The translations under genes and the position numbers were made by a program. Of a stretch of 64,000 bases of DNA, positions 1 through 64,000 are shown piece by piece (the first letter of the stretch is position 1; each line of letters starts with the position of its first letter). Under the pieces are notes generated by a model that was given only the letters and a program-made list of their open reading frames with translations, was not told the origin of the DNA and searched no databases. This stretch comes from Macrostomum lignano (taxonomy: Eukaryota). The DNA is taken from contig NIVC01000019.1 in assembly GCA_002269645.1 (NCBI GenBank), forward strand, positions 1,054,001 to 1,118,000, written 5' to 3'.

Positions 1-1908
1 TTAAATTAGTTTAACTAAGAGTAATGTTTAAACGCACGCTTTCTAATAAATTAGTTATCGCGCATTTCAAAATTATCGTAGTTCATAAACATTACGAGCG
101 TACAAGTAAATCAATCATTCATCATTCAGCGTCGTTTAGATCTTTTTAATACATAAATATTCCGTTCTTTTTTCATCTTACTTCGAACAGACTATTTTAA
201 ACTCTTGGCTTTTCACACAAAGCATCATTAGTAGTGATGTTTAATTAAAATGGATTCAACAAACAGCATACTTAAATTCTTTCAAAATGTATTCACAGTT
301 TTGAATGCTTTGATGTAGTTTGTTTTTCTGATTAATAACTTTATCATCAAATTTTTATAGTCATCTACACTAAGCTAATAAAATTGGATTTTGACCAGAA
401 TCAATGCAAAATTAAAGACTAAATTTGTGATTTTTGTTTGCAGTTAGATATTGAGATTGAGACATAAGGACATTGCGATTCAAAACATTGTCTAAATATA
501 ATCACTGACAGGCGTTGAAAATTTCGATTTTTTAGATTTTTTGAAACAATTTTGACAAATAACTTTGAGATCAGCAACTGTAATACTTCATTATAATTTA
601 TTTTTTAAAACAAGTTTTAACTTTAGCTATTATAGTAAAGCAAGTATATATTAAACTGAGCTTTTAGCGTTTACTGCTTATTTTTGTACTATTTTCGCTT
701 TTGTTGTATATTTTATATTTGTTCTAGTATTTATGGCAAGAACTTTAACTCTTAAACACTTTCTTAATCTTGGCTCTAGCAGCTTTTGAATTTTTCATAA
801 TTATTTACATTTCTACAACTACATAGATAGAATTTCGTCGTGGTTCATAATCTATCTTTAATTTCTATCATGTTTTATAAAATCATTTTCATAAATATAA
901 AAATGTTTAAAAGAATTAATATCCATGACTACGAGGATGATTAACCATAAAAAATGTAATAGTTTTAATTTGTAGGAAGAAGTAAAATTTACTGTTTCGT
1001 GCAAAATTGTGTTGTCTATAGTAGCTGGTATTGTTGATATTTATTAATTAAGTTGCTTAGTCAATCCTATAGACTTGTAGAGTTTAGTCTCTTATACAAG
1101 CTTTTCCTGTACGTAAACCAACTGAAAATCAGTTAAAGGGAATATCAAAAACAAAGAGTTTAGTTCATTTTCCATATAATTCGTAATGTGCATAATGATT
1201 TCTATAAATAATCTGAATTAGCATTGTCTAGCATTGAAAACAGCCCACCAAGAACTCATTTAGATTTGTAAGTAAACTGCGGGACTCTTCTACCCATCGA
1301 AATGAATTCGAACTGAAGAAGGAATTGTACTTTAGCCGAGACGGCTTGACGCTCTGCAGACATTTGAATGAGCGCGGAGCACCGGGAAGAGAGGGGAAAT
1401 GCATGCGCTAGGCCGCCAATTTCTTCCGCTTCTTGCCTGGGAGAAGAGAAGCCGCTACTGACTTGGGGACGGAATGACGATGGGGAAGAGGAGTTAGTTA
1501 GAGAAAAATTCTCTCGGGGATGCGCCATGCTCGGGGCCTGTTGGGAAAATCAAGAGTGAGGGAAAGAGATCTGGAGGCCGAGGAAGAGAAGGGCGGAGAC
1601 GGCGCTGTCGCCATGAGCCGAAAAGGCGGAGTGGCTCTGGCAGTCGGTCTCTCTTCTTTTTTTCATCTGGCCTCCCGCCTCTCGATTGATTTCAACGCAA
1701 CTCCTCTCGATGTTTGCTCTCAGGGCTTCACTCTGCTCAGACCGACTCATTCCTCTTATTGGTCTCCCGCCGCCGTCAGGTTACACCGATTTTAAATGCT
1801 TTTAGTGTAGTGTTGCATTTTACATCGGAAAAGTCTGCAATACCACTTCAATCAGAAGTTAATGTAAAAAGGATCGTTCTGCGTGTGCTCAGGAGTCAGC
1901 GGAGTGCG

Positions 1909-3036
1909 CTGACACCCAATATGACCCTCCAGCTGACACCCAATATGACCTTCCAGCTCACACCCAATATGACCCTCCAGCTGACACCCAATATGACCTT
2001 CCAGCTGACACCCAATATGACCCTCCAGCTGACACCCAATATGACCCTCCAGCTGACACCCAATATGACCCTCCAGCTCACACCCAATATGACCTTCCAG
2101 CTCATACCCAATATGACCCTCCAGCTGACACCCAATATGACCTTCCAGCTGACACCCAATATGACCCTCCAGCTGACACTCAATATGACCCTCCAGCTCA
2201 CACCCAATATGACCCTCCAGCTGACACCCAATAAGACCCTCCAGCTGACACCCAATATGACCCTCCAGCTGACACCCAATATGACCTTCCAGCTCATACC
2301 CAATATGACCCTCCAGCTGACACCCAATATGACCTTCCAGCTCATACCCAATATGACCCTCCAGCTGACACCCAATATGACCCTCCAGCTGACACCCAAA
2401 ATGACCTTCCAGCTGACACCCAATATGACCCTCCAGCTGACACCCAAATGACCCTTCAGCTGACACCCAATATGACCCTCCAGCTGACACCCAATATGAC
2501 CCTCCAGCTGACACCCAATATGACCTTCCAGTTCATACCCAATATGACCCTCCAGCTGACACCCAATATGACCCTTCAGCTGACACCCAATATGACCTTC
2601 CAGCTGACACCCAATATGACCCTCCAGCTGACACCCAATATGACCCTCCAGCTGACACCCAATATGACCCTCCAGCTCACACCCAATATGACCCTCCAGC
2701 TGACACCCAATATGACCCTCCAGCTCACACCCAATATGACCCCTCCAGCTGGTATCCACTATGGCCCTCCAGCTGGTATCCACTATGGCCCTCCAGCTGG
2801 TATCCACTATGGCCCTCCAGCTGGTATCCACTATGGCCCTCCAGCTGGTATCCACTATGGCCCTCCAGCTGGTATCCACTATGGCCCTCCAGCTGGTATC
2901 CACTATGGCCCTCCAGCTGGTATCCACTATGGCCCTCCAGCTGGTATCCACTATGTCCCTCCAGCTGGTATCCACTATGGCCCTCCAGCTGGTATCCACT
3001 ATGGCCCTCCAGCTGGTATCCACTATGGCCCTCCAG
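1909..3036. repeat. Two-domain 24-bp minisatellite (ATGACCCTCCAGCTGACACCCAAT, then ATGGCCCTCCAGCTGGTATCCACT)
   Basis: Direct reading; unit switch near 2745. Confidence 0.95.
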
Positions 3037-3452
3037 CAGGCACCCTGAGGAAATTAAATATTTCAACGCGAATTGCGAGAAAAATAAATTTTAAGTGCAC
3101 AAAAGACTCGTATTGATAATCCATGCTTATCCATGAGTGCTGAAATATCAGCAAAAAAATGATACCCATATTCACCCATTACGAATACAATGCATAATAA
3201 ATTTCTGTGCTTCCCTAGCAGATTGGCAAATGCCAGTTTTGGGGAAAATTTTGACTTTTTTTCGCGCGTCTCTTGTTTGCCTTACAGTGTCGCCCTTTTC
3301 TGTTGCCAGTCAGGCTATGCGGGTTTTGGATCTGAATAATTTACTAAAGCGACTGTGCTTTATGGGCCTTCTGTTATAAGCGAGGCATATTCCGATCGAG
3401 TGCTTTAGTGGATTTTCGTGTCGGTAGCATTCAACGTTCCACTATAACCAAC

Positions 3453-3725
3453 TATGACCAATTAGAAGCTCTATATGACCCAATTAGTAGCTAATCTTTA
3501 TGACCCAAGTAGAAGCTAATCCTTATGACCAATTAGAAGCTAATCTTTATGACCAATTAGAAGCTTATCTTTATGACCCAATTAGAAGCCAATCTTTATG
3601 ACCCAATTAGAAGCTAATCTTTATGACCCAAGTAGAAGCTAATCTTTATGACCAATTAGAAGCTAATCTTTATGACCCAATTAGAAGCTAATCTTTATGA
3701 CCCAATTAGAAGCTAATATTTCTTT
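3453..3725. repeat. About 25-bp minisatellite (TATGACCCAATTAGAAGCTAATCTT) upstream of GluN1 ATG
   Basis: Direct reading. Confidence 0.9.
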
Positions 3726-3914
3726 ATGACCACCTGACAGCTAATTTCAATCATTAATTAATCATTAGCTCGTAAGCTAATATCGATGCACCTTGTCGAT
3801 ACGAGCTAATTTCATCGATTTATTTTACTCTTCTTAGCAGCAGAGCTCAGCCTAAGTCAACCCGATACAGAAGCAGCTAAAAAATCTCTGTTGTTCATGC
3901 CAATTCCCTAAGGA

Positions 3915-4619
3915 ATGCCGTCCTGCCTACTGAAAGTAGTATTCCTGGAGCTGCTGATCGTGATTCATCATCACCTGTACTACAGCCAGGCGCTCAAACC
4001 ATCCGGGAAGCTGGTCAAGGTGAACTTCACCGTTGCCGCCCTGCTTAGCAACGAGGAGACTTTAGCAAACTTTCGTAACGAGCTCCGGTCGCAGAGCGGC
4101 CGCCGAGTTTCGGTTGGCGAAGACACGGTGGTTGAGATGACGCTCAGCCCGCTAGCCGAGCAGGTGTCGGCCACGCCGCTGGAGACCGCCTATCAGATCT
4201 GCGACTCCGTGCTGAGCAAAACCAGCCGCCTGTTTGGCGTCATTGTCAGCCACCAGCACGACCGGTCTGAGATCGGGCCGCTCACCGCGTCATTCACCTG
4301 CTCGTTTTATCACATCCCATTGATTGGAGTCACGGCCAGGGACAGCAGCTTCTCAGACAAGTATTCGCACTCCAGCTTCCTGCGCACTGTGCCGCCCTAT
4401 TCTCAGCAGGCTGACGGCTGGGCTCAGCTCATTGCCGCATTCGATTGGACTCAGGTTGTGCTCATTCACAGCTCCGATGTGGAGGGCCGCATACTGTTAT
4501 CCAGGCTGGAGACCTTGTCTGAGCAGGCCAGCAGCAGATTCACCATCAGCAAAGCTGTTGAGCTGTACGATGATGATAGAAATTTCACTCGCGTGTTAGA
4601 GCCGGTTGCTAAAGAGCAG
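3915..4619 (+). CDS. GRIN1: GluN1 exon 1: signal peptide and ATD R1 lobe
   Basis: ATG 3915, hydrophobic N-terminus, [37 protein letters not shown] matches GluN1 ATD; donor CAG|GTGAGT at 4620, phase 0. Confidence 0.9.
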
Positions 4620-7600
4620 GTGAGTCTGGGATTAGTGAGTGAGGGATTAGGGAGTCTGGGGTTAGGGAATGAGGGGTTAGGGAGTGAGGGATTAGAGAGT
4701 AAGAGATTAGGGAGTGTGGGATTAACGAGTGTTGGATTAGTGATTGTGGGATTAGGGAAAATGGGATTAGGGAGTGTGGAGTTCCGAATTAAGGTTGGCA
4801 GCCAAATTTCAGCTAGTTCTGAAACTAACAAAGTTATGAATGCTAAACTCTAAATCGCATTAGGGCGCAAATATTCTCACTACTCTACTGTCAGTAACAA
4901 CCAACAGACATCGCCTTTAGTCATCACGGCCTCGCCTACCCGTGCCGCCTGCAGGTTCGCGCCATTCTACTCTACGCTCGCAAATCCGAAGCCGTCGATG
5001 TCCTGCTCGCCGCCCGCAGTCTGGGCATGTTCGCGCCCGACTGGGGCTGGCTCGTGTCCGAGCAGACTCTAGAGGGCGCTATGGACTTGGACTCCGCAGC
5101 CGCCGGTAGCTCGGTGCTGCCGCAGGGTGTTGTTGGCCTCAGGCTGAGCCGCGGCTCCGAGCGGCTGCACCTGATCGATGCTGTACGCGTCATGCGCACC
5201 GGCATCGAGCGCCTGATTGAGAAGCGGTGCCGGCCCGACCCCAGCTCGGATGACTGCGAAGAGCTGCTCAAAGTGAACTCACCGAGAAGTTGCAGTGAGA
5301 AATCCGGCGGATCAATTTTCGGGCGTCGGCGACGGCGTCGGCGAAGGTCGGTGCGCAGCATCGACGACCGACGGCATCGGGAGCGGCGCAACATCGGCTC
5401 ATTCAGGTTTAACACACGCCGCTATCGACGGTCGTACTCTTGGAAAGACGTTGGCAGCGCGCTTTACGAGTGAGCTAATCTTTGATTTTTGAGTTCGCGT
5501 TCGATTCTTTGGTTGGGATTTCCAGTTCAATATGAGTGTTGGGATTTCCCGTTGGTTATGAAGGTTGGGATTTCCAGTTGGTTATGAAGGTTGGGATTTC
5601 CCGTTGGTTATGAAGGTTGGGATTTCCAGTTGGTTATGAAGGTTGGGAATTCCCGTTGGTTATAAAGGTTGGGAATTCCCGTTGGTTATGAAGGTTGGGA
5701 ATTCCCGTTGGTTATGAAGGTTGGGAATTCCCGTTGGTTATGAAGGTTGGGATTTCCAGTTGAATATGAGTGTTGGGATTTCCCGTTGGTTATAAAGGTT
5801 GGGATTTCCAGTTGAATATGAGTGTTGGGATTTCCCGTTGGTTATAAAGGTTGGGATTTCCAGTTGAATATGAGTGTTGGGATTTCCCGTTGGTTATAAA
5901 GGTTGGGATTTCTCATTGGTTATGCATTGTTTCATTTGTTTGGAACTTCCTGATTTCCAATTGACGGCAAAGGTCAACCTTTATAAAACTCACGGGATTT
6001 CCCCTTTGCACTCAGGTCGCTCGTGGCGGTGGAATTCAACGACGGTGCCACCGGCCGTGTGGCGTTCGACGCCAACGGGGACCGGCGCCACGCAGTCTAC
6101 CAGATTGTCAACGCTGACGCCACAGGCCGTCTTATCCAAGTCGGCACCTACGGCGTCCCCATCACCATCGATCCGGCTGGCCCGTCGGCCGCCAGACCTC
6201 TTCCGGGTGTCAGTATCGCTGCTGGCCGAGATGCGATCGGCGTGGGCGGCTACGTCAGCCTGTTGAATGTGTCGATGGAGCTGGTGCGCTGGCCGGGCAA
6301 CATGACCTACAGGTGGGTAGCGGCTGCCTGCATGCTCTACTTGATCCTAATCTACCTGACCCTACTCTACCTGACCATATTCTACCAGACCCTAATTTAC
6401 CTGACCCTACTCTACCTGACCCTACTCTACCTGACCATATTCTACCTGACCCTACTCTACCTGAACCTACTCTACCTGACCCTACTCTACCTGAACCTAC
6501 TCTACCTGACCCTACTCTACCTGACCCCAATCTATACCTGACCCTACTCTACCTGACCCCAATCTATACCTGACCCCAATCTATACCTGACCCTACTCTA
6601 CCTGATCCCAATCTATACCTGACCCTACTCTACCTGACCCCAATCTATACCTGACCCTACTCTACCTGACCCCAATCTATACCTGACCCTACTTTACAGC
6701 TGACCCTATTATACCTGACCCCACCCGCTCCCAACTGCGCAGGCGCCACATGAAGGACACCTGCACGCCCGGCGGCCACGGTCGCTGCTGGCGCGGCGTT
6801 GGCCGAGGCGGCGGCGGCTCCCGCGAGGTCGCCGGGGCTCCGTTCAGCTTTAAGCGCAAGACCACCCTGCGCGTGGTGACCAAACTGAGCAAACCGTTCG
6901 TGCTCAACCGGACCAAGGAGGCCAATATGAGCTGCATGTACAATCCCAATCCAGTCAATTTTAGCGGCGAAGTCGACTGCACCTGGCAGGATCCGAACTC
7001 AGGTGAGCGACTCGTGCAGGTTCCAGGATACTGGGTGCGGCATTCACCCATCCGTTTGTGTGGGGTTGGAGTGTGTGGGATTGGAGTGTGTGGGATTGGA
7101 GTGTGTGGGATTGGAGTGTGTGGGGTTGGAGTGTGTGGGATTGGAGTGTGTGGGATTGGAGTGTGTGGGATTGGAGTGTGTGGGATTGGAGTGTGTGGGA
7201 TTGGAGTGTGTGGGATTGGAGTGTGTGGGATTGGAGTGCGTGGGATTGCAGTATGTGGCATTGAAGTGTGTGGCATTGGAATATGTGGGATTGGAGTGTG
7301 TGGGATTGGAGTGTGTGGGATTGGAGTGTGTGGGATTGGAGTGTGTGGGATTGGAGTCCCACCTTCTATCTAATCTCTATCTCACCTTTTATAAAATCTC
7401 TATCTCATGTGTGGCATTGGAGTGTGTGGCATTGGAGTGTGTGGGATTTGAGTGTGTGGGATTGAAGTGTGTCGCATTGAAGTGTGTGGGGTTGGAGTGT
7501 TTGGGATTGGAGTGTGTGGGGTTGGAGTGTGTGGGATTGGAGTGTGTGGGGTTGGAGTGTGTGGGATTGGAGTGCGTGGGATTGCAGTATGTGGCATTGA

Positions 7601-10600
7601 AGTGTGTGGCATTGGAATATGTGGGATTGGAGTGTGTGGGATTGCAGTTTGTGGGATTGGAGTGTGTGGGATTGGAGTCCCACCTTCTATCTAATCTCTA
7701 TCTCACCTACTATCTAATCTCTATCTCACCTTCTATCTAATCTCTATCTCACCTTTTATAAAATCTCTATCTCATGTGTGGCATTGGAGTGTGTGGAATT
7801 GGAGTGTGTGGGATTTGAGTGTGTGGGATTGAAGTGTGTCGCATAGAAGTGTGTGGGATTGGAGTGTGTGGGATTGGAGTCCCACCTTCTATCTAATCTC
7901 TATCTCACCTACTATCTAATCTCTATCTCACCTTCTATCTAATCTCTATCTCACCTTTTATAAAATCTCTATCTCATGTGTGGCATTGGAGTGTGTGGCA
8001 TTGGAGTGTGTGGGATTTGAGTGTGTGGGATTGAAGTGTGTCGCATAGAAGTGTGTGGGGTTGGAGTGTGTGGGATTGGAGTGTGTGGGATTGGAGTGTG
8101 GGATTGGAGTGTGTGGGATTGAAGTGTGTCGCATTGAAGTGTGTGGGATTGCAGTTTGTGGGATTGCAATGTGTGGGATTGCAATGTGTGGGATTGGAGT
8201 GTTTGTCATAAACTGTTGCCAAGACAAAGAAATATAAAAAATAGCAGCATCAAAGTATAGCATATAAAGTAGCGGTATACGAATATATATTATATATTTA
8301 ACACGCTCAAAAAACAGATAACCGCTCCGACCCAGCTCGAAACTCTGATTGGACCTTGCGCCAATCCTTAACAAAAGTTTTGTCAGCAGTTTTGCAAGCG
8401 AAGCAGCGTACAGAATAAAAGCAGAAATGGCACTAATAGTTTTAACGTAGAGCAGTTTAAACACGTGCATAAAATGAATGAAGCACTGCATTCATATATT
8501 ACATCAGCTGCGACTTGTTGCTGGGGGGCTCTAGCTCAGACTGAGCTCAGTTGCTTGGAAGAGAAATGCTCTCGCTTGAAACTTCAGGCTTCAGGCAGGC
8601 AGCTGCATGGCTCATCATATCTGCGTGTTTTCATAATTTTGTTTTCAAAGCGGTGGCTTTTTTTAGAAGAAGGGTTTTTAAATTAAAAAAGCATTGCTGT
8701 ACAGAGTTGGTGAATAGTGAAACGCTGTTTGACATTATCTTTGAAAATAAATGATAAAAATAAGTTGCGGAAGCAAGCGATTAGGCTAGTTATGTGGGGG
8801 GGGGTTGGTTCTGCTGGCAAAATTTATTGACTATTACAAAGCTTTAGAATTTATTACGCTAACAAGCAAAGCGACACTTCTTCGTAGTCTTTTGTTTTAT
8901 ATCATTGAAAACCAGAATATATGAAGACAAAAGATTGCTCAGAGACCACTGCCTTGACTTGCCTACAGTCATATTTAGGAGCGCTTCTGTTGCTAAACGT
9001 ACTACTATTATTAGCACGAGAGAGTTCGAAGCGGGGCTCGGGGGGTTGCATGCTTTGACAGCCTCGGGTCAGACTACAACCAGAGTGGTGATGGCCCTGG
9101 CCTCCAGGTCGCTGTCCTCAGGCACGGAGGTCATCAGGGTCACCCCTGGCCGAAGCTGCGGCCCCGGCGCTGACGGATTTTGCTCAGCCGGCGCCGCCGC
9201 AGCCGCCGAAGGCTCAGTCGGAGTTGAAGCAGCCGCTGCCGCCTTGTCCGGACTTTCAACTTGAGCCCTGACCACCTCCACTTCGGCCGCGCCTTCGGCA
9301 GCTCCGGGCTCGCCTTGCTGAGCTCCCGACGGAGTTTCAGCCGCTGATGGCGACTTCTTTGACGACGACTTGCCGCCGCCAGAGTGTCGATGGTGCCGGC
9401 CATTGTTTGGCGGCTTCTTGCTGTTGCCGTTGCTGCCGCCAGACGCTGCCGGAGCGTCGGCCGCCGCCACCATGGCCTGCAGCTCCAGCTCCTTCTCCTC
9501 GTCTCTGGCCAGCTCGGCGTTCTTGCGCTTGCTCCAGCCTTTGTACGCCATCATGGAGATGACGGTGATGAGCAGGAAGGCCACGCACAGGCCGATGATG
9601 ATGAGGAACGTGTGCCGGGACTGACTGCCGCTGCCCGACTTCCCATTGCCGTTAGAATCGGACTGGCGTGGCTTGGGCAGGAGGCACTGCGGCCGGCTGC
9701 TCAGCACCAGCCGGTTGGGATCGAAGCCTTCCGGACACGGCTCGGACAGATTGACAGCTCCGCTGATTGTTGAACTGAAATTGAAGCTGGCCAGCGGACT
9801 CGGCGCCTGTTTCACGCTGGCTGGCAGGCTGCAGAATGCGCCTTGTTGAACCTCTTCAATGGGGTTGCCAGACAGGTCCAAGCTGGATAGAGAGGCCAAG
9901 CCGAGCAGGGCGCGCTGTCCAATGACTCGAATGTCATTATTGGCCAGGTTGAGCTGTTCCAGCCATTTCATAATGCCGAAATTGCGATCGAACAGGCACG
10001 CCAGGCTGCCGTTGCTCAGGTCCAGCTCGCGCAGGCCGGTCAGCCCGGCCAGGACGCCGTTGCTAAGCCGACGGAATCGATGACCGCTCAGGTCGAGTCG
10101 GCGAAGCTTCTGCAGCCGGTCCAGCGCGTTGGGGATTTGATCCTCGGCTAGGCGAGCGTTCACTAGGCGGAGCGTCTGGGCGATTGGCAGGGATAAATAG
10201 GTGAACTAAGTTTATGTTCTTATCTTGTTAAATCACATCATTCTGAGCGAGACACCCAACGCTCACATTCGGTGTGGTTAGTTAGCTAGGTTCCTCTAAG
10301 CCCTGGACACGCACACTCTCATCGTCAAGCAAGCCAGTGTTCACTCTGTACCTTGGCTTAGCTCAGGGTTTTTGGCCTTCTAAATGTCTGTAGGGGAGAC
10401 GTGAATCGCACAAGTCTTACCTACAGATACTAAAATAACTACAATAGATGGGCCACTCAGGCATACATACTTAGCAAAACAGCTTTCTACTTTCAGTTCA
10501 GTAGCAAAGAAGAATACATAAGCTTTTTTTATAAAATAAGGCTTATTGGTTCAGCAATAATGTACATTTAGCCAGTCCACTGAAATGTACATGGCAGCTT

Positions 10601-13600
10601 TAGGCTGGAATTCCGAGGAAGGCAATAAAATTGGGGCTGGGGAGTGTGGAAAGGCGCGGTTTGAGGGTTTCAGCTGGGGGGGTAAGAGTCAGTAAATGAG
10701 CCTTGATTTTAAAAATACATTAAAATGCTTCTGTTTAACTTACTACTGAACTAAAAGTAGCTTACACGCAAATGTGCTGAGTGGCCCATCTAGTTATTCT
10801 GTGGTTTTAACTTGGCGAATCTAACGTGTCTTTGAAGCCCATATTATTGCGGTATCAAACTTTTGGCACTTACAAAGAGCAACTCACCTCCAATTCCGTG
10901 TTATTATCGAATCGGCCGTCCAACAGCGGCTCCCAGATCTTGGCCAGGACGCCCTCCTTGGGCAGTGGCAGTACAATGCTGAGCTCGCGCAGTTTAGGCA
11001 GGCGTTGAAACGCTCCGATTTGAATGTACTGCACAATATTGCCGTCCAGTATGAGGCTGCGCAAATTCGGCATCGAGCCGAACGCGTCGTCTTCCAACTT
11101 TTTGAAATTGTTATTGGTTAGTTTGACCTCCTGCAGTGAGTCGCGAGTGACCTGCGGCAGGTCCGCCAGGTTCAGGTTGTCCAGCATGGCGCTGTCTATG
11201 GTCAGAGTTTGCAAGGACGGCAGGCGGCCCAGCCAGCTGCTGTTCAAGGTGCCAATTTTGCAGCCGCCGACAATGCTGAGCTCCTGTAGGCTGTTTGTTA
11301 AATGTGTTGGTTCTGTGAGTAAGATTTGCTGCACGCGAATTGAATGAGATTGTGGGACAGGTTTTAGTGTAGATTAATTTAGGAAAGGTTTCAGGTGGAT
11401 GGTTAATGATACACGGTTCACGATAGGGGGATACCGAAGCCCAATTTGTCATGATGAGCCAAGCAGCCCAGGCTCGATTCCAAGTGCAGTCACATTAATT
11501 TGGGGGGGGGGGTTAACCCCCAAGGCACAGTGAAGTGTACATGCCTAACGATAAATACAGTTAGGGCCGCTGTACACTCCTGTGTGAGTGTGTGCCTGTG
11601 AGTATGACTGCTCAGGGGAGTCGGCGGAATGGGCAGCAATGCCTCTCGCCGGTTGTGCGACAATGTCTCTTAAAGTGCGCCAGGGTGCACGCGCCCCCCT
11701 CCCGCCTTTAACTGGAAAAGTAAAACTGTGCTGACCGACTGACCTGTTCAACGAGGTTACGGGGGCTCCGCGCGGCATCGGGCAGCAGTTGATCAGCCTC
11801 AGCTGGACCAGCGATGGCAGGATGCCGTTCAACTCGATGGCACTGCCGCCGACTCTGTCCAGGGTGAGGCTTCGAATTCGAGCAGCAGTTGAGCTGGCTC
11901 GAATTGCCGACTTATCTGGCCAGCTGCTGAAGGTGACGTTGATCAGCGTCAGCCGAACGGTTGACTCGGACAGTCGCCTGTTGAACAGCTCCATTCCAGA
12001 CACGCTGCTGACGTCTCTGATGACGCAGTCAGCTTGACCAGGTTGGCATGTTGTGGGCTCGGCCGGTGCCAGCGGAGCTACCGATAGGAGCAAAACTAGG
12101 AGCAGATACGGGACTGGAACGCAGCTTTTAGCTGGCATTGTTTGGCTTTCGTGGGGCTGACGTCGGTTGCAGGCGTCGGATCTGGAAACGGAAAATTATG
12201 ATGCAGCAGTCAGGACGGATGATTGTTTTGCGTCCAAAGGCATGGTTTATGCTCGCACATGGTGCAATACTGTCACTGGCGCTTGGTATGAACTTGCAGC
12301 GAATGCAAAAAAGCATGACTCATCATACAGTGCAAGTTATGCATGTAGCCGGCAGTCACCGAAGTCAAGTCGTGAGTCGAACTAACTAACTGGGCGCCAG
12401 ATTTCTGTATTTTCCGTGGGACAGAACAGGGAAAGTGCAACGCACTGCAGCGCGTGGCAACACGTAGCAAATGTTGCAATAGAGAATTTGTTTGCTTGCT
12501 CTGCTGCACACAAAATACATTAATTCATTGGCTCATACATATGTATGCAGCTAATTTCTGCGATTTGGCCTCCTATTAAAGAGATATGTTTGTATACTTA
12601 GTATATACTGCATCTGCATATAGAAATTATACTAATTAATTGCAAATAGTGCTGCTGAGAGGTGAGCAGAGGAGAGCAGAGGAGAGCAGAGCAGAGGAGA
12701 GGAGAGGAGAGGAGATGAGAGGAGAGGAGAGGAGAGGAGATGAGAGGAGAGGAGAGGAGAGGAGAGGAGAGGAGAGGAGGAGAGGAGATGAGAGGAGAGG
12801 AGAGGAGAGGAGGAGAGGAGGAGAGGAGATGAGAGGAGAGGAGAGGAGAGGAGAGGAGGAGAGGAGATGAGAGGAGAGGAGAGGAGAGGAGAGGAGAGGA
12901 GAGGAGGAGAGGAGATGAGAGGAGAGGAGAGGAGAGGAGAGGAGAGGAGCGGAGGTGAGGGGAGGAGAGGGGAGGAGAGGAGAGGAGAGGAGAGGAGGAG
13001 AGGAGAGGAGAGGAGAGGAGAGGAGAGGAGAGGAGAGGAGAGGAGAGGAGAGGAGAGCAGAGCAGAGGAGGAGAGGATAGGAGATGAGAGGAGAGGAGAG
13101 GGAGGAGAGGAGAGGAGAGGAGATGAGAGGAGAGGAGATGAGAGGAGAGCAGAGGAGAGGAGGAGAGGAGAGGAGAGGAGAGGAGAGGAGAGGAGAGGGG
13201 AGGAGAGGAGAGGAGAGAAGGAAAGGGGAGAGGCGAAATCTGGCTTTTTACTTACCGAGAGCAATTGAAAACTCAATAATAATATTTGCTATCTTAGATA
13301 AGATATTTTCTCAATTGTCTCGTCCATGCTGCGCCTGTTGCATCTGTCCTACTAGAAGCCTGTCAAGCCGGTCTTCTTTTATTCTTTGTCTTCTCCCCTT
13401 TGCTCCGCCTGGCTATTCGTTTTGTAAATTGAAATGATCACTAACTAAATAATAGGTAAGGCTAGCTATCAGTATAGCTCGCTAGCACTGCATACGTATT
13501 CTGTTAACAGTAGAGCTGTGACCTGACAGTCTGGTCTATCTATATAGGTAGGCTATGCACACACTTCTCCCTCTCTCCTTGTCAGTCACTACTGAGCTGA

Positions 13601-15706
13601 GCTTATCTTGCCAATTATTTATATCTCTATCTATAGCAGCCGCTAGACCTAAATGAGCATAGCTAATAATAATATATAGCCAAGCTGAATAGCCTCTTCT
13701 TCATAGCTTGCTGGAATGCTCAGTGCTAATAAATGTTCTGCTTGTAAAAGGTGGCGGCAGGCCGGCAGCACAGCAGACTCACTCACCCAAGCCTCTCCTT
13801 GTAACTGCCGCAGTCGCCTAAGAGCTGAACGAGAGGCCGAGGCTGATGGATGGATAGCTCGGGGTTGTTTTGCGCCTTTGCCTGCCTGCCTGTCTGCCCT
13901 CGCAGTCGGCGTTTTCCTTGTTAACCTTTTTTGCGTCCCGTGCTGCTGGATTGGATTGGGGTTCTCCTGTATAATATGATTCTTATAGACGGCGGGCGTG
14001 AGGGGGTGGCTGGGGGCCTGCGTGCCAGACAGACAGACACAACTTCGGTATTGGGGCTAAATACAGAGAGTGAGGAGGGAGAGGCCCAGGTCTTGTGCGT
14101 GCTATGTCTGGGCGGGCGGAAAGTCTGGGGTTGGCGCCGCCAAGACCAAAAGCAGAATTATTATTTAAAGCTACTAAACCCAACTGTTCAAAGGAAGCTT
14201 TGTCCGCTCTATCCCTTCCCCTTCTCCCATTCTCTCCCCCCAACTTGGCTTGTGTCTTTGGGAGGGGGTGGGATTGGGGCGCTTGGGAAGACGCGATTTC
14301 CTTTCCTCACCCCCCTGTCCCCTTCACCCCACCCTCCTCTGTGCGTAAATCCTTTCAAGGAGATTTTACAAACATAATTCTGGAGTTACATAGCCATCCA
14401 TTCCATTGCATCCATATAGCCAATGTCACGGTGGTATAGTCTGGCCCCAGGTATGAGTTTAGTAACCAGTTTAGCGCTGTAGGCTCATGAGTTTAGCGCC
14501 AGTTTAGCGCCAGTTTTAGCTCGGCAGGCCCATGAGTTTAGTGCCAGTTTAAGCTCGGCAGGCCCATGAGTTTAGTGCCAGTTTAAGCTCGGCAGGCCCA
14601 TGAGTTTAGTGCCAGTTTAAGCTCGGCAGGCCCATGAGTTTAGCGCCAGTTTAAGCTCGGCAGGCCCATGAGTTTAGCTCCAGTTTTAGCTCCAGTTTAT
14701 CGCCAGTTTAGCTTCACAGGCTCATGAGTTTATCGCCAGTTTAAGCTACGCAGGCTCATGAGTTTAGGGCCAGTTTAGCTTCACAGACTCATGAGTTTAG
14801 CGCCAGTTTAAGCTTCGCAGGCTCATGAGTTTAGCGCCAGTTTAGCTTCACAGACTCATGAGTTTAGGGCCAGTTTAGCTTCACAGACTCATGAGTTTAG
14901 CGCCAGTTTAAGCTTCGCAGGCTCATGAGTTTAGCGCCAGTTTAGCTTCACAGGCTCATGAGTTTAGCGCCAGTTTAGCTTCACAGACTCATGAGTTTAG
15001 CTTTATTGAGCTTTAAAATGGGGTGGGGCAAGATTGTAACAAAATCAGTTTGATGACTTAAGTTGTCTGACTATGGGGAATTCAACACTGCGTTGTTGCT
15101 CTCCAAATTTTGCTTCTGGTTCTCCTTGATCCTTTCCAACCCCGCAACTGGGGAGCTGGGGAGGGCAGGCGAGTGACTCACCAGGGTTGCCCCTCAGACT
15201 TTAGCTGGAGAGAGAAGGGTGGGGGGGGGGGGCAGGAGGCCCCCGGTGCGGAATTTCTTCAAAGAAATCTCTCTTTATACTTCCCTAAAGGGCTAGAAGC
15301 GGTCGGTCCTTTTTTAAGGCTAAGGAAAATAAGGAAACTGAAGATTCTGCAAGTTTGTCCGCTCTCTGTGCCGGCGGGGAAATTTCTATACTTTTCATCC
15401 TGCCCTCGGCGAATATTAATAGAGAAAGCAGCAGACGAAAGTTGCAGAAGTGCCAGAGACCTGACCAATTTGTCATCCCATCCCCTAGCAGGGGGTTCGA
15501 ATCTCCTGTACTCAAGCGGCGCCGCGTCTCCCAATAAATTTGTCCCAATTTTGGACAGAGGGGATTGAGACATTCGATTATAGTGGGGCGGCGGGTGGAG
15601 TTGGGATGGACGAGTCAGCTAAGCTCGGCTGAGTCACTTGCTGCTCAGGCTGCCGCTCCAATGGACTTTGGCTTCGACTCTTGTTGTCTGTGCTTATCTA
15701 TCTGTG

Positions 15707-15765
<59 letters not shown>

Positions 15766-15784
15766 GTGTCTGTCTGTCTGTCTG

Positions 15785-15865
<81 letters not shown>

Positions 15866-17654
15866 CCCAGTCCCAGCGGCATACGGTATCCGTCTGATAT
15901 AGTATCAGTCTAACCAGCCACTCCCGCCTGCATCGCTAATAGGAATACTGAAATCCGGAATGTCCAACAGCCCAGCCAGTCCTCCCAAAAGCCGGCCTCC
16001 ACACGCGCAGTTTCCCTGTTCTGTTTTGACTGTCCCGTCTTGCATTATCTGGCCGGGTCCCCCAGGATTCCCCCAGTCTGACCGCAGCAAACACACGGCT
16101 ACCCGACTCTGATCTCCCCGCCCCAACGCCCCCGGCCATGAGCCGGCGCGGCCTCAATAAAACACGACCCCCTGCTAGATTAATTGCTGACTGTCCGGTC
16201 CGCCTGCTTATACCATACCGCATGTGAGGCAGCGACAGTGGGACCAACTTCAGAGAATACCGACATTGATTCTGTTATATTGCAATCACTTCTGCTGAGA
16301 ATGCGGGCGGTGGTAGGGGAAGGTGCTCAATCTTCCTGCTCAAATCTCCCATTGTATCTATTAAGCCCGTCTCGTGCGTGTCGGCGCCTTTGTTGGTTTC
16401 AGTGTTAGAAAACAGAGAAAATAATTTATATATTCTCCTCCCAGTCAATGGGGTTGTCTGTCTGTCGTCTGCCCTGTAAAATGAGCTGCCTCTGCTGCAG
16501 AATTTATTTTGGCTGCGTCATTGCTTCCTAATTTATATGGACTGATCTTTTCCGCTGTGAAAAATCAGATAGACTGAGAGTGAGAAGTAGAGTGAGAGTG
16601 AGAGGTAAGAGTGAGAGTGAGAGGTAAGAGTGAGAGGGAGAGGGAGAGGGAGAGTGAGGGTGAGAGGGAGAGGGAGAGAGAGAGAGGGGGGAAGGGAGGG
16701 GGAGAGAGAGAGAGGGGGGAAGGGAGAGTGAGAGTGAGAGTGAGAGTGAGAGAGCGAGTGAGAGTGAGATGGAGCGGGATAGTAAGAGGGAGAGGGAGAG
16801 TGAGGGTGAGAGGGAGAGGGAGAGTGAGGGTGAGAGGGAGAGGGAGAGTGAGAGGGAGAGGGAGAGTGAGGGTGAGAGTGAGAGGGAGAGTGAGAGCGAT
16901 AGGGAGAGTGAGAATGAGAATGAGAGGGAGAGTGAGAGGGAGATGGAGAGGGATAGTAAGAGGGAGAGGGAGAGTGAGAGTGAGAGTGAGAGGTAGAAGG
17001 AGAGCATATGACTATCCCTCACCCTCTGAGAGTGGGAAGTTAGAAGCGAGCCGTCCAAACAGACCGGGAGAAATGTGGCGTTGATCCCCTCAAACGAAAA
17101 CCGCAGTTCGGATGGCATATTATTCACTCAACACTTGCACCTTGGCTCCCAATGGGAAGTTGGATCGCAGTGAAGGGTCAGATCGACAGTTCCGATAACC
17201 TCAATTTGGTAGCAGCGTCACCGCTTGCGCAGTTGCAGCTCCTCAGTTACACAAAATTAATTTTTGTCCTTATCGTTCAACAGAATCATCGGGTTTACTG
17301 CCGGCACTAAACTGCTGTGCAAGTCTCTGCGCGGACAGCTGCATCCGGGTCTGAAAGCTGTAAAAATGCTGGTGCTGCTACTTGCTTCAACCATCTCTCT
17401 CCCTCTCTCTCATGGTCAGGTGTGCCCAGCTCATTACCTGCAGAAAAACAAACCAGTTAAAATACGTGTAAAATTTTCGATGATCTGTTCGGCAAGATTA
17501 GCGCACAGTTTACTGCATCATTTTTGCTGGAGCTTTTAACCGCTGCTGCGTTGCGTTATTTTCCAGGGGCTTTGGGCTCTTTAGGTGTTGGGCTCTTGCA
17601 CCGGCTGTGGCCGCTTCTTAAGCCCCGCTCCATTCCATTTACGCCCTCTCCATC

Positions 17655-17724
<70 letters not shown>

Positions 17725-17807
17725 TCACCCTCACTCTCCCTCTCCCTCTCACTCTCGCTCCCTCTCCCTCTCCCTCTCCCTCTCACCCTCACTCTCCCTC
17801 TCCCTCT

Positions 17808-17852
<45 letters not shown>

Positions 17853-20800
17853 TCCCTCTCCTTCTCCCTCTCCCTCTCCCTCTCCCTCTCCCTCTCTCTC
17901 CCTCTCCCTCTCTCCCTCTCTCCCTCTCTCCCCTCTCCCTCTCTCTCTCTACCTCTCTCCCTCTCTCCCTCTCTCTCTCTAACTCTCTCCCTCTCCCTCT
18001 CCTTCTCCCTCTCCCTCTCTCTTTCCCTCTCCCTCTCCCTTTCCCTCTCCCTCTCCCTTTCCCTCTCCCTCTCCCTCTCCCTCTTCCTCTCCCTCTCCCT
18101 CTCCCTCTCACTCTCCCTCTCCCCTCTCTCTCTCTCTCTCTCTCTCTCCCTCTCCCTCTCCTTCTCCCTCTCCCTCTCCCTCTCCCTCTCCCTCTCCCTT
18201 TCCCTCTCACTCTCCCTTTCCCTCTCCCTCTCCCTCTCCCTCTTCCTCTCCCTCTCCCTCTCACTCTCGCTCTCCCTCTCACTCTCACTCTCCCTCTCCC
18301 TCTCCCTCTCCCTCTCCCTCTCCCTCTCCCTCTCCCTCTCCTCTCCCTCTCCCTCTCCCTTTCCCTCTCCCTCTCCCTCTCCCTCTCCCTCTCCCTTTGC
18401 CTCTCCCTTTCCCTCTCCTCTCCCTCTCCCTCTCCCTCTCACTCTCACTCTCCCTCTCGCTCTCCCTCTCACTCTCACTCTCCCTCTCCCTCTCCCTCTG
18501 CCTCTCCCTCTCCCTCTGCCTCTCCCTTTCCCTCTTCCTCTCCCTCTCCCTCTTCCTCTCCCTCTCCCTCTCTCCCCCTCTCCCTCTCTCTCCCTCTCCC
18601 TCTCTCCCTCTCTCCCTCTCTCCCCTCTCCCTCTCTCTCTCTACCTCTCTCCCTCTCTCCCTCTCTCTCTCTAACTCTCTCCCTATCTTCCACTCACACT
18701 CCCTCTCTCATTCTCACCTGTCTCTCCCTCGCACTCTTCCTTTTTCCATGTTTAATTTTCACTCCTTAATGAATATCTTGCCTCCTTCCCTTTGTTCATC
18801 TCTCTGTGCCCGTATCAACTAACTTTTTCAATGCGAAGAAACTTTCCATATTTGCTTTGTTAAACTTCTAATTCAATTGGCAAGAAAACACAATATGTGC
18901 CGCAGACCGGAAGGCATGCCGTAGATGGCGCATCGGCAATGCGTTTTCCTGCACTGTGCCGCAAACTTTCATCGCGGCTCCCACGGTGCGGGGGGGGGAG
19001 GCTTGAACGTCGGGACTTGACGCTCGGGCTTGAAGCAACAAACGGTCCCGCTCCGGACCGGGCCTGATCCCTAGGCCTGTCAGTTCCGCGAGAGGCTTTG
19101 ATGCATCGTTTTTCGGATTCTTGCTATCGTTTTTGCTTCAAGCTTTTTTGTCTATCCGCCGTATACAGTGCTGCTTCTGCTGCGCTGGACTGCGCTGGCC
19201 TGTGTAGAATCTCCGAAATTCATCTTTATGATTCCCGCGACTGACAAATTGCTGCTAGCGGCAAACAGCAAAGTTTTCCAAGCTGGAATTTGTTTGCCTC
19301 TGCCCGGTTTCCCATATGATTCTGCCTGCTGCTGCCTGGTGTTTCACTGTCCACGCACTGAGCTCTTTCACTGTCTCTGTTTCACCGCTCTTTCTCACCC
19401 CTCTGTCTCACCCCTCTGTCTCACCCCTCTGTCTCACCCATCTGTCTCACCCCTCTGTCTCACCCCTCTGTCTCACCCCTCTGTCTCACCCCTCTGTCTC
19501 ACCCCTCTGTCTCACCCCTCTGTCTCACCCCTCTGTCTCACCCATCTGTCTCACCCCGCTCTGTCTCACCCCTCTCTCTCACCCCTCTGTCTCACCACTC
19601 TCTCTCACTCCTCTTTGTTTGACCCCTCTCTCTCACCCCTCTGTCTCACCACTCTCTCTCATTCCTCTTTGTTTCACCCCTCTCTCTCACCCCTCTCTCT
19701 CACCCCACTGTCTCACACCTCTCTCTCTCACCCCACTGTCTCACCCCTCTCTCTCTCACCCCTCTCTCTCACCCCTCTCTGTCTCACCCCTCTCCCTCAC
19801 CCCTCTCTGTCAAACCCCTCTGTCTCGCCCTCTCTCTCTCTCCTTCCAATCTCCTTCTCTCCCTCTGTCTCCACTCTACCCAAGCCTCTCAATTCCTTCG
19901 TCAGGGATTTCTCAGCCATCTACTAAGACCATCTTTCAATCCAGTAGTTTGTCTCCACCCTCTAATACTGCATGCTTATCTCTCTCTACCGATCAACTGA
20001 CGGGTAACAAGCATAGTGTGGTTTCTGACAAGTCAAAGTCTGACATAAACTCTGATGCCGCCCCCGATGTCCGGAAAATGTCTGTTGCGACTGGCAGACA
20101 GCAGAAGATATTGTGGGCACTGACTTATAAACAGACAAATATCAAGTTTGGTATTGGCGACGGTGCACCAGCAAGTGCTTATTTAGCCGAGAGGGGCTGC
20201 GTCATGCCGACCATAAAATTGGCCATTTATTGCCAGCAGAGCTGAGAAGGGCTACTTAATAGCCGCAGCTAGGCTTCAGTGCACGCAGCCATATACTCCT
20301 ATAGACTCACTCGCTGCTTTAATCTCACTTTATAACTCTTTTTGTTATATTAGTGCTGTCCTAGCTTTTTATGTCTGCTAGATCCAATTCATGTGTTTCA
20401 TTTGGTTCTGCTATTGCACTGCCTAGCCATTTCCCCGATCTATCCTTCTCTATCTCACACCTATCTCCTATCTCACACCTATCTCCTATCTCCTATCTCA
20501 CACCTATCTCCTATCTCACACCTATCTCCTATCTCACACCTATCTCCTATCTCACACCTATCTCCTATCTCCTATCTCACACCTATCTCCTATCTCACAC
20601 CTATCTCCTATCTCACACCTATCTCCTATCTCGCACCTATCTCCTATCTCCTATCTCACACCTATCTCCTATCTCACACCTATCTCCTATCTCCTATCTC
20701 ACACCTATCTCCTATCTCACACCTATCTCCTATCTCACACCTATCTCCTATCTCGCACCTATCTCCTATCTCCTATCTCACACCTATCTCCTATCTCACA

Positions 20801-23800
20801 CCTATCTCCTATCTCACACCTATCTCCAATCTCACACCTATCTCCTATCTCACACCTATCTCCTATCTCACACCTATCTCCTATCTCCTATCTCACATCT
20901 TTCTCCTATCTCCTATCTCACATCTATCTCCTATCTCCTATCTCACACCTATCTCCTATCTCACACCTATCTCCTATCTGACACCTATCTCCTATCTCAC
21001 ATCTATCTCCTATCTCACATCTATCTCCTATCTCACATCTATCTCCTATCTTGCATCTATCTTCTATCTCGCAATCTATATCCTATTTGAGATCTGTCTT
21101 CTATCTCAAATCCATCTCGAAGATATATCTATTCGTCTACTATGTATCTATTCGCTATCTATATATCTATTATCTATCCTTCTATCTACTATCTATCTAT
21201 CTATATATCTACTATCCATCTGCTATTATTCTACCTTAAACTACCAGTGTACCAACAAACTAACCCAGCTCTCATAATGCGGGTTAGATGTCTACAATAC
21301 ATTGCATTCGCCTACAATAGCTCTGTATCCATCCAATCTTCGTAGTTCCCCTTCGTTCAAAGTTGGCCGGCCGGCAGTCGATCTGGCCGGGTTTCCGCGT
21401 ATGAATTCAGTTTGCAATATTAATCTTGCTAGCGTGTAATGTATTTGATCCCCCAATGCCCCCGGTCTCTCACCCAATCTTTTCCCAATTGCAAGGCCGC
21501 AAAGAGGTGCCGCCGCAATTGCAATCAATCCATCCCGAAGCCCTGCTTTATCTCCTGGCCCTTCAAAATCCCATGCAGCTTCTAACGGCGATATATTTAG
21601 AGGGAGAGATGGAGCGGAGATTGCGTTTGCGATTCTGCATGCTGCATTCTGAAGCAGTTTTATAATTGGCAGGTGAAGCAGAAAGCAGAGGAGGCCTTCC
21701 AGCCTCTCTCTCGGATTCTCTGTCAGGTTTCTGTTTTGGGCTCCGGCCATTTCCCCTTTTCCCTTACTAGTAAATACATTTTCCTGCCTGCCAAGCTTAT
21801 ATAGATGGGGCATCCGGTTTCTGGGGGTTTGAAAGGCTTGAAGAAGAAGAATTCTGCAGCTTGGGCTGCACAATGTCTGCCCCGAGTTCGGCCAAACCAG
21901 CCTCTTCCCTTCATCCAGTTTGGTGCCGTTAATCTGACCAGCGAGGGAGGGGCCACTGCTGCTCTATCTGTCTGCCATGACTAATGCTGCACGCCTGAGA
22001 GCTGTCATCAGTCGCGTCACGCATTCGCCTGGGCACTGCCCGCGGCCCAACCCCCACCCTCCACCCCGGATGCGAGAGCAAGTAGCCTCCATGGTTGATT
22101 GAGCAATTCAAGGTCAATTTATGCAACTTGGCCTGAAATCTAATATGCTATATTATTTGCATTTATATCATACGAGGCTACTGTTAGTAATACTTGTAGT
22201 TGCTGCATTAACTAGTTTAGAGTCGTTAACCTTTAAGATAATTTTCTTGCGGCAATTTTATTCGTACCCACTGTAAACGTACGGGCGTACACTCGTATAA
22301 CTACCTATACCATACACTCCATCTTTACATCCTTCCCTACTTCCTTCCCTACCACCTATTCTACACTCAACCCTAAACTCAACCCTACACCCAACCCTAA
22401 ACTCGACCCTACACTCAACCCTACACTCAACCCTAAACTGAACCCTACACCCAACTCGACACTCAACCCTACACCCAACCCTACACTCAACCCTACACTC
22501 AACCCTAAACTCGACCCTACACTCAATCCTAAACTCAGCCCTAAACTCGACCTCTACACTCAACCCTACACCCAACTCGACACCCAACCCTACACTCAAC
22601 CCTACACTCAACCCTACACTCAACCCTACACTCAACCCTACACCCAACCCTACACCCAACCCTACACTCAACCCTACACTCAACCCTACACCCAACCCTA
22701 CACTCAACCCTACACTCAACCCTACACTCAACCCTACACCCAACTCGACACCCAACCCTACACTCAACCCTACACTCAACCCTACACCCAACCCTACACT
22801 CAACCCTACACTCAACGCTAAACTCGACCCTACACTCAACCCTAAACTCAACCCTACACTCAACGCTAAACTCGACCCTACACTCAACCCTACACCCAAC
22901 CCTACACTCAACCCTACACTCAACCCTACACTCAACTCTACACTCAACCCTACACTCAACCCTACACTCAACCCTACACTCAACCCTACACTCAACCCTA
23001 CACTCAACCCTACACTCAACCCTACACTCAACCCTACACTCAACCCTACACCCAACTCGACACCCAACCCTACACTCAACCCTACACTCAACCCTACACC
23101 CAACCCTACACTTAACCCTACACTCAACGCTAAACTCGACCCTACACTCAACCCTAAACTCAACCCTACACTCAACGCTAAACTCGACCCTACACTCAAC
23201 CCTACACCCAACCCTACACTCAACCCTACACTCAACCCTACACTCAGCTCTACACTCAACCCTACACTCAACCCTACACTCAACCCTACACTCAACCCTA
23301 CACTCAACCCTACACTCAACCCTACACTCAACCCTACACTCAACCCTACACCCAACCCTACACTGTGCACCTAACCTTACATATAAACTTTTAACCTTAA
23401 GGCTTAAAAATGAATGCTAACCTAAAAGACTGCTACATCATGTACGAGTATAATAAAGACCCCAGTTTCAATTCTGCTTCATCTGCTTTCCCGAATGGCC
23501 CAGGCAAAGTCTACGAGTACTGCTGCTTTGGATACTGCATCGACCTGCTGCGGAGGCTCGCCAATTCCACGCCGTTCAACTACAATCTGTATCTGGTGTC
23601 AGACGGCACCATTGGCAATAAGGAGACTGTGAGTGGCATCGCCATTTCAGAAAATCGCCCTTCCAAAAAATCGCCCCTACTTAAAAGAATCGCCCTTCCA
23701 AAGAATCGCCCTTCCAAAGAATCGCCCTTCCAAAGAATCGCCCTTCCAAAGAATCGCCCTTCCAAAGAATCGCCCTTCCAAAGAATCGCCCTTCCAAAGA

Positions 23801-26379
23801 ATCGCCCTTCCAAAGAATCGCCCTTCCAAAGAATCGCCCTTCCAAAGAATCGCCCTTCCAAAGAATCGCCCTTCCAAAGAATCGCCCTTCCAAAGAATCG
23901 CCCTTCCAAAGAATCGCCCTTCCAAAGAATCGCCCTTCCAAAGAATCGCCCTTCCAAAGAATCGCCCTTCCAAAGAATCGCCCTTCCAAAGAATCGCCCT
24001 TCCAAAGAATCGCCCTTCCAAAGAATCGCCCTTCCAAAGAATCGCCCTTCCAAAGAATCGCCCTTCCAAAGAATCGCCCTTCCAAAGAATCGCCATTCCC
24101 AAGAACTACTGCACTTTTCCAGTCAGAATAATATTTTTAGTAAGTTATACACGCGCGCTACTTGCAGCAGTATTCACTAGCCAAGCAAGCAACCAACCAA
24201 ACGCAGGTGAACGGAGCGGTCAGGTGGACGGGCATTGTGGGCGACCTGTCCACGGGTCAAGCCGACCTGGCCGTGGCGCCCATGACCATCACGCCTGAGC
24301 GAAATCTGCGAGTGGCCTTCACCAAGCCGTTCAAATACCTGGGCCTGACCATTCTGGTGAAACGGGTGAGGCCTTGAGGTGGCCATTTAGCGGTTGGGTT
24401 GAATAAAGAGATGAATAGAGAAGAGTTCTCTGATTTTGCTTTAGCTAGATTAGTTAGAGCAGGGGGCTGTGTGCACCCCGGCGCACTTTAAGCGACATTG
24501 TCACACAACCGGCGAGAGACATTACCACCAAGTGCAGTACACAAGCGCGCGGATACGTACGCAGTCATACGCACAGGCACACACTCACACAGGAGTGTAC
24601 AGCGGCCCTAAATTTATTTATCTTTAGGCATGTACACTTCACTGTGCCTTGGGGGTTGGGTCTCAAGGCCGTTAATTGCACGAGCAGAGCCAAGCCGAGA
24701 TTCCAATTTAGCCCCCAATTAACCCAGTCAATTATCGCAGGCTACGGCTGTGTCAAAAATATGCTGAAATAGTCTATGGCCTGCTCTGCAGGCCATTCCG
24801 CAAGCTACGTTGGTGAATAGAATCCCAACCAGCAGTGTAGGGGTTAATGCGACTGCACTTGGAATCGAGCCTGGGCCGCTGGTACATCACCAGCAGCCTT
24901 CTCATCTCATCTATCCTACCTTATCTATGGTGAGATAGGATGAAATTTGAATGGGTTTATGGTGAGATAGGATGAGATTTGAATGGGTTTATGGTGAGAT
25001 GGGATGAGATTTGAATGGATTTACGGTGAGATGGGATGAGATTTGGCTAAGTGTATGGTGAGATGGGATGAGATTTAAATGGATTTATGATGAGATGGGA
25101 TGAGATCAATATGAGATTTGGCTGGGTTTATGGTGAGATGGGATGAGATTTAAATGGATTTATGGTGAGATGGGATGAGATCAAGATGAGATTTGAATGG
25201 GTTTATCATGAGATAGGATGAGAGTTGAATGGGTTTATGGTGAGATGGGATGAGATCAAGATGAGATTTGGCTGTGTTTATGGTGAGATGGGATGAGATT
25301 TGGCTGGGTTTATGGTGAGATAGGATGAGATCAAGATACGAATTCGGTTAAAATTAGGGTGATATTAAAATGCTAAACTTTGAATGTTTTTATGTTTAAA
25401 TTGACATCGGAGTCAGGTAAGGGTGATAATAAAATTCTATTTTTCCTGTAACAAAAATTTCCAGAAACCGCCAACCAGCAGCCTGGGCTCGTTTCTGCAG
25501 CCGTTCGAGCGCACCCTGTGGGTTCTGGTCGGCCTGTCAGTCCACGTGGTCGCCCTGGTGCTGTACCTGCTCGACAGGTTCTCCCCGCTTGGCCGGTTCA
25601 AGCTCGCCCGCAATCAGCAGGGCACAGACGAGGAGGCGCTCAACTTGTCCAGCGCCATGTGGTTTGCCTGGGGCGTCCTGTTGAACTCTGGCATCGGCGA
25701 GGGCACGCCAAGGAGCTTCTCGGCCAGGGTGCTGGGCATGGTGTGGGCCGGCTTTGCCATGATAATTGTGGCCAGCTACACCGCCAACCTGGCCGCCTTC
25801 CTGGTGCTGGACCGGCCAGGCGGACACATTTCCGGCATTGATGATGTCCGGGTGAGGCTGAGGGATGAGGCTGGTATCACTTGTTTGATAAGGCTGGTAT
25901 CACTTGTTTGATAAGGCTGGTATCACTTGTTTGATAAGGCTGGTATCACTTGTTTGATAAGGCTGGTATCACTTGTTTGATAAGGCCCTCTCACCTTGTT
26001 TGATGATGCTATATCACCTGTTTGATGAGGCTGTCTCACCTGTTTGATGAGGCTGTCCTAACTGTTTCATGAGGCTGTCTCACCTGCTTGATGAGGCTGT
26101 CCCACCTGTTTGATGAGGCTGATTCACAGCCATGAGTTAAAAGTACACGTATAAAATCAATAGATTTTTAAAAGAATTGCCTGTCGGAAAATTCAACCCT
26201 CGCCCCATTTAAAACCGATGCCGCCGCAGCTGAGAAACCCTGGCAATAATTTCACCTTTGCCACGGTGAAGAACAGCCCAGTTGAGGAGTACTTCAAGCG
26301 GCAGCTGGAATACGCCACTATGACCCGCACCATGGACCAAGACAAGAAGAAGTACTACGACGTGCAGTCAGCCATCGAT
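3915..26379 (+). CDS. GRIN1: NMDA-type ionotropic glutamate receptor subunit 1 (GluN1/NR1)-like; join(3915..4619,4955..5469,6016..6312,6743..7002,23504..23628,24207..24365,25465..25851,26230..26379), 3'-incomplete in window
   Basis: Eight exons with GT/AG boundaries and matching phases (0,2,2,1,0,0,0) give 2598 nt = 866 codons with no stop. GluN1 signatures: [58 protein letters not shown] (M1), [15 protein letters not shown] (M2, N site), [35 protein letters not shown] (M3), LRNP..ATVK..YFKRQ (S2). Confidence 0.95.
4626..4780. repeat. Degenerate about 15-bp G-rich repeat (GGGATTAGGGAGTGT), GluN1 intron 1
   Basis: Direct reading. Confidence 0.8.
4955..5469 (+). CDS. GRIN1: GluN1 exon 2: ATD, with Arg-rich insert
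   Basis: Acceptor ctgcag|GTT; [32 protein letters not shown]; donor GA|GTGAGC at 5470, phase 2. Confidence 0.9.
5510..5912. repeat. 26-bp minisatellite (GTTGGGATTTCCCGTTGGTTATGAAG), intron 2
   Basis: Direct reading. Confidence 0.9.
6016..6312 (+). CDS. GRIN1: GluN1 exon 3: end of ATD
   Basis: Acceptor ctcag|G; [34 protein letters not shown]; donor AG|GTGGGT at 6313, phase 2. Confidence 0.9.
6335..6722. repeat. 15-bp minisatellite (TACCTGACCCTACTC), intron 3
   Basis: Direct reading. Confidence 0.9.
6743..7002 (+). CDS. GRIN1: GluN1 exon 4: ATD-LBD linker and start of S1
   Basis: Acceptor gcgcag|G; [22 protein letters not shown]; donor G|GTGAGC at 7003, phase 1. Confidence 0.88.
7050..8200. 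repeat. 15-bp G-rich minisatellite (TTGGAGTGTGTGGGA) with interspersed CT-rich blocks and higher-order duplications, 5' end of intron 4
   Basis: Direct reading. Confidence 0.92.
8823..8855 (-). terminator. Candidate poly(A) signals of the LRR-TM gene
   Basis: Two AATAAA hexamers on the minus strand (TTTATT at 8823-8828 and 8850-8855), 215-245 nt past the stop codon. Confidence 0.5.
9069..10175 (-). CDS. LRR-TM gene exon 3 (LRRs, TM, cytoplasmic tail)
   Basis: Acceptor gcccag at 10178-10176; canonical LRRs, TM helix, stop at 9069. Confidence 0.92.
   Translation of the reverse strand, partial: TLRLVNARLAEDQIPNALDRLQKLRRLDLSGHRFRRLSNGVLAGLTGLRELDLSNGSLACLFDRNFGIMKWLEQLNLANNDIRVIGQRALLGLASLSSLDLSGNPIEEVQQGAFCSLPASVKQAPSPLASFNFSSTISGAVNLSEPCPEGFDPNRLVLSSRPQCLLPKPRQSDSNGNGKSGSGSQSRHTFLIIIGLCVAFLLITVISMMAYKGWSKRKNAELARDEEKELELQAMVAAADAPAASGGSNGNSKKPPNNGRHHRHSGGGKSSSKKSPSAAETPSGAQQGEPGAAEGAAEVEVVRAQVESPDKAAAAASTPTEPSAAAAAPAEQNPSAPGPQLRPGVTLMTSVPEDSDLEARAITTLVVV
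9069..12138 (-). CDS. Type I transmembrane leucine-rich-repeat protein (634 aa; signal peptide, about 13 LRRs, one TM, disordered tail, no TIR); complement(join(9069..10175,10888..11290,11744..12138)); nested in GluN1 intron 4
   Basis: Exons 395+403+1107 nt = 1905 nt splice in frame (AG|GTCAGT / cag|C phase 2; GAG|GTGAGT / cag|ACG phase 0). Signal [26 protein letters not shown]; LRRs such as [55 protein letters not shown]; [25 protein letters not shown] followed by KGWSKRK. Confidence 0.9.
10445..10792. mobile_element. MITE-like non-autonomous DNA transposon in LRR-gene intron 2
   Basis: Perfect inverted termini TAGATGGGCCACTCAG (10445-10460) / CTGAGTGGCCCATCTA (10777-10792), readable as TA TSD plus 14-bp TIR; second inverted pair 10487-10504 / 10743-10760 (17/18 match); no ORF. 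Confidence 0.7.
10888..11290 (-). CDS. LRR-TM gene exon 2 (LRRs)
   Basis: Acceptor aaacag at 11293-11291; donor GTGAGT at 10887; [33 protein letters not shown]. Confidence 0.9.
11464..11690 (+). mobile_element. Dispersed SINE-like repeat, copy A (LRR-gene intron 1)
   Basis: Clear homology to the reverse complement of 24471-24876 (e.g. CCCAGGCTCGATTCCAAGTGCAGTC, CAAGGCACAGTGAAGTGTACATGCCTAA, TAGGGCCGCTGTACACTCCTGTGTGAGTGTGTGCCTGTG). GGCTCGATTCC resembles a Pol III B box. SINE identity is inference. Confidence 0.65.
11744..12138 (-). CDS. LRR-TM gene exon 1 (signal peptide, Cys cap, first LRRs)
   Basis: ATG at 12138; donor GTCAGT at 11743. Confidence 0.85.
12655..13232. repeat. (GAGGA)n pentanucleotide microsatellite
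   Basis: Direct reading. Confidence 0.95.
14452..15002. repeat. 33-34-bp minisatellite (CATGAGTTTAGYGCCAGTTTAAGCTCGGCAGGCC)
   Basis: Direct reading; period 34 at 14531/14565. Confidence 0.9.
15684..15865. repeat. (TGTC)n microsatellite
   Basis: Direct reading. Confidence 0.95.
16575..17005. repeat. GA-rich hexamer repeat (GAGAGG/GAGAGT)n
   Basis: Direct reading. Confidence 0.9.
17655..18720. repeat. CT-rich repeat (CT)n/(CCCTCT)n/(CACTCT)n
   Basis: Direct reading; reverse complement of the 16575-17005 array type. Confidence 0.92.
19385..19835. repeat. 13-bp minisatellite (TCTCACCCCTCTG)
   Basis: Direct reading. Confidence 0.9.
20440..21230. repeat. 18-bp minisatellite (CTATCTCCTATCTCACAC), decaying to (CTAT)n
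   Basis: Direct reading. Confidence 0.9.
22335..23365. repeat. 12-bp C-rich minisatellite (CAACCCTACACT), 3' end of intron 4
   Basis: Direct reading. Confidence 0.93.
23504..23628 (+). CDS. GRIN1: GluN1 exon 5: S1
   Basis: Acceptor cccag|GC (phase 1, matches exon 4); [41 protein letters not shown]; donor GTGAGT at 23629. Confidence 0.92.
23645..24100. repeat. 16-bp near-perfect minisatellite (GAATCGCCCTTCCAAA), intron 5
   Basis: Direct reading. Confidence 0.95.
24207..24365 (+). CDS. GRIN1: GluN1 exon 6: end of S1
   Basis: Acceptor acgcag|GTG; [47 protein letters not shown]; donor GTGAGG at 24366. Confidence 0.95.
24471..24876 (-). mobile_element. Dispersed SINE-like repeat, copy B (GluN1 intron 6), about 190 bp longer internally than copy A
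   Basis: Inverted homolog of 11464-11690; blocks 24471-24515, 24562-24656 and 24844-24876 align by eye. Confidence 0.65.
24925..25335. repeat. About 32-bp minisatellite (TATGGTGAGATGGGATGAGATTTGAATGGGTT), intron 6
   Basis: Direct reading. Confidence 0.88.
25465..25851 (+). CDS. GRIN1: GluN1 exon 7: pre-M1, M1, M2 pore loop, M3
   Basis: Acceptor ttccag|AAA; near-identical to the GluN1 channel core including the N site and SYTANLAAF; donor GTGAGG at 25852. Confidence 0.97.
25862..26125. repeat. 23-bp minisatellite (GATAAGGCTGGTATCACTTGTTT), intron 7
   Basis: Direct reading. Confidence 0.88.
26230..26379 (+). CDS. GRIN1: GluN1 exon 8: first half of S2
   Basis: Acceptor ccgcag|CTG; [50 protein letters not shown]; donor GTGAGT at 26380. 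Confidence 0.93.
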
Positions 26380-26624
26380 GTGAGTTATTTTGTCCGTTTC
26401 CTATTTTGCATGCTTCGATCTGGCTACTGATAGTAGCGATAACTTGTTGATATCATTAATACAAATGTATTATTTGAATTGCATTCGCTAAAAAGAGCAC
26501 ATGAAGATCTATTGGAAAACGTTCTGTTTGTCTCTAAGGTGAGATAACTTCCTTTAACTGTCTTCGTTCAAATAATTAAACAGTAATGTTTATATATCTA
26601 TAAGGGAAAATCTATATTAAAAAG

Positions 26625-26970
26625 GGAGTTCCCGGGTATCGAAGGAAAATCCCAACATATCCAAGGGAATTCACGCGTATCCAAGGAAAATTCCAACATA
26701 TTCAAGAAAATTCCCGCGTATCCAAGGGAAATCCCAACATATTCAAGAGAATTCCCGCGTATCCAAGGGAAATCCCAACATATCCAAGGGAATTCCCGCG
26801 TATCCAAGGGAAAACCCAACATAACCAAGGGAATTCCCGCGAAGCCAAGGGAAATCCCAACATACTCAAAGGAATTCTCGCGTAGCCAAGGGAAATCCCA
26901 ACATACCCAAGAAAATTCCCGCGTATCCGAGGAAAAACCCTAACATATCCAAGGGAATTCCCGCGTACCT
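26625..26970. repeat. 41-bp (20+21) minisatellite (ATCCAAGGGAATTCCCGCGT ATCCAAGGGAAATCCCAACAT)
   Basis: Direct reading; period 41 at 26713/26754/26795. Confidence 0.88.
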
Positions 26971-27754
26971 ATTCAATCTGAATGAACATCGACATGTCTG
27001 AAGATTTAATCGATAAATCTAAAGGAAAAGATTGCTACTGAAAGTAAAAATAAGATTGTCCAAATTAGAAGGAAAACCAGTATTAAGCTTTTGCAGGCTT
27101 CCCGAGTTTGTAATTAGACGGTTTCCTAAGGCCCGGGGCCTCTGATATGTTTGCTATTGTTAATTAAACACTAATTAGAATCTTTCTCCTGCTCAAAGCT
27201 GCTGATCCCTTCCGGTCGGGCCTCGGGCATCTCTCTTTAATTTGTGCTCAGTAATCTATTTTCTCCCTTTCTTTTCTTCAAGGGAACTGTAAAAGATGAC
27301 GAAAAACAACAGCGAGACTTTCTTGCTCCACTTTTCCCCTGCCCGAAGCCGCAGCGCTGGCGTATTTTTATCCAGCTAATCTGCGCGCTCAACCCCGGGG
27401 CTTTAGATAATTATGCTCTCATCGAAGCTCAGCTAATGCCTCCTAGTTAGTTAGAGTCTAGAGCTTGCCTAGTGCTCGCTTGCCTGCTTCTGGGCGCCCC
27501 GTGGACCGCGTGGACTTTCCAATATGAGAAGGGGCTGGTCCCCTCAGGACCGGCCGCTAAGTCCTCTAATCCAGTCCTTCCCGCAGTCTCTCAGCTGCTT
27601 GTCTTCCTTGCTCTTCAAAAATTGCATGTCCTGAGCAGTTCGGCATGCCCTCTCGTCGTCTGACTAACTTTTTTTTCGCGCGAATTTATATTAACTTTTT
27701 GCAACTCAAGAACACCTGAATTTTGCTTTTGATAGCAGTTTGCAATGCAGATGA

Positions 27755-28110
27755 TGCCTGGCACTTAAAATTCTATGGCTTTATAGTAGCTTCCAATCGA
27801 GATGCTCTAAAAGTCCATGGTTTTAATAGTAGTCTCCAATCCAAATGCCTGATGCCTAAAAGTCTATGGCTTGATAGTAGTTTCCAATCCGCAGATGCCT
27901 GACACAGAAGTCCTTGGCATGAGTACTAGTTTCCAATCCAGATGCCTGACTTTAAAAGTCTATGGCTTGAGTAGGGTAGTTTCCGATTCACAAATGACTT
28001 AAAAGTCCATGGTTTGAATATTAGTTTCCAATCCACAGACGCCTGACATAGAAGTCCATGGCTTGAATACTAGTTTCCAATCCAGGTGACTTAAGTCTAA
28101 AACTCCATGG
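27755..28110. repeat. Degenerate about 55-bp tandem repeat (..TTCCAATCC..GATGCCTGAC..AAAGTCCATGG..)
   Basis: Direct reading; 6-7 diverged copies. Confidence 0.7.
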
Positions 28111-28519
28111 CGGCGCCGCAGTGTTAAGCCGGTAACAAATCTGTCATATTTTTGAGCAGGAAGTGCCGCAGATGCGTGTTTTTATTTATTAAAGAAAACA
28201 GTCCCTGACTGGGGCGGTGGTTGAGACGCCTCGGCCGTGAATTAATTAGTGAAATTGCTTTTGTCGTGCATCCTGCCGGCTGCTGCTGACAGCGGCCAAG
28301 GGGCTGAGGCCTGGGCTGAGCAGGAACCCACGACTGGGTGGGGGGGGGGCGGGGTGGAGACTGGGCTGCTGCGACCTCGGGAGTTTTTGTTGAGCCTCGT
28401 TGCTCTTCTCCCCTTTATGCGTCCTTGGTTGCATTATTTAGACTGTAAATGGGAAAGTTGTGAATAGCTGGGAATAGATGATTTGGTCATTGAGCTGCTG
28501 GCCTTTGCACCGAGATGGG

Positions 28520-29080
28520 TTATCAACGGCGCTAATATTGGTATCAACGGCGCTAATATTGGTATCAACGGCGCTAATATTGGTATCAACGGCGCTAATA
28601 TTGGTATCAACGGCGCTAATATTGGTATCAACGGCGCTAATATTGGTATCAACGGCGCTAATATTGGTATCAACGGCGCTAATATTATCAACGGCGCCAA
28701 CATTGGTATCATCGGCGCCAACATTGATATCAACGGCGCCATTATTGATATCAATGGCGCTAATATTATCATCGGCGCCAACATTGGTATCAACGGCGCC
28801 AATATTGGTATCGACGGCGCCAATATTAGTATCAACGGCGCCAACATTGATATCGACGGCGCCATTATTGATATCAATGGCGCTAATATTATCAACGGCG
28901 CCAACATTGGTATCATCGGCGCCAACATTGATATCAACGGCGCCATTATTGATATCAATGGCGCTAATATTATCATCGGCGCCAACATTGGTATCAACGG
29001 CGCCAACATTGGTATCAACGGCGCCAATATCAGTATCATTATCGCCAATATCAGTATCATCATCGCCAATATCAGTATCG
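28520..29080. repeat. 21-bp minisatellite (GGTATCAACGGCGCTAATATT)
   Basis: Direct reading. Confidence 0.92.
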
Positions 29081-29504
29081 ATATGCAGTATAAAGGCAAT
29101 TAACGTTATCCACTATTGTTGACACTCGCTCAGCGTGCCAGCGTCCATTAACTGAAATATTGACTATGCATGCAGTGCTGTGGAGTTGCCAGGCAAACAG
29201 GACTCTGACTAGCTGTCTAGCTGGAGATTATAAGCTCGTTACCGTATTTGCTCACCAGACCTTATTTGACTAGTTGGCGAAATTAACAAAAATATTCTTC
29301 CATCACTTTCTAGCATACATCCATCAAATAGAAGGCTATTTGGTTTACATGAACCGGCTATACATATCATTACATAGAGACTTTTATGCTAATTAGGAGT
29401 AAAATACCTTGGCATATTTGCACAAATCTTATCAGAAAAACTGGGCAGAGATGAGAGTTCAGAGCCCTGAGAGTGGTTGGTAGGAACATTATTAAAAAGT
29501 GTAG

Positions 29505-29705
29505 CAGAGACAGAGAAAGATAGAGATTAGATAGCGGAGATGAGACACAGAGCAGGATAGAGATTAGATAGGGGAGATGAAACACAGAGCAGGATAGAGA
29601 TTAGATAGCCGAGATGAGAGACACAGAGCAGGATAGAGATTAGATATGGGAGATGAGAGACACAGAGCAGGATAGAGATTAGATAGGGGAGATGTGAGAC
29701 ACAGA
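29505..29705. repeat. About 40-bp GA-rich tandem repeat (GAGACACAGAGCAGGATAGAGATTAGATAG..)
   Basis: Direct reading; 4-5 copies. Confidence 0.8.
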
Positions 29706-30244
29706 CGGAACGAAAGAGGACTGCAAGTTACCCGTAGCCCAGCTCTGCCCCAGATGTCCGTCTTCAGCCATCCCTGGCCTCGCAGGTGTCTTACTGCCTT
29801 GAATTTCTCAATCACTTCCACCTGCTGTTCCCACATAAATCGCATTTCTCTTTTATTGACTCCCAGCGGCCCCAATTTTCTTCCCCCAAAGCCCCCGTCC
29901 GAGCTGCATCTGGCCCTCTGGCGGCCTCCCCGCTGTGCGCAATGGCACGGAAGAATGCTTAAATAGCTCCTGCTGCCTCTTTCTCCTAGAGGACAGGCTT
30001 GCCTTTGGCTCGATCGAGTCTCAGGATGCACGGGTTCGGCTTGCACCTGCTTATCTCTCTCCCATTCCTTCTTTCCTTCCGTTCGCGTGTTTCTCCGTCT
30101 CTTGCTGCTGCTGCCTCCTAGCCTTGGTAACAAAACATTTGGCCTGGAGAGTGGGGTCCGGGTTGACAATCGATTTTGGCTGGCCCAGTTGGTGATTCGT
30201 TTCGTGTGCCAGTTCGGGACCTGGATGGGAAAGAGCGATGTTTG

Positions 30245-31180
30245 TCTGTCTTAGTGTCCTGGTGTCTTAGTGTCCTGGTGTCTTAGTGTCCTGGTGTCTT
30301 AGTGTCCTGGTGTCTTAGTGTCCTGGTGTCTTAGTGTCCTGGTGTCTTAGTGTCCTGGTGTCTTAGTGTCCTGGTGTCTTAGTGTCCTGGTGTCTTAGTG
30401 TCCTGGTGTCTTAGTGTCCTGGTGTCTTAGTGTCCTGGTGTCTTAGTGTCCTGGTATCTTAGTGTCCTGGTGTCTTAATGTCTTGGTGTCTTAGTGTCCT
30501 GGTATCTTAGTGTCCTGGTGTCTTAGTGTCTTGGTGTCTTAGTGTCCTGGTGTCTTAGTGTCCTGGTGTCTTAGTGTCCTGGTGTATTAGTGTCCTGGTG
30601 TCTTAGTGTCCTGGTGTCTTAGTGTCCTGGTGTCTTAGTGTCTTCATTTATAAGTGTTTTATGTATGAGTGTCTTCATGTCTTGTGTCTTCATGTCTTGT
30701 GTCTTCATGTCTTGTGTCTTCATGTCTTGTGTCTTCATCTCTTAAGTGTCTTCATGTCTTGTGTCTTCATGTCCTGTGTCTTCATGTCTTGTGTCTTCAT
30801 GTCTTGTGTCTTCATGTCTTAAGTGTCTTCATGTCTTAAGTGTCTTCATGTCTTAAGTGTCTTCATGTCTTGTGTCTTCATGTCCTGTGTCTTCATGTCT
30901 TGTGTCTTCATGTCTTGTGTCTTCATGTCTTAAGTGTCTTCATGTCTTGTGTCTTCATGTCTTGTGTCTTCATGTCTTGTGTCTTCATGTCTTGTGTCTT
31001 CATCTCTTGTGTCTTCATCTCTTAAGTGTCTTCATCTCTTAAGTGTCTTCATGTCTTGTCTCTTCATCTCTTAAGTGTCTTCATCTCTTGTGTCTTCATC
31101 TCTTAAGTGTCTTCATCTCTTAAGTGTCTTCATGTCTTGTCTCTTCATCTCTTAAGTGTCTTCATGTCTTAAGTGTCTTT
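30245..31180. repeat. Two-domain minisatellite: 16-bp TCTTAGTGTCCTGGTG, then 15-bp TCTTCATGTCTTGTG
   Basis: Direct reading; switch near 30640. Confidence 0.92.
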
Positions 31181-31811
31181 AAGTAGAAATGTCTCCGTGT
31201 CTGAATTATTTTCATGTCGTTACTCTTCAGGCCACTTTGCTGGTCAGTTTAGTCGCCAATTGCCTCAGCCAAAGCTTCACTCAGAAACAAAAAATTCCCA
31301 AACTAATTTTGTTGCTACTCCAATCCTGTGAATTCCTCTATCTCATCTGTCTTTATCCAACTCTCTCTCTACATTCCTTTATCGTTCCCAGATCTCCACA
31401 AACCAGTTTCTGTTCTACGAAAATAGAGGAAAGTGAGAAAAAAGATCAGAACGTCATTCCCCGTCTTTCTTCGGCTAGCAATCAATAACGGAGTGCAAAT
31501 CAACAAAATATTTTTATCAACAAATCTCCGCCTTTATCAGCTTTTTTGCCTGGCGATAGAAGCCTGGCTGGAGGGGGGAGGGGCGATAATCTCCATGCAA
31601 ATCGATGCGCTGGGATGCAGGTGTCAAATCGACTGTCAGAAGCGCTTTCGATAACATTTTGCTTTTTCTTCTGTTCCCCTACGTGCCGATAAATCTGAGG
31701 GAAATCTGTGAGGGCATTGCGGCTCACTGCGCAAACAAACTGCTTTTGTAGGCGGGGAAACTCGATATTTTTCTATTTTTGCCATGGTAACTGCAGGGAG
31801 TCATTCCGTAC

Positions 31812-33860
31812 CAATCCATTCTATTCCTGCATCCTTGTGGGCTAGATTAGCAATCCATTCTATTCCTGCATCCTTGTGGGCTAGATTAGCAATCCATTCT
31901 ATTCCTGCATCCTTGTGGGCTAGATTAGCAATCCATTCTATTCCTGCATCCTTGAGGGATAGATTAGCAATCCATTCTATTCCTGCATCCTTGTGGGCTA
32001 GATTAGCAATCCATTCTATTCCTGCATCCTTGTGGGCTGAATTAGCAATCCATTCCATTCCTGCATCCTTGTGGGCTAGATTAGCAATCCATTCTATTCC
32101 TGCATCCTTGTGGGCTAGATTAGCAATATATTCCATTCCTGCATCCTTGTGGGCTAGATTAGCAATCCATTCTATTCCCGCATCCTTGTGGGCTAGATTA
32201 GCAATCCATTCTATTCCCGCATCCTTGTGGGCTAGATTAGCAATCCATTCTATTCCTGCATCCTTGTGGGCTAGATTAGCAATCCATTCTATTCCTGCAT
32301 CCTTGTGGGCTAGATTAGCAATCCATTCTATGTCTGCATCATTGTGGGCTAGATTAGCAATCCATTCTATTCCTGCATCCTTGAGGGATAGATTAGCAAT
32401 CCATTCTATTCCTGCATCCTTGTGGGCTAGATTAGCAATATATTCCATTCCTGCATCCTTGTGGGCTAGATTAGCAATCCATTCTATTCCCGCATCCTTG
32501 TGGGCTAGATTAGCAATCCATTCTATTCCTGCATCCTTGTGGGCTAGATTAGCAATCCATTCTATTCCTGCATCCTTGTGGGCTAGATTAGCAATCCATT
32601 CCATTCCTGCATCCTTGTGGGCTAGATTAGCAATCCATTCTATTCCTGCATCCTTGTGGGCTAGATTAGCAATTTATTCTATGTCTGCATCCTTGTGGGC
32701 TAGATTAGCAATCCAGTTATTCCTGCATCCTTGTGGGCTAGATTAGCAATCCATTCTATTCCTGCATCCTTGTGGGCTAGATTAGCAATCCATTCTATTC
32801 CTGCATTTGCATGGGCTAGATTAGCAATCCATTCTATTCCCGCATCCTTGTGGGCTAGATTAGCAATCCATTCTATTCCTGCATCCTTGTGGGCTAGATT
32901 AGCAATCCATTCTATTCCTGCATCCTTGTGGGCTAGATTAGCAATCCATTCTATTCCTGCATTTGCATGGGCTAGATTAGCAATCCATTCTATTCCCGCA
33001 TCCTTGTGGGCTAGATTAGCAATCCATTCTATTCCTGCATCCTTGTGGGCTAGATTAGCAATCCATTCTATTCCTGCATCCTTGTGGGCTAGATTAGCAA
33101 TCCATTCTATTCCTACATCCTTGTGGGCTAGATTAACAATCCATTCTATTCCTGCATCCTTGTGGGCTAGATTAGCAATCCATTCTATTCCTGTATCCTT
33201 GTGGGCTAGATTAGCAATCCATTCTATTCCTGCATCCTCATGGGCTAGATTAGCAATCCATTCTATTCCTGCATCCTCATGGGCTAGATTAGCAATCCAT
33301 TCTATTCCTGCATCCTTGAGGGCTAGATTAGCAATCCATTCTATTCCTGCATCCTTGTGGGCTGAATTAGCAATCCATTCTATTCCTGCATCCTTGTGGG
33401 CTAGATTAGCAATCCATTCTATTCCTGCATCCTCATGGGCTAGATTAGCAATCCATTCTATTCCTGCATCCTCATGGGCTAGATTAGCAATCCATTCTAT
33501 TCCTGCATCCTTGAGGGCTAGATTAGCAATCCATTCTATTCCTGCATCCTTGTGGGCTGAATTAGCAATCCATTCTATTCCTGCATCCTTGAGGGATAGA
33601 TTAGCAATCCATTCTATTCCTGCATCCTTGTGGGCTAGATTAGCAATCCATTCTATTCCTGCATCCTTGTGGGCTAGATTAGCAATCCATTCTATTCCTG
33701 CATCCTTGTGGGCTAGATTAGCAATCCATTCTATTACTGCATCCTTGTGGGCTAGATTAGCAATCCATTCTATTCCTGCATCCTTGTGGGCTAGATTAGC
33801 AATCCATTCTATTACTGCATCCTTGTGGGCTAGATTAGCAATCCATTCTATTACTGCATG
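31812..33860. repeat. 39-bp minisatellite (GCAATCCATTCTATTCCTGCATCCTTGTGGGCTAGATTA), about 52 copies
   Basis: Direct reading. Confidence 0.96.
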
Positions 33861-34429
33861 TATTCATTTGAATGTCTGTTATGACTTATATTATGAATAG
33901 TTCATTGGTGCAGCTCTTCACCACAGTAGTAATCTACTTCAATAGCATTTCAGCAATAGTCTTTCACTAAAAGTATTCACCGCACCGTTCTTTAAAGACT
34001 CTCCACTCGGTCCTATTTTTAGAATGCTTTCAATTCATTTTAATTCCGCTGCCAGCTTTCAACGGCACTCCCAAGTGAACGAAGTATTGTTTTATTCAAA
34101 GCATTCTTTGTTAACTCTCTCTCTCCGGCTTGTGTATTTTTGACTGATATGTGCAGGGCTGAGTTTCACTGAATCCCATGAAATGTATTCTCAGCTACAA
34201 GAGAAAAATCCTGCATTGTAAATGGATTCGCACACTGGAGCGGTCCCGACACATGGCAGGCGTGCTGAGGTCCTCTCGTTTGCTTGATATCGCTCTGTGT
34301 GCGCGTCTTCTTCTGTTGCTGCTGCTGCTCTGCTGTGCAGACTTTCTCCTGAATTTCTACCAATTCTCTGCCTACTCCTGCTTTCACATGCCTGCCTCTC
34401 TGCTTTAAACCATACCAGAATCTTCCTTT

Positions 34430-35300
34430 CCTTCTCTCCTCCTCCCTCTCCTTCTCCCTCTCCCTCTCCTCTCTTCCTCATTCTCCCTCTCCTTCTCCCT
34501 CTCCTTCTCCCTCTCCTCCTCCCTCTCCTTCTCCCTCTCCCTGTCCTCTCTTTCTCATTCTCCCTCTCCTTCTCCCTTCTCCCTCTCCTCCTCCCTCTCC
34601 TTCTCCCTCTATTCCTCCCTCTCCTTCTCCCTCTCCCTCTCCTCTCTTCCTCATTCTCCCTCTCCTCCTCCCTCTCCTCCTCCCTCTCCTTCTCCCTCTC
34701 CTCCTCCCTCTCCTCCTCCCTCTCCTTCTCCCTCTCCTCCCTCTCCTTCTCCCTCTCCTCTCTTCCTCATTCTCCCTCTCCTCCTCCCTCTCCTCCTCCC
34801 TCTCCTTCTCCCTCTCCTCCTCCCTCTCCTCCTCCCTCTCCTTCTCCCTCTCCTCCTCCCTCTCCTTCTCCCTCTCCCTCTCCCTCTTTCTCTCCCTCTC
34901 CTCCTCCCTCTCCTTCTCCCTCTCCTCCTTCCTCTCCTTCTCCCTCTCCCTCTTCTCTCTTTCCCATTCTCCCTCTCCTTCTCCCTCTCTTTCTCTCTCT
35001 TCCTCTCCCTCCCCTTCTCCCTCTCCTCCTCCCTCTCCTCCTCCCTCTCCTTCTCCCTCTCCTCCTCTCTCTCCTTCTCCCTCTCCCTCTCCCTCTTTCT
35101 CTCCCTCTCCTCCTCCCTCTCCTTCTCCCTCTCCTCCTCCCTCTCCTTCTCCCTCTCCCTCTCCTCTCTTTCTCATTCTCCCTCTCCTTCTCCCTCTCCT
35201 CCTCCCTCTCCTTCTCCCTCTCCCTCTCCTCTCTTTCTCATTCTCCCTCTCTTTCTCTCTCTTCCTCTCCCTCCCCTTCTCCCTCTCCCTCTCCTTCTCA
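34430..35300. repeat. CT-rich 6/12-bp repeat (CTCCCTCTCCTT)n
   Basis: Direct reading. Confidence 0.9.
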
Positions 35301-36221
35301 CTCTGCCGATATCTTACGACCTCGGTCTCCCTCGTTTGGTGAAGAGCCCAGAAGCTTGAAACCGCCAATTTTAAAACTCAAATACGCTCGAACATCTCGT
35401 CTCTCTCTCTCCCTATCTCTCCCTTCACATCCCGCTTCCTTCCCCCGGCTCCTCCTCCCCTATCTCTATAGCATGTCAATGTGTCATATGGTTGCAATAT
35501 TTGCAAGCCAAGCGTCAACTACGAGTATATTGAAATCAATTATAAAAGTCACGTGCAAAGTATGCTACGAGTGTATGTTCTACAATGCTCCATATTCGCC
35601 TTCTTATTACTTATCATATAATTCGCATTAGTTATATAAGTAAACTATAGAACATTAACTGCATCTTCTGCCTTCACTTCTGTGGTGTTCGGTGCTTGGG
35701 CACCCAATACCTATCAAATTAGTTACATCCGGCATCTGGCCGGACTAATTTATGTTTCTTGGATTCCCAACAGCAAGCAAGAAGAGATAAATGCTTTTAG
35801 AGACTTAGAAAGTACTTTTTCGTATCTATGTAAACGCTTTCCGCTGTGTTTCCAGTTCACAGCGAAAAGTTCACAGTTCACAGTTAAACTTTGAGTTTAC
35901 CGGTAGAGATCCAGGTGCAACACTTCAGGAAACTGTTGCGACTGCTCAGGCAGTCACTTAGAATTTGGTATTATTTGCTTCCGGTTTGAACTGCTCAAGG
36001 GGTTTTCAAGAATTTGCTATTGATTTTCAGGCTTGCACCTGGTTTTACTGATTAATGATTCCAGTGTGATGAATAGACATAGCGGATCCACTGCATTGTC
36101 AGGACTTCCCCTCCTTGGCTATTCATTTTTTAGCACAAATTTAAGTTGAACTGCATGCCTTGAGCTGTGGGTTAAGTTTTAAACTTTTGGTTTAACCTTG
36201 TAAATCAGAAGGCAGACAGTC

Positions 36222-39200
36222 ATAAACTCTGGGTACTTCTGTGGTTGATTACCCTATAAACTCTGGGTACTTCTGTGGTTGATTAACCTATAAACTCTGG
36301 GTACTTCTGTGGTTGATTACCTTATAAACTCTGGGTACTTCTGTGGTTGATTAACCTATAAACTCTGGGTACTTCTGTGGTTGATTACTCTATAAACTCT
36401 GGGTACTTCTGTGGTCCACTACCCTATAAACTCTGGGTACTTCTGTGGTTGATTAACCTATAAACTCTGGGTACTTCTGTGGTCCGCTACCCTATAAACT
36501 CTGGGTACTTCTGTGGTCCGCTACCCTATAAACTCTGGGTACTTCTGTGGTCCACTACCCTATTAACTCTGGGTACTTCTGTGGTTGATTAACCTATAAA
36601 CTCTGGGTACTCCTGTGGTCCACTACCCTATAAACTCTGGGTACTTCTGTGGTTGATTAACCTATAAACTCTGGGTACTTCTGTGGTTGATTAACCTATA
36701 AACTCTGGGTACTTCTGTGGTTGATTAACCTATAAACTCTGGGTACTTCTGTGGTCCGCTACCCTATAAACTCTGGGTACTTCTGTGGTCCGCTACCCTA
36801 TAAACTCTGGGTACTTCTGTGGTCCGCTACCCTATAAACTCTGGGTACTTCTGTGGTCCGCAACCCTATAAACTCTGGGTACTTCTGTGGTCCACTACCC
36901 TATAAACTCTGGGTACTTCTGTGGTCCGCTACCCTATAAACTCTGGGTACTTCTGTGGTCCACTACCCTATAAACTCTGGGTACTTCTGTGGTCCGCAAC
37001 CCTATAAACTCTGGGTACTTCTGTGGTCCGCTACCCTATAAACTCTGGGTACTTCTGTGGTCCGCTACCCTATAAACTCTGGGTACTTCTGTGGTCCACT
37101 ACCCTATAAACTCTGGGTACTTCTGTGGTCCGCAACCCTATAAACTCTGGGTACTTCTGTGGTCCGCTACCCTATAAACTCTGGGTACTTCTGTGGTCCG
37201 CTACCCTATAAACTCTGGGTACTTCTGTGGTCCGCTACCCTATAAACTCTGGGTACTTCTGTGGTCCACTACCCTATAAACTCTGGGTACTTCTGTGGTC
37301 CACTACCCTATAAACTCTGGGTACTTCTGTGGTCCGCTACCCTATAAACTCTGGGTACTTCTGTGGTCCGCTACCCTATAAACTCTGGGTACTTCTGTGG
37401 TCCGCTACCCTATAAACTCTGGGTACTTCTGTGGTTGATTAACCTATAAACTCTGGGTACTCCTGTGGTCCACTACCCTATAAACTCTGGGTACTTCTGT
37501 GGTTGATTAACCTATAAACTCTGGGTACTTCTGTGGTCCACTACCCTATTAACTCTGGGTACTTCTGTGGTCCGCTACCCTATAAACTCTGGGTACTTCT
37601 GTGGTCCACTACCCTATTAACTCTGGGTACTTCTGTGGTCCGCTACCCTATAAACTCTGGGTACTTCTGTGGTCCGCTACCCTATAAACTCTGGGTACTT
37701 CTGTGGTCCGCAACCCTATAAACTCTGGGTACTTCTGTGGTCCGCTACCCTATAAACTCTGGGTACTTCTGTGGTCCGCTACCCTATAAACTCTGGGTAC
37801 TTCTGTGGTCCACTACCCTATAAACTCTGGGTACTTCTGTGGTTGATTAACCTATAAACTCTGGGTACTTCTGTGGTTGATTAACCTATAAACTCTGGGT
37901 ACTTCTGTGGTCCACTACCCTATAAACTCTGGGTACTTCTGTGGTCCGCTACCCTATAAACTCTGGGTACTTCTGTGGTCCGCTACCCTATAAACTCTGG
38001 GTACTTCTGTGGTCCGCTACCCTATAAACTCTGGGTACTTCTGTGGTCCGCTACCCTATAAACTCTGGGTACTTCTGTGGTCCGCTACCCTATAAACTCT
38101 GGGTACTTCTGTGGTCCGCTACCCTATAAACTCTGGGTACTTCTGTGGTCCGCTACCCTATAAACTCTGGGTACTTCTGTGGTCCGCTACCCTATAAACT
38201 CTGGGTACTTCTGTGGTCCGCTACCCTATAAACTCTGGGTACTTCTGTGGTCCACTACCCTATTAACTCTGGGTACTTCTGTGGTTGATTAACCTATAAA
38301 CTCTGGGTACTCCTGTGGTCCACTACCCTATAAACTCTGGGTACTTCTGTGGTTGATTAACCTATAAACTCTGGGTACTCCTGTGGTCCACTACCCTATA
38401 AACTCTGGGTACTCCTGTGGTCCACTACCCTATAAACTCTGGGTACTTCTGTGGTTGATTAACCTATAAACTCTGGGTACTTCTGTGGTCCACTACCCTA
38501 TAAACTCTGGGTACTTCTGTGGTCCGCTACCCTATAAACTCTGGGTACTTCTGTGGTCCGCTACCCTATAAACTCTGGGTACTTCTGTGGTCCGCTACCC
38601 TATAAACTCTGGGTACTTCTGTGGTCCGCTACCCTATAAACTCTGGGTACTGCTGTGGTCCGCTACCCTATAAACTCTGGGTACTTCTGTGGTCCGCTAC
38701 CCTATAAACTCTGGGTACTTCTGTGGTCCGCTACCCTATAAACTCTGGGTACTTCTGTGGTTGATTAACCTATAAACTCTGGGTACTCCTGTGGTCCACT
38801 ACCCTATAAACTCTGGGTACTTCTGTGGTTGATTAACCTATAAACTCTGGGTACTCCTGTGGTCCACTACCCTATAAACTCTGGGTACTTCTGTGGTTGA
38901 TTAACCTATAAACTCTGGGTACTTCTGTGGTCCGCTACCCTATAAACTCTGGGTACTTCTGTGGTCCGCTACCCTATAAACTCTGGGTACTTCTGTGGTC
39001 CGCTACCCTATAAACTCTGGGTACTTCTGTGGTCCGCTACCCTATAAACTCTGGGTACTTCTGTGGTCCGCTACCCTATAAACTCTGGGTACTTCTGTGG
39101 TCCGCTACCCTATTAACTCTGGGTACTTCTGTGGTCCGCTACCCCATAAACTCTGGGTACTTCTGTGGTCCGCTACCCTATAAACTCTGGGTACTTCTGT

Positions 39201-40222
39201 GGTCCGCTACCCTATAAACTCTGGGTACTTCTGTGGTCCGCTACCCTATAAACTCTGGGTACTTCTGTGGTCCGCTACCCTATAAACTCTGGGTACTTCT
39301 GTGGTCCGCTACCCTATAAACTCTGGTTACTTCTGTGGTCCACTACCCTATAAACTCTGGGTACTTCTGTGGTCCACTACCCTATAAACTCTGGGTACTT
39401 CTGTGGTCCGCTACCCTATAAACTCTGGGTACTTCTGTGGTCCGCTACCCTATAAACTCTGGGTACTTCTGTGGTCCGCTACCCTATAAACTCTGGTACT
39501 TCTGTGGTCCGCAACCCTATAAACTCTGGGTACTTCTGTGGTCCACTACCCTATAAACTCTGGGTACTTCTGTGGTCCGCTACCCTATAAACTCTGGGTA
39601 CTTCTGTGGTCCACTACCCTATAAACTCTGGGTACTTCTGTGGTCCGCAACCCTATAAACTCTGGGTACTTCTGTGGTCCGCTACCCTATAAACTCTGGG
39701 TACTTCTGTGGTCCGCTACCCTATAAACTCTGGGTACTTCTGTGGTCCACTACCCTATAAACTCTGGGTACTTCTGTGGTCCGCAACCCTATAAACTCTG
39801 GGTACTTCTGTGGTCCGCTACCCTATAAACTCTGGGTACTTCTGTGGTCCGCTACCCTATAAACTCTGGGTACTTCTGTGGTCCGCTACCCTATAAACTC
39901 TGGGTACTTCTGTGGTCCGCTACCCTATAAACTCTGGGTACTTCTGTGGTCCACTACCCTATAAACTCTGGGTACTTCTGTGGTCCGCTACCCTATAAAC
40001 TCTGGTACTTCTGTGGTCCGCTACCCTATAAACTCTGGGTACTTCTGTGGTCCGCTACCCTATAAACTCTGGGTACTTCTGTGGTCCACTACCCTATAAA
40101 CTCTGGGTACTTCTGTGGTCCGCTACCCTATAAACTCTGGGTACTTCTGTGGTTGATTAACCTATAAACTCTGGGTACTTCTGTGGTCCGCTACCCTATA
40201 AACTCTGGGTACTTCTGTGGTC
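36222..40222. repeat. 34-bp VNTR (CTATAAACTCTGGGTACTTCTGTGGTCCGCTACC), about 117 copies
   Basis: Direct reading; period 34 at 36481/36515; variants CCGCTACC/CCACTACC/CCGCAACC/TGATTAAC. Confidence 0.97.
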
Positions 40223-40705
40223 AGCTCCGCCTTTAAAAAACAGGTACAGATTCCTTAGCAACGTAATAATCATCCGTCAGTTTTAAGTATATCGTTACTG
40301 CATATTTGAAATCCTTTCTGTGGCCCTGTGGCCCAGTGCATGCCATTTAAATTGCCTTGCAAAAACAGCTTCTCCCTTCACTTCTCGGAATGAAGATAAA
40401 TGAAGCCCCACGTCGCAGAAGTTGTTGCTAACTTGCTACACCGTCCTGGGAGAGACCACCCCGGCAGTGTGACGGGCTGCCGCGTATGCTTTTCCTCTTT
40501 TTATCGCATTTTCGTACCTGCACGGTTGAAAGATGGGTATGGGGAATTAGTGCAATTCGAGACCATACAGTATTTGCACCGGCTGCAGGTATTTTTGGCA
40601 TTGCATAGCTGTCTGCAGCTTAGAAATATCAATTTTGCGCTTCTCGATTCCTAATTAGTTTTGATTCGACACCTGTTGCCTTTCACGCGGGTGAGTTGAC
40701 AATGT

Positions 40706-41420
<715 letters not shown>

Positions 41421-42011
41421 ACTAGAGAGTCACTATTTTTACAATTTCTATGCAATCATTCAAGATCCAGTATGATATGATATCTATCGTTAAAAGTACA
41501 TTTTTCGCTGCGCTAGTAATTAGATTTGACGCAAATCCTGACGCCCTCCGATGCCCCGAATGTTGAGCAACAGGGCATGAAAGCTCCTGGGCTGCTCAGG
41601 ACTTCAATTAGCAAATAAAAAACTGGGCTAGGGGAGTGGGCAGATTGGATCCGGGATGGGAATAAACTTTGCGAGGTTGGCCTTCAAGCTGAAGGATCGG
41701 AGAGAATTTTGAGGAAAATTACAGAGGCCAATAGAGGCCAAATTATGCAGGGCCTCACTTCTTTCTCATTTCCCGGGAGAGAAAGAAAGAAAGAGGAAGG
41801 GAACGGCAGCTCTTGGCTCGCCCCCTCTTTGTGTGGTTCACGGCTCTGCAGTTAATTTTTCATCACTTCTATGCGACCCCTAAACAGATTTGGAGAGAAC
41901 TTGCATGCGCTGGTGGCTTCTTGCGTTTGCTTTCTTCTTCTGTAAGACCTGTTCTGAGCACTGCCCCGCATTTGAGCATTGTACCTTTCTCCTTTCTCTC
42001 CCCCTCTGCAT

Positions 42012-42960
42012 CTCTTTCCCCGCCTCCCCGTCTTTCCCCGCCTCCCCGTCTTTCCCCGCCTCCCCCTCTTTCCCCGCCTCCCCCTCTTTCCCCGCCTCCC
42101 CTCTTTCCCCGCCTCCCCCTCTTTCCCCGCCTCCCCTCTTTCCCTGCCTCCACCTCCTTCCCCGCCTCCCCCTCTTTCCCCGCCTCCCCTCTTTTCCCGC
42201 CTCCCCCTCTTTCCCCGCCTCCCCCTCTTTCCCCGCTTCCCCCTATTTCCCTGCCTCCACCTCCTTCCCCGCCTCCACCTCTTTCCCCGCCTCCCCCTCT
42301 TTCCCTGCCTCCCCCTCTTTCCCTGCCTCCCCCTCTTTCCCCGCCTCCCCTCTTTCCCCGCCTCCCCCTCTTTCCATGCCTCCACCTCCTTCCCCGCCTC
42401 CCCCTATTTCCCTGCCTCCACCTCTTTCCCCGCCTCCCCCTCTTTCCCCGCCTCCCCCTCTTTCCCCGCCTCCCCCTCTTTCCCTGCCTCCACCTCCTTC
42501 CCCGCCTCCCCCTCTTTCCCCGCCTCCCCCTCTTTCCCCGCCTCCCCCTCTTTCCCCGCCTCCCCCTCTTTCCCCGCCTCCCCCTATTTCCCTGCCTCCA
42601 CCTCCTTCCCCGCCTCCACCTCTTTCCCCGCCTCCCCCTCTTTCCCTGCCTCCCCTCTTTCCCCGCCTCCCCCTCTTTCCCCGCCTCCCCCTCTTTCCCC
42701 GCCTCCCCCTCTTTCCCCGCCTCCCCTCTTTCCCGCCTCCCCCTATTTCCCTGCCTCCACCTCCTTCCCCGCCTCCACCTCTTTCCCCGCCTCCCCCTCT
42801 TTCCCTGCCTCCCCCTCTTTCCCTGCCTCCCCCTCTTTCCCCGCCTCCCCCTCTTTCCCCGCCTCCCCCTCTTTCCATGCCTCCACCTCCTTCCCCGCCT
42901 CCCCCTATTTCCCCGCCTCCCCCTCTTTCCCCGCCTCCCAATCTTTTTTCCCGCCTCCCC
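42012..42960. repeat. 18-19-bp C-rich minisatellite (CCCCGCCTCCCCCTCTTT)
   Basis: Direct reading. Confidence 0.92.
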
Positions 42961-43499
42961 ACTCGTCCCTTAGGAAAGTTATCCATTAACTAAGCGTAGT
43001 TAACTCAGTTATACATAGTAATAACTAGTAGTAGTTATAACTATACCGTATACAGATGTAATTGAGAAGTTTTTGGGTGGCACAGATCGCACTAACAGCG
43101 GGAACCCTTGGATTCAACCGCTGCATTGTGGCCGTTATTCAAGCCGGTCCGACCGCAATACCAGCATTGATTGCACTGTATTGGGTAGGGGCGGGGCTCC
43201 GTATTGGGTGAGCATAGTCTAGCAAACCCTTTGAACAATTTTTTCCAATCGGGAACGGCCAGAACACGCAAGAATGCATAGGCCATGCATTGTATGAACT
43301 AAGCGTTCTTTTCCTTCAGTACCTTACCCTCTCATCATCTGCATTACTCTACTGATCTTTTTGTGTGCCTGCTTTTCTACTGCTTCTCCAAGGGCCGCGT
43401 TTTGTCGCTTGTGTTCCTTTGTGATTTGCTGGTTTTTTTTAACTGGCTCTACCCTCTGACCTGGTTAAATTACACCCATGTCTATATAGTTTTGTCTGC

Positions 43500-43695
43500 C
43501 CTAGCGTCTGTCTCAGTGTCTGTCTGTCTCAGTGTCTGTCTGTCTGTCTCAATGTCTGTCTTAGTGTCTGTCTCAGTGTGTGTCTCAGTGTCTGTGTCAG
43601 TGCCTGTCTCAGTGTCTGTCTCCGTGTCTGTCTCAGTGTCTGTCTCAGTGTCTGTCTCAGTGTCTGTCTGTCTGTCTCAGTGTCTGTCTCAGTGT
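43500..43695. repeat. Compound (TGTC)/(TCAGTGTCTGTC) microsatellite, left part, interrupted by Gypsy
   Basis: Direct reading; continues at 48318. Confidence 0.9.
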
Positions 43696-43920
43696 TGTAG
43701 CGAGCAACTCTAGCTGGTTGTTGCGAGTGTTAGTTAGCCACTCAAAAAGGTGGAGAAATAGAATGTGGCTGTGCCTGTATATTTATTGTCTGGTAGAACA
43801 CAGATTTCCGGTTCATTGAGTGCGCGTTGGGATGTGCTCGAGCAGAGGGAAGTGGATAGGCTGGGTGGGGGTCACGGAGTGCAAACTAGGTGCCCGAACT
43901 GCCTGCCTGCGCATGCTACA
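43696..43920 (-). repeat. 3' LTR
   Basis: Identical to the 5' LTR; AATAAA on the minus strand at 43782-43787. Confidence 0.97.
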
Positions 43921-43930
43921 TCCCTCGTCT
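43921..43930 (-). promoter_or_regulatory. Polypurine tract
   Basis: AGACGAGGGA directly abutting the 3' LTR on the minus strand. Confidence 0.75.
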
Positions 43931-44049
43931 GGTGGATTGGAACCCGGGGTGGGGTTGGGTACAACGTTGGGTTCATGTTACGCGCGATCGAGCAATCAGT
44001 ATCAGTCATTAGAGCCAATGATCAGTCCTTGCTGCTGTTCCGCCAGCTG

Positions 44050-47000
44050 TCAGATGTCCAGAGCCTTTCGCCGGTCGTCCTCTTCGTAGCGTTTCGGCGT
44101 CTCCTTGGCCTGTCGGGGGTGCGGCCTGTTGGCGAGAGGGACGTCCTGGTTGCCGGTTGGCTCGGGCGGGCCGGTTGGTTCATCCGGCCGGCTGTCCTGT
44201 TCGCTGTCGCGTTCTCCGGGGTCACCCGGCCACTCGTCGGCTGCCTGGGAGACTCGCTTGACGTGGGTGGTGTGCCTGGAGCACCTCTGGCAGGCACGTT
44301 GGAGCTGCAGGGTGTTGCCGCGGACTTCTGTCACGGTCCATGGCGAGGCCTCGAAGAAGGGGTCGGTCTTGCTGCGGTTGGTGAGCCGGCGGAGTACGAG
44401 GTCGCCTACGGTGATCTGGTGGTCGGTGGCGCCCCTCTTGCTGTCGGCGAAGGCCTTCATCCGCTCCTTCGCCCTGGAGTCGTGGCCGCGGACGGTCTGT
44501 CGCCTGGCGTCAACCGGCCGGGAGTGGCGCAAGCTGGGGATCGTGTCGTTGAGCTGTCGGCCGAATAGCAGGTCGGCTGGGGCCATGCCGGTTGCTGCGT
44601 GCGGTGTTCGCCGGTATGCAGCCAGGTAGTCGTCCAGTGCCGCCTGCCAGTCGCTGTCTTCCAGAATCGCCGCTCTGATTGCCTTATTGAGGCCTCGGTT
44701 GCATCGCTCTACGAGTCCGTTGGCTTGGGGATGCAGCGGCGTAGTCCGATGGTGGTGGACGCCTTGGCTGCGCAGGAAGGCGTTGAATTCTGCGGACGAG
44801 AATGGCGGGCCGTTGTCGGTGGTGATCTTGACTGGCTGGCCAAACGTGCTGAACCACTGGCGGAGGGTTCGGATGACCGGAGCTGCCGCTGTCGACCCCG
44901 ACATCGTCTGTACCAGTGGGAAACGTGAAAAGTAGTCGGTGCACACCAGCAGCATGTGGCCTCTGATCGGTCCCAGGAAGTCCAGGCCCAGCTCTAGCCA
45001 CGGCCCCTGCGGCAGCTCAGTCGGCTGAAGTGGGGCTGCCTTCAATTCAGCTGTGTTCGTGCAGGCCTTGCAGCTGAGGCAGGAGTTTACGAAATTCTCG
45101 ACGGAGGCCCGCATTGAGGGCCACCAGACCTTTGTCTGGAGGCGTGCCAATGTTTTCTGGACACCCAGGTGGCCTTGGTGCGCCAGCTGCAGGCAGCGGT
45201 AGCGCAGAATGGCAGGAACGACGATTTGGTGCCCTTTGAGCAGGAGTCCGTCGTGTTGTGAGAGCTCGTGCCGCAGGCCGTGCAGGCTGCGCGTGTCGTG
45301 GCTATCGAGTTGCCACCGATGGGACCGGAGCCCGGATACGGCGGCTTGGATCGCCTTGTCGCCTGCGGCGGCCACCTTGATCGTGTCGAGGCTGATGCTG
45401 TTCGGCGCTGCCGCCTGTGCTGTCATTGCGATGTAGGCCGTGTCGAGATCCTCGCCCTCGTTCTTCGGTGGTGTTGGACGTGGCTGGCGGCTTAGGACAT
45501 CTGCCGGGTTATCTGCTCCCGGCTGGTAGATGACTTCGAAGTGGAGATCCTGCAGCCGAAGTGCCATGCGCTCGATCCGCGGCGGGGGCCGTGAGCCGGG
45601 GCTGAGCAGGCTGACCAGCGGCTTGTGGTCGGTGATGACCTTGAACTTTGGGCAGCCGCTAAGGTAGTGGTGAAACTTGAGGCAGCCGAATTTGACGGCC
45701 AGCGCCTCTCTCTCTGTCTGCGAGTAGCGCTGCTCGGTGTCACTGAGGCTGCGGCTGGCGTAGGCGATTGGCCTGGTGAGGCCGCCAGGTTGCACCTGGG
45801 CGAGGATCGCCCCGAGGCCGGTCGGGCTGGCGTCGACGATCAGCCTGGTCTCGCAGTTCTTGTTGAAGAAGGCAAGCGTGGTGCTGTGAGCGATCGACTG
45901 CTTGATTGTCTGAAAGGCTGAGGCTTGCTGTGGACCCCACGACCATTTCACGTTCTTCTTGGTCAGCTCTCGAAGTGGACGCGCCTTGTCGGCGAGGTTT
46001 GGGATGAAGCGGGCTACGAATGTGACGAGTCCGAGAAAGGACCGCACCTCCGTTGCATTTTCTGGTCGCTTGAAGTTGGCCACAGCTTCCAGCTTTTCCT
46101 CGGTCGGTTGGATTCCGGCCGCCGAGAGGCGCATGGCCAGGAAGTCGGCCTGCTGGGTTGCAATGCGGCATTTGCGGGGGTTCAGAGTCACGTTGTGTTG
46201 ACGCAGCCTGTCAAGGCAGTTGCGCAGCCTCTCGTTGTGCTCCTTTATGGTGCTGGCGAAGATAATGATATCGTCATGGACCCACCGCACGCCTCTCAAA
46301 CCGCTCAGGATAGATGTCATGACGCGCTGTAGGATTTCAGATGCTGAGGTAAATCCCATGCAAAGGCGCTTGAGGCGGAGCAGGCCCAGAGGCGTTGAGA
46401 AAGTGAGCAGCTGCCGGGACTCCTCGCTGACCTCGATCTGGTGGAAGGCCTTGGCAACGTCTAGTTCGGAGAAATAGGTGGAGCCGGCCATCTCGTCTGT
46501 GACTTCTTCGAATGTCGGTATTGGCTGCTTTTCTGGAATGACGTACTTATTGACGTCCCTCAGGTCCTGCGTGATGCGGATTTCGCCTGGCGAGGCCTTT
46601 GGAACGACCACCATGCGTGAACTCCAAGCGCTGGGCCCCGTCACTCGCTCCAGGATGCCGGCTGCTAGCTGGCCCTTCAGCTCCTTTTCCACGGCGGTTC
46701 GAAGATGCACTGGAACTCGAGACGGAGGGTGGCAGACTGGCACCGCTTCTTCCTTCAGCTGGATGCTGACTGAGACGCCCTTGATGCAGCCGATTCCTTG
46801 AAACCTGTCGCTGAACTCCTTCATGATCGATGACAGTCGCAAGTCTTGCGGAAGGTGCAGGTCGTTAACCGTTGGTGTCAGTCCGGCGGTGAGAGCTGTC
46901 TCGGCCTGCGGTCCGACCCTCAGCATCCTCATCTGCGTGCTTGTCTCGCGGCCTAGAATGGTGATGCAGTCCTCTCTGATGACGATGAAGCGCACTCTCT

Positions 47001-48069
47001 CCGAGTTGCCGTTGATCTTCGTGTGCAGAGTGATCTGGCCAGCGGGTGTCAGGGGCCTCGCTGCTCCGAGAGGATAGACCCTCGTGTGCGTGGGCTGAAG
47101 CGCCCGCTCGGGTGCTCCCGTTAGACGAAGGGTCCGCTGGCTGAGCACGTTGCAGCTCGCACCGCTGTCGATCAGGACGGGTACGTTCGCGCCGTTGATG
47201 ACCGCTTTGAAGGTGGCGCTTGTGCGGCTGGGGTCGAGGCTGGAGAATACCGCCTCCGCCAGGTGCGCCACTGCTGGTTCCTCTGGCTCAGGCTCTGCCA
47301 TGTTGATGCGTGCGCGGCCGCTTAGGCAGGCCTTCGCCAGGTGGTGCAGCTTGCCGCAGTTGCTGCAGCGCTTGCCTTGGGCCCGGTTGCAAGTGCGGTA
47401 GCCGGGCTCTCCGCACCGCAGGCATTTGTCGGCCGGGCTGGCTGGCGGGCGCCTGGTGGGGCGCTTGTCGCGTGCCGCATGCACTTCTTCAGCTGGTCCG
47501 GCTGCCGAGCGCTCCATGATTGCCGCTTGCTGGCTGGCTGCTTCGTTTGTTCTCGCCAGCTGGAGGGCCTCGGGGAGGCTGATGTTGGGCACGTTGAGCA
47601 GCCGCTTTCGGAGGGATTCACTGCGGCAGCAGGCGACGATCTGGTCGCGGATGAGGGACTGGCGCAGCTCTCCGAACTGGCAGGCCTCAGCCGCGTTGCA
47701 CAGTCGGTTGTACCAGCTGTCGATGCCTTCGCCGTCTAGCTGCGTGCACTGGCGGAATTGGTACCGGGTGAACACCACATTGTCGCGTCCTTGAAAGTGC
47801 TGAGTTAGCGCCGCTATGAGTGAGTCAAGCGTTTGCTGCTCCGGCTGGTCAGTGGTGGGACGTGTCTGTGAGATCTCTTTAAAGATGTCTGCAACCTCTT
47901 TTCCCGCGGTATACAGGAGGATTTCCTGCTTCTGGGCGTCGTCCGAGATTCCTGATGCTGCCAAGAATCGCTTTAGTGTGGTGGCCCACTCTGTCCAGCG
48001 CTTGCTGACGGTGTGGGGGTCCGCGCTAATGCTGAATGCGGATGGCGGCTGTAGCTGTAGTAGCGCCAT
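44050..48069 (-). CDS. Gag-Pol polyprotein, 1339 aa
   Basis: Zn knuckle CSNCGKLHHLAKAC; protease LIDSGAS; RT QDLRDVN..SELDVAKAFHQI..MGFTSA..WVHDDIII; RNase H IVDASPTGLGA..YSQTEREALA..TDHKPL; integrase HQGH..CLSC, LDFLGP, TDNGPPF, NGLVER. Confidence 0.97.
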   Translation of the reverse strand: MALLQLQPPSAFSISADPHTVSKRWTEWATTLKRFLAASGISDDAQKQEILLYTAGKEVADIFKEISQTRPTTDQPEQQTLDSLIAALTQHFQGRDNVVFTRYQFRQCTQLDGEGIDSWYNRLCNAAEACQFGELRQSLIRDQIVACCRSESLRKRLLNVPNISLPEALQLARTNEAASQQAAIMERSAAGPAEEVHAARDKRPTRRPPASPADKCLRCGEPGYRTCNRAQGKRCSNCGKLHHLAKACLSGRARINMAEPEPEEPAVAHLAEAVFSSLDPSRTSATFKAVINGANVPVLIDSGASCNVLSQRTLRLTGAPERALQPTHTRVYPLGAARPLTPAGQITLHTKINGNSERVRFIVIREDCITILGRETSTQMRMLRVGPQAETALTAGLTPTVNDLHLPQDLRLSSIMKEFSDRFQGIGCIKGVSVSIQLKEEAVPVCHPPSRVPVHLRTAVEKELKGQLAAGILERVTGPSAWSSRMVVVPKASPGEIRITQDLRDVNKYVIPEKQPIPTFEEVTDEMAGSTYFSELDVAKAFHQIEVSEESRQLLTFSTPLGLLRLKRLCMGFTSASEILQRVMTSILSGLRGVRWVHDDIIIFASTIKEHNERLRNCLDRLRQHNVTLNPRKCRIATQQADFLAMRLSAAGIQPTEEKLEAVANFKRPENATEVRSFLGLVTFVARFIPNLADKARPLRELTKKNVKWSWGPQQASAFQTIKQSIAHSTTLAFFNKNCETRLIVDASPTGLGAILAQVQPGGLTRPIAYASRSLSDTEQRYSQTEREALAVKFGCLKFHHYLSGCPKFKVITDHKPLVSLLSPGSRPPPRIERMALRLQDLHFEVIYQPGADNPADVLSRQPRPTPPKNEGEDLDTAYIAMTAQAAAPNSISLDTIKVAAAGDKAIQAAVSGLRSHRWQLDSHDTRSLHGLRHELSQHDGLLLKGHQIVVPAILRYRCLQLAHQGHLGVQKTLARLQTKVWWPSMRASVENFVNSCLSCKACTNTAELKAAPLQPTELPQGPWLELGLDFLGPIRGHMLLVCTDYFSRFPLVQTMSGSTAAAPVIRTLRQWFSTFGQPVKITTDNGPPFSSAEFNAFLRSQGVHHHRTTPLHPQANGLVERCNRGLNKAIRAAILEDSDWQAALDDYLAAYRRTPHAATGMAPADLLFGRQLNDTIPSLRHSRPVDARRQTVRGHDSRAKERMKAFADSKRGATDHQITVGDLVLRRLTNRSKTDPFFEASPWTVTEVRGNTLQLQRACQRCSRHTTHVKRVSQAADEWPGDPGERDSEQDSRPDEPTGPPEPTGNQDVPLANRPHPRQAKETPKRYEEDDRRKALDI

Positions 48070-48078
48070 TGGGTTCTG

Positions 48079-48091
48079 GCTTGTGACGCCA
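48079..48091 (-). promoter_or_regulatory. Primer-binding site, probably tRNA-Ser
   Basis: TGGCGTCACAAGC 1 nt after the 5' LTR. TGG pairs with tRNA CCA; TGGCGTCAC matches the 3' end of a Ser tRNA recalled from memory (..GTGACG-CCA). Confidence 0.65.
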
Positions 48092-48092
48092 A

Positions 48093-48317
48093 TGTAGCGA
48101 GCAACTCTAGCTGGTTGTTGCGAGTGTTAGTTAGCCACTCAAAAAGGTGGAGAAATAGAATGTGGCTGTGCCTGTATATTTATTGTCTGGTAGAACACAG
48201 ATTTCCGGTTCATTGAGTGCGCGTTGGGATGTGCTCGAGCAGAGGGAAGTGGATAGGCTGGGTGGGGGTCACGGAGTGCAAACTAGGTGCCCGAACTGCC
48301 TGCCTGCGCATGCTACA
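48093..48317 (-). repeat. 5' LTR
   Basis: 225 bp with TG...CA ends; followed on the minus strand by the PBS and the gag ATG 24 nt downstream. Confidence 0.97.
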
Positions 48318-48760
48318 AGTGTCTGTCTGTCTGTCTCAGTGTCTGTCTGTCTGTCCCAGTGTCTGTCTCAGTGTCCGTGTCAGTGTCTGTCTCAGTGTCT
48401 GGCTCAGTGTCTGTCTGTCTCAGTGTCTGTCTGTCTGTCTCAATGTCTGTCTCAGTGTCTGTCTCAGTGTCTGTGTCAGTGTCTGTCTCAGTGTCTGTCT
48501 CCGTGTCTGTCTCAGTGTCTGTGTCAGTGTCTGTCTCAGTGTCTGTCTCCGTGTCTGTCTCAGTGTCTGTGTCAGTGTCTGTCTCAGTGTCTGTCTGTCT
48601 GTCCCAGTGTCTGTCTCAGTGTCCGTGTCAGTGTCTGTCTCAGTGTCTGTCTCAGTGTCCGTGTCAGTTTCTGTCTCAGTGTCCGTGTCAGTGTCTGTCT
48701 CAGTGTCCGTGTCAGTGTCTGTCTCAGTGTCTGTCTCAGTGGCTGTCTCAGCGGCTGAGT
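48318..48760. repeat. Compound (TGTC)/(TCAGTGTCTGTC) microsatellite, right part
   Basis: Direct reading. Confidence 0.9.
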
Positions 48761-49526
48761 GACTCAGCGCCCCGAACTGTTTCAGAGTCGATGCCAGCAG
48801 TCCATTTTAAGTTCCCCAGTCAAGTCATTAAATTTCTCGCAGAGCCAAATGAAACGGGGCAATCACTCAAAGCTGAAGTGACTGTAAAGTGGTCTGAGAG
48901 TGCCAGGTTAACTTCCGACATTGGGAAGAAACAACGCAGTTAAAAAAAGTTCCCCTGTCCAGCCTTTGCCTCAACTGGAACTGACTGGCTGCTTGCCCGC
49001 CCAGCCGGCCTACCTCACTTCCTCGTCTCTCCCCCTCGCTACCTGGCAGAATGCTTTTGGGTGCCAATTTTTTTCAAGCGAGACCTCTCTCTGTACCTCT
49101 CTCTGTACCTGAGTTGAGTTAGCCAACTAACTAGGTTCGCTACCCTATGTCAGCCAAGAAAATAAATCAATAATTTTTCAGGCCAATTAATGCCAACAAA
49201 AACCTCGTCTTCTCGCCAATGCTCGCTCGTTGGGATTGTTTGGGGGGGGGGGTTTCTCCCTCGGCTTTTCTCACCTTTGAGTCTTTTGTCGGCTTTTCTT
49301 TGTCAATCGCGAATTGACTGAACAGCCAGCCGGTCACAGGCCGTTCACCTGGGCAGGGCTTGAGCGCTTGGGAACTGACAGGATCCCAAGAGGATGGGGG
49401 CGGCGGACACGCAACAAAACAAGCATTGGGTCCAATGGACGCTCGCTGCAGATTCCTATTGGTCCTCTCCCACTGCTCCATAGCCCCTCCTCAGCCGCTG
49501 TCAGGACACAGTGTAGTATTATTAGA

Positions 49527-51216
49527 ATGTCCCTAGCGGACAGAGAGGAGAGAGAAGAGGCGAGAGGCTCCGGCTCCAGAGCACAGCAGCAGCCTCAGAG
49601 CGGCACAATAGAACAGGCAGCCCCGGACCCGTATGAATGTCAGGCCAGCCATAGCAGTAGAAGCCATCCTCGCCTCCAAGCCAAGCCAGACCAAATGAAA
49701 ATTATGAGCCTAAGCCGACTGGACCAGCTGTTGCTGAAGCTCACCGAAGAGGAGGCTCGGGAGCTGATCGCCGATCACGTGACCAGGCAGTGCTGCTTCT
49801 CCGCCAGATTATTGAAGACCCTGACGGTGGTTAGCGTTGCCTCGCATGAGGCCTTTTATTACACTCTGATCAGCTGGTTCGAGCGGCACACCGTCAAGGA
49901 GCGGTTCGTGCCCTACCACGGCGGCCCGCTGGACAGCCGCTTGAACGGGCCGGAGCCGCCCACCTGGGACCTCAAACGGCCGATCCCTGCCGCGTTCACC
50001 GACGCCCAGTACAGCCTGCCGCTGCCGCACTCGGAGGAGACGCTCGGCTGTCCGCACTGCTTCGGCGTCGGCTACGTCAACTGCCGGCGCTGCCGACGGA
50101 AAGGCAACGTGTCCTGCCTGGTCTGCCACGGTCACGGCGAAGAGCTGCACAGGTGCACCATGTGCGCCGGCAGAGGCACCGTCCGGTGTCCGGCCTGCCG
50201 CGGCCGAATCGGCGTCGAGTGTCCGGAATGCGCCGGCTCCGGCCGGTTGAAACGCTATCGAGTGGTTCAAGTCACGTGGGGAGTGGCCTTCGACTATGTT
50301 GTGCTGAACGGGAGCGACCTGCCGTCCTACAGGCTTAGCGAGACCGACGGATTTGTTGTTCATCGACAGGTGAGCCACTGAACTCTTGGCTGAGGAGCGG
50401 AGGGGGCTGAGGCGCGGAGGGCGGAAGGAGTCTAAGTAGGTGGACAGCGGAGGGCGGAAGGAGTCTAAGTAGGTGGACAGCGGAGGGCGGAAGGAGTCTA
50501 AGTAGGTGGACAGCGGAGGTCGGAAGGGGGCTGAGGAGGTGGACAGCGGAGGTCGGAAGGGGGCTGAGGAGGTGGACAGCGGAGGGCGGGGAACGGGGGC
50601 TGAGGAGGTGGACAGCGGAGATCGGAAGGGGGCTGAGGAGGTGGACAGCGGAGGTCGGAAGGGGGCTGAGGAGGTGGACAGCGGAGGGCGGAACGGGGCC
50701 GGGTCGAGTAAGAGCGAGAGCATGTACAATGCAGAATAAGACACAATAGCGCGACAACAGCTTACTCTAACAACGCTACTACACGCCCCAGGTAATTCTT
50801 CCCATCAATCCTAGGTCGGACCCCGAGTAGGTCTCAGCGAGGCCGCCTTCCCCCTGAGTCTGGTGATGGCCTGCGAGGTGCTGGTGAACCGGCAGCTGGC
50901 CACGGCCGGGCCGGACACGCGGGTGCTGCTGCAGAAGCACATTGTCCGGCTGATTCCGCTCAGCCAGTGCGACTACCGCTGGAGCGGCGCCGACCCGAAG
51001 CTGCGCCGGTTCTTTGTCTATGGCCGGGAGCGCCGGGTGCACCGGGAGAAAGCGCCGACTCCGCTGTGCACCCTGCGGGACGCCCTGCTAGACAGGGGCC
51101 TGCGAGCCAAGGCCGCCAAGGCCGCCGCCGTTGCCGCCCCGCCGTCGACGCAGCCGCAGCCGACGCCGGCGGCCGGGAACCCGACGCACAGCATCGCCGT
51201 TTGCTCGGTGCTCTGA
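49527..51216 (+). CDS. SSUH2: SSUH2-like protein (DnaJ-type CxxCxGxG zinc-finger repeats, C-terminal CaaX), 414 aa; join(49527..50369,50815..51216)
   Basis: TEEEARELI..QCCFS..PPTWDL..LPHS..six CxxC(xGxG) motifs..; donor CAG|GTGAGC at 50370, in-frame acceptor cctag|GTC at 50815; exon 2 RVLLQKHIVRLIPL..YRW..FFVYG; ends CSVL*. Matches the SSUH2 architecture as recalled; the start codon is the first ATG in frame. Confidence 0.85.
50392..50700. repeat. 33-bp G-rich minisatellite (GGAGGTGGACAGCGGAGGTCGGAAGGGGGCTGA) in the SSUH2 intron
   Basis: Direct reading. Confidence 0.88.
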
Positions 51217-51644
51217 GCGCACAAACTGTTATATTTCTATCAACTGATCTAACAACTAATACTAATAATAAGATTCCAATTGAACCCGCACACACTATAG
51301 AATTTTTAACTATTGTCGTGTGTCTTATTACACGGAGTCACTTTGAAATAAGATCTTCACAACATTTTTTATCTAACAATATTTTATAGCGTTATAAAGA
51401 TATTCGATTCCTGCAATTTTTTATTCCTCAATGCTTGTTTGTATAGATGTAAATATATATTAAACAGCTGTGAACTGTAATGATAATGTCCTCATGTTCT
51501 TCTAGCGCTAGAAATCCAGTACTGGATGCTTCAGAGTGTTGCATTGTTAATTCAACTTAAATATACGTTGGACTTTTAGTTATACTGTATTTTATCATTG
51601 TTTCTTTCTTCTTGTTGCTTTTTACAGTTTTTTTTATTTTGATA

Positions 51645-52815
51645 GGATCCCAGTTTCACTCTATTGGGATCCCAGTTTCACTCCATTGGGATCCCAGTTT
51701 CACTCCATTGGGATCCCAGTTTCACTCCATTGGGATCCCAGTTTCACTCCATTGGGATCCCAGTTTCACTCTATTGGAATCCCAGTGTCACTACATTAGG
51801 ATCCCAGTGTCACTCACTACATTAGGATCCCAGTGTCACTCACTACATTAGGATCCCAGTGTCACTTCATTGGGACCCCAGTTTCACTCCATTGGGATCC
51901 CAGTTTCACTCCAATAGGATCCCAGTTTCAACTCATTAGGATCCCAGTTTGACTTCATTAGGATCCCAGTTTCAACTCATTAGGATCCCAGTGTCACTCT
52001 ATTGGGATCCCAGTGTCACTCCATTAATATTCCAGTTTCACTCCAATAGGATCCCAGTTTCACTCTATTAAGATCTGTGTTACTCCATTAATATTCCAGT
52101 TTCACTCCAATAGGATCCCAGTTTCACTCTATTAAGATCTGTGTTACTCCATTAATATTCCAGTTTCACTCCAATAGGATCCCAGTTTCACTCTATTAAG
52201 ATCTGTGTTACTCCATTAATATTCCAGTTTCACTCCAATAGGATCCCAGTTTCACTCTATTAAGATCTGTGTTATTCCATTAATATTCCGGTTTCACTCC
52301 AATAGGATCCCAGTTTCACTCTATTAAGATCTGTGTTACTCCATTAATATTCCAGTTTCACTCCAATAGGATCCCAGTTTCACTCTATTAAGATCTGTGT
52401 TATTCCATTAATATTCCGGTTTCACTCCAATAGGATCCCAGTTTCACTCTATTAAGATCTGTGTTACTCCATTAATATTCCAGTTTCACTCCAATAGGAT
52501 CCCAGTTTCACTCTATTAAGATCTGTGTTATTCCATTAATATTCCGGTTTCACTCCAATAGGATCCCAGTTTCACTCTATTAAGATCTGTGTCACTCCAT
52601 TAATATTCCGGTTTCACTCCAATAGGATCCCAGTTTCACTCTATTAAGATCTGTGTTACTCCATTAATATTCCAGTTTCACTCCAATAGGATCCCAGTTT
52701 CACTCTATTAAGATCTGTGTTACTCCATTAATATTCCAGTTTCACTCCAATAGGATCCCAGTTTCACTCTATTAAGATCTGTGTCACTCCATTAATACTC
52801 CAGTTGCACTCCATT
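51645..52815. repeat. 22-bp minisatellite (GGGATCCCAGTTTCACTCCATT) converting to a 64-bp higher-order unit
   Basis: Direct reading; period 64 at 52081/52145. Confidence 0.9.
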
Positions 52816-53347
52816 AGGTTTACTCGCTCGCAACTATTCACTATTTCGACTGTTAAGGCAAAGACAATTAGTTTAAAATGGCTAGAGAGAAACGCACGCT
52901 GGGTGCCGCATTATGTTAGTAATGATACATCATGATGAGGCAGATACGCAGCCAAGCAGATTCTGGCAAGTGTAAGCGCGTTCGGATTACGAAGGCTGCT
53001 GCCACAGTGAGAGCGCCTTACATATATAGTTCTAAGCTGAGTATAGTAAGACTCAGAGGATCTCAGCTGGAGATGCTGCTTGCAGCTGCATACACACTGC
53101 TGCCCCATCACTATACCCTCTCCAGTTTCATTAGATCACAAATTTGCCGCCAAATTTTCTTGGCTCCTCAGCGATCCCGCAGTGCCGCATAGTCGCAGAG
53201 AGTGACGAAACCAATTCATTCATCTAATTGCATGGCTCTCTGCGATTGGGGGGCCTGGCTTATCATTCAGTGTTTTTTTATTCAGTCATTTGGCCTCTCT
53301 TGATTTTTACTTTTACATCTCTTTCCTGACCTTTCCCGTTCGTGAAT

Positions 53348-53880
53348 CTGGTGTGTTCTCCTCTCCCTGGTGTGTTCTCCTCTCCCTGGTGTGTTCTCCT
53401 CTCCCCGCTGTGTTCTCCTTTCCCAGCTGTGTTCTCCTCTCCCTGGTGTGTTCTCCTCTCCCCGCTGTGTTCTCCTCTCCCCGCTGTGTTCTCCTCTCCC
53501 TGGTGTGTTCTCCTCTCCCTGGTGTGTTCTCCTCTCCCTGGTGTGTTCTCCTCTCCCTGGTGTGTTCTCCTCTCCCTGGTGTGTTCTCCTCTCCCTGGTG
53601 TGTTCTCCTCTCCCTGGTGTGTTCTCCTCTCCCTGGTGTGTTCTCCTCTCCCTGGTGTGTTCTCCTCTCCCTGGTGTGTTCTCCTCTCCCTGGTGTGTTC
53701 TCCTCTCCCTGGTGTGTTCTCCTCTCCCTGGTGTGTTCTCCTCTCCCTGATGTGTTCTCCTCTCCCTGGTGTGTTCTCCTCTCCCTGGTGTGTTCCCCTC
53801 TCCCTGGTGTGTTCCCCTCTCCCTGGTGTGTTCCCCTCTCCCTGGTGTGTTCTCCTCTCCCTGGTGTGTTCTCCTCCCCC
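53348..53880. repeat. 19-bp minisatellite (TGGTGTGTTCTCCTCTCCC)
   Basis: Direct reading. Confidence 0.93.
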
Positions 53881-54639
53881 ACTGTTCCCTTTCCCACCCT
53901 TCAGTATCTTTATCTTGTCCTCTCTAGCCGCGAGAGTCTGCTTATCTTCCCGCCTTCTTCCAGTTTATTTTCATTGGATTTCTCCAATGAGAATCAATAT
54001 TGATTAGAAAATCACAATTCCACACAGATGGGATTATTCCATAGAGAATGCGCCAGAGAAGTTGGAGAAGGGCTGATATGCGAGTAATCTTGTTGAGAAT
54101 CTGATGAGGCGAACTGGCAGCTGTCCAGGATGGGGCCGAGCAGATGCTTTGCTCGAGTGTGAGAACTTTCAGCCTACTCTCGGCTCGCGATTTTCGAGAA
54201 ATCCGAGCTCCCGATGGGAGTTTCGGACTCGAACTGGCAAAGCCGGATCCCGTCACCTGTCTTCCTCAGCCCCCGCGAATAAGCTTCTTTTTTATCCCAA
54301 GTCGTGCTGGCATCCCATTTCTGCCAGAATCTTCCCAACTCAAAGCTCCCCCACCGTAGGGATTGTGTCTTTTTGGGGGACTTTCTTCCCAATTCTCTCG
54401 CAGGCGATGGAGTTGAATCCGATCCGATCCGACACCTGGGGGTGTCGCTTCATTTCTAAGCTTGAGTTGGACTTTCAGATTTATTAATATTGTTGGAGAA
54501 GATTTATCACATGGTAAATTGATGCAATAAGAATAAATGACTGATGAGCAAAATAAGATTCATAGGTAATCGGCATTCAGGTTTATCATTTTGGCGACTA
54601 TACGTGACTTAAACTCTATTTTAATCCCTGGTTTCCATT

Positions 54640-54815
54640 TCCTTATTTAGTATCATTTCCTAATTTGGTAGCATTCCCTTATTTGGAATGATGTCCTAAT
54701 TTGGTAACTTTTCCTAATTTGGCAAGTATTTCCTAATTTGGCAAGCATTTCCTAATTTGACGTGATTCCCTAACTTGGTAAGCATTTCCTAATTTGACAT
54801 AATTTCCTAATTTGG
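54640..54815. repeat. Degenerate about 22-bp repeat (..TTTCCTAATTTGG..)
   Basis: Direct reading. Confidence 0.7.
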
Positions 54816-55404
54816 CACCCAGTCTTGGAATTCCGGCTCTCATTCTTAATTTGTCGCTTTGTTGGGGTTTTCGCGCGTTTTTAAATTTTGCATTTTACTT
54901 TTTTAGTTTCTTATTAGTTTCTTCTTTTGATGCCCAATCTGACATACAGCGCTTAGACGCCTATTTTTCCAGCCGCAATGTCTAACTTGGTATTCGTGCC
55001 TGCAGGGTTACCGTAGGACCAGCTTGTCAGCTATATCGTCCATTGGGGCGTGCCGGTTGCTTCCCGCTTTCGAGCGTCACTCGAATGAGCCTGGGGATGC
55101 TGGCTCACTCCTCCATCATCTTTTCCTAAGGCGAGTTTTGCTTCGCCTCAGCAAAAATCAGCGGCTTGTTGCCGTCGCCATGCAAGAGAGCAAAATATAT
55201 CATCCGGGCCACTCGAATGGCTCTTCCGTTGTCACAGTTTGCCACGGAATCGATAAAATATTGATTATGACCACAACCGAGAGGCTCAGATCTCAGGCTT
55301 CAGATAATGGACTGGACTGAGCTGGGCCGAAACTTTCTCTATCGGCTTAAGATTTTTTGTGGGTTTGGTCACTGCTGCAATTGCGTTCTCGAATGCTCGA
55401 TGCT

Positions 55405-55640
55405 ACTTGGACTCGGAATCTTAGGGCCTAAGTAGCTTGTGCTTGGACTCGGAATCTTAGGGCCTAAGTAGCTTGTGCTTGGACTCGGAATCTTAGGGCC
55501 TAAGTAGCTTGTGCTTGGACTCGGAATCTTAGGGCCTAAGTTTGTGCTTGTGCTTGGACTCGGAATCTTAGGGCCTAAGTAGCTTGTGCTTGGACTCGGA
55601 ATCTTAGGGCCTAAGTTTGTGCTTGTGCTTGCTTGTGCTT
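55405..55640. repeat. 36-bp minisatellite (GTGCTTGGACTCGGAATCTTAGGGCCTAAGTAGCTT)
   Basis: Direct reading; about 6 copies. Confidence 0.9.
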
Positions 55641-55687
55641 GTTTACTAAAAATTGGCTGGAGGGTTGTTGTGCGATTCACACACCAT

Positions 55688-55815
55688 GAGGGCACAGAGA
55701 CTGTACATACCTGCCGATTAGAGCGTGTGTATGTGTACATATCTGTGTGACGGCATCGGCGCCCTTGTATGTGCTCAGGGAGTCAGCGGAAGGGCAGAAC
55801 TGCCTCGCCACTGGT
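55688..55815 (+). mobile_element. Diverged partial copy C of the same dispersed repeat
   Basis: GGCACAGAGACTGTACATACCT and GCTCAGGGAGTCAGCGGAAGGGCAGAACTGCCTC resemble 11523-11650. Confidence 0.4.
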
Positions 55816-56905
55816 GATGGGATGAGTTCAACAAGCGGACACCTACTTTCTCATCCGGCTCATCTCATGCTCTCACCCCAGACTAAAAGAACTAACCCTA
55901 AAGAAGCGCACGTTTTCCTTGTCAGAAATTGTCTGAAGCGACGGGCCGCCGCGACCTGCGGAGCTACTTTTCACCATCTATCTCCCTCTCCTCTCTATCG
56001 AGGCGCGGGATCGAATCTAGCTCAGCTGACCCCCAAGGCCGCTGGCTAATCTCGTCAGTTAGCATTCCTAATCAGGCTCCAACCCGCTCCTCAGTATTCG
56101 ATGATTTCATCTCGAGAGAAGAGCCAAAAATTCATTCGGAATTGCTAATTGTTTCTCAACGATTCCCTATTTCTCGGCCGCGTCGGCCGCCTGGCAAAAG
56201 TCACGTTCGCACGCGTCGATCGTTCCAGCAAAGAGAAGGCGCGAGAGAGGTAGAGAGAGAGAGAGAGAGAGAGAGGGCAGCATAGGCAGGGTTGGCGGGC
56301 CGGGTTAAGCCGAAAATTTCTATTCCAACTGAATTTCGTTCGTGGGCACTATTACCGAATTAATGTAATTCTTGACTCCCTTGGGACTAGCGCGAGTTAT
56401 ATATAGGATTTGCTCAGCTGAGCATCTCTGCTCGTACGCTCGTAATGCGCTCGTAAGCCACTTCTTTAATACTCTAATCTGTCTCTCACCAAAACACACT
56501 GTTTTATGCATCTCCGTGCGCGCATAATCGCCTCGCGCATGGCGGATATTTTCCCAACCGCCCTGAGACGGAGACGGGCGCGGCGGCAGCTTTTTCTTGG
56601 GCCCCCGACCCAACCCAACTGGGGAGAAATCGCGTGACTGACGGAGCTGACGGTGGGAGTTGATGAGGAAATTCGCCCCGGCAAAAATTCTGCGTGTCGC
56701 TTAGCTGCCTTCTTTTCTGCCTGCCTGCCTGCCTGCTGCTTCGGCTGCTGCTCTTCAAAAATAATGGGAAATGAGTGAGAGGATGAGGGGAGATTTCTTC
56801 CTGCTCCGGAGCTGCTGCTGGACTTTCAAAGCGCTTCAAGACTCGCTTCACTTTGTGTTGGCACGCTAGGGTTTCGAGCCATGGCAGCTCTTTTCCTTTT
56901 CCCAT

Positions 56906-58005
56906 GCCAGATCCCAGATCCAGATCCCAGATCCAGATCCCAGATCCAGATCCCAGATCCAGATCCCAGATCCAGATCCCAGATCCAGATCCCAGATCCA
57001 GATCCCAGATCCAGATCCCAGATCCAGATCCCAGATCCAGATCCCAGATCCAGATCCCAGATCCAGATCCCAGATCCAGATCCCAGATCCAGATCCCAGA
57101 TCCAGATCCCAGATCCAGATCCCAGATCCAGATCCCAGATCCAGATCCCAGATCCAGATCCCAGATCCAGATCCCAGATCCAGATCCCAGATCCAGATCC
57201 CAGATCCAGATCCCAGATCCAGATCCCAGATCCAGATCCCAGATCCAGATCCCAGATCCAGATCCCAGATCCAGATCCCAGATCCAGATCCCAGATCCAG
57301 ATCCCAGATCCAGATCCCAGATCCAGATCCCAGATCCAGATCCCAGATCCAGATCCCAGATCCAGATCCCAGATCCAGATCCCAGATCCAGATCCCAGAT
57401 CCAGATCCCAGATCCAGATCCCAGATCCAGATCCCAGATCCAGATCCCAGATCCAGATCCCAGATCCAGATCCCAGATCCAGATCCCAGATCCAGATCCC
57501 AGATCCAGATCCCAGATCCAGATCCCAGATCCAGATCCCAGATCCAGATCCCAGATCCAGATCCCAGATCCAGATCCCAGATCCAGATCCCAGATCCAGA
57601 TCCCAGATCCAGATCCCAGATCCAGATCCCAGATCCAGATCCCAGATCCAGATCCCAGATCCAGATCCCAGATCCAGATCCCAGATCCAGATCCCAGATC
57701 CAGATCCCAGATCCAGATCCCAGATCCAGATCCCAGATCCAGATCCCAGATCCAGATCCCAGATCCAGATCCCAGATCCAGATCCCAGATCCAGATCCCA
57801 GATCCAGATCCCAGATCCAGATCCCAGATCCAGATCCCAGATCCAGATCCCAGATCCAGATCCCAGATCCAGATCCCAGATCCAGATCCCAGATCCAGAT
57901 CCCAGATCCAGATCCCAGATCCAGATCCCAGATCCAGATCCCAGATCCAGATCCCAGATCCAGATCCCAGATCCAGATCCCAGATCCAGATCCAGATCCC
58001 AGATC
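56906..58005. repeat. Near-perfect 13-bp minisatellite (CAGATCCCAGATC), about 85 copies
   Basis: Direct reading. Confidence 0.96.
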
Positions 58006-59040
58006 CCTGAATCTCAGACCCCTGAATCTCAGACCCCTGAATCTCAGACCCCTGAATCTCAGACCCCTGAATCTCAGACCCCTGAATCTCAGACCCCTGA
58101 ATCTCAGACCCCTGAATCTCAGACCCCTGAATCTCAGACCCCTGAATCTCAGACCCCTGAATCTCAGACCCCTGAATCTCAGACCCCTGAATCTCAGACC
58201 CCTGAATCTCAGACCCCTGAATCTCAGACCCCTGAATCTCAGACCCCTGAATCTCAGACCCCTGAGATTCTGAATCTCAGACCCCTGAATCTCAGACCCC
58301 TGAATCTCAGACCCCTGAATCTCAGACCCCTGAATCTCAGACCCCTGAATCTCAGACCCCTGAATCTCAGACCCCTGAATCTCAGACCCCTGAATCTCTC
58401 AGACCCCTGAATCTCAGACCCCTGAGATTATGAATCTCAGACCCCTGAATCTCTCAGACCCCTGAATCTCAGACCCCTGAATCTCAGACCCCTGAATCTC
58501 AGACCCCTGAATCTCAGACCCCTGAATCTCAGACCCCTGAATCTCAGACCCCTGAATCTCAGACCCCTGAATCTCTCAGACCCTTGAATCTCAGACCCCT
58601 GAATCTCAGACCCCTGAATCTCAGACCCCTGAATCTCAGACCCCTGAATCTCTCAGACCCCTGAATCTCAGACCCCTGAGATTCTGAATCTCAGACCCCT
58701 GAATCTCTCAGACCCCTGAATCTCAGACCCCTGAATCTCAGACCCCTGAATCTCAGACCCCTGAATCTCAGACCCCTGAATCTCAGACCCCTGAATCTCA
58801 GACCCCTGAATCTCAGACCCCTGAATCTCAGACCCCTGAATCTCAGACCCCTGAATCTCAGACCCCTGAATCTCAGACCCCTGAATCTCAGACCCCTGAA
58901 TCTCAGACCCCTGAATCTCTCAGACCCTTGAATCTCAGACCCCTGAATCTCAGACCCCTGAATCTCTCAGACCCCTGAATCTCAGACCCCTGAATCTCTC
59001 AGACCCCTGAATCTCAGACCCCTGAATCTCAGACCTCAGA
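58006..59040. repeat. 15-bp minisatellite (CCCTGAATCTCAGAC) abutting the 13-bp array
   Basis: Direct reading. Confidence 0.95.
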
Positions 59041-59811
59041 TTCTTTAGACCTCAGGCGGAGCCTGAATGAATAATTCAATAGCAATCTTTCTCTCCGAGT
59101 CGTCCCATCCCCAATGCGCATGGGAGACAACTCAGCTGCTACTCAGCTTTCCTCCCTAGATTTCCCTAGTGCCAGAAGGACCTTTAATGCGATAAGGCTT
59201 TGGCCCGGGGTGCTGTGTTGCTTGACAAAACCAGTCAAGAAGCTCTTCATTCTGGATTCCCCCCCCCCACTGCGCCCCTCTGCCTCACATGCGCTCAGAA
59301 GTAACATGAGAACAGCAGATAGAGCGAACATTAATAAGCTCAATATCCAATATAGTGGGGGGACAGCACGGATAGCTGCAGAGCAGAGCTTTCTGAGCTC
59401 AAAGTCAGCAACAGACATTCTGTCTCTCTTCTCTCTCCTTGTCTGTCTCCGCGTGTTTTTTTGGTTTTTTGGGTTTATAAAATGAAATTGGAGATTGGAC
59501 TCGTTTAAATTTGATTCGTTCTGCTGAGCAGCGATACAGAACGAACTCATTGGAATCTGAGGAAGATTTTGCTTTGCCACGTTCCCCAAATTTTTGGCGC
59601 CAGAAGCAGCAGAGCAAAGATAACAGGCCCCTGACCGAAGCTAATTCACTTTTTCCCGCTTGCTCCGGGCCACTCGCATCCCTAACTTTCGTTTATTCCC
59701 TGCATGTCCTTCAAAGTGAGACTTCTCAATACTCTTCCTATCACAACTTGCCAAATTAAATTTGTCATGCCAAAAGCTGGCTGAACTCAGTAAAATGAGT
59801 GGGAGAAAATG

Positions 59812-60530
59812 CTGGGATAAATGGTAGATAAATAGGGAATAAATGGTAGATAAATAGGGAATAAATGGTAGATAAATAGGGAATAAATGGTGGATAATTG
59901 GGAATAAATGGTGGATAAATAGGGAATAAATGGTAGATAAATAGGGAATAAATGGTAGATAAATAGGGAATAAATGGTGGATAAATAGGGAATAAATGGT
60001 GGATAAATAGGGAATAAATGGTAGATAAATAGGGAATAAATGGTAGATAAATAGGGAATAAATGGTGGATAAATAGGGAATAAATGGTGGATAAATAGGG
60101 AATAAATGGTGGATAAATAGGGAATAAATGGTGGATAAATAGGGAATAAATGGTGGATAAATAGGGAATAAATGGTGGATAAATAGGGAATAAATGGTGG
60201 ATAAATAGGGAATAAATGGTGGATAAATAGGGAATAAATGGTGGATAAATAGGGAATAAATGGTAGATAAATAGGGAATAAATGGTAGATAAATAGGGAA
60301 TAAATGGTGGATAAATAGGGAATAAATGGTAGATAAATAGGGAATAAATGGTAGATAAATAGGGAATAAATGGTGGATAAATAGGGAATAAATGGTGGAT
60401 AAATAGGGAATAAATGGTAGATAAATAGGGAATAAATGGTAGATAAATAGGGAATAAATGGTAGATAAATAGGGAATAAATGGTGGATAAATAGGGAATA
60501 AATGGTGGATAAATAGGAGATAAATGGGGG
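59812..60530. repeat. 22-bp purine-rich minisatellite (ATAAATAGGGAATAAATGGTGG)
   Basis: Direct reading; about 32 copies. Confidence 0.95.
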
Positions 60531-61255
60531 TATGGAGGCAAATGGGGAAAAGTAGGTATGAATTGGGATATATGGGGATACATTTGGGAAAAAATGGGGA
60601 TAAATGGAGTAAATGGGGATAAATATGGGATAACAAGCCAGATCGATAAATGACTTTGCTCTTCCAAGTACTTTCTAGTGAGCCCTGGCGGCATGTGATG
60701 GCTACTACTGGCAAGATGCAGACAGGGCCAGATTGAGCAGTGGACGGGGTCGGGCAGTTTTGGATAATGAGCGGAGGGAGAAAGAGATCGAGAGCCTCAA
60801 CCTCTAACGCCAGTCCCGTCTTCCTTCTTGTCCCTCACAAGGCCCGCAGACTGGCTAGGACAAGAGGCTTCAGCGCTTTCTCCTCCTCCCCCCGTCATTT
60901 ATCCCAAAAAGGGGAAGCGAGAAAGAGAGAGGAGTAGGAAGCCGGAGTAAAGTTATCCCGGGGGGTCGCCAGGCGCCCATGTCCTGATGAGCGCGCGGGA
61001 CGTTCATTCTGGTTTCATTGGCATGAGAATCGGAGAGTTGGCCTGAGTCGGATCCATGAAAAATTGCTCCCAGGTGGCTTCGGGAAGCATGTATTTGATG
61101 CTTTAAAGACGTTATAGAGACGTTATACGCTCGTAGGTCTGCATTAAGAAGAGTGTTCTTTTGCGATCTGTGAACCTTATGGAGCGGAGCGGTAGCCTTG
61201 GGCTAATTACAGAGTATGCTATGCTGGCAGTGGACTCCTTCTGGCAATGGCGAAG

Positions 61256-61258
<3 letters not shown>

Positions 61259-61305
<47 letters not shown>
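61259..61305. repeat. (CT)n dinucleotide
   Basis: Direct reading. Confidence 0.9.
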
Positions 61306-61309
<4 letters not shown>

Positions 61310-61477
61310 TCTTTCTCTCCTTGCTTTGCCTAAAAATTTTTGTGAAAAAGGTTAGCTAGGATCTGGTTATTTTGTATTTTTAATTGCTCTTTGAAAAATT
61401 AATCCGCGTGTTTATGCTAAATCTCGACCACATACAGATCAAAGCTTTGACGATTGATTAAATTGCGTGACTGCATT

Positions 61478-64000
61478 GCGTGATCCCACCGCTGTCACCA
61501 CACTATCGATATACTGGCACCGTGATCCCACCGCTGTCACCACCCTATCGATATACTGGCACCGTGATCCCACCGCTGTCACCACCCTATCGATATACTG
61601 GCACCGTGATCCCACCGCTGTCACCACACTATCAATATACTGGCACCGTGATCCCACCGCTGTCACCACCCTATCGATATACTGGCACCGTGATCCCACT
61701 GCTGTCACCACCCTATCGATATACTGGCACCGTGATCCCACTGCTGTCACCACCCTATCGATATACTGGCACCATGATCCCACCGCTGTCACCACCCTAT
61801 CAATATACTGGCACCGTGATCCCACCGCTGTCACCACCCTATCGATATACTGGCACCGTGATCTCACCGCTGTCACCACCCTATCGATATACTGGCACCA
61901 TGATCCCGCCGCTGTCACCACACTATCGATATACTGGCACCATGATCCCGCCGCTGTCACCACACTATCAATATACTGGCACCGTGATCCCACCGCTGTC
62001 ACCACACTATCGATATACTGGCACCATGATCCCGCCGCTGTCACCACACTATCAATATACTGGCACCGTGATCCCACCGCTGTCACCACACTATCGATAC
62101 ACTGGCACCATGATCTCACCGCTGTCACCACACTATCGATACACTGGCACCATGATCCCACCGCTGTCACCACACTATCGATATACTGGCACCATGATCC
62201 CACCGCTGTCACCACACTATCGAAACACTGGCACCGTGATCCCACCGCTGTCACCACACTATCGAAACACTGGCACCGTGATCTCACCGCTGTCACCACA
62301 CTATCGATACACTGGCACCATGATCCCACCGCTGTCACCACACTATCGATACACTGGCACCGTGATCCCACCGCTGTCACCACACTATCGAAACACTGGC
62401 ACCGTGATCTCACCGCTGTCACCACACTATCGATACACTGGCACCATGATCCCACCGCTGTCACCACACTATCGATACACTGGCACCGTGATCTCACCGC
62501 TGTCACCACACTATCGATACACTGGCACCGCGATCCCACCGCTGTCACCACACTATCGAAACACTGGCACCGTGATCTCACCGCTGTCACCACACTATCG
62601 ATACACTGGCACCATGATCCCACCGCTGTCACCACACTATCGATACACTGGCACCGTGATCTCACCGCTGTCACCACACTATCGAAACACTGGCACCGTG
62701 ATCTCACCGCTGTCACCACACTATCGAAACACTGGCACCGTGATCTCACCGCTGTCACCACACTATCGATACACTGGCACCATGATCCCACCGCTGTCAC
62801 CACACTATCGATACACTGGCACCGTGATCTCACCGCTGTCACCACACTATCGAAACACTGGCACCGTGATCTCACCGCTGTCACCACACTATCGATACAC
62901 TGGCACCATGATCCCACCGCTGTCACCACACTATCGATACACTGGCACCGTGATCTCACCGCTGTCACCACACTATCGAAACACTGGCACCGTGATCTCA
63001 CCGCTGTCACCACACTATCGATACACTGGCACCATGATCCCACCGCTGTCACCACACTATCGATACACTGGCACCATGATCCCACCGCTGTCACCACACT
63101 ATCGATACACTGGCACCATGATCCCACCGCTGTCACCACACTATCGATACACTGGCACCATGATCCCACCGCTGTCACCACACTATCGATACACTGGCAC
63201 CATGATCCCACCGCTGTCACCACACTATCGATACACTGGCACCGTGATCCCACCGCTGTCACCACCCTATCGATATACTGGCACCGTGATCTCACCGCTG
63301 TCACCACCCTATCGATATACTGGCACCGTGATCCCACCGCTGTCACCACACTATCGATACACTGGCACCATGATCCCACCGCTGTCACCACACTATCGAT
63401 ACACTGGCACCATGATCCCACCGCTGTCACCACACTATCGATATACTGGCACCATGATCCCACCGCTGTCACCACACTATCGAAACACTGGCACCGTGAT
63501 CCCACCGCTGTCACCACACTATCGAAACACTGGCACCGTGATCTCACCGCTGTCACCACACTATCGATACACTGGCACCATGATCCCACCGCTGTCACCA
63601 CACTATCGATACACTGGCACCGTGATCCCACCGCTGTCACCACACTATCGAAACACTGGCACCGTGATCTCACCGCTGTCACCACACTATCGATACACTG
63701 GCACCATGATCCCACCGCTGTCACCACACTATCGATACACTGGCACCGTGATCTCACCGCTGTCACCACACTATCGATACACTGGCACCGTGATCCCACC
63801 GCTGTCACCACACTATCGAAACACTGGCACCGTGATCTCACCGCTGTCACCACACTATCGATACACTGGCACCATGATCCCACCGCTGTCACCACACTAT
63901 CGATACACTGGCACCGTGATCTCACCGCTGTCACCACACTATCGAAACACTGGCACCGTGATCTCACCGCTGTCACCACACTATCGATACACTGGCACCA
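61478..64000. repeat. 42-bp minisatellite (CACTGGCACCATGATCCCACCGCTGTCACCACACTATCGATA), at least 60 copies, runs off the window
   Basis: Direct reading. Confidence 0.96.

What the first reader, a model, noticed from the sequence alone, without database searches (positions are those of the whole stretch)
6888..26280. GluN1 with a degenerate glycine-binding pocket but an intact channel pore
Seen, by ungapped local alignment to vertebrate GluN1 recalled from memory: DGKFG->DGTIG (F484->Ile, ATT 23611-23613), VKQSSVD->VKNSPVE (S688->Pro, CCA 26278-26280) and HQEPF->LSKPF (Q405->Ser, AGC 6888-6890). P516/T518/R523 (APMTITPER), the M2 Asn and SYTANLAAF are retained. Established: F484 caps the glycine site, and S688 contacts the ligand carboxylate through backbone NH and hydroxyl, both of which Pro lacks. 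W731/D732 lie in exons absent from this window. Inference: a GluN1 that is glycine/D-serine-independent, uses another co-agonist, or is a purely structural or constitutively primed subunit. The intact ORF and pore argue against simple decay.
Basis: partly seen in the sequence, partly recalled or inferred. Interest (0 to 1): 0.72.

Follow-up and report, generated by a model that had tools for sequence, protein, structure and literature searches.

The report
Flatworm GluN1 with remodelled glycine pocket
This is most of the gene for GluN1, the obligatory NMDA-receptor subunit, of the flatworm Macrostomum lignano; its glycine pocket carries changes shared with flukes and a basal tapeworm, one of which cuts glycine potency about 3,000-fold in human GluN1, so flatworm NMDA receptors probably handle their co-agonist differently.

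Summary
Eight GT-AG exons (3915-26379, + strand) give an uninterrupted 866-codon reading frame for the Macrostomum lignano GluN1 orthologue. It has Ser at 405, Ile at 484 and Pro at 688. P516, T518, R523, the M2 Asn and SYTANLAAF are kept. No exon for W731/D732 or M4 lies in the window.

The "degenerate pocket" reading is only partly right. These are not private lesions of this gene. Non-aromatic 484 (I/V/M) is in every flatworm GluN1 examined. Pro688 is in Macrostomum, schistosomatids, Fasciola and Spirometra; Taenia-type cestodes have Ser. No non-flatworm GluN1 has either state. Two further flatworm-specific changes sit in the same site: L517M/V and Q536L. Q536 is the hinge Gln coupled to D732.

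Q405S is uninformative, because most invertebrates have Glu there. The window protein breaks only 1 of 99 near-invariant GluN1 positions, so it is under constraint, not decaying.

In human GluN1, S688P raises the glycine EC50 about 3,200-fold, whereas S688A is neutral.

Best reading: this is a conserved, phylum-level retuning of the co-agonist site that still anchors an amino acid. A ligand-independent GluN1 and a 3'-truncated gene copy are not excluded.

The parts
3915..4619 (+). Exon 1: start codon, signal-peptide-like N-terminus, first part of the amino-terminal domain (NTD)
   Evidence: ORF and Pfam ANF_receptor hit; donor GTGAGT; aligns to Schistosoma rodhaini GluN1 residues 17-181
4955..5469 (+). 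Exon 2: NTD, with an Arg-rich loop insertion
   Evidence: AG/GT borders and a continuous frame; the '[13 protein letters not shown]' stretch matches schistosome 'PYMWKDYATKLFR'
6016..6312 (+). Exon 3: end of the NTD
6743..7002 (+). Exon 4: NTD-LBD linker and the start of S1; holds Ser405 (6888-6890) and F408 (6897-6899)
23504..23628 (+). Exon 5: S1 ([10 protein letters not shown] ... DGTIG); holds Ile484 (23611-23613)
24207..24365 (+). Exon 6: S1 binding loop and hinge; P516 24279-24281, M517 24282-24284, T518 24285-24287, R523 24300-24302, R526 24309-24311, L536 24339-24341
25465..25851 (+). Exon 7: M1, the M2 pore loop (Asn 25684-25686), M3 with SYTANLAAF (25774-25800), and the start of S2
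26230..26379 (+). Exon 8: first part of S2 ([22 protein letters not shown]...); holds Pro688 (26278-26280) and Val689. It is followed by a GTGAGT donor at a conserved intron position
   Evidence: Heterobilharzia has an intron at the same position
26380..64000 (+). Sequence downstream of exon 8. It holds no recognisable S2b (W731/D732), M4 or C-terminal exon, so it is either a very long satellite-filled intron or the end of a truncated copy
   Evidence: tblastn was negative with five kinds of GluN1 probe; 60% of 26.4-43.7 kb is tandem repeat

Best explanation
The window holds the first eight exons (866 codons: NTD, S1, M1-M3 and the first part of S2) of the Macrostomum lignano orthologue of GluN1, the obligatory NMDA-receptor subunit. 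Its co-agonist pocket is the flatworm version of that site, not a decayed one. The flatworm stem lineage replaced the aromatic lid F/Y484 by an aliphatic residue. It changed L517 to M/V in the P516-T518 binding loop. It replaced the hinge Gln536, which is coupled to D732, by Leu. It replaced Ser/Ala688 at the N-terminus of helix F by Pro, so the backbone NH that binds the ligand's carboxylate is lost. The residues that anchor any alpha-amino acid were kept: R523, T518 and P516 in the window, and D732 in flatworm orthologues. So were those that keep the cavity small: V689 in the window, and W731 in the orthologues. Inferred mechanism: the subunit still closes on a small amino acid, but with potency, selectivity or gating energetics very different from vertebrate GluN1. 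The expectation is much weaker glycine potency unless the co-evolved changes at 484, 517 and 536 compensate for P688. Shown here: identity, orthology, the residue states, their phyletic distribution and the constraint on the sequence. Inferred: everything about ligand and gating.
For: Identity: the exon translations are identical to UniRef M. lignano proteins. The match to GluN1 is E = 5.6e-111, against 5e-49 for GluN2B. Pfam finds ANF_receptor, Lig_chan-Glu_bd and Lig_chan. An NJ tree places the sequence in the flatworm GluN1 clade with bootstrap 89. Gene integrity: eight exons, all with AG/GT borders, and no stop in 866 codons. Constraint: only 1 of 99 positions that are at least 93% conserved among GluN1s is changed, against 0-7% in most other phyla sampled and 20% in a nematode. 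Distribution: aliphatic 484 and L536 are in 12 of 12 flatworm sequences and in no valid non-flatworm sequence. P688 is in M. lignano, Schistosoma rodhaini, two Heterobilharzia loci, Fasciola, Spirometra and two UniParc flatworm-like entries. S688 occurs only in Taenia-type cestodes. Only 6 flatworm-diagnostic positions exist in S1-S2a, and three of them (484, 517, 536) lie in the binding loop or hinge. W731 and D732 are kept in every flatworm orthologue that covers them. An AlphaFold2 model of the Heterobilharzia orthologue, which has the same S405, I484, L536 and P688, puts the Pro as the first residue of a confident helix (pLDDT about 92). Its best structural matches are GluN1 chains. Published effects: S688P 3,188-fold, S688A about 1.7-fold, S688N about 50-fold (PMC12199545); F484A about 100-fold (PMC6707325); Q536N/E/T/H 15-50-fold, with Q536 energetically coupled to D732 (bioRxiv 10.1101/2023.08.03.551817).
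Against: No functional data exist for any flatworm NMDA receptor in the literature I could search. The S2b segment with W731/D732 of this particular gene was not seen, so conservation there rests on other flatworms. Retention of R523, T518 and D732 is also compatible with purely structural or trafficking roles. Mutational effects measured in the rat or human background need not transfer, because of epistasis. The enrichment of diagnostic changes in the pocket was noticed after the fact.
Confidence: 0.45

Rival explanations
1. Ligand-independent ('constitutively primed') GluN1: the flatworm LBD adopts the active conformation without a co-agonist, so flatworm NMDA receptors are gated by glutamate alone, possibly with an auxiliary protein.
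For: P688 removes the backbone NH and the hydroxyl that hold the ligand's carboxylate. In human GluN1 it raises the glycine EC50 to about 9.4 mM. Q536L puts a hydrophobic residue at the hinge position coupled to D732. Single hydrophobic substitutions at D732 make rat GluN1 constitutively active, giving receptors gated by glutamate alone. [quoted passage not shown] C. elegans NMDA receptors can be gated by the secreted protein NRAP-1, and that paper used a putative Schistosoma haematobium homologue of NRAP-1 as a search query.
Against: R523, T518 (Ser in some flukes) and P516, and in the orthologues W731 and D732, stay conserved across Macrostomum, flukes and tapeworms. That is unexpected if nothing binds. 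No Q536L data exist. Most GluN1 mutations that lower glycine sensitivity do not yield glutamate-only currents.
Confidence: 0.25
2. Functionally ordinary glycine site: the changes at 484, 517, 526 and 536 compensate for P688, and the receptor shows normal micromolar glycine or D-serine dependence. P688 would then be a compensated pathogenic deviation.
For: The sequence is under strong purifying selection. The anchoring residues are kept. Pro at the first position of a helix is structurally tolerated, and the AlphaFold2 model keeps helix F with high confidence. Taenia-type cestodes carry S688 on the same M484/L536 background, which suggests both states at 688 are workable.
Against: Three separate positions, each costing 15- to 3,000-fold in mammalian GluN1, are changed together. 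Full restoration would need extensive compensation, for which there is no evidence.
Confidence: 0.2
3. This locus is a 3'-truncated, non-functional partial copy of GluN1 in the duplicated, repeat-rich M. lignano genome, or a mis-join of the assembly. The residue states would then reflect the functional paralogue from which it was recently copied.
For: No S2b, M4 or C-terminal exon lies in the 37.6 kb after exon 8. In Heterobilharzia and Fasciola the homologous intron is only about 2-6 kb. A young LTR retrotransposon and an unrelated same-strand ORF lie downstream. All three M. lignano database models stop at or before this exon, and a second model (P0055) reads partly out of frame. A search for an M. 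lignano C-terminal fragment found none.
Against: The reading frame is unbroken over 866 codons with eight canonical splice junctions, and only 1 of 99 invariant positions is changed. Exon 8 ends in a strong GTGAGT donor at a conserved intron position. Intron 4 is already 16.5 kb, and 60% of the downstream DNA is satellite, so a giant intron is plausible. The protein search is word-indexed and returned no hit longer than 790 aa, so its negative result is weak. This rival does not affect the phylum-level finding.
Confidence: 0.15
4. The substitutions are base-calling or assembly errors.
For: None beyond the general error rate of repeat-rich assemblies.
Against: Two database gene models for M. 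lignano (P0001, P0002) show the same VKNSPVE, and two (P0001, P0055) the same DGTIG. The same or equivalent residues occur in independently sequenced Schistosoma, Heterobilharzia, Fasciola, Echinostoma and Spirometra genomes.
Confidence: 0.01

Closest known systems
Vertebrate GluN1 (GRIN1; solved in many NMDA-receptor structures such as 8hdk, 7saa, 6mm9)
   Same: It has the same domain order and about 56% identity over S1-M3-S2a. P516, T518, R523, V689, the M2 Asn and SYTANLAAF are identical.
   Different: Position 484 is Ile, not Phe. Position 517 is Met, not Leu. Position 526 is Arg, not Tyr. Position 536 is Leu, not Gln. Position 688 is Pro, not Ser. Position 405 is Ser, not Gln. The NTD carries an Arg-rich loop insertion. 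The C-terminal fifth was not seen.
Other flatworm GluN1 orthologues (Schistosoma rodhaini CAH8655530.1, Heterobilharzia americana, Fasciola hepatica THD20762.1, Spirometra erinaceieuropaei VZI51863.1)
   Same: They form one clade with the window protein (bootstrap 89). They share S405, aliphatic 484, M/V517, R526, L536 and P688. They share intron positions around the S2a exon. Heterobilharzia also has an antisense LRR gene in the homologous intron.
   Different: The window protein is the least derived of the clade: 1 of 99 invariant positions is changed, against about 4% in the parasites. Its residue 410 is Leu. The intron after S2a is at least 37.6 kb or missing, against 2-6 kb in flukes.
Human GRIN1 p.Ser688Pro (ClinVar 429761), a disease-associated variant
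   Same: It is the same residue change at the same position. It removes the backbone NH and the hydroxyl at the N-terminus of helix F.
   Different: In the human background it is damaging: the glycine EC50 goes from 2.96 uM to 9,436 uM and surface expression falls by about 62% (PMC12199545). In flatworms Pro is the conserved wild-type state, together with changes at 484, 517 and 536.
Nematode GluN1 (NMR-1 type; Toxocara, Anisakis and other nematode orthologues)
   Same: It is another protostome lineage whose GluN1 departs from the canonical site at both 536 (His) and 688 (Asn). C. elegans receptors are functional, and their gating depends strongly on the secreted protein NRAP-1 (PMC11531325).
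   Different: Nematodes keep an aromatic residue (Tyr) at 484 and a residue with a backbone NH at 688. Their GluN1 is much more divergent overall: 20% of invariant positions are changed.
Engineered rat GluN1 D732L/F, constitutively active, giving glutamate-only NMDA receptors (Seljeset et al., bioRxiv 10.1101/2023.08.03.551817)
   Same: It shows that a single hydrophobic substitution in the D732-Q536-helix alphaI network can remove the need for glycine. The flatworm Q536L lies in that network.
   Different: Flatworm orthologues keep D732. The hydrophobic change is at 536, which has not been tested with Leu.

Membership tests
GluN1 (NMDA1 class of ionotropic glutamate receptors) | Closest relatives by sequence and tree are GluN1, not GluN2, GluN3 or the AMPA/kainate/delta/phi (AKDF) receptors | tested here: met
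   PDB phmmer gives GluN1 5.6e-111 against GluN2B 5e-49. The named hits are GluN1 at 49-68% identity. In the NJ tree the sequence lies inside the GluN1 clade, apart from five non-GluN1 outgroups.
GluN1 (NMDA1 class of ionotropic glutamate receptors) | Architecture NTD - S1 - M1-M2-M3 - S2 - M4 - C-terminal domain | tested here: inconclusive
   ANF_receptor, Lig_chan-Glu_bd and Lig_chan are present in the 866 aa. The second part of S2, M4 and the C-terminal domain are not in the window.
GluN1 (NMDA1 class of ionotropic glutamate receptors) | Pore: Asn at the M2 N-site, and SYTANLAAF in M3 | tested here: met
   AAC at 25684-25686 and SYTANLAAF at 25774-25800. Asn is found in 188 of 193 GluN1 sequences.
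GluN1 (NMDA1 class of ionotropic glutamate receptors) | Alpha-amino-acid anchors in S1: P516 carbonyl, T518, R523 | tested here: met
   APMTITPER, codons 24279-24302.
GluN1 (NMDA1 class of ionotropic glutamate receptors) | D732 (binds the ligand amine) and W731 (excludes glutamate) | not testable with these tools
   The exon is absent from the window. AFIWDS is kept in every flatworm orthologue that covers it.
GluN1 (NMDA1 class of ionotropic glutamate receptors) | Aromatic lid at 484 (F or Y) | tested here: not met
   Ile (ATT 23611-23613). All 120 valid non-flatworm sequences have F or Y.
GluN1 (NMDA1 class of ionotropic glutamate receptors) | A residue with a free backbone NH at 688 (Ser or Ala in 143 of 161 sequences) | tested here: not met
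   Pro (CCA 26278-26280).
GluN1 (NMDA1 class of ionotropic glutamate receptors) | Hinge Gln536, coupled to D732 | tested here: not met
   Leu (CTG 24339-24341). Non-flatworm sequences have Q 138, H 9, K 1, E 1.
GluN1 (NMDA1 class of ionotropic glutamate receptors) | Functions as the glycine/D-serine-binding obligatory partner of GluN2 | not testable with these tools
   This needs electrophysiology or ligand binding. No flatworm data were found.
Platyhelminth GluN1 clade (defined here) | Aliphatic 484, M/V517, R526 and L536 (with P688, except in Taenia-type cestodes), and monophyly | tested here: met
   The window has I484, M517, R526, L536 and P688. The clade has bootstrap 89. Twelve of 12 flatworm sequences share the 484, 517, 526 and 536 states.
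Pseudogene or decaying copy | Stop codons, frameshifts, lost splice sites, or an excess of changes at invariant positions | tested here: not met
   There is no stop in 866 codons, and all 7 acceptors and 8 donors are canonical. One of 99 invariant positions is changed. Absence of the 3' exons leaves truncation open.

The most novel reading that the evidence does not exclude
A whole animal phylum (Platyhelminthes) has abandoned classical high-affinity glycine/D-serine co-agonism at NMDA receptors. Its GluN1 either is constitutively primed, giving glutamate-only gating, or has been re-tuned to a different small-molecule co-agonist or to a millimolar-range sensor. This came about through a co-evolved set of changes (aliphatic 484, M/V517, L536, P688) that includes a residue pathogenic in humans.
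Probability: 0.35. Interest if true: 0.78.

Novelty: new variant of a known kind. Interest (0 to 1): 0.55.

Why it matters
Glycine or D-serine co-agonism is treated as a defining property of NMDA receptors. How old and how universal it is remains open, because very few invertebrate receptors have been recorded.

This window points to a natural, phylum-wide GluN1 variant. Its wild-type residue at 688 equals a human disease variant that lowers glycine potency about 3,000-fold. It comes with changes at the aromatic lid and at the hinge Gln that couples to D732. That gives three things:
- a ready-made natural experiment on what the co-agonist site is for;
- a concrete set of four to five residues to swap between rat and flatworm subunits, to study compensation and gating energetics;
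- a pharmacologically distinct site in the NMDA receptors of schistosomes, liver flukes and some tapeworms.

If recombinant flatworm receptors turn out to have ordinary glycine dependence, the case would still be a clear example of a compensated pathogenic deviation in a well-understood binding site.

Tried and rejected
1. I looked for the missing S2b, M4 and C-terminal exons in the window. Nothing turned up beyond exon 8.
2. I looked for an M. lignano C-terminal GluN1 fragment with a chimeric S2a+S2b-M4 query. Only short fragments from other taxa came back.
3. I tried to fetch DNA for the M. lignano database proteins and for UniParc entry P0371. None is on record.
4. I searched the literature for any description of flatworm GluN1 binding-site residues or of flatworm NMDA-receptor function. 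Nothing was found.
5. I considered Q405S as a meaningful lesion and rejected it. Position 405 is Glu in 77 of 108 GluN1 sequences and Ser in an oyster, a crinoid and a jellyfish.
6. I considered that S688 is simply variable in invertebrates. This is true for Ala, which is functionally neutral in human GluN1, but Pro is confined to flatworms.
7. I considered the two non-flatworm 'Val484' calls. They are artefacts of gene models that lack the segment.
8. I considered a conserved nested LRR gene as a synteny marker. It is present in Heterobilharzia but absent from the short homologous intron of Fasciola, and the protein similarity is limited to the LRRs.
9. I did not find a canonical (F/Y484, Q536, S688) GluN1 paralogue from any named flatworm. 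Unnamed database entries cannot be assigned to a taxon.
Full report
WHAT IS THERE. The window is genomic DNA of the free-living flatworm Macrostomum lignano. Translations of its exons are identical, apart from read-through junk, to three UniRef proteins of that species: A0A1I8IU12, A0A1I8F3N2 and A0A1I8FBK0. I reconstructed eight + strand exons:
- E1 3915-4619
- E2 4955-5469
- E3 6016-6312
- E4 6743-7002
- E5 23504-23628
- E6 24207-24365
- E7 25465-25851
- E8 26230-26379

Every junction is AG/GT, and most donors read GTGAG. The joined sequence is an open 866-codon frame. Pfam finds ANF_receptor, Lig_chan-Glu_bd and Lig_chan. The protein aligns with residues 17-788 of the 949-residue Schistosoma rodhaini GluN1.

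Against all solved structures the best matches are GluN1 chains (E = 5.6e-111), far ahead of GluN2B (5e-49). In a neighbour-joining tree with five non-GluN1 outgroups it sits inside GluN1, within a flatworm clade of bootstrap 89. So this is the M. lignano GluN1 orthologue, lacking roughly its last 160 codons.

THE OBSERVATION. The gapless HMMER alignment to natively numbered GluN1 chains confirms that they correspond to Q405, F484 and S688. P516, T518, R523, V689, the M2 Asn (25684-25686) and SYTANLAAF (25774-25800) are retained. No exon encoding AFIWDS (W731/D732) or M4 exists in the remaining 37.6 kb on either strand.

HOW UNUSUAL THE RESIDUES ARE. I collected GluN1 sequences from three word-indexed searches and one exhaustive HMMER search of 1.84 billion cluster representatives. 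I aligned the 265 that are at least 42% identical to a vertebrate GluN1.
- Position 484 is F (67) or Y (53) in every non-flatworm sequence that contains the segment. Two apparent Val calls are gene models that lack the segment.
- All twelve flatworm sequences have I, V or M at 484.
- Position 688 is A (74) or S (69), with a few N (nematodes), Y, F and G.
- Pro at 688 occurs in M. lignano, Schistosoma rodhaini, two Heterobilharzia americana loci, Fasciola hepatica, Spirometra erinaceieuropaei and two flatworm-like UniParc entries. One further 'P' call (P0064) is a misaligned fragment.
- Taenia crassiceps and a related cestode entry have Ser at 688 on the same background, most simply a reversal.
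- The Fasciola genomic exon missing from its gene model reads DGQIG ... APVSITPER ... KPFKYLG.
- Position 405 is uninformative. It is Gln mainly in vertebrates and Glu in 77 of 108 sequences. It is Ser in flatworms but also in an oyster, a crinoid and a jellyfish.

I screened for positions where the flatworm residues are essentially absent from all other GluN1. Only six such positions fall in the S1-S2a region covered by the window:
- F484 to I/V/M
- L517 to M/V
- Y526 to R
- Q536 to L
- two positions in the variable loop after 484

L517 lies between the ligand-contacting P516 and T518. Q536 is the hinge glutamine. Seljeset et al. showed that it moves toward A734 and D732 on glycine binding and is energetically coupled to D732 (coupling energy 7.4 kJ/mol). 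Substituting it (N, E, T or H) lowers glycine potency 15- to 50-fold.

Leu at 536 is found in 12 of 12 flatworm sequences and in none of 149 others (Q 138, H 9, K 1, E 1). The His cases include all the nematode sequences (Toxocara, Anisakis, Oesophagostomum), which combine H536 with N688; a few unnamed or non-nematode sequences also have His. So the flatworm-specific changes cluster in the co-agonist binding and closure machinery. By a rough Poisson estimate, three of about 16 diagnostic positions falling among about a dozen pocket or hinge residues is unlikely by chance. This was noticed after the fact and should be weighted accordingly.

DECAY OR CONSERVED STATE. Among 99 alignment columns that are at least 93% conserved across GluN1s, the window protein deviates at one. 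The comparison values are:
- 0-7% for brachiopod, mollusc, rotifer, arthropod, cnidarian and echinoderm sequences
- about 4% for parasitic flatworms
- 20% for a nematode

Macrostomum shares the pocket states with the parasitic flatworms. From background knowledge rather than any tool result, Macrostomorpha branched off early within flatworms, so the states are old and maintained. This is a conserved lineage-specific configuration, not degeneration. An AlphaFold2 model of the Heterobilharzia orthologue has the same S405, I484, L536 and P688. It places the Pro as the first residue of a confidently predicted helix (pLDDT about 92), where Pro is structurally tolerated. Its best structural matches are all GluN1 chains.

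WHAT THE CHANGES SHOULD DO. Published mutagenesis gives direct yardsticks.
- Human GluN1 S688P, a ClinVar variant, raises the glycine EC50 from 2.96 uM to 9,436 uM (3,188-fold) and lowers surface expression by about 62%.
- S688A, the common invertebrate state, is neutral (5.0 uM). S688N, the nematode state, gives 148 uM (PMC12199545).
- S688Y gives shifts of about 1,000-2,000-fold (PMC7596085).
- F484A lowers glycine affinity by about two orders of magnitude (PMC6707325).
- Q536 substitutions cost 15-50-fold.

Taken at face value, the flatworm combination would push glycine potency far out of the physiological range. Against that, the residues that anchor any alpha-amino acid are strictly conserved in flatworms: R523, T518 or S518, P516 and D732. 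So are those that keep the cavity small, V689 and W731. That argues that something still binds.

My best reading (confidence 0.45) is a co-agonist site that still closes on a small amino acid but with strongly altered potency, selectivity or gating energetics. The co-evolved 484, 517 and 536 changes would partly compensate for P688.

The main rivals are:
- a ligand-independent, constitutively primed GluN1 (0.25). Its precedents are rat D732L/F receptors gated by glutamate alone, reports that Drosophila and Aplysia receptors respond to single ligands, and gating of nematode receptors by NRAP-1;
- full compensation, giving ordinary glycine dependence (0.2).

IS THIS LOCUS A COMPLETE GENE? This cannot be settled here. 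Exon 8 ends in a strong donor at an intron position shared with Heterobilharzia, so the gene is built to continue. The next 37.6 kb hold only the following:
- satellites, which make up 60% of 26.4-43.7 kb
- a young Ty3/gypsy element
- an unrelated same-strand ORF

In flukes the homologous intron is only 2-6 kb. A giant satellite-bloated intron is plausible, since intron 4 is already 16.5 kb. A 3'-truncated copy or an assembly mis-join is also possible; I give that 0.15. Either way, the residue states are those of a sequence under GluN1-type constraint, and the phylum-level pattern does not depend on this locus.

COMPARISON WITH WHAT IS KNOWN, AND NOVELTY. By sequence, tree, architecture and pore, this is a GluN1. 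It fails three features that otherwise hold across the family: the aromatic 484, Gln536, and a residue at 688 with a backbone NH. The closest functional analogies are the human S688P variant, nematode NMR-1 (H536/N688, NRAP-1-dependent) and the engineered D732L/F subunits.

Five literature searches of the held library found no description of the flatworm GluN1 binding site and no recording from any flatworm NMDA receptor. I therefore rate it a new variant of a known kind, of moderate-to-good interest (0.55). It is real, conserved and testable, and it bears on how universal NMDA co-agonism is. The functional consequence remains wholly inferred.

Noticed in passing
window 9069-12138 (minus strand), inside GluN1 intron 4 (7003-23503); compare L001 28680-29912: An antisense gene for a leucine-rich-repeat protein is nested in the 16.5-kb intron. 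It has a likely N-terminal signal peptide and a single transmembrane segment, and shows three ORF blocks (11545-12138, 10870-11334, 9069-10163) with Pfam LRR_8. The Heterobilharzia americana GluN1 gene carries an antisense LRR_8 gene in the homologous 19.4-kb intron. The two proteins are only 29-34% identical, and only over the LRRs. Fasciola's homologous intron is 2.6 kb and has no such gene.
   Followed up: partly
window 43696-48317: A Ty3/gypsy LTR retrotransposon with two 225-nt LTRs that are 100% identical (43696-43920 and 48093-48317). It has an uninterrupted 1339-aa gag-pol ORF on the minus strand (44050-48069; RT, RNase H, integrase). It sits inside a 12-nt satellite array, and the identical LTRs suggest a recent insertion.
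   Followed up: partly
whole window, e.g. 36222-40226, 31812-33859, 61479-63999, 56907-59035: About 41.5% of the 64 kb is high-scoring tandem repeat. Examples are a 34-nt unit x118, a 39-nt unit x52 and a 42-nt unit x60. These arrays fill the introns and generate most of the long spurious ORFs in the six-frame list.
   Followed up: partly
window 49314-51216 (+ strand): A cysteine-rich ORF with repeated CxxC motifs (e.g. CPHCFGVGYVNCRRC ... CPACRGRIGVECPECAGSG). A probable second exon lies at about 50863-51216, on the same strand as GluN1 and downstream of it. Pfam gives no hit. From memory it resembles SSUH2-type proteins; this was not tested.
   Followed up: no
window 5290-5440 (within exon 2): An Arg-rich, low-complexity insertion ([24 protein letters not shown]...) in an NTD loop. 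The schistosome protein has an unrelated sequence of similar length at this place.
   Followed up: no
alignment of nematode GluN1 sequences (P0257, P0078, P0091, P0357): Nematode GluN1s combine H536 with N688 while keeping Y484. This is a second, independent departure from the canonical co-agonist site in protostomes.
   Followed up: partly
protein P0055 (M. lignano A0A1I8FBK0) compared with window exons 6 and 7: A second M. lignano GluN1 gene model reads parts of the S1c and M2-M3 exons in a shifted frame and differs slightly in S2a ([18 protein letters not shown]). It is either a frameshifted paralogue or indel errors in an older long-read assembly.
   Followed up: no
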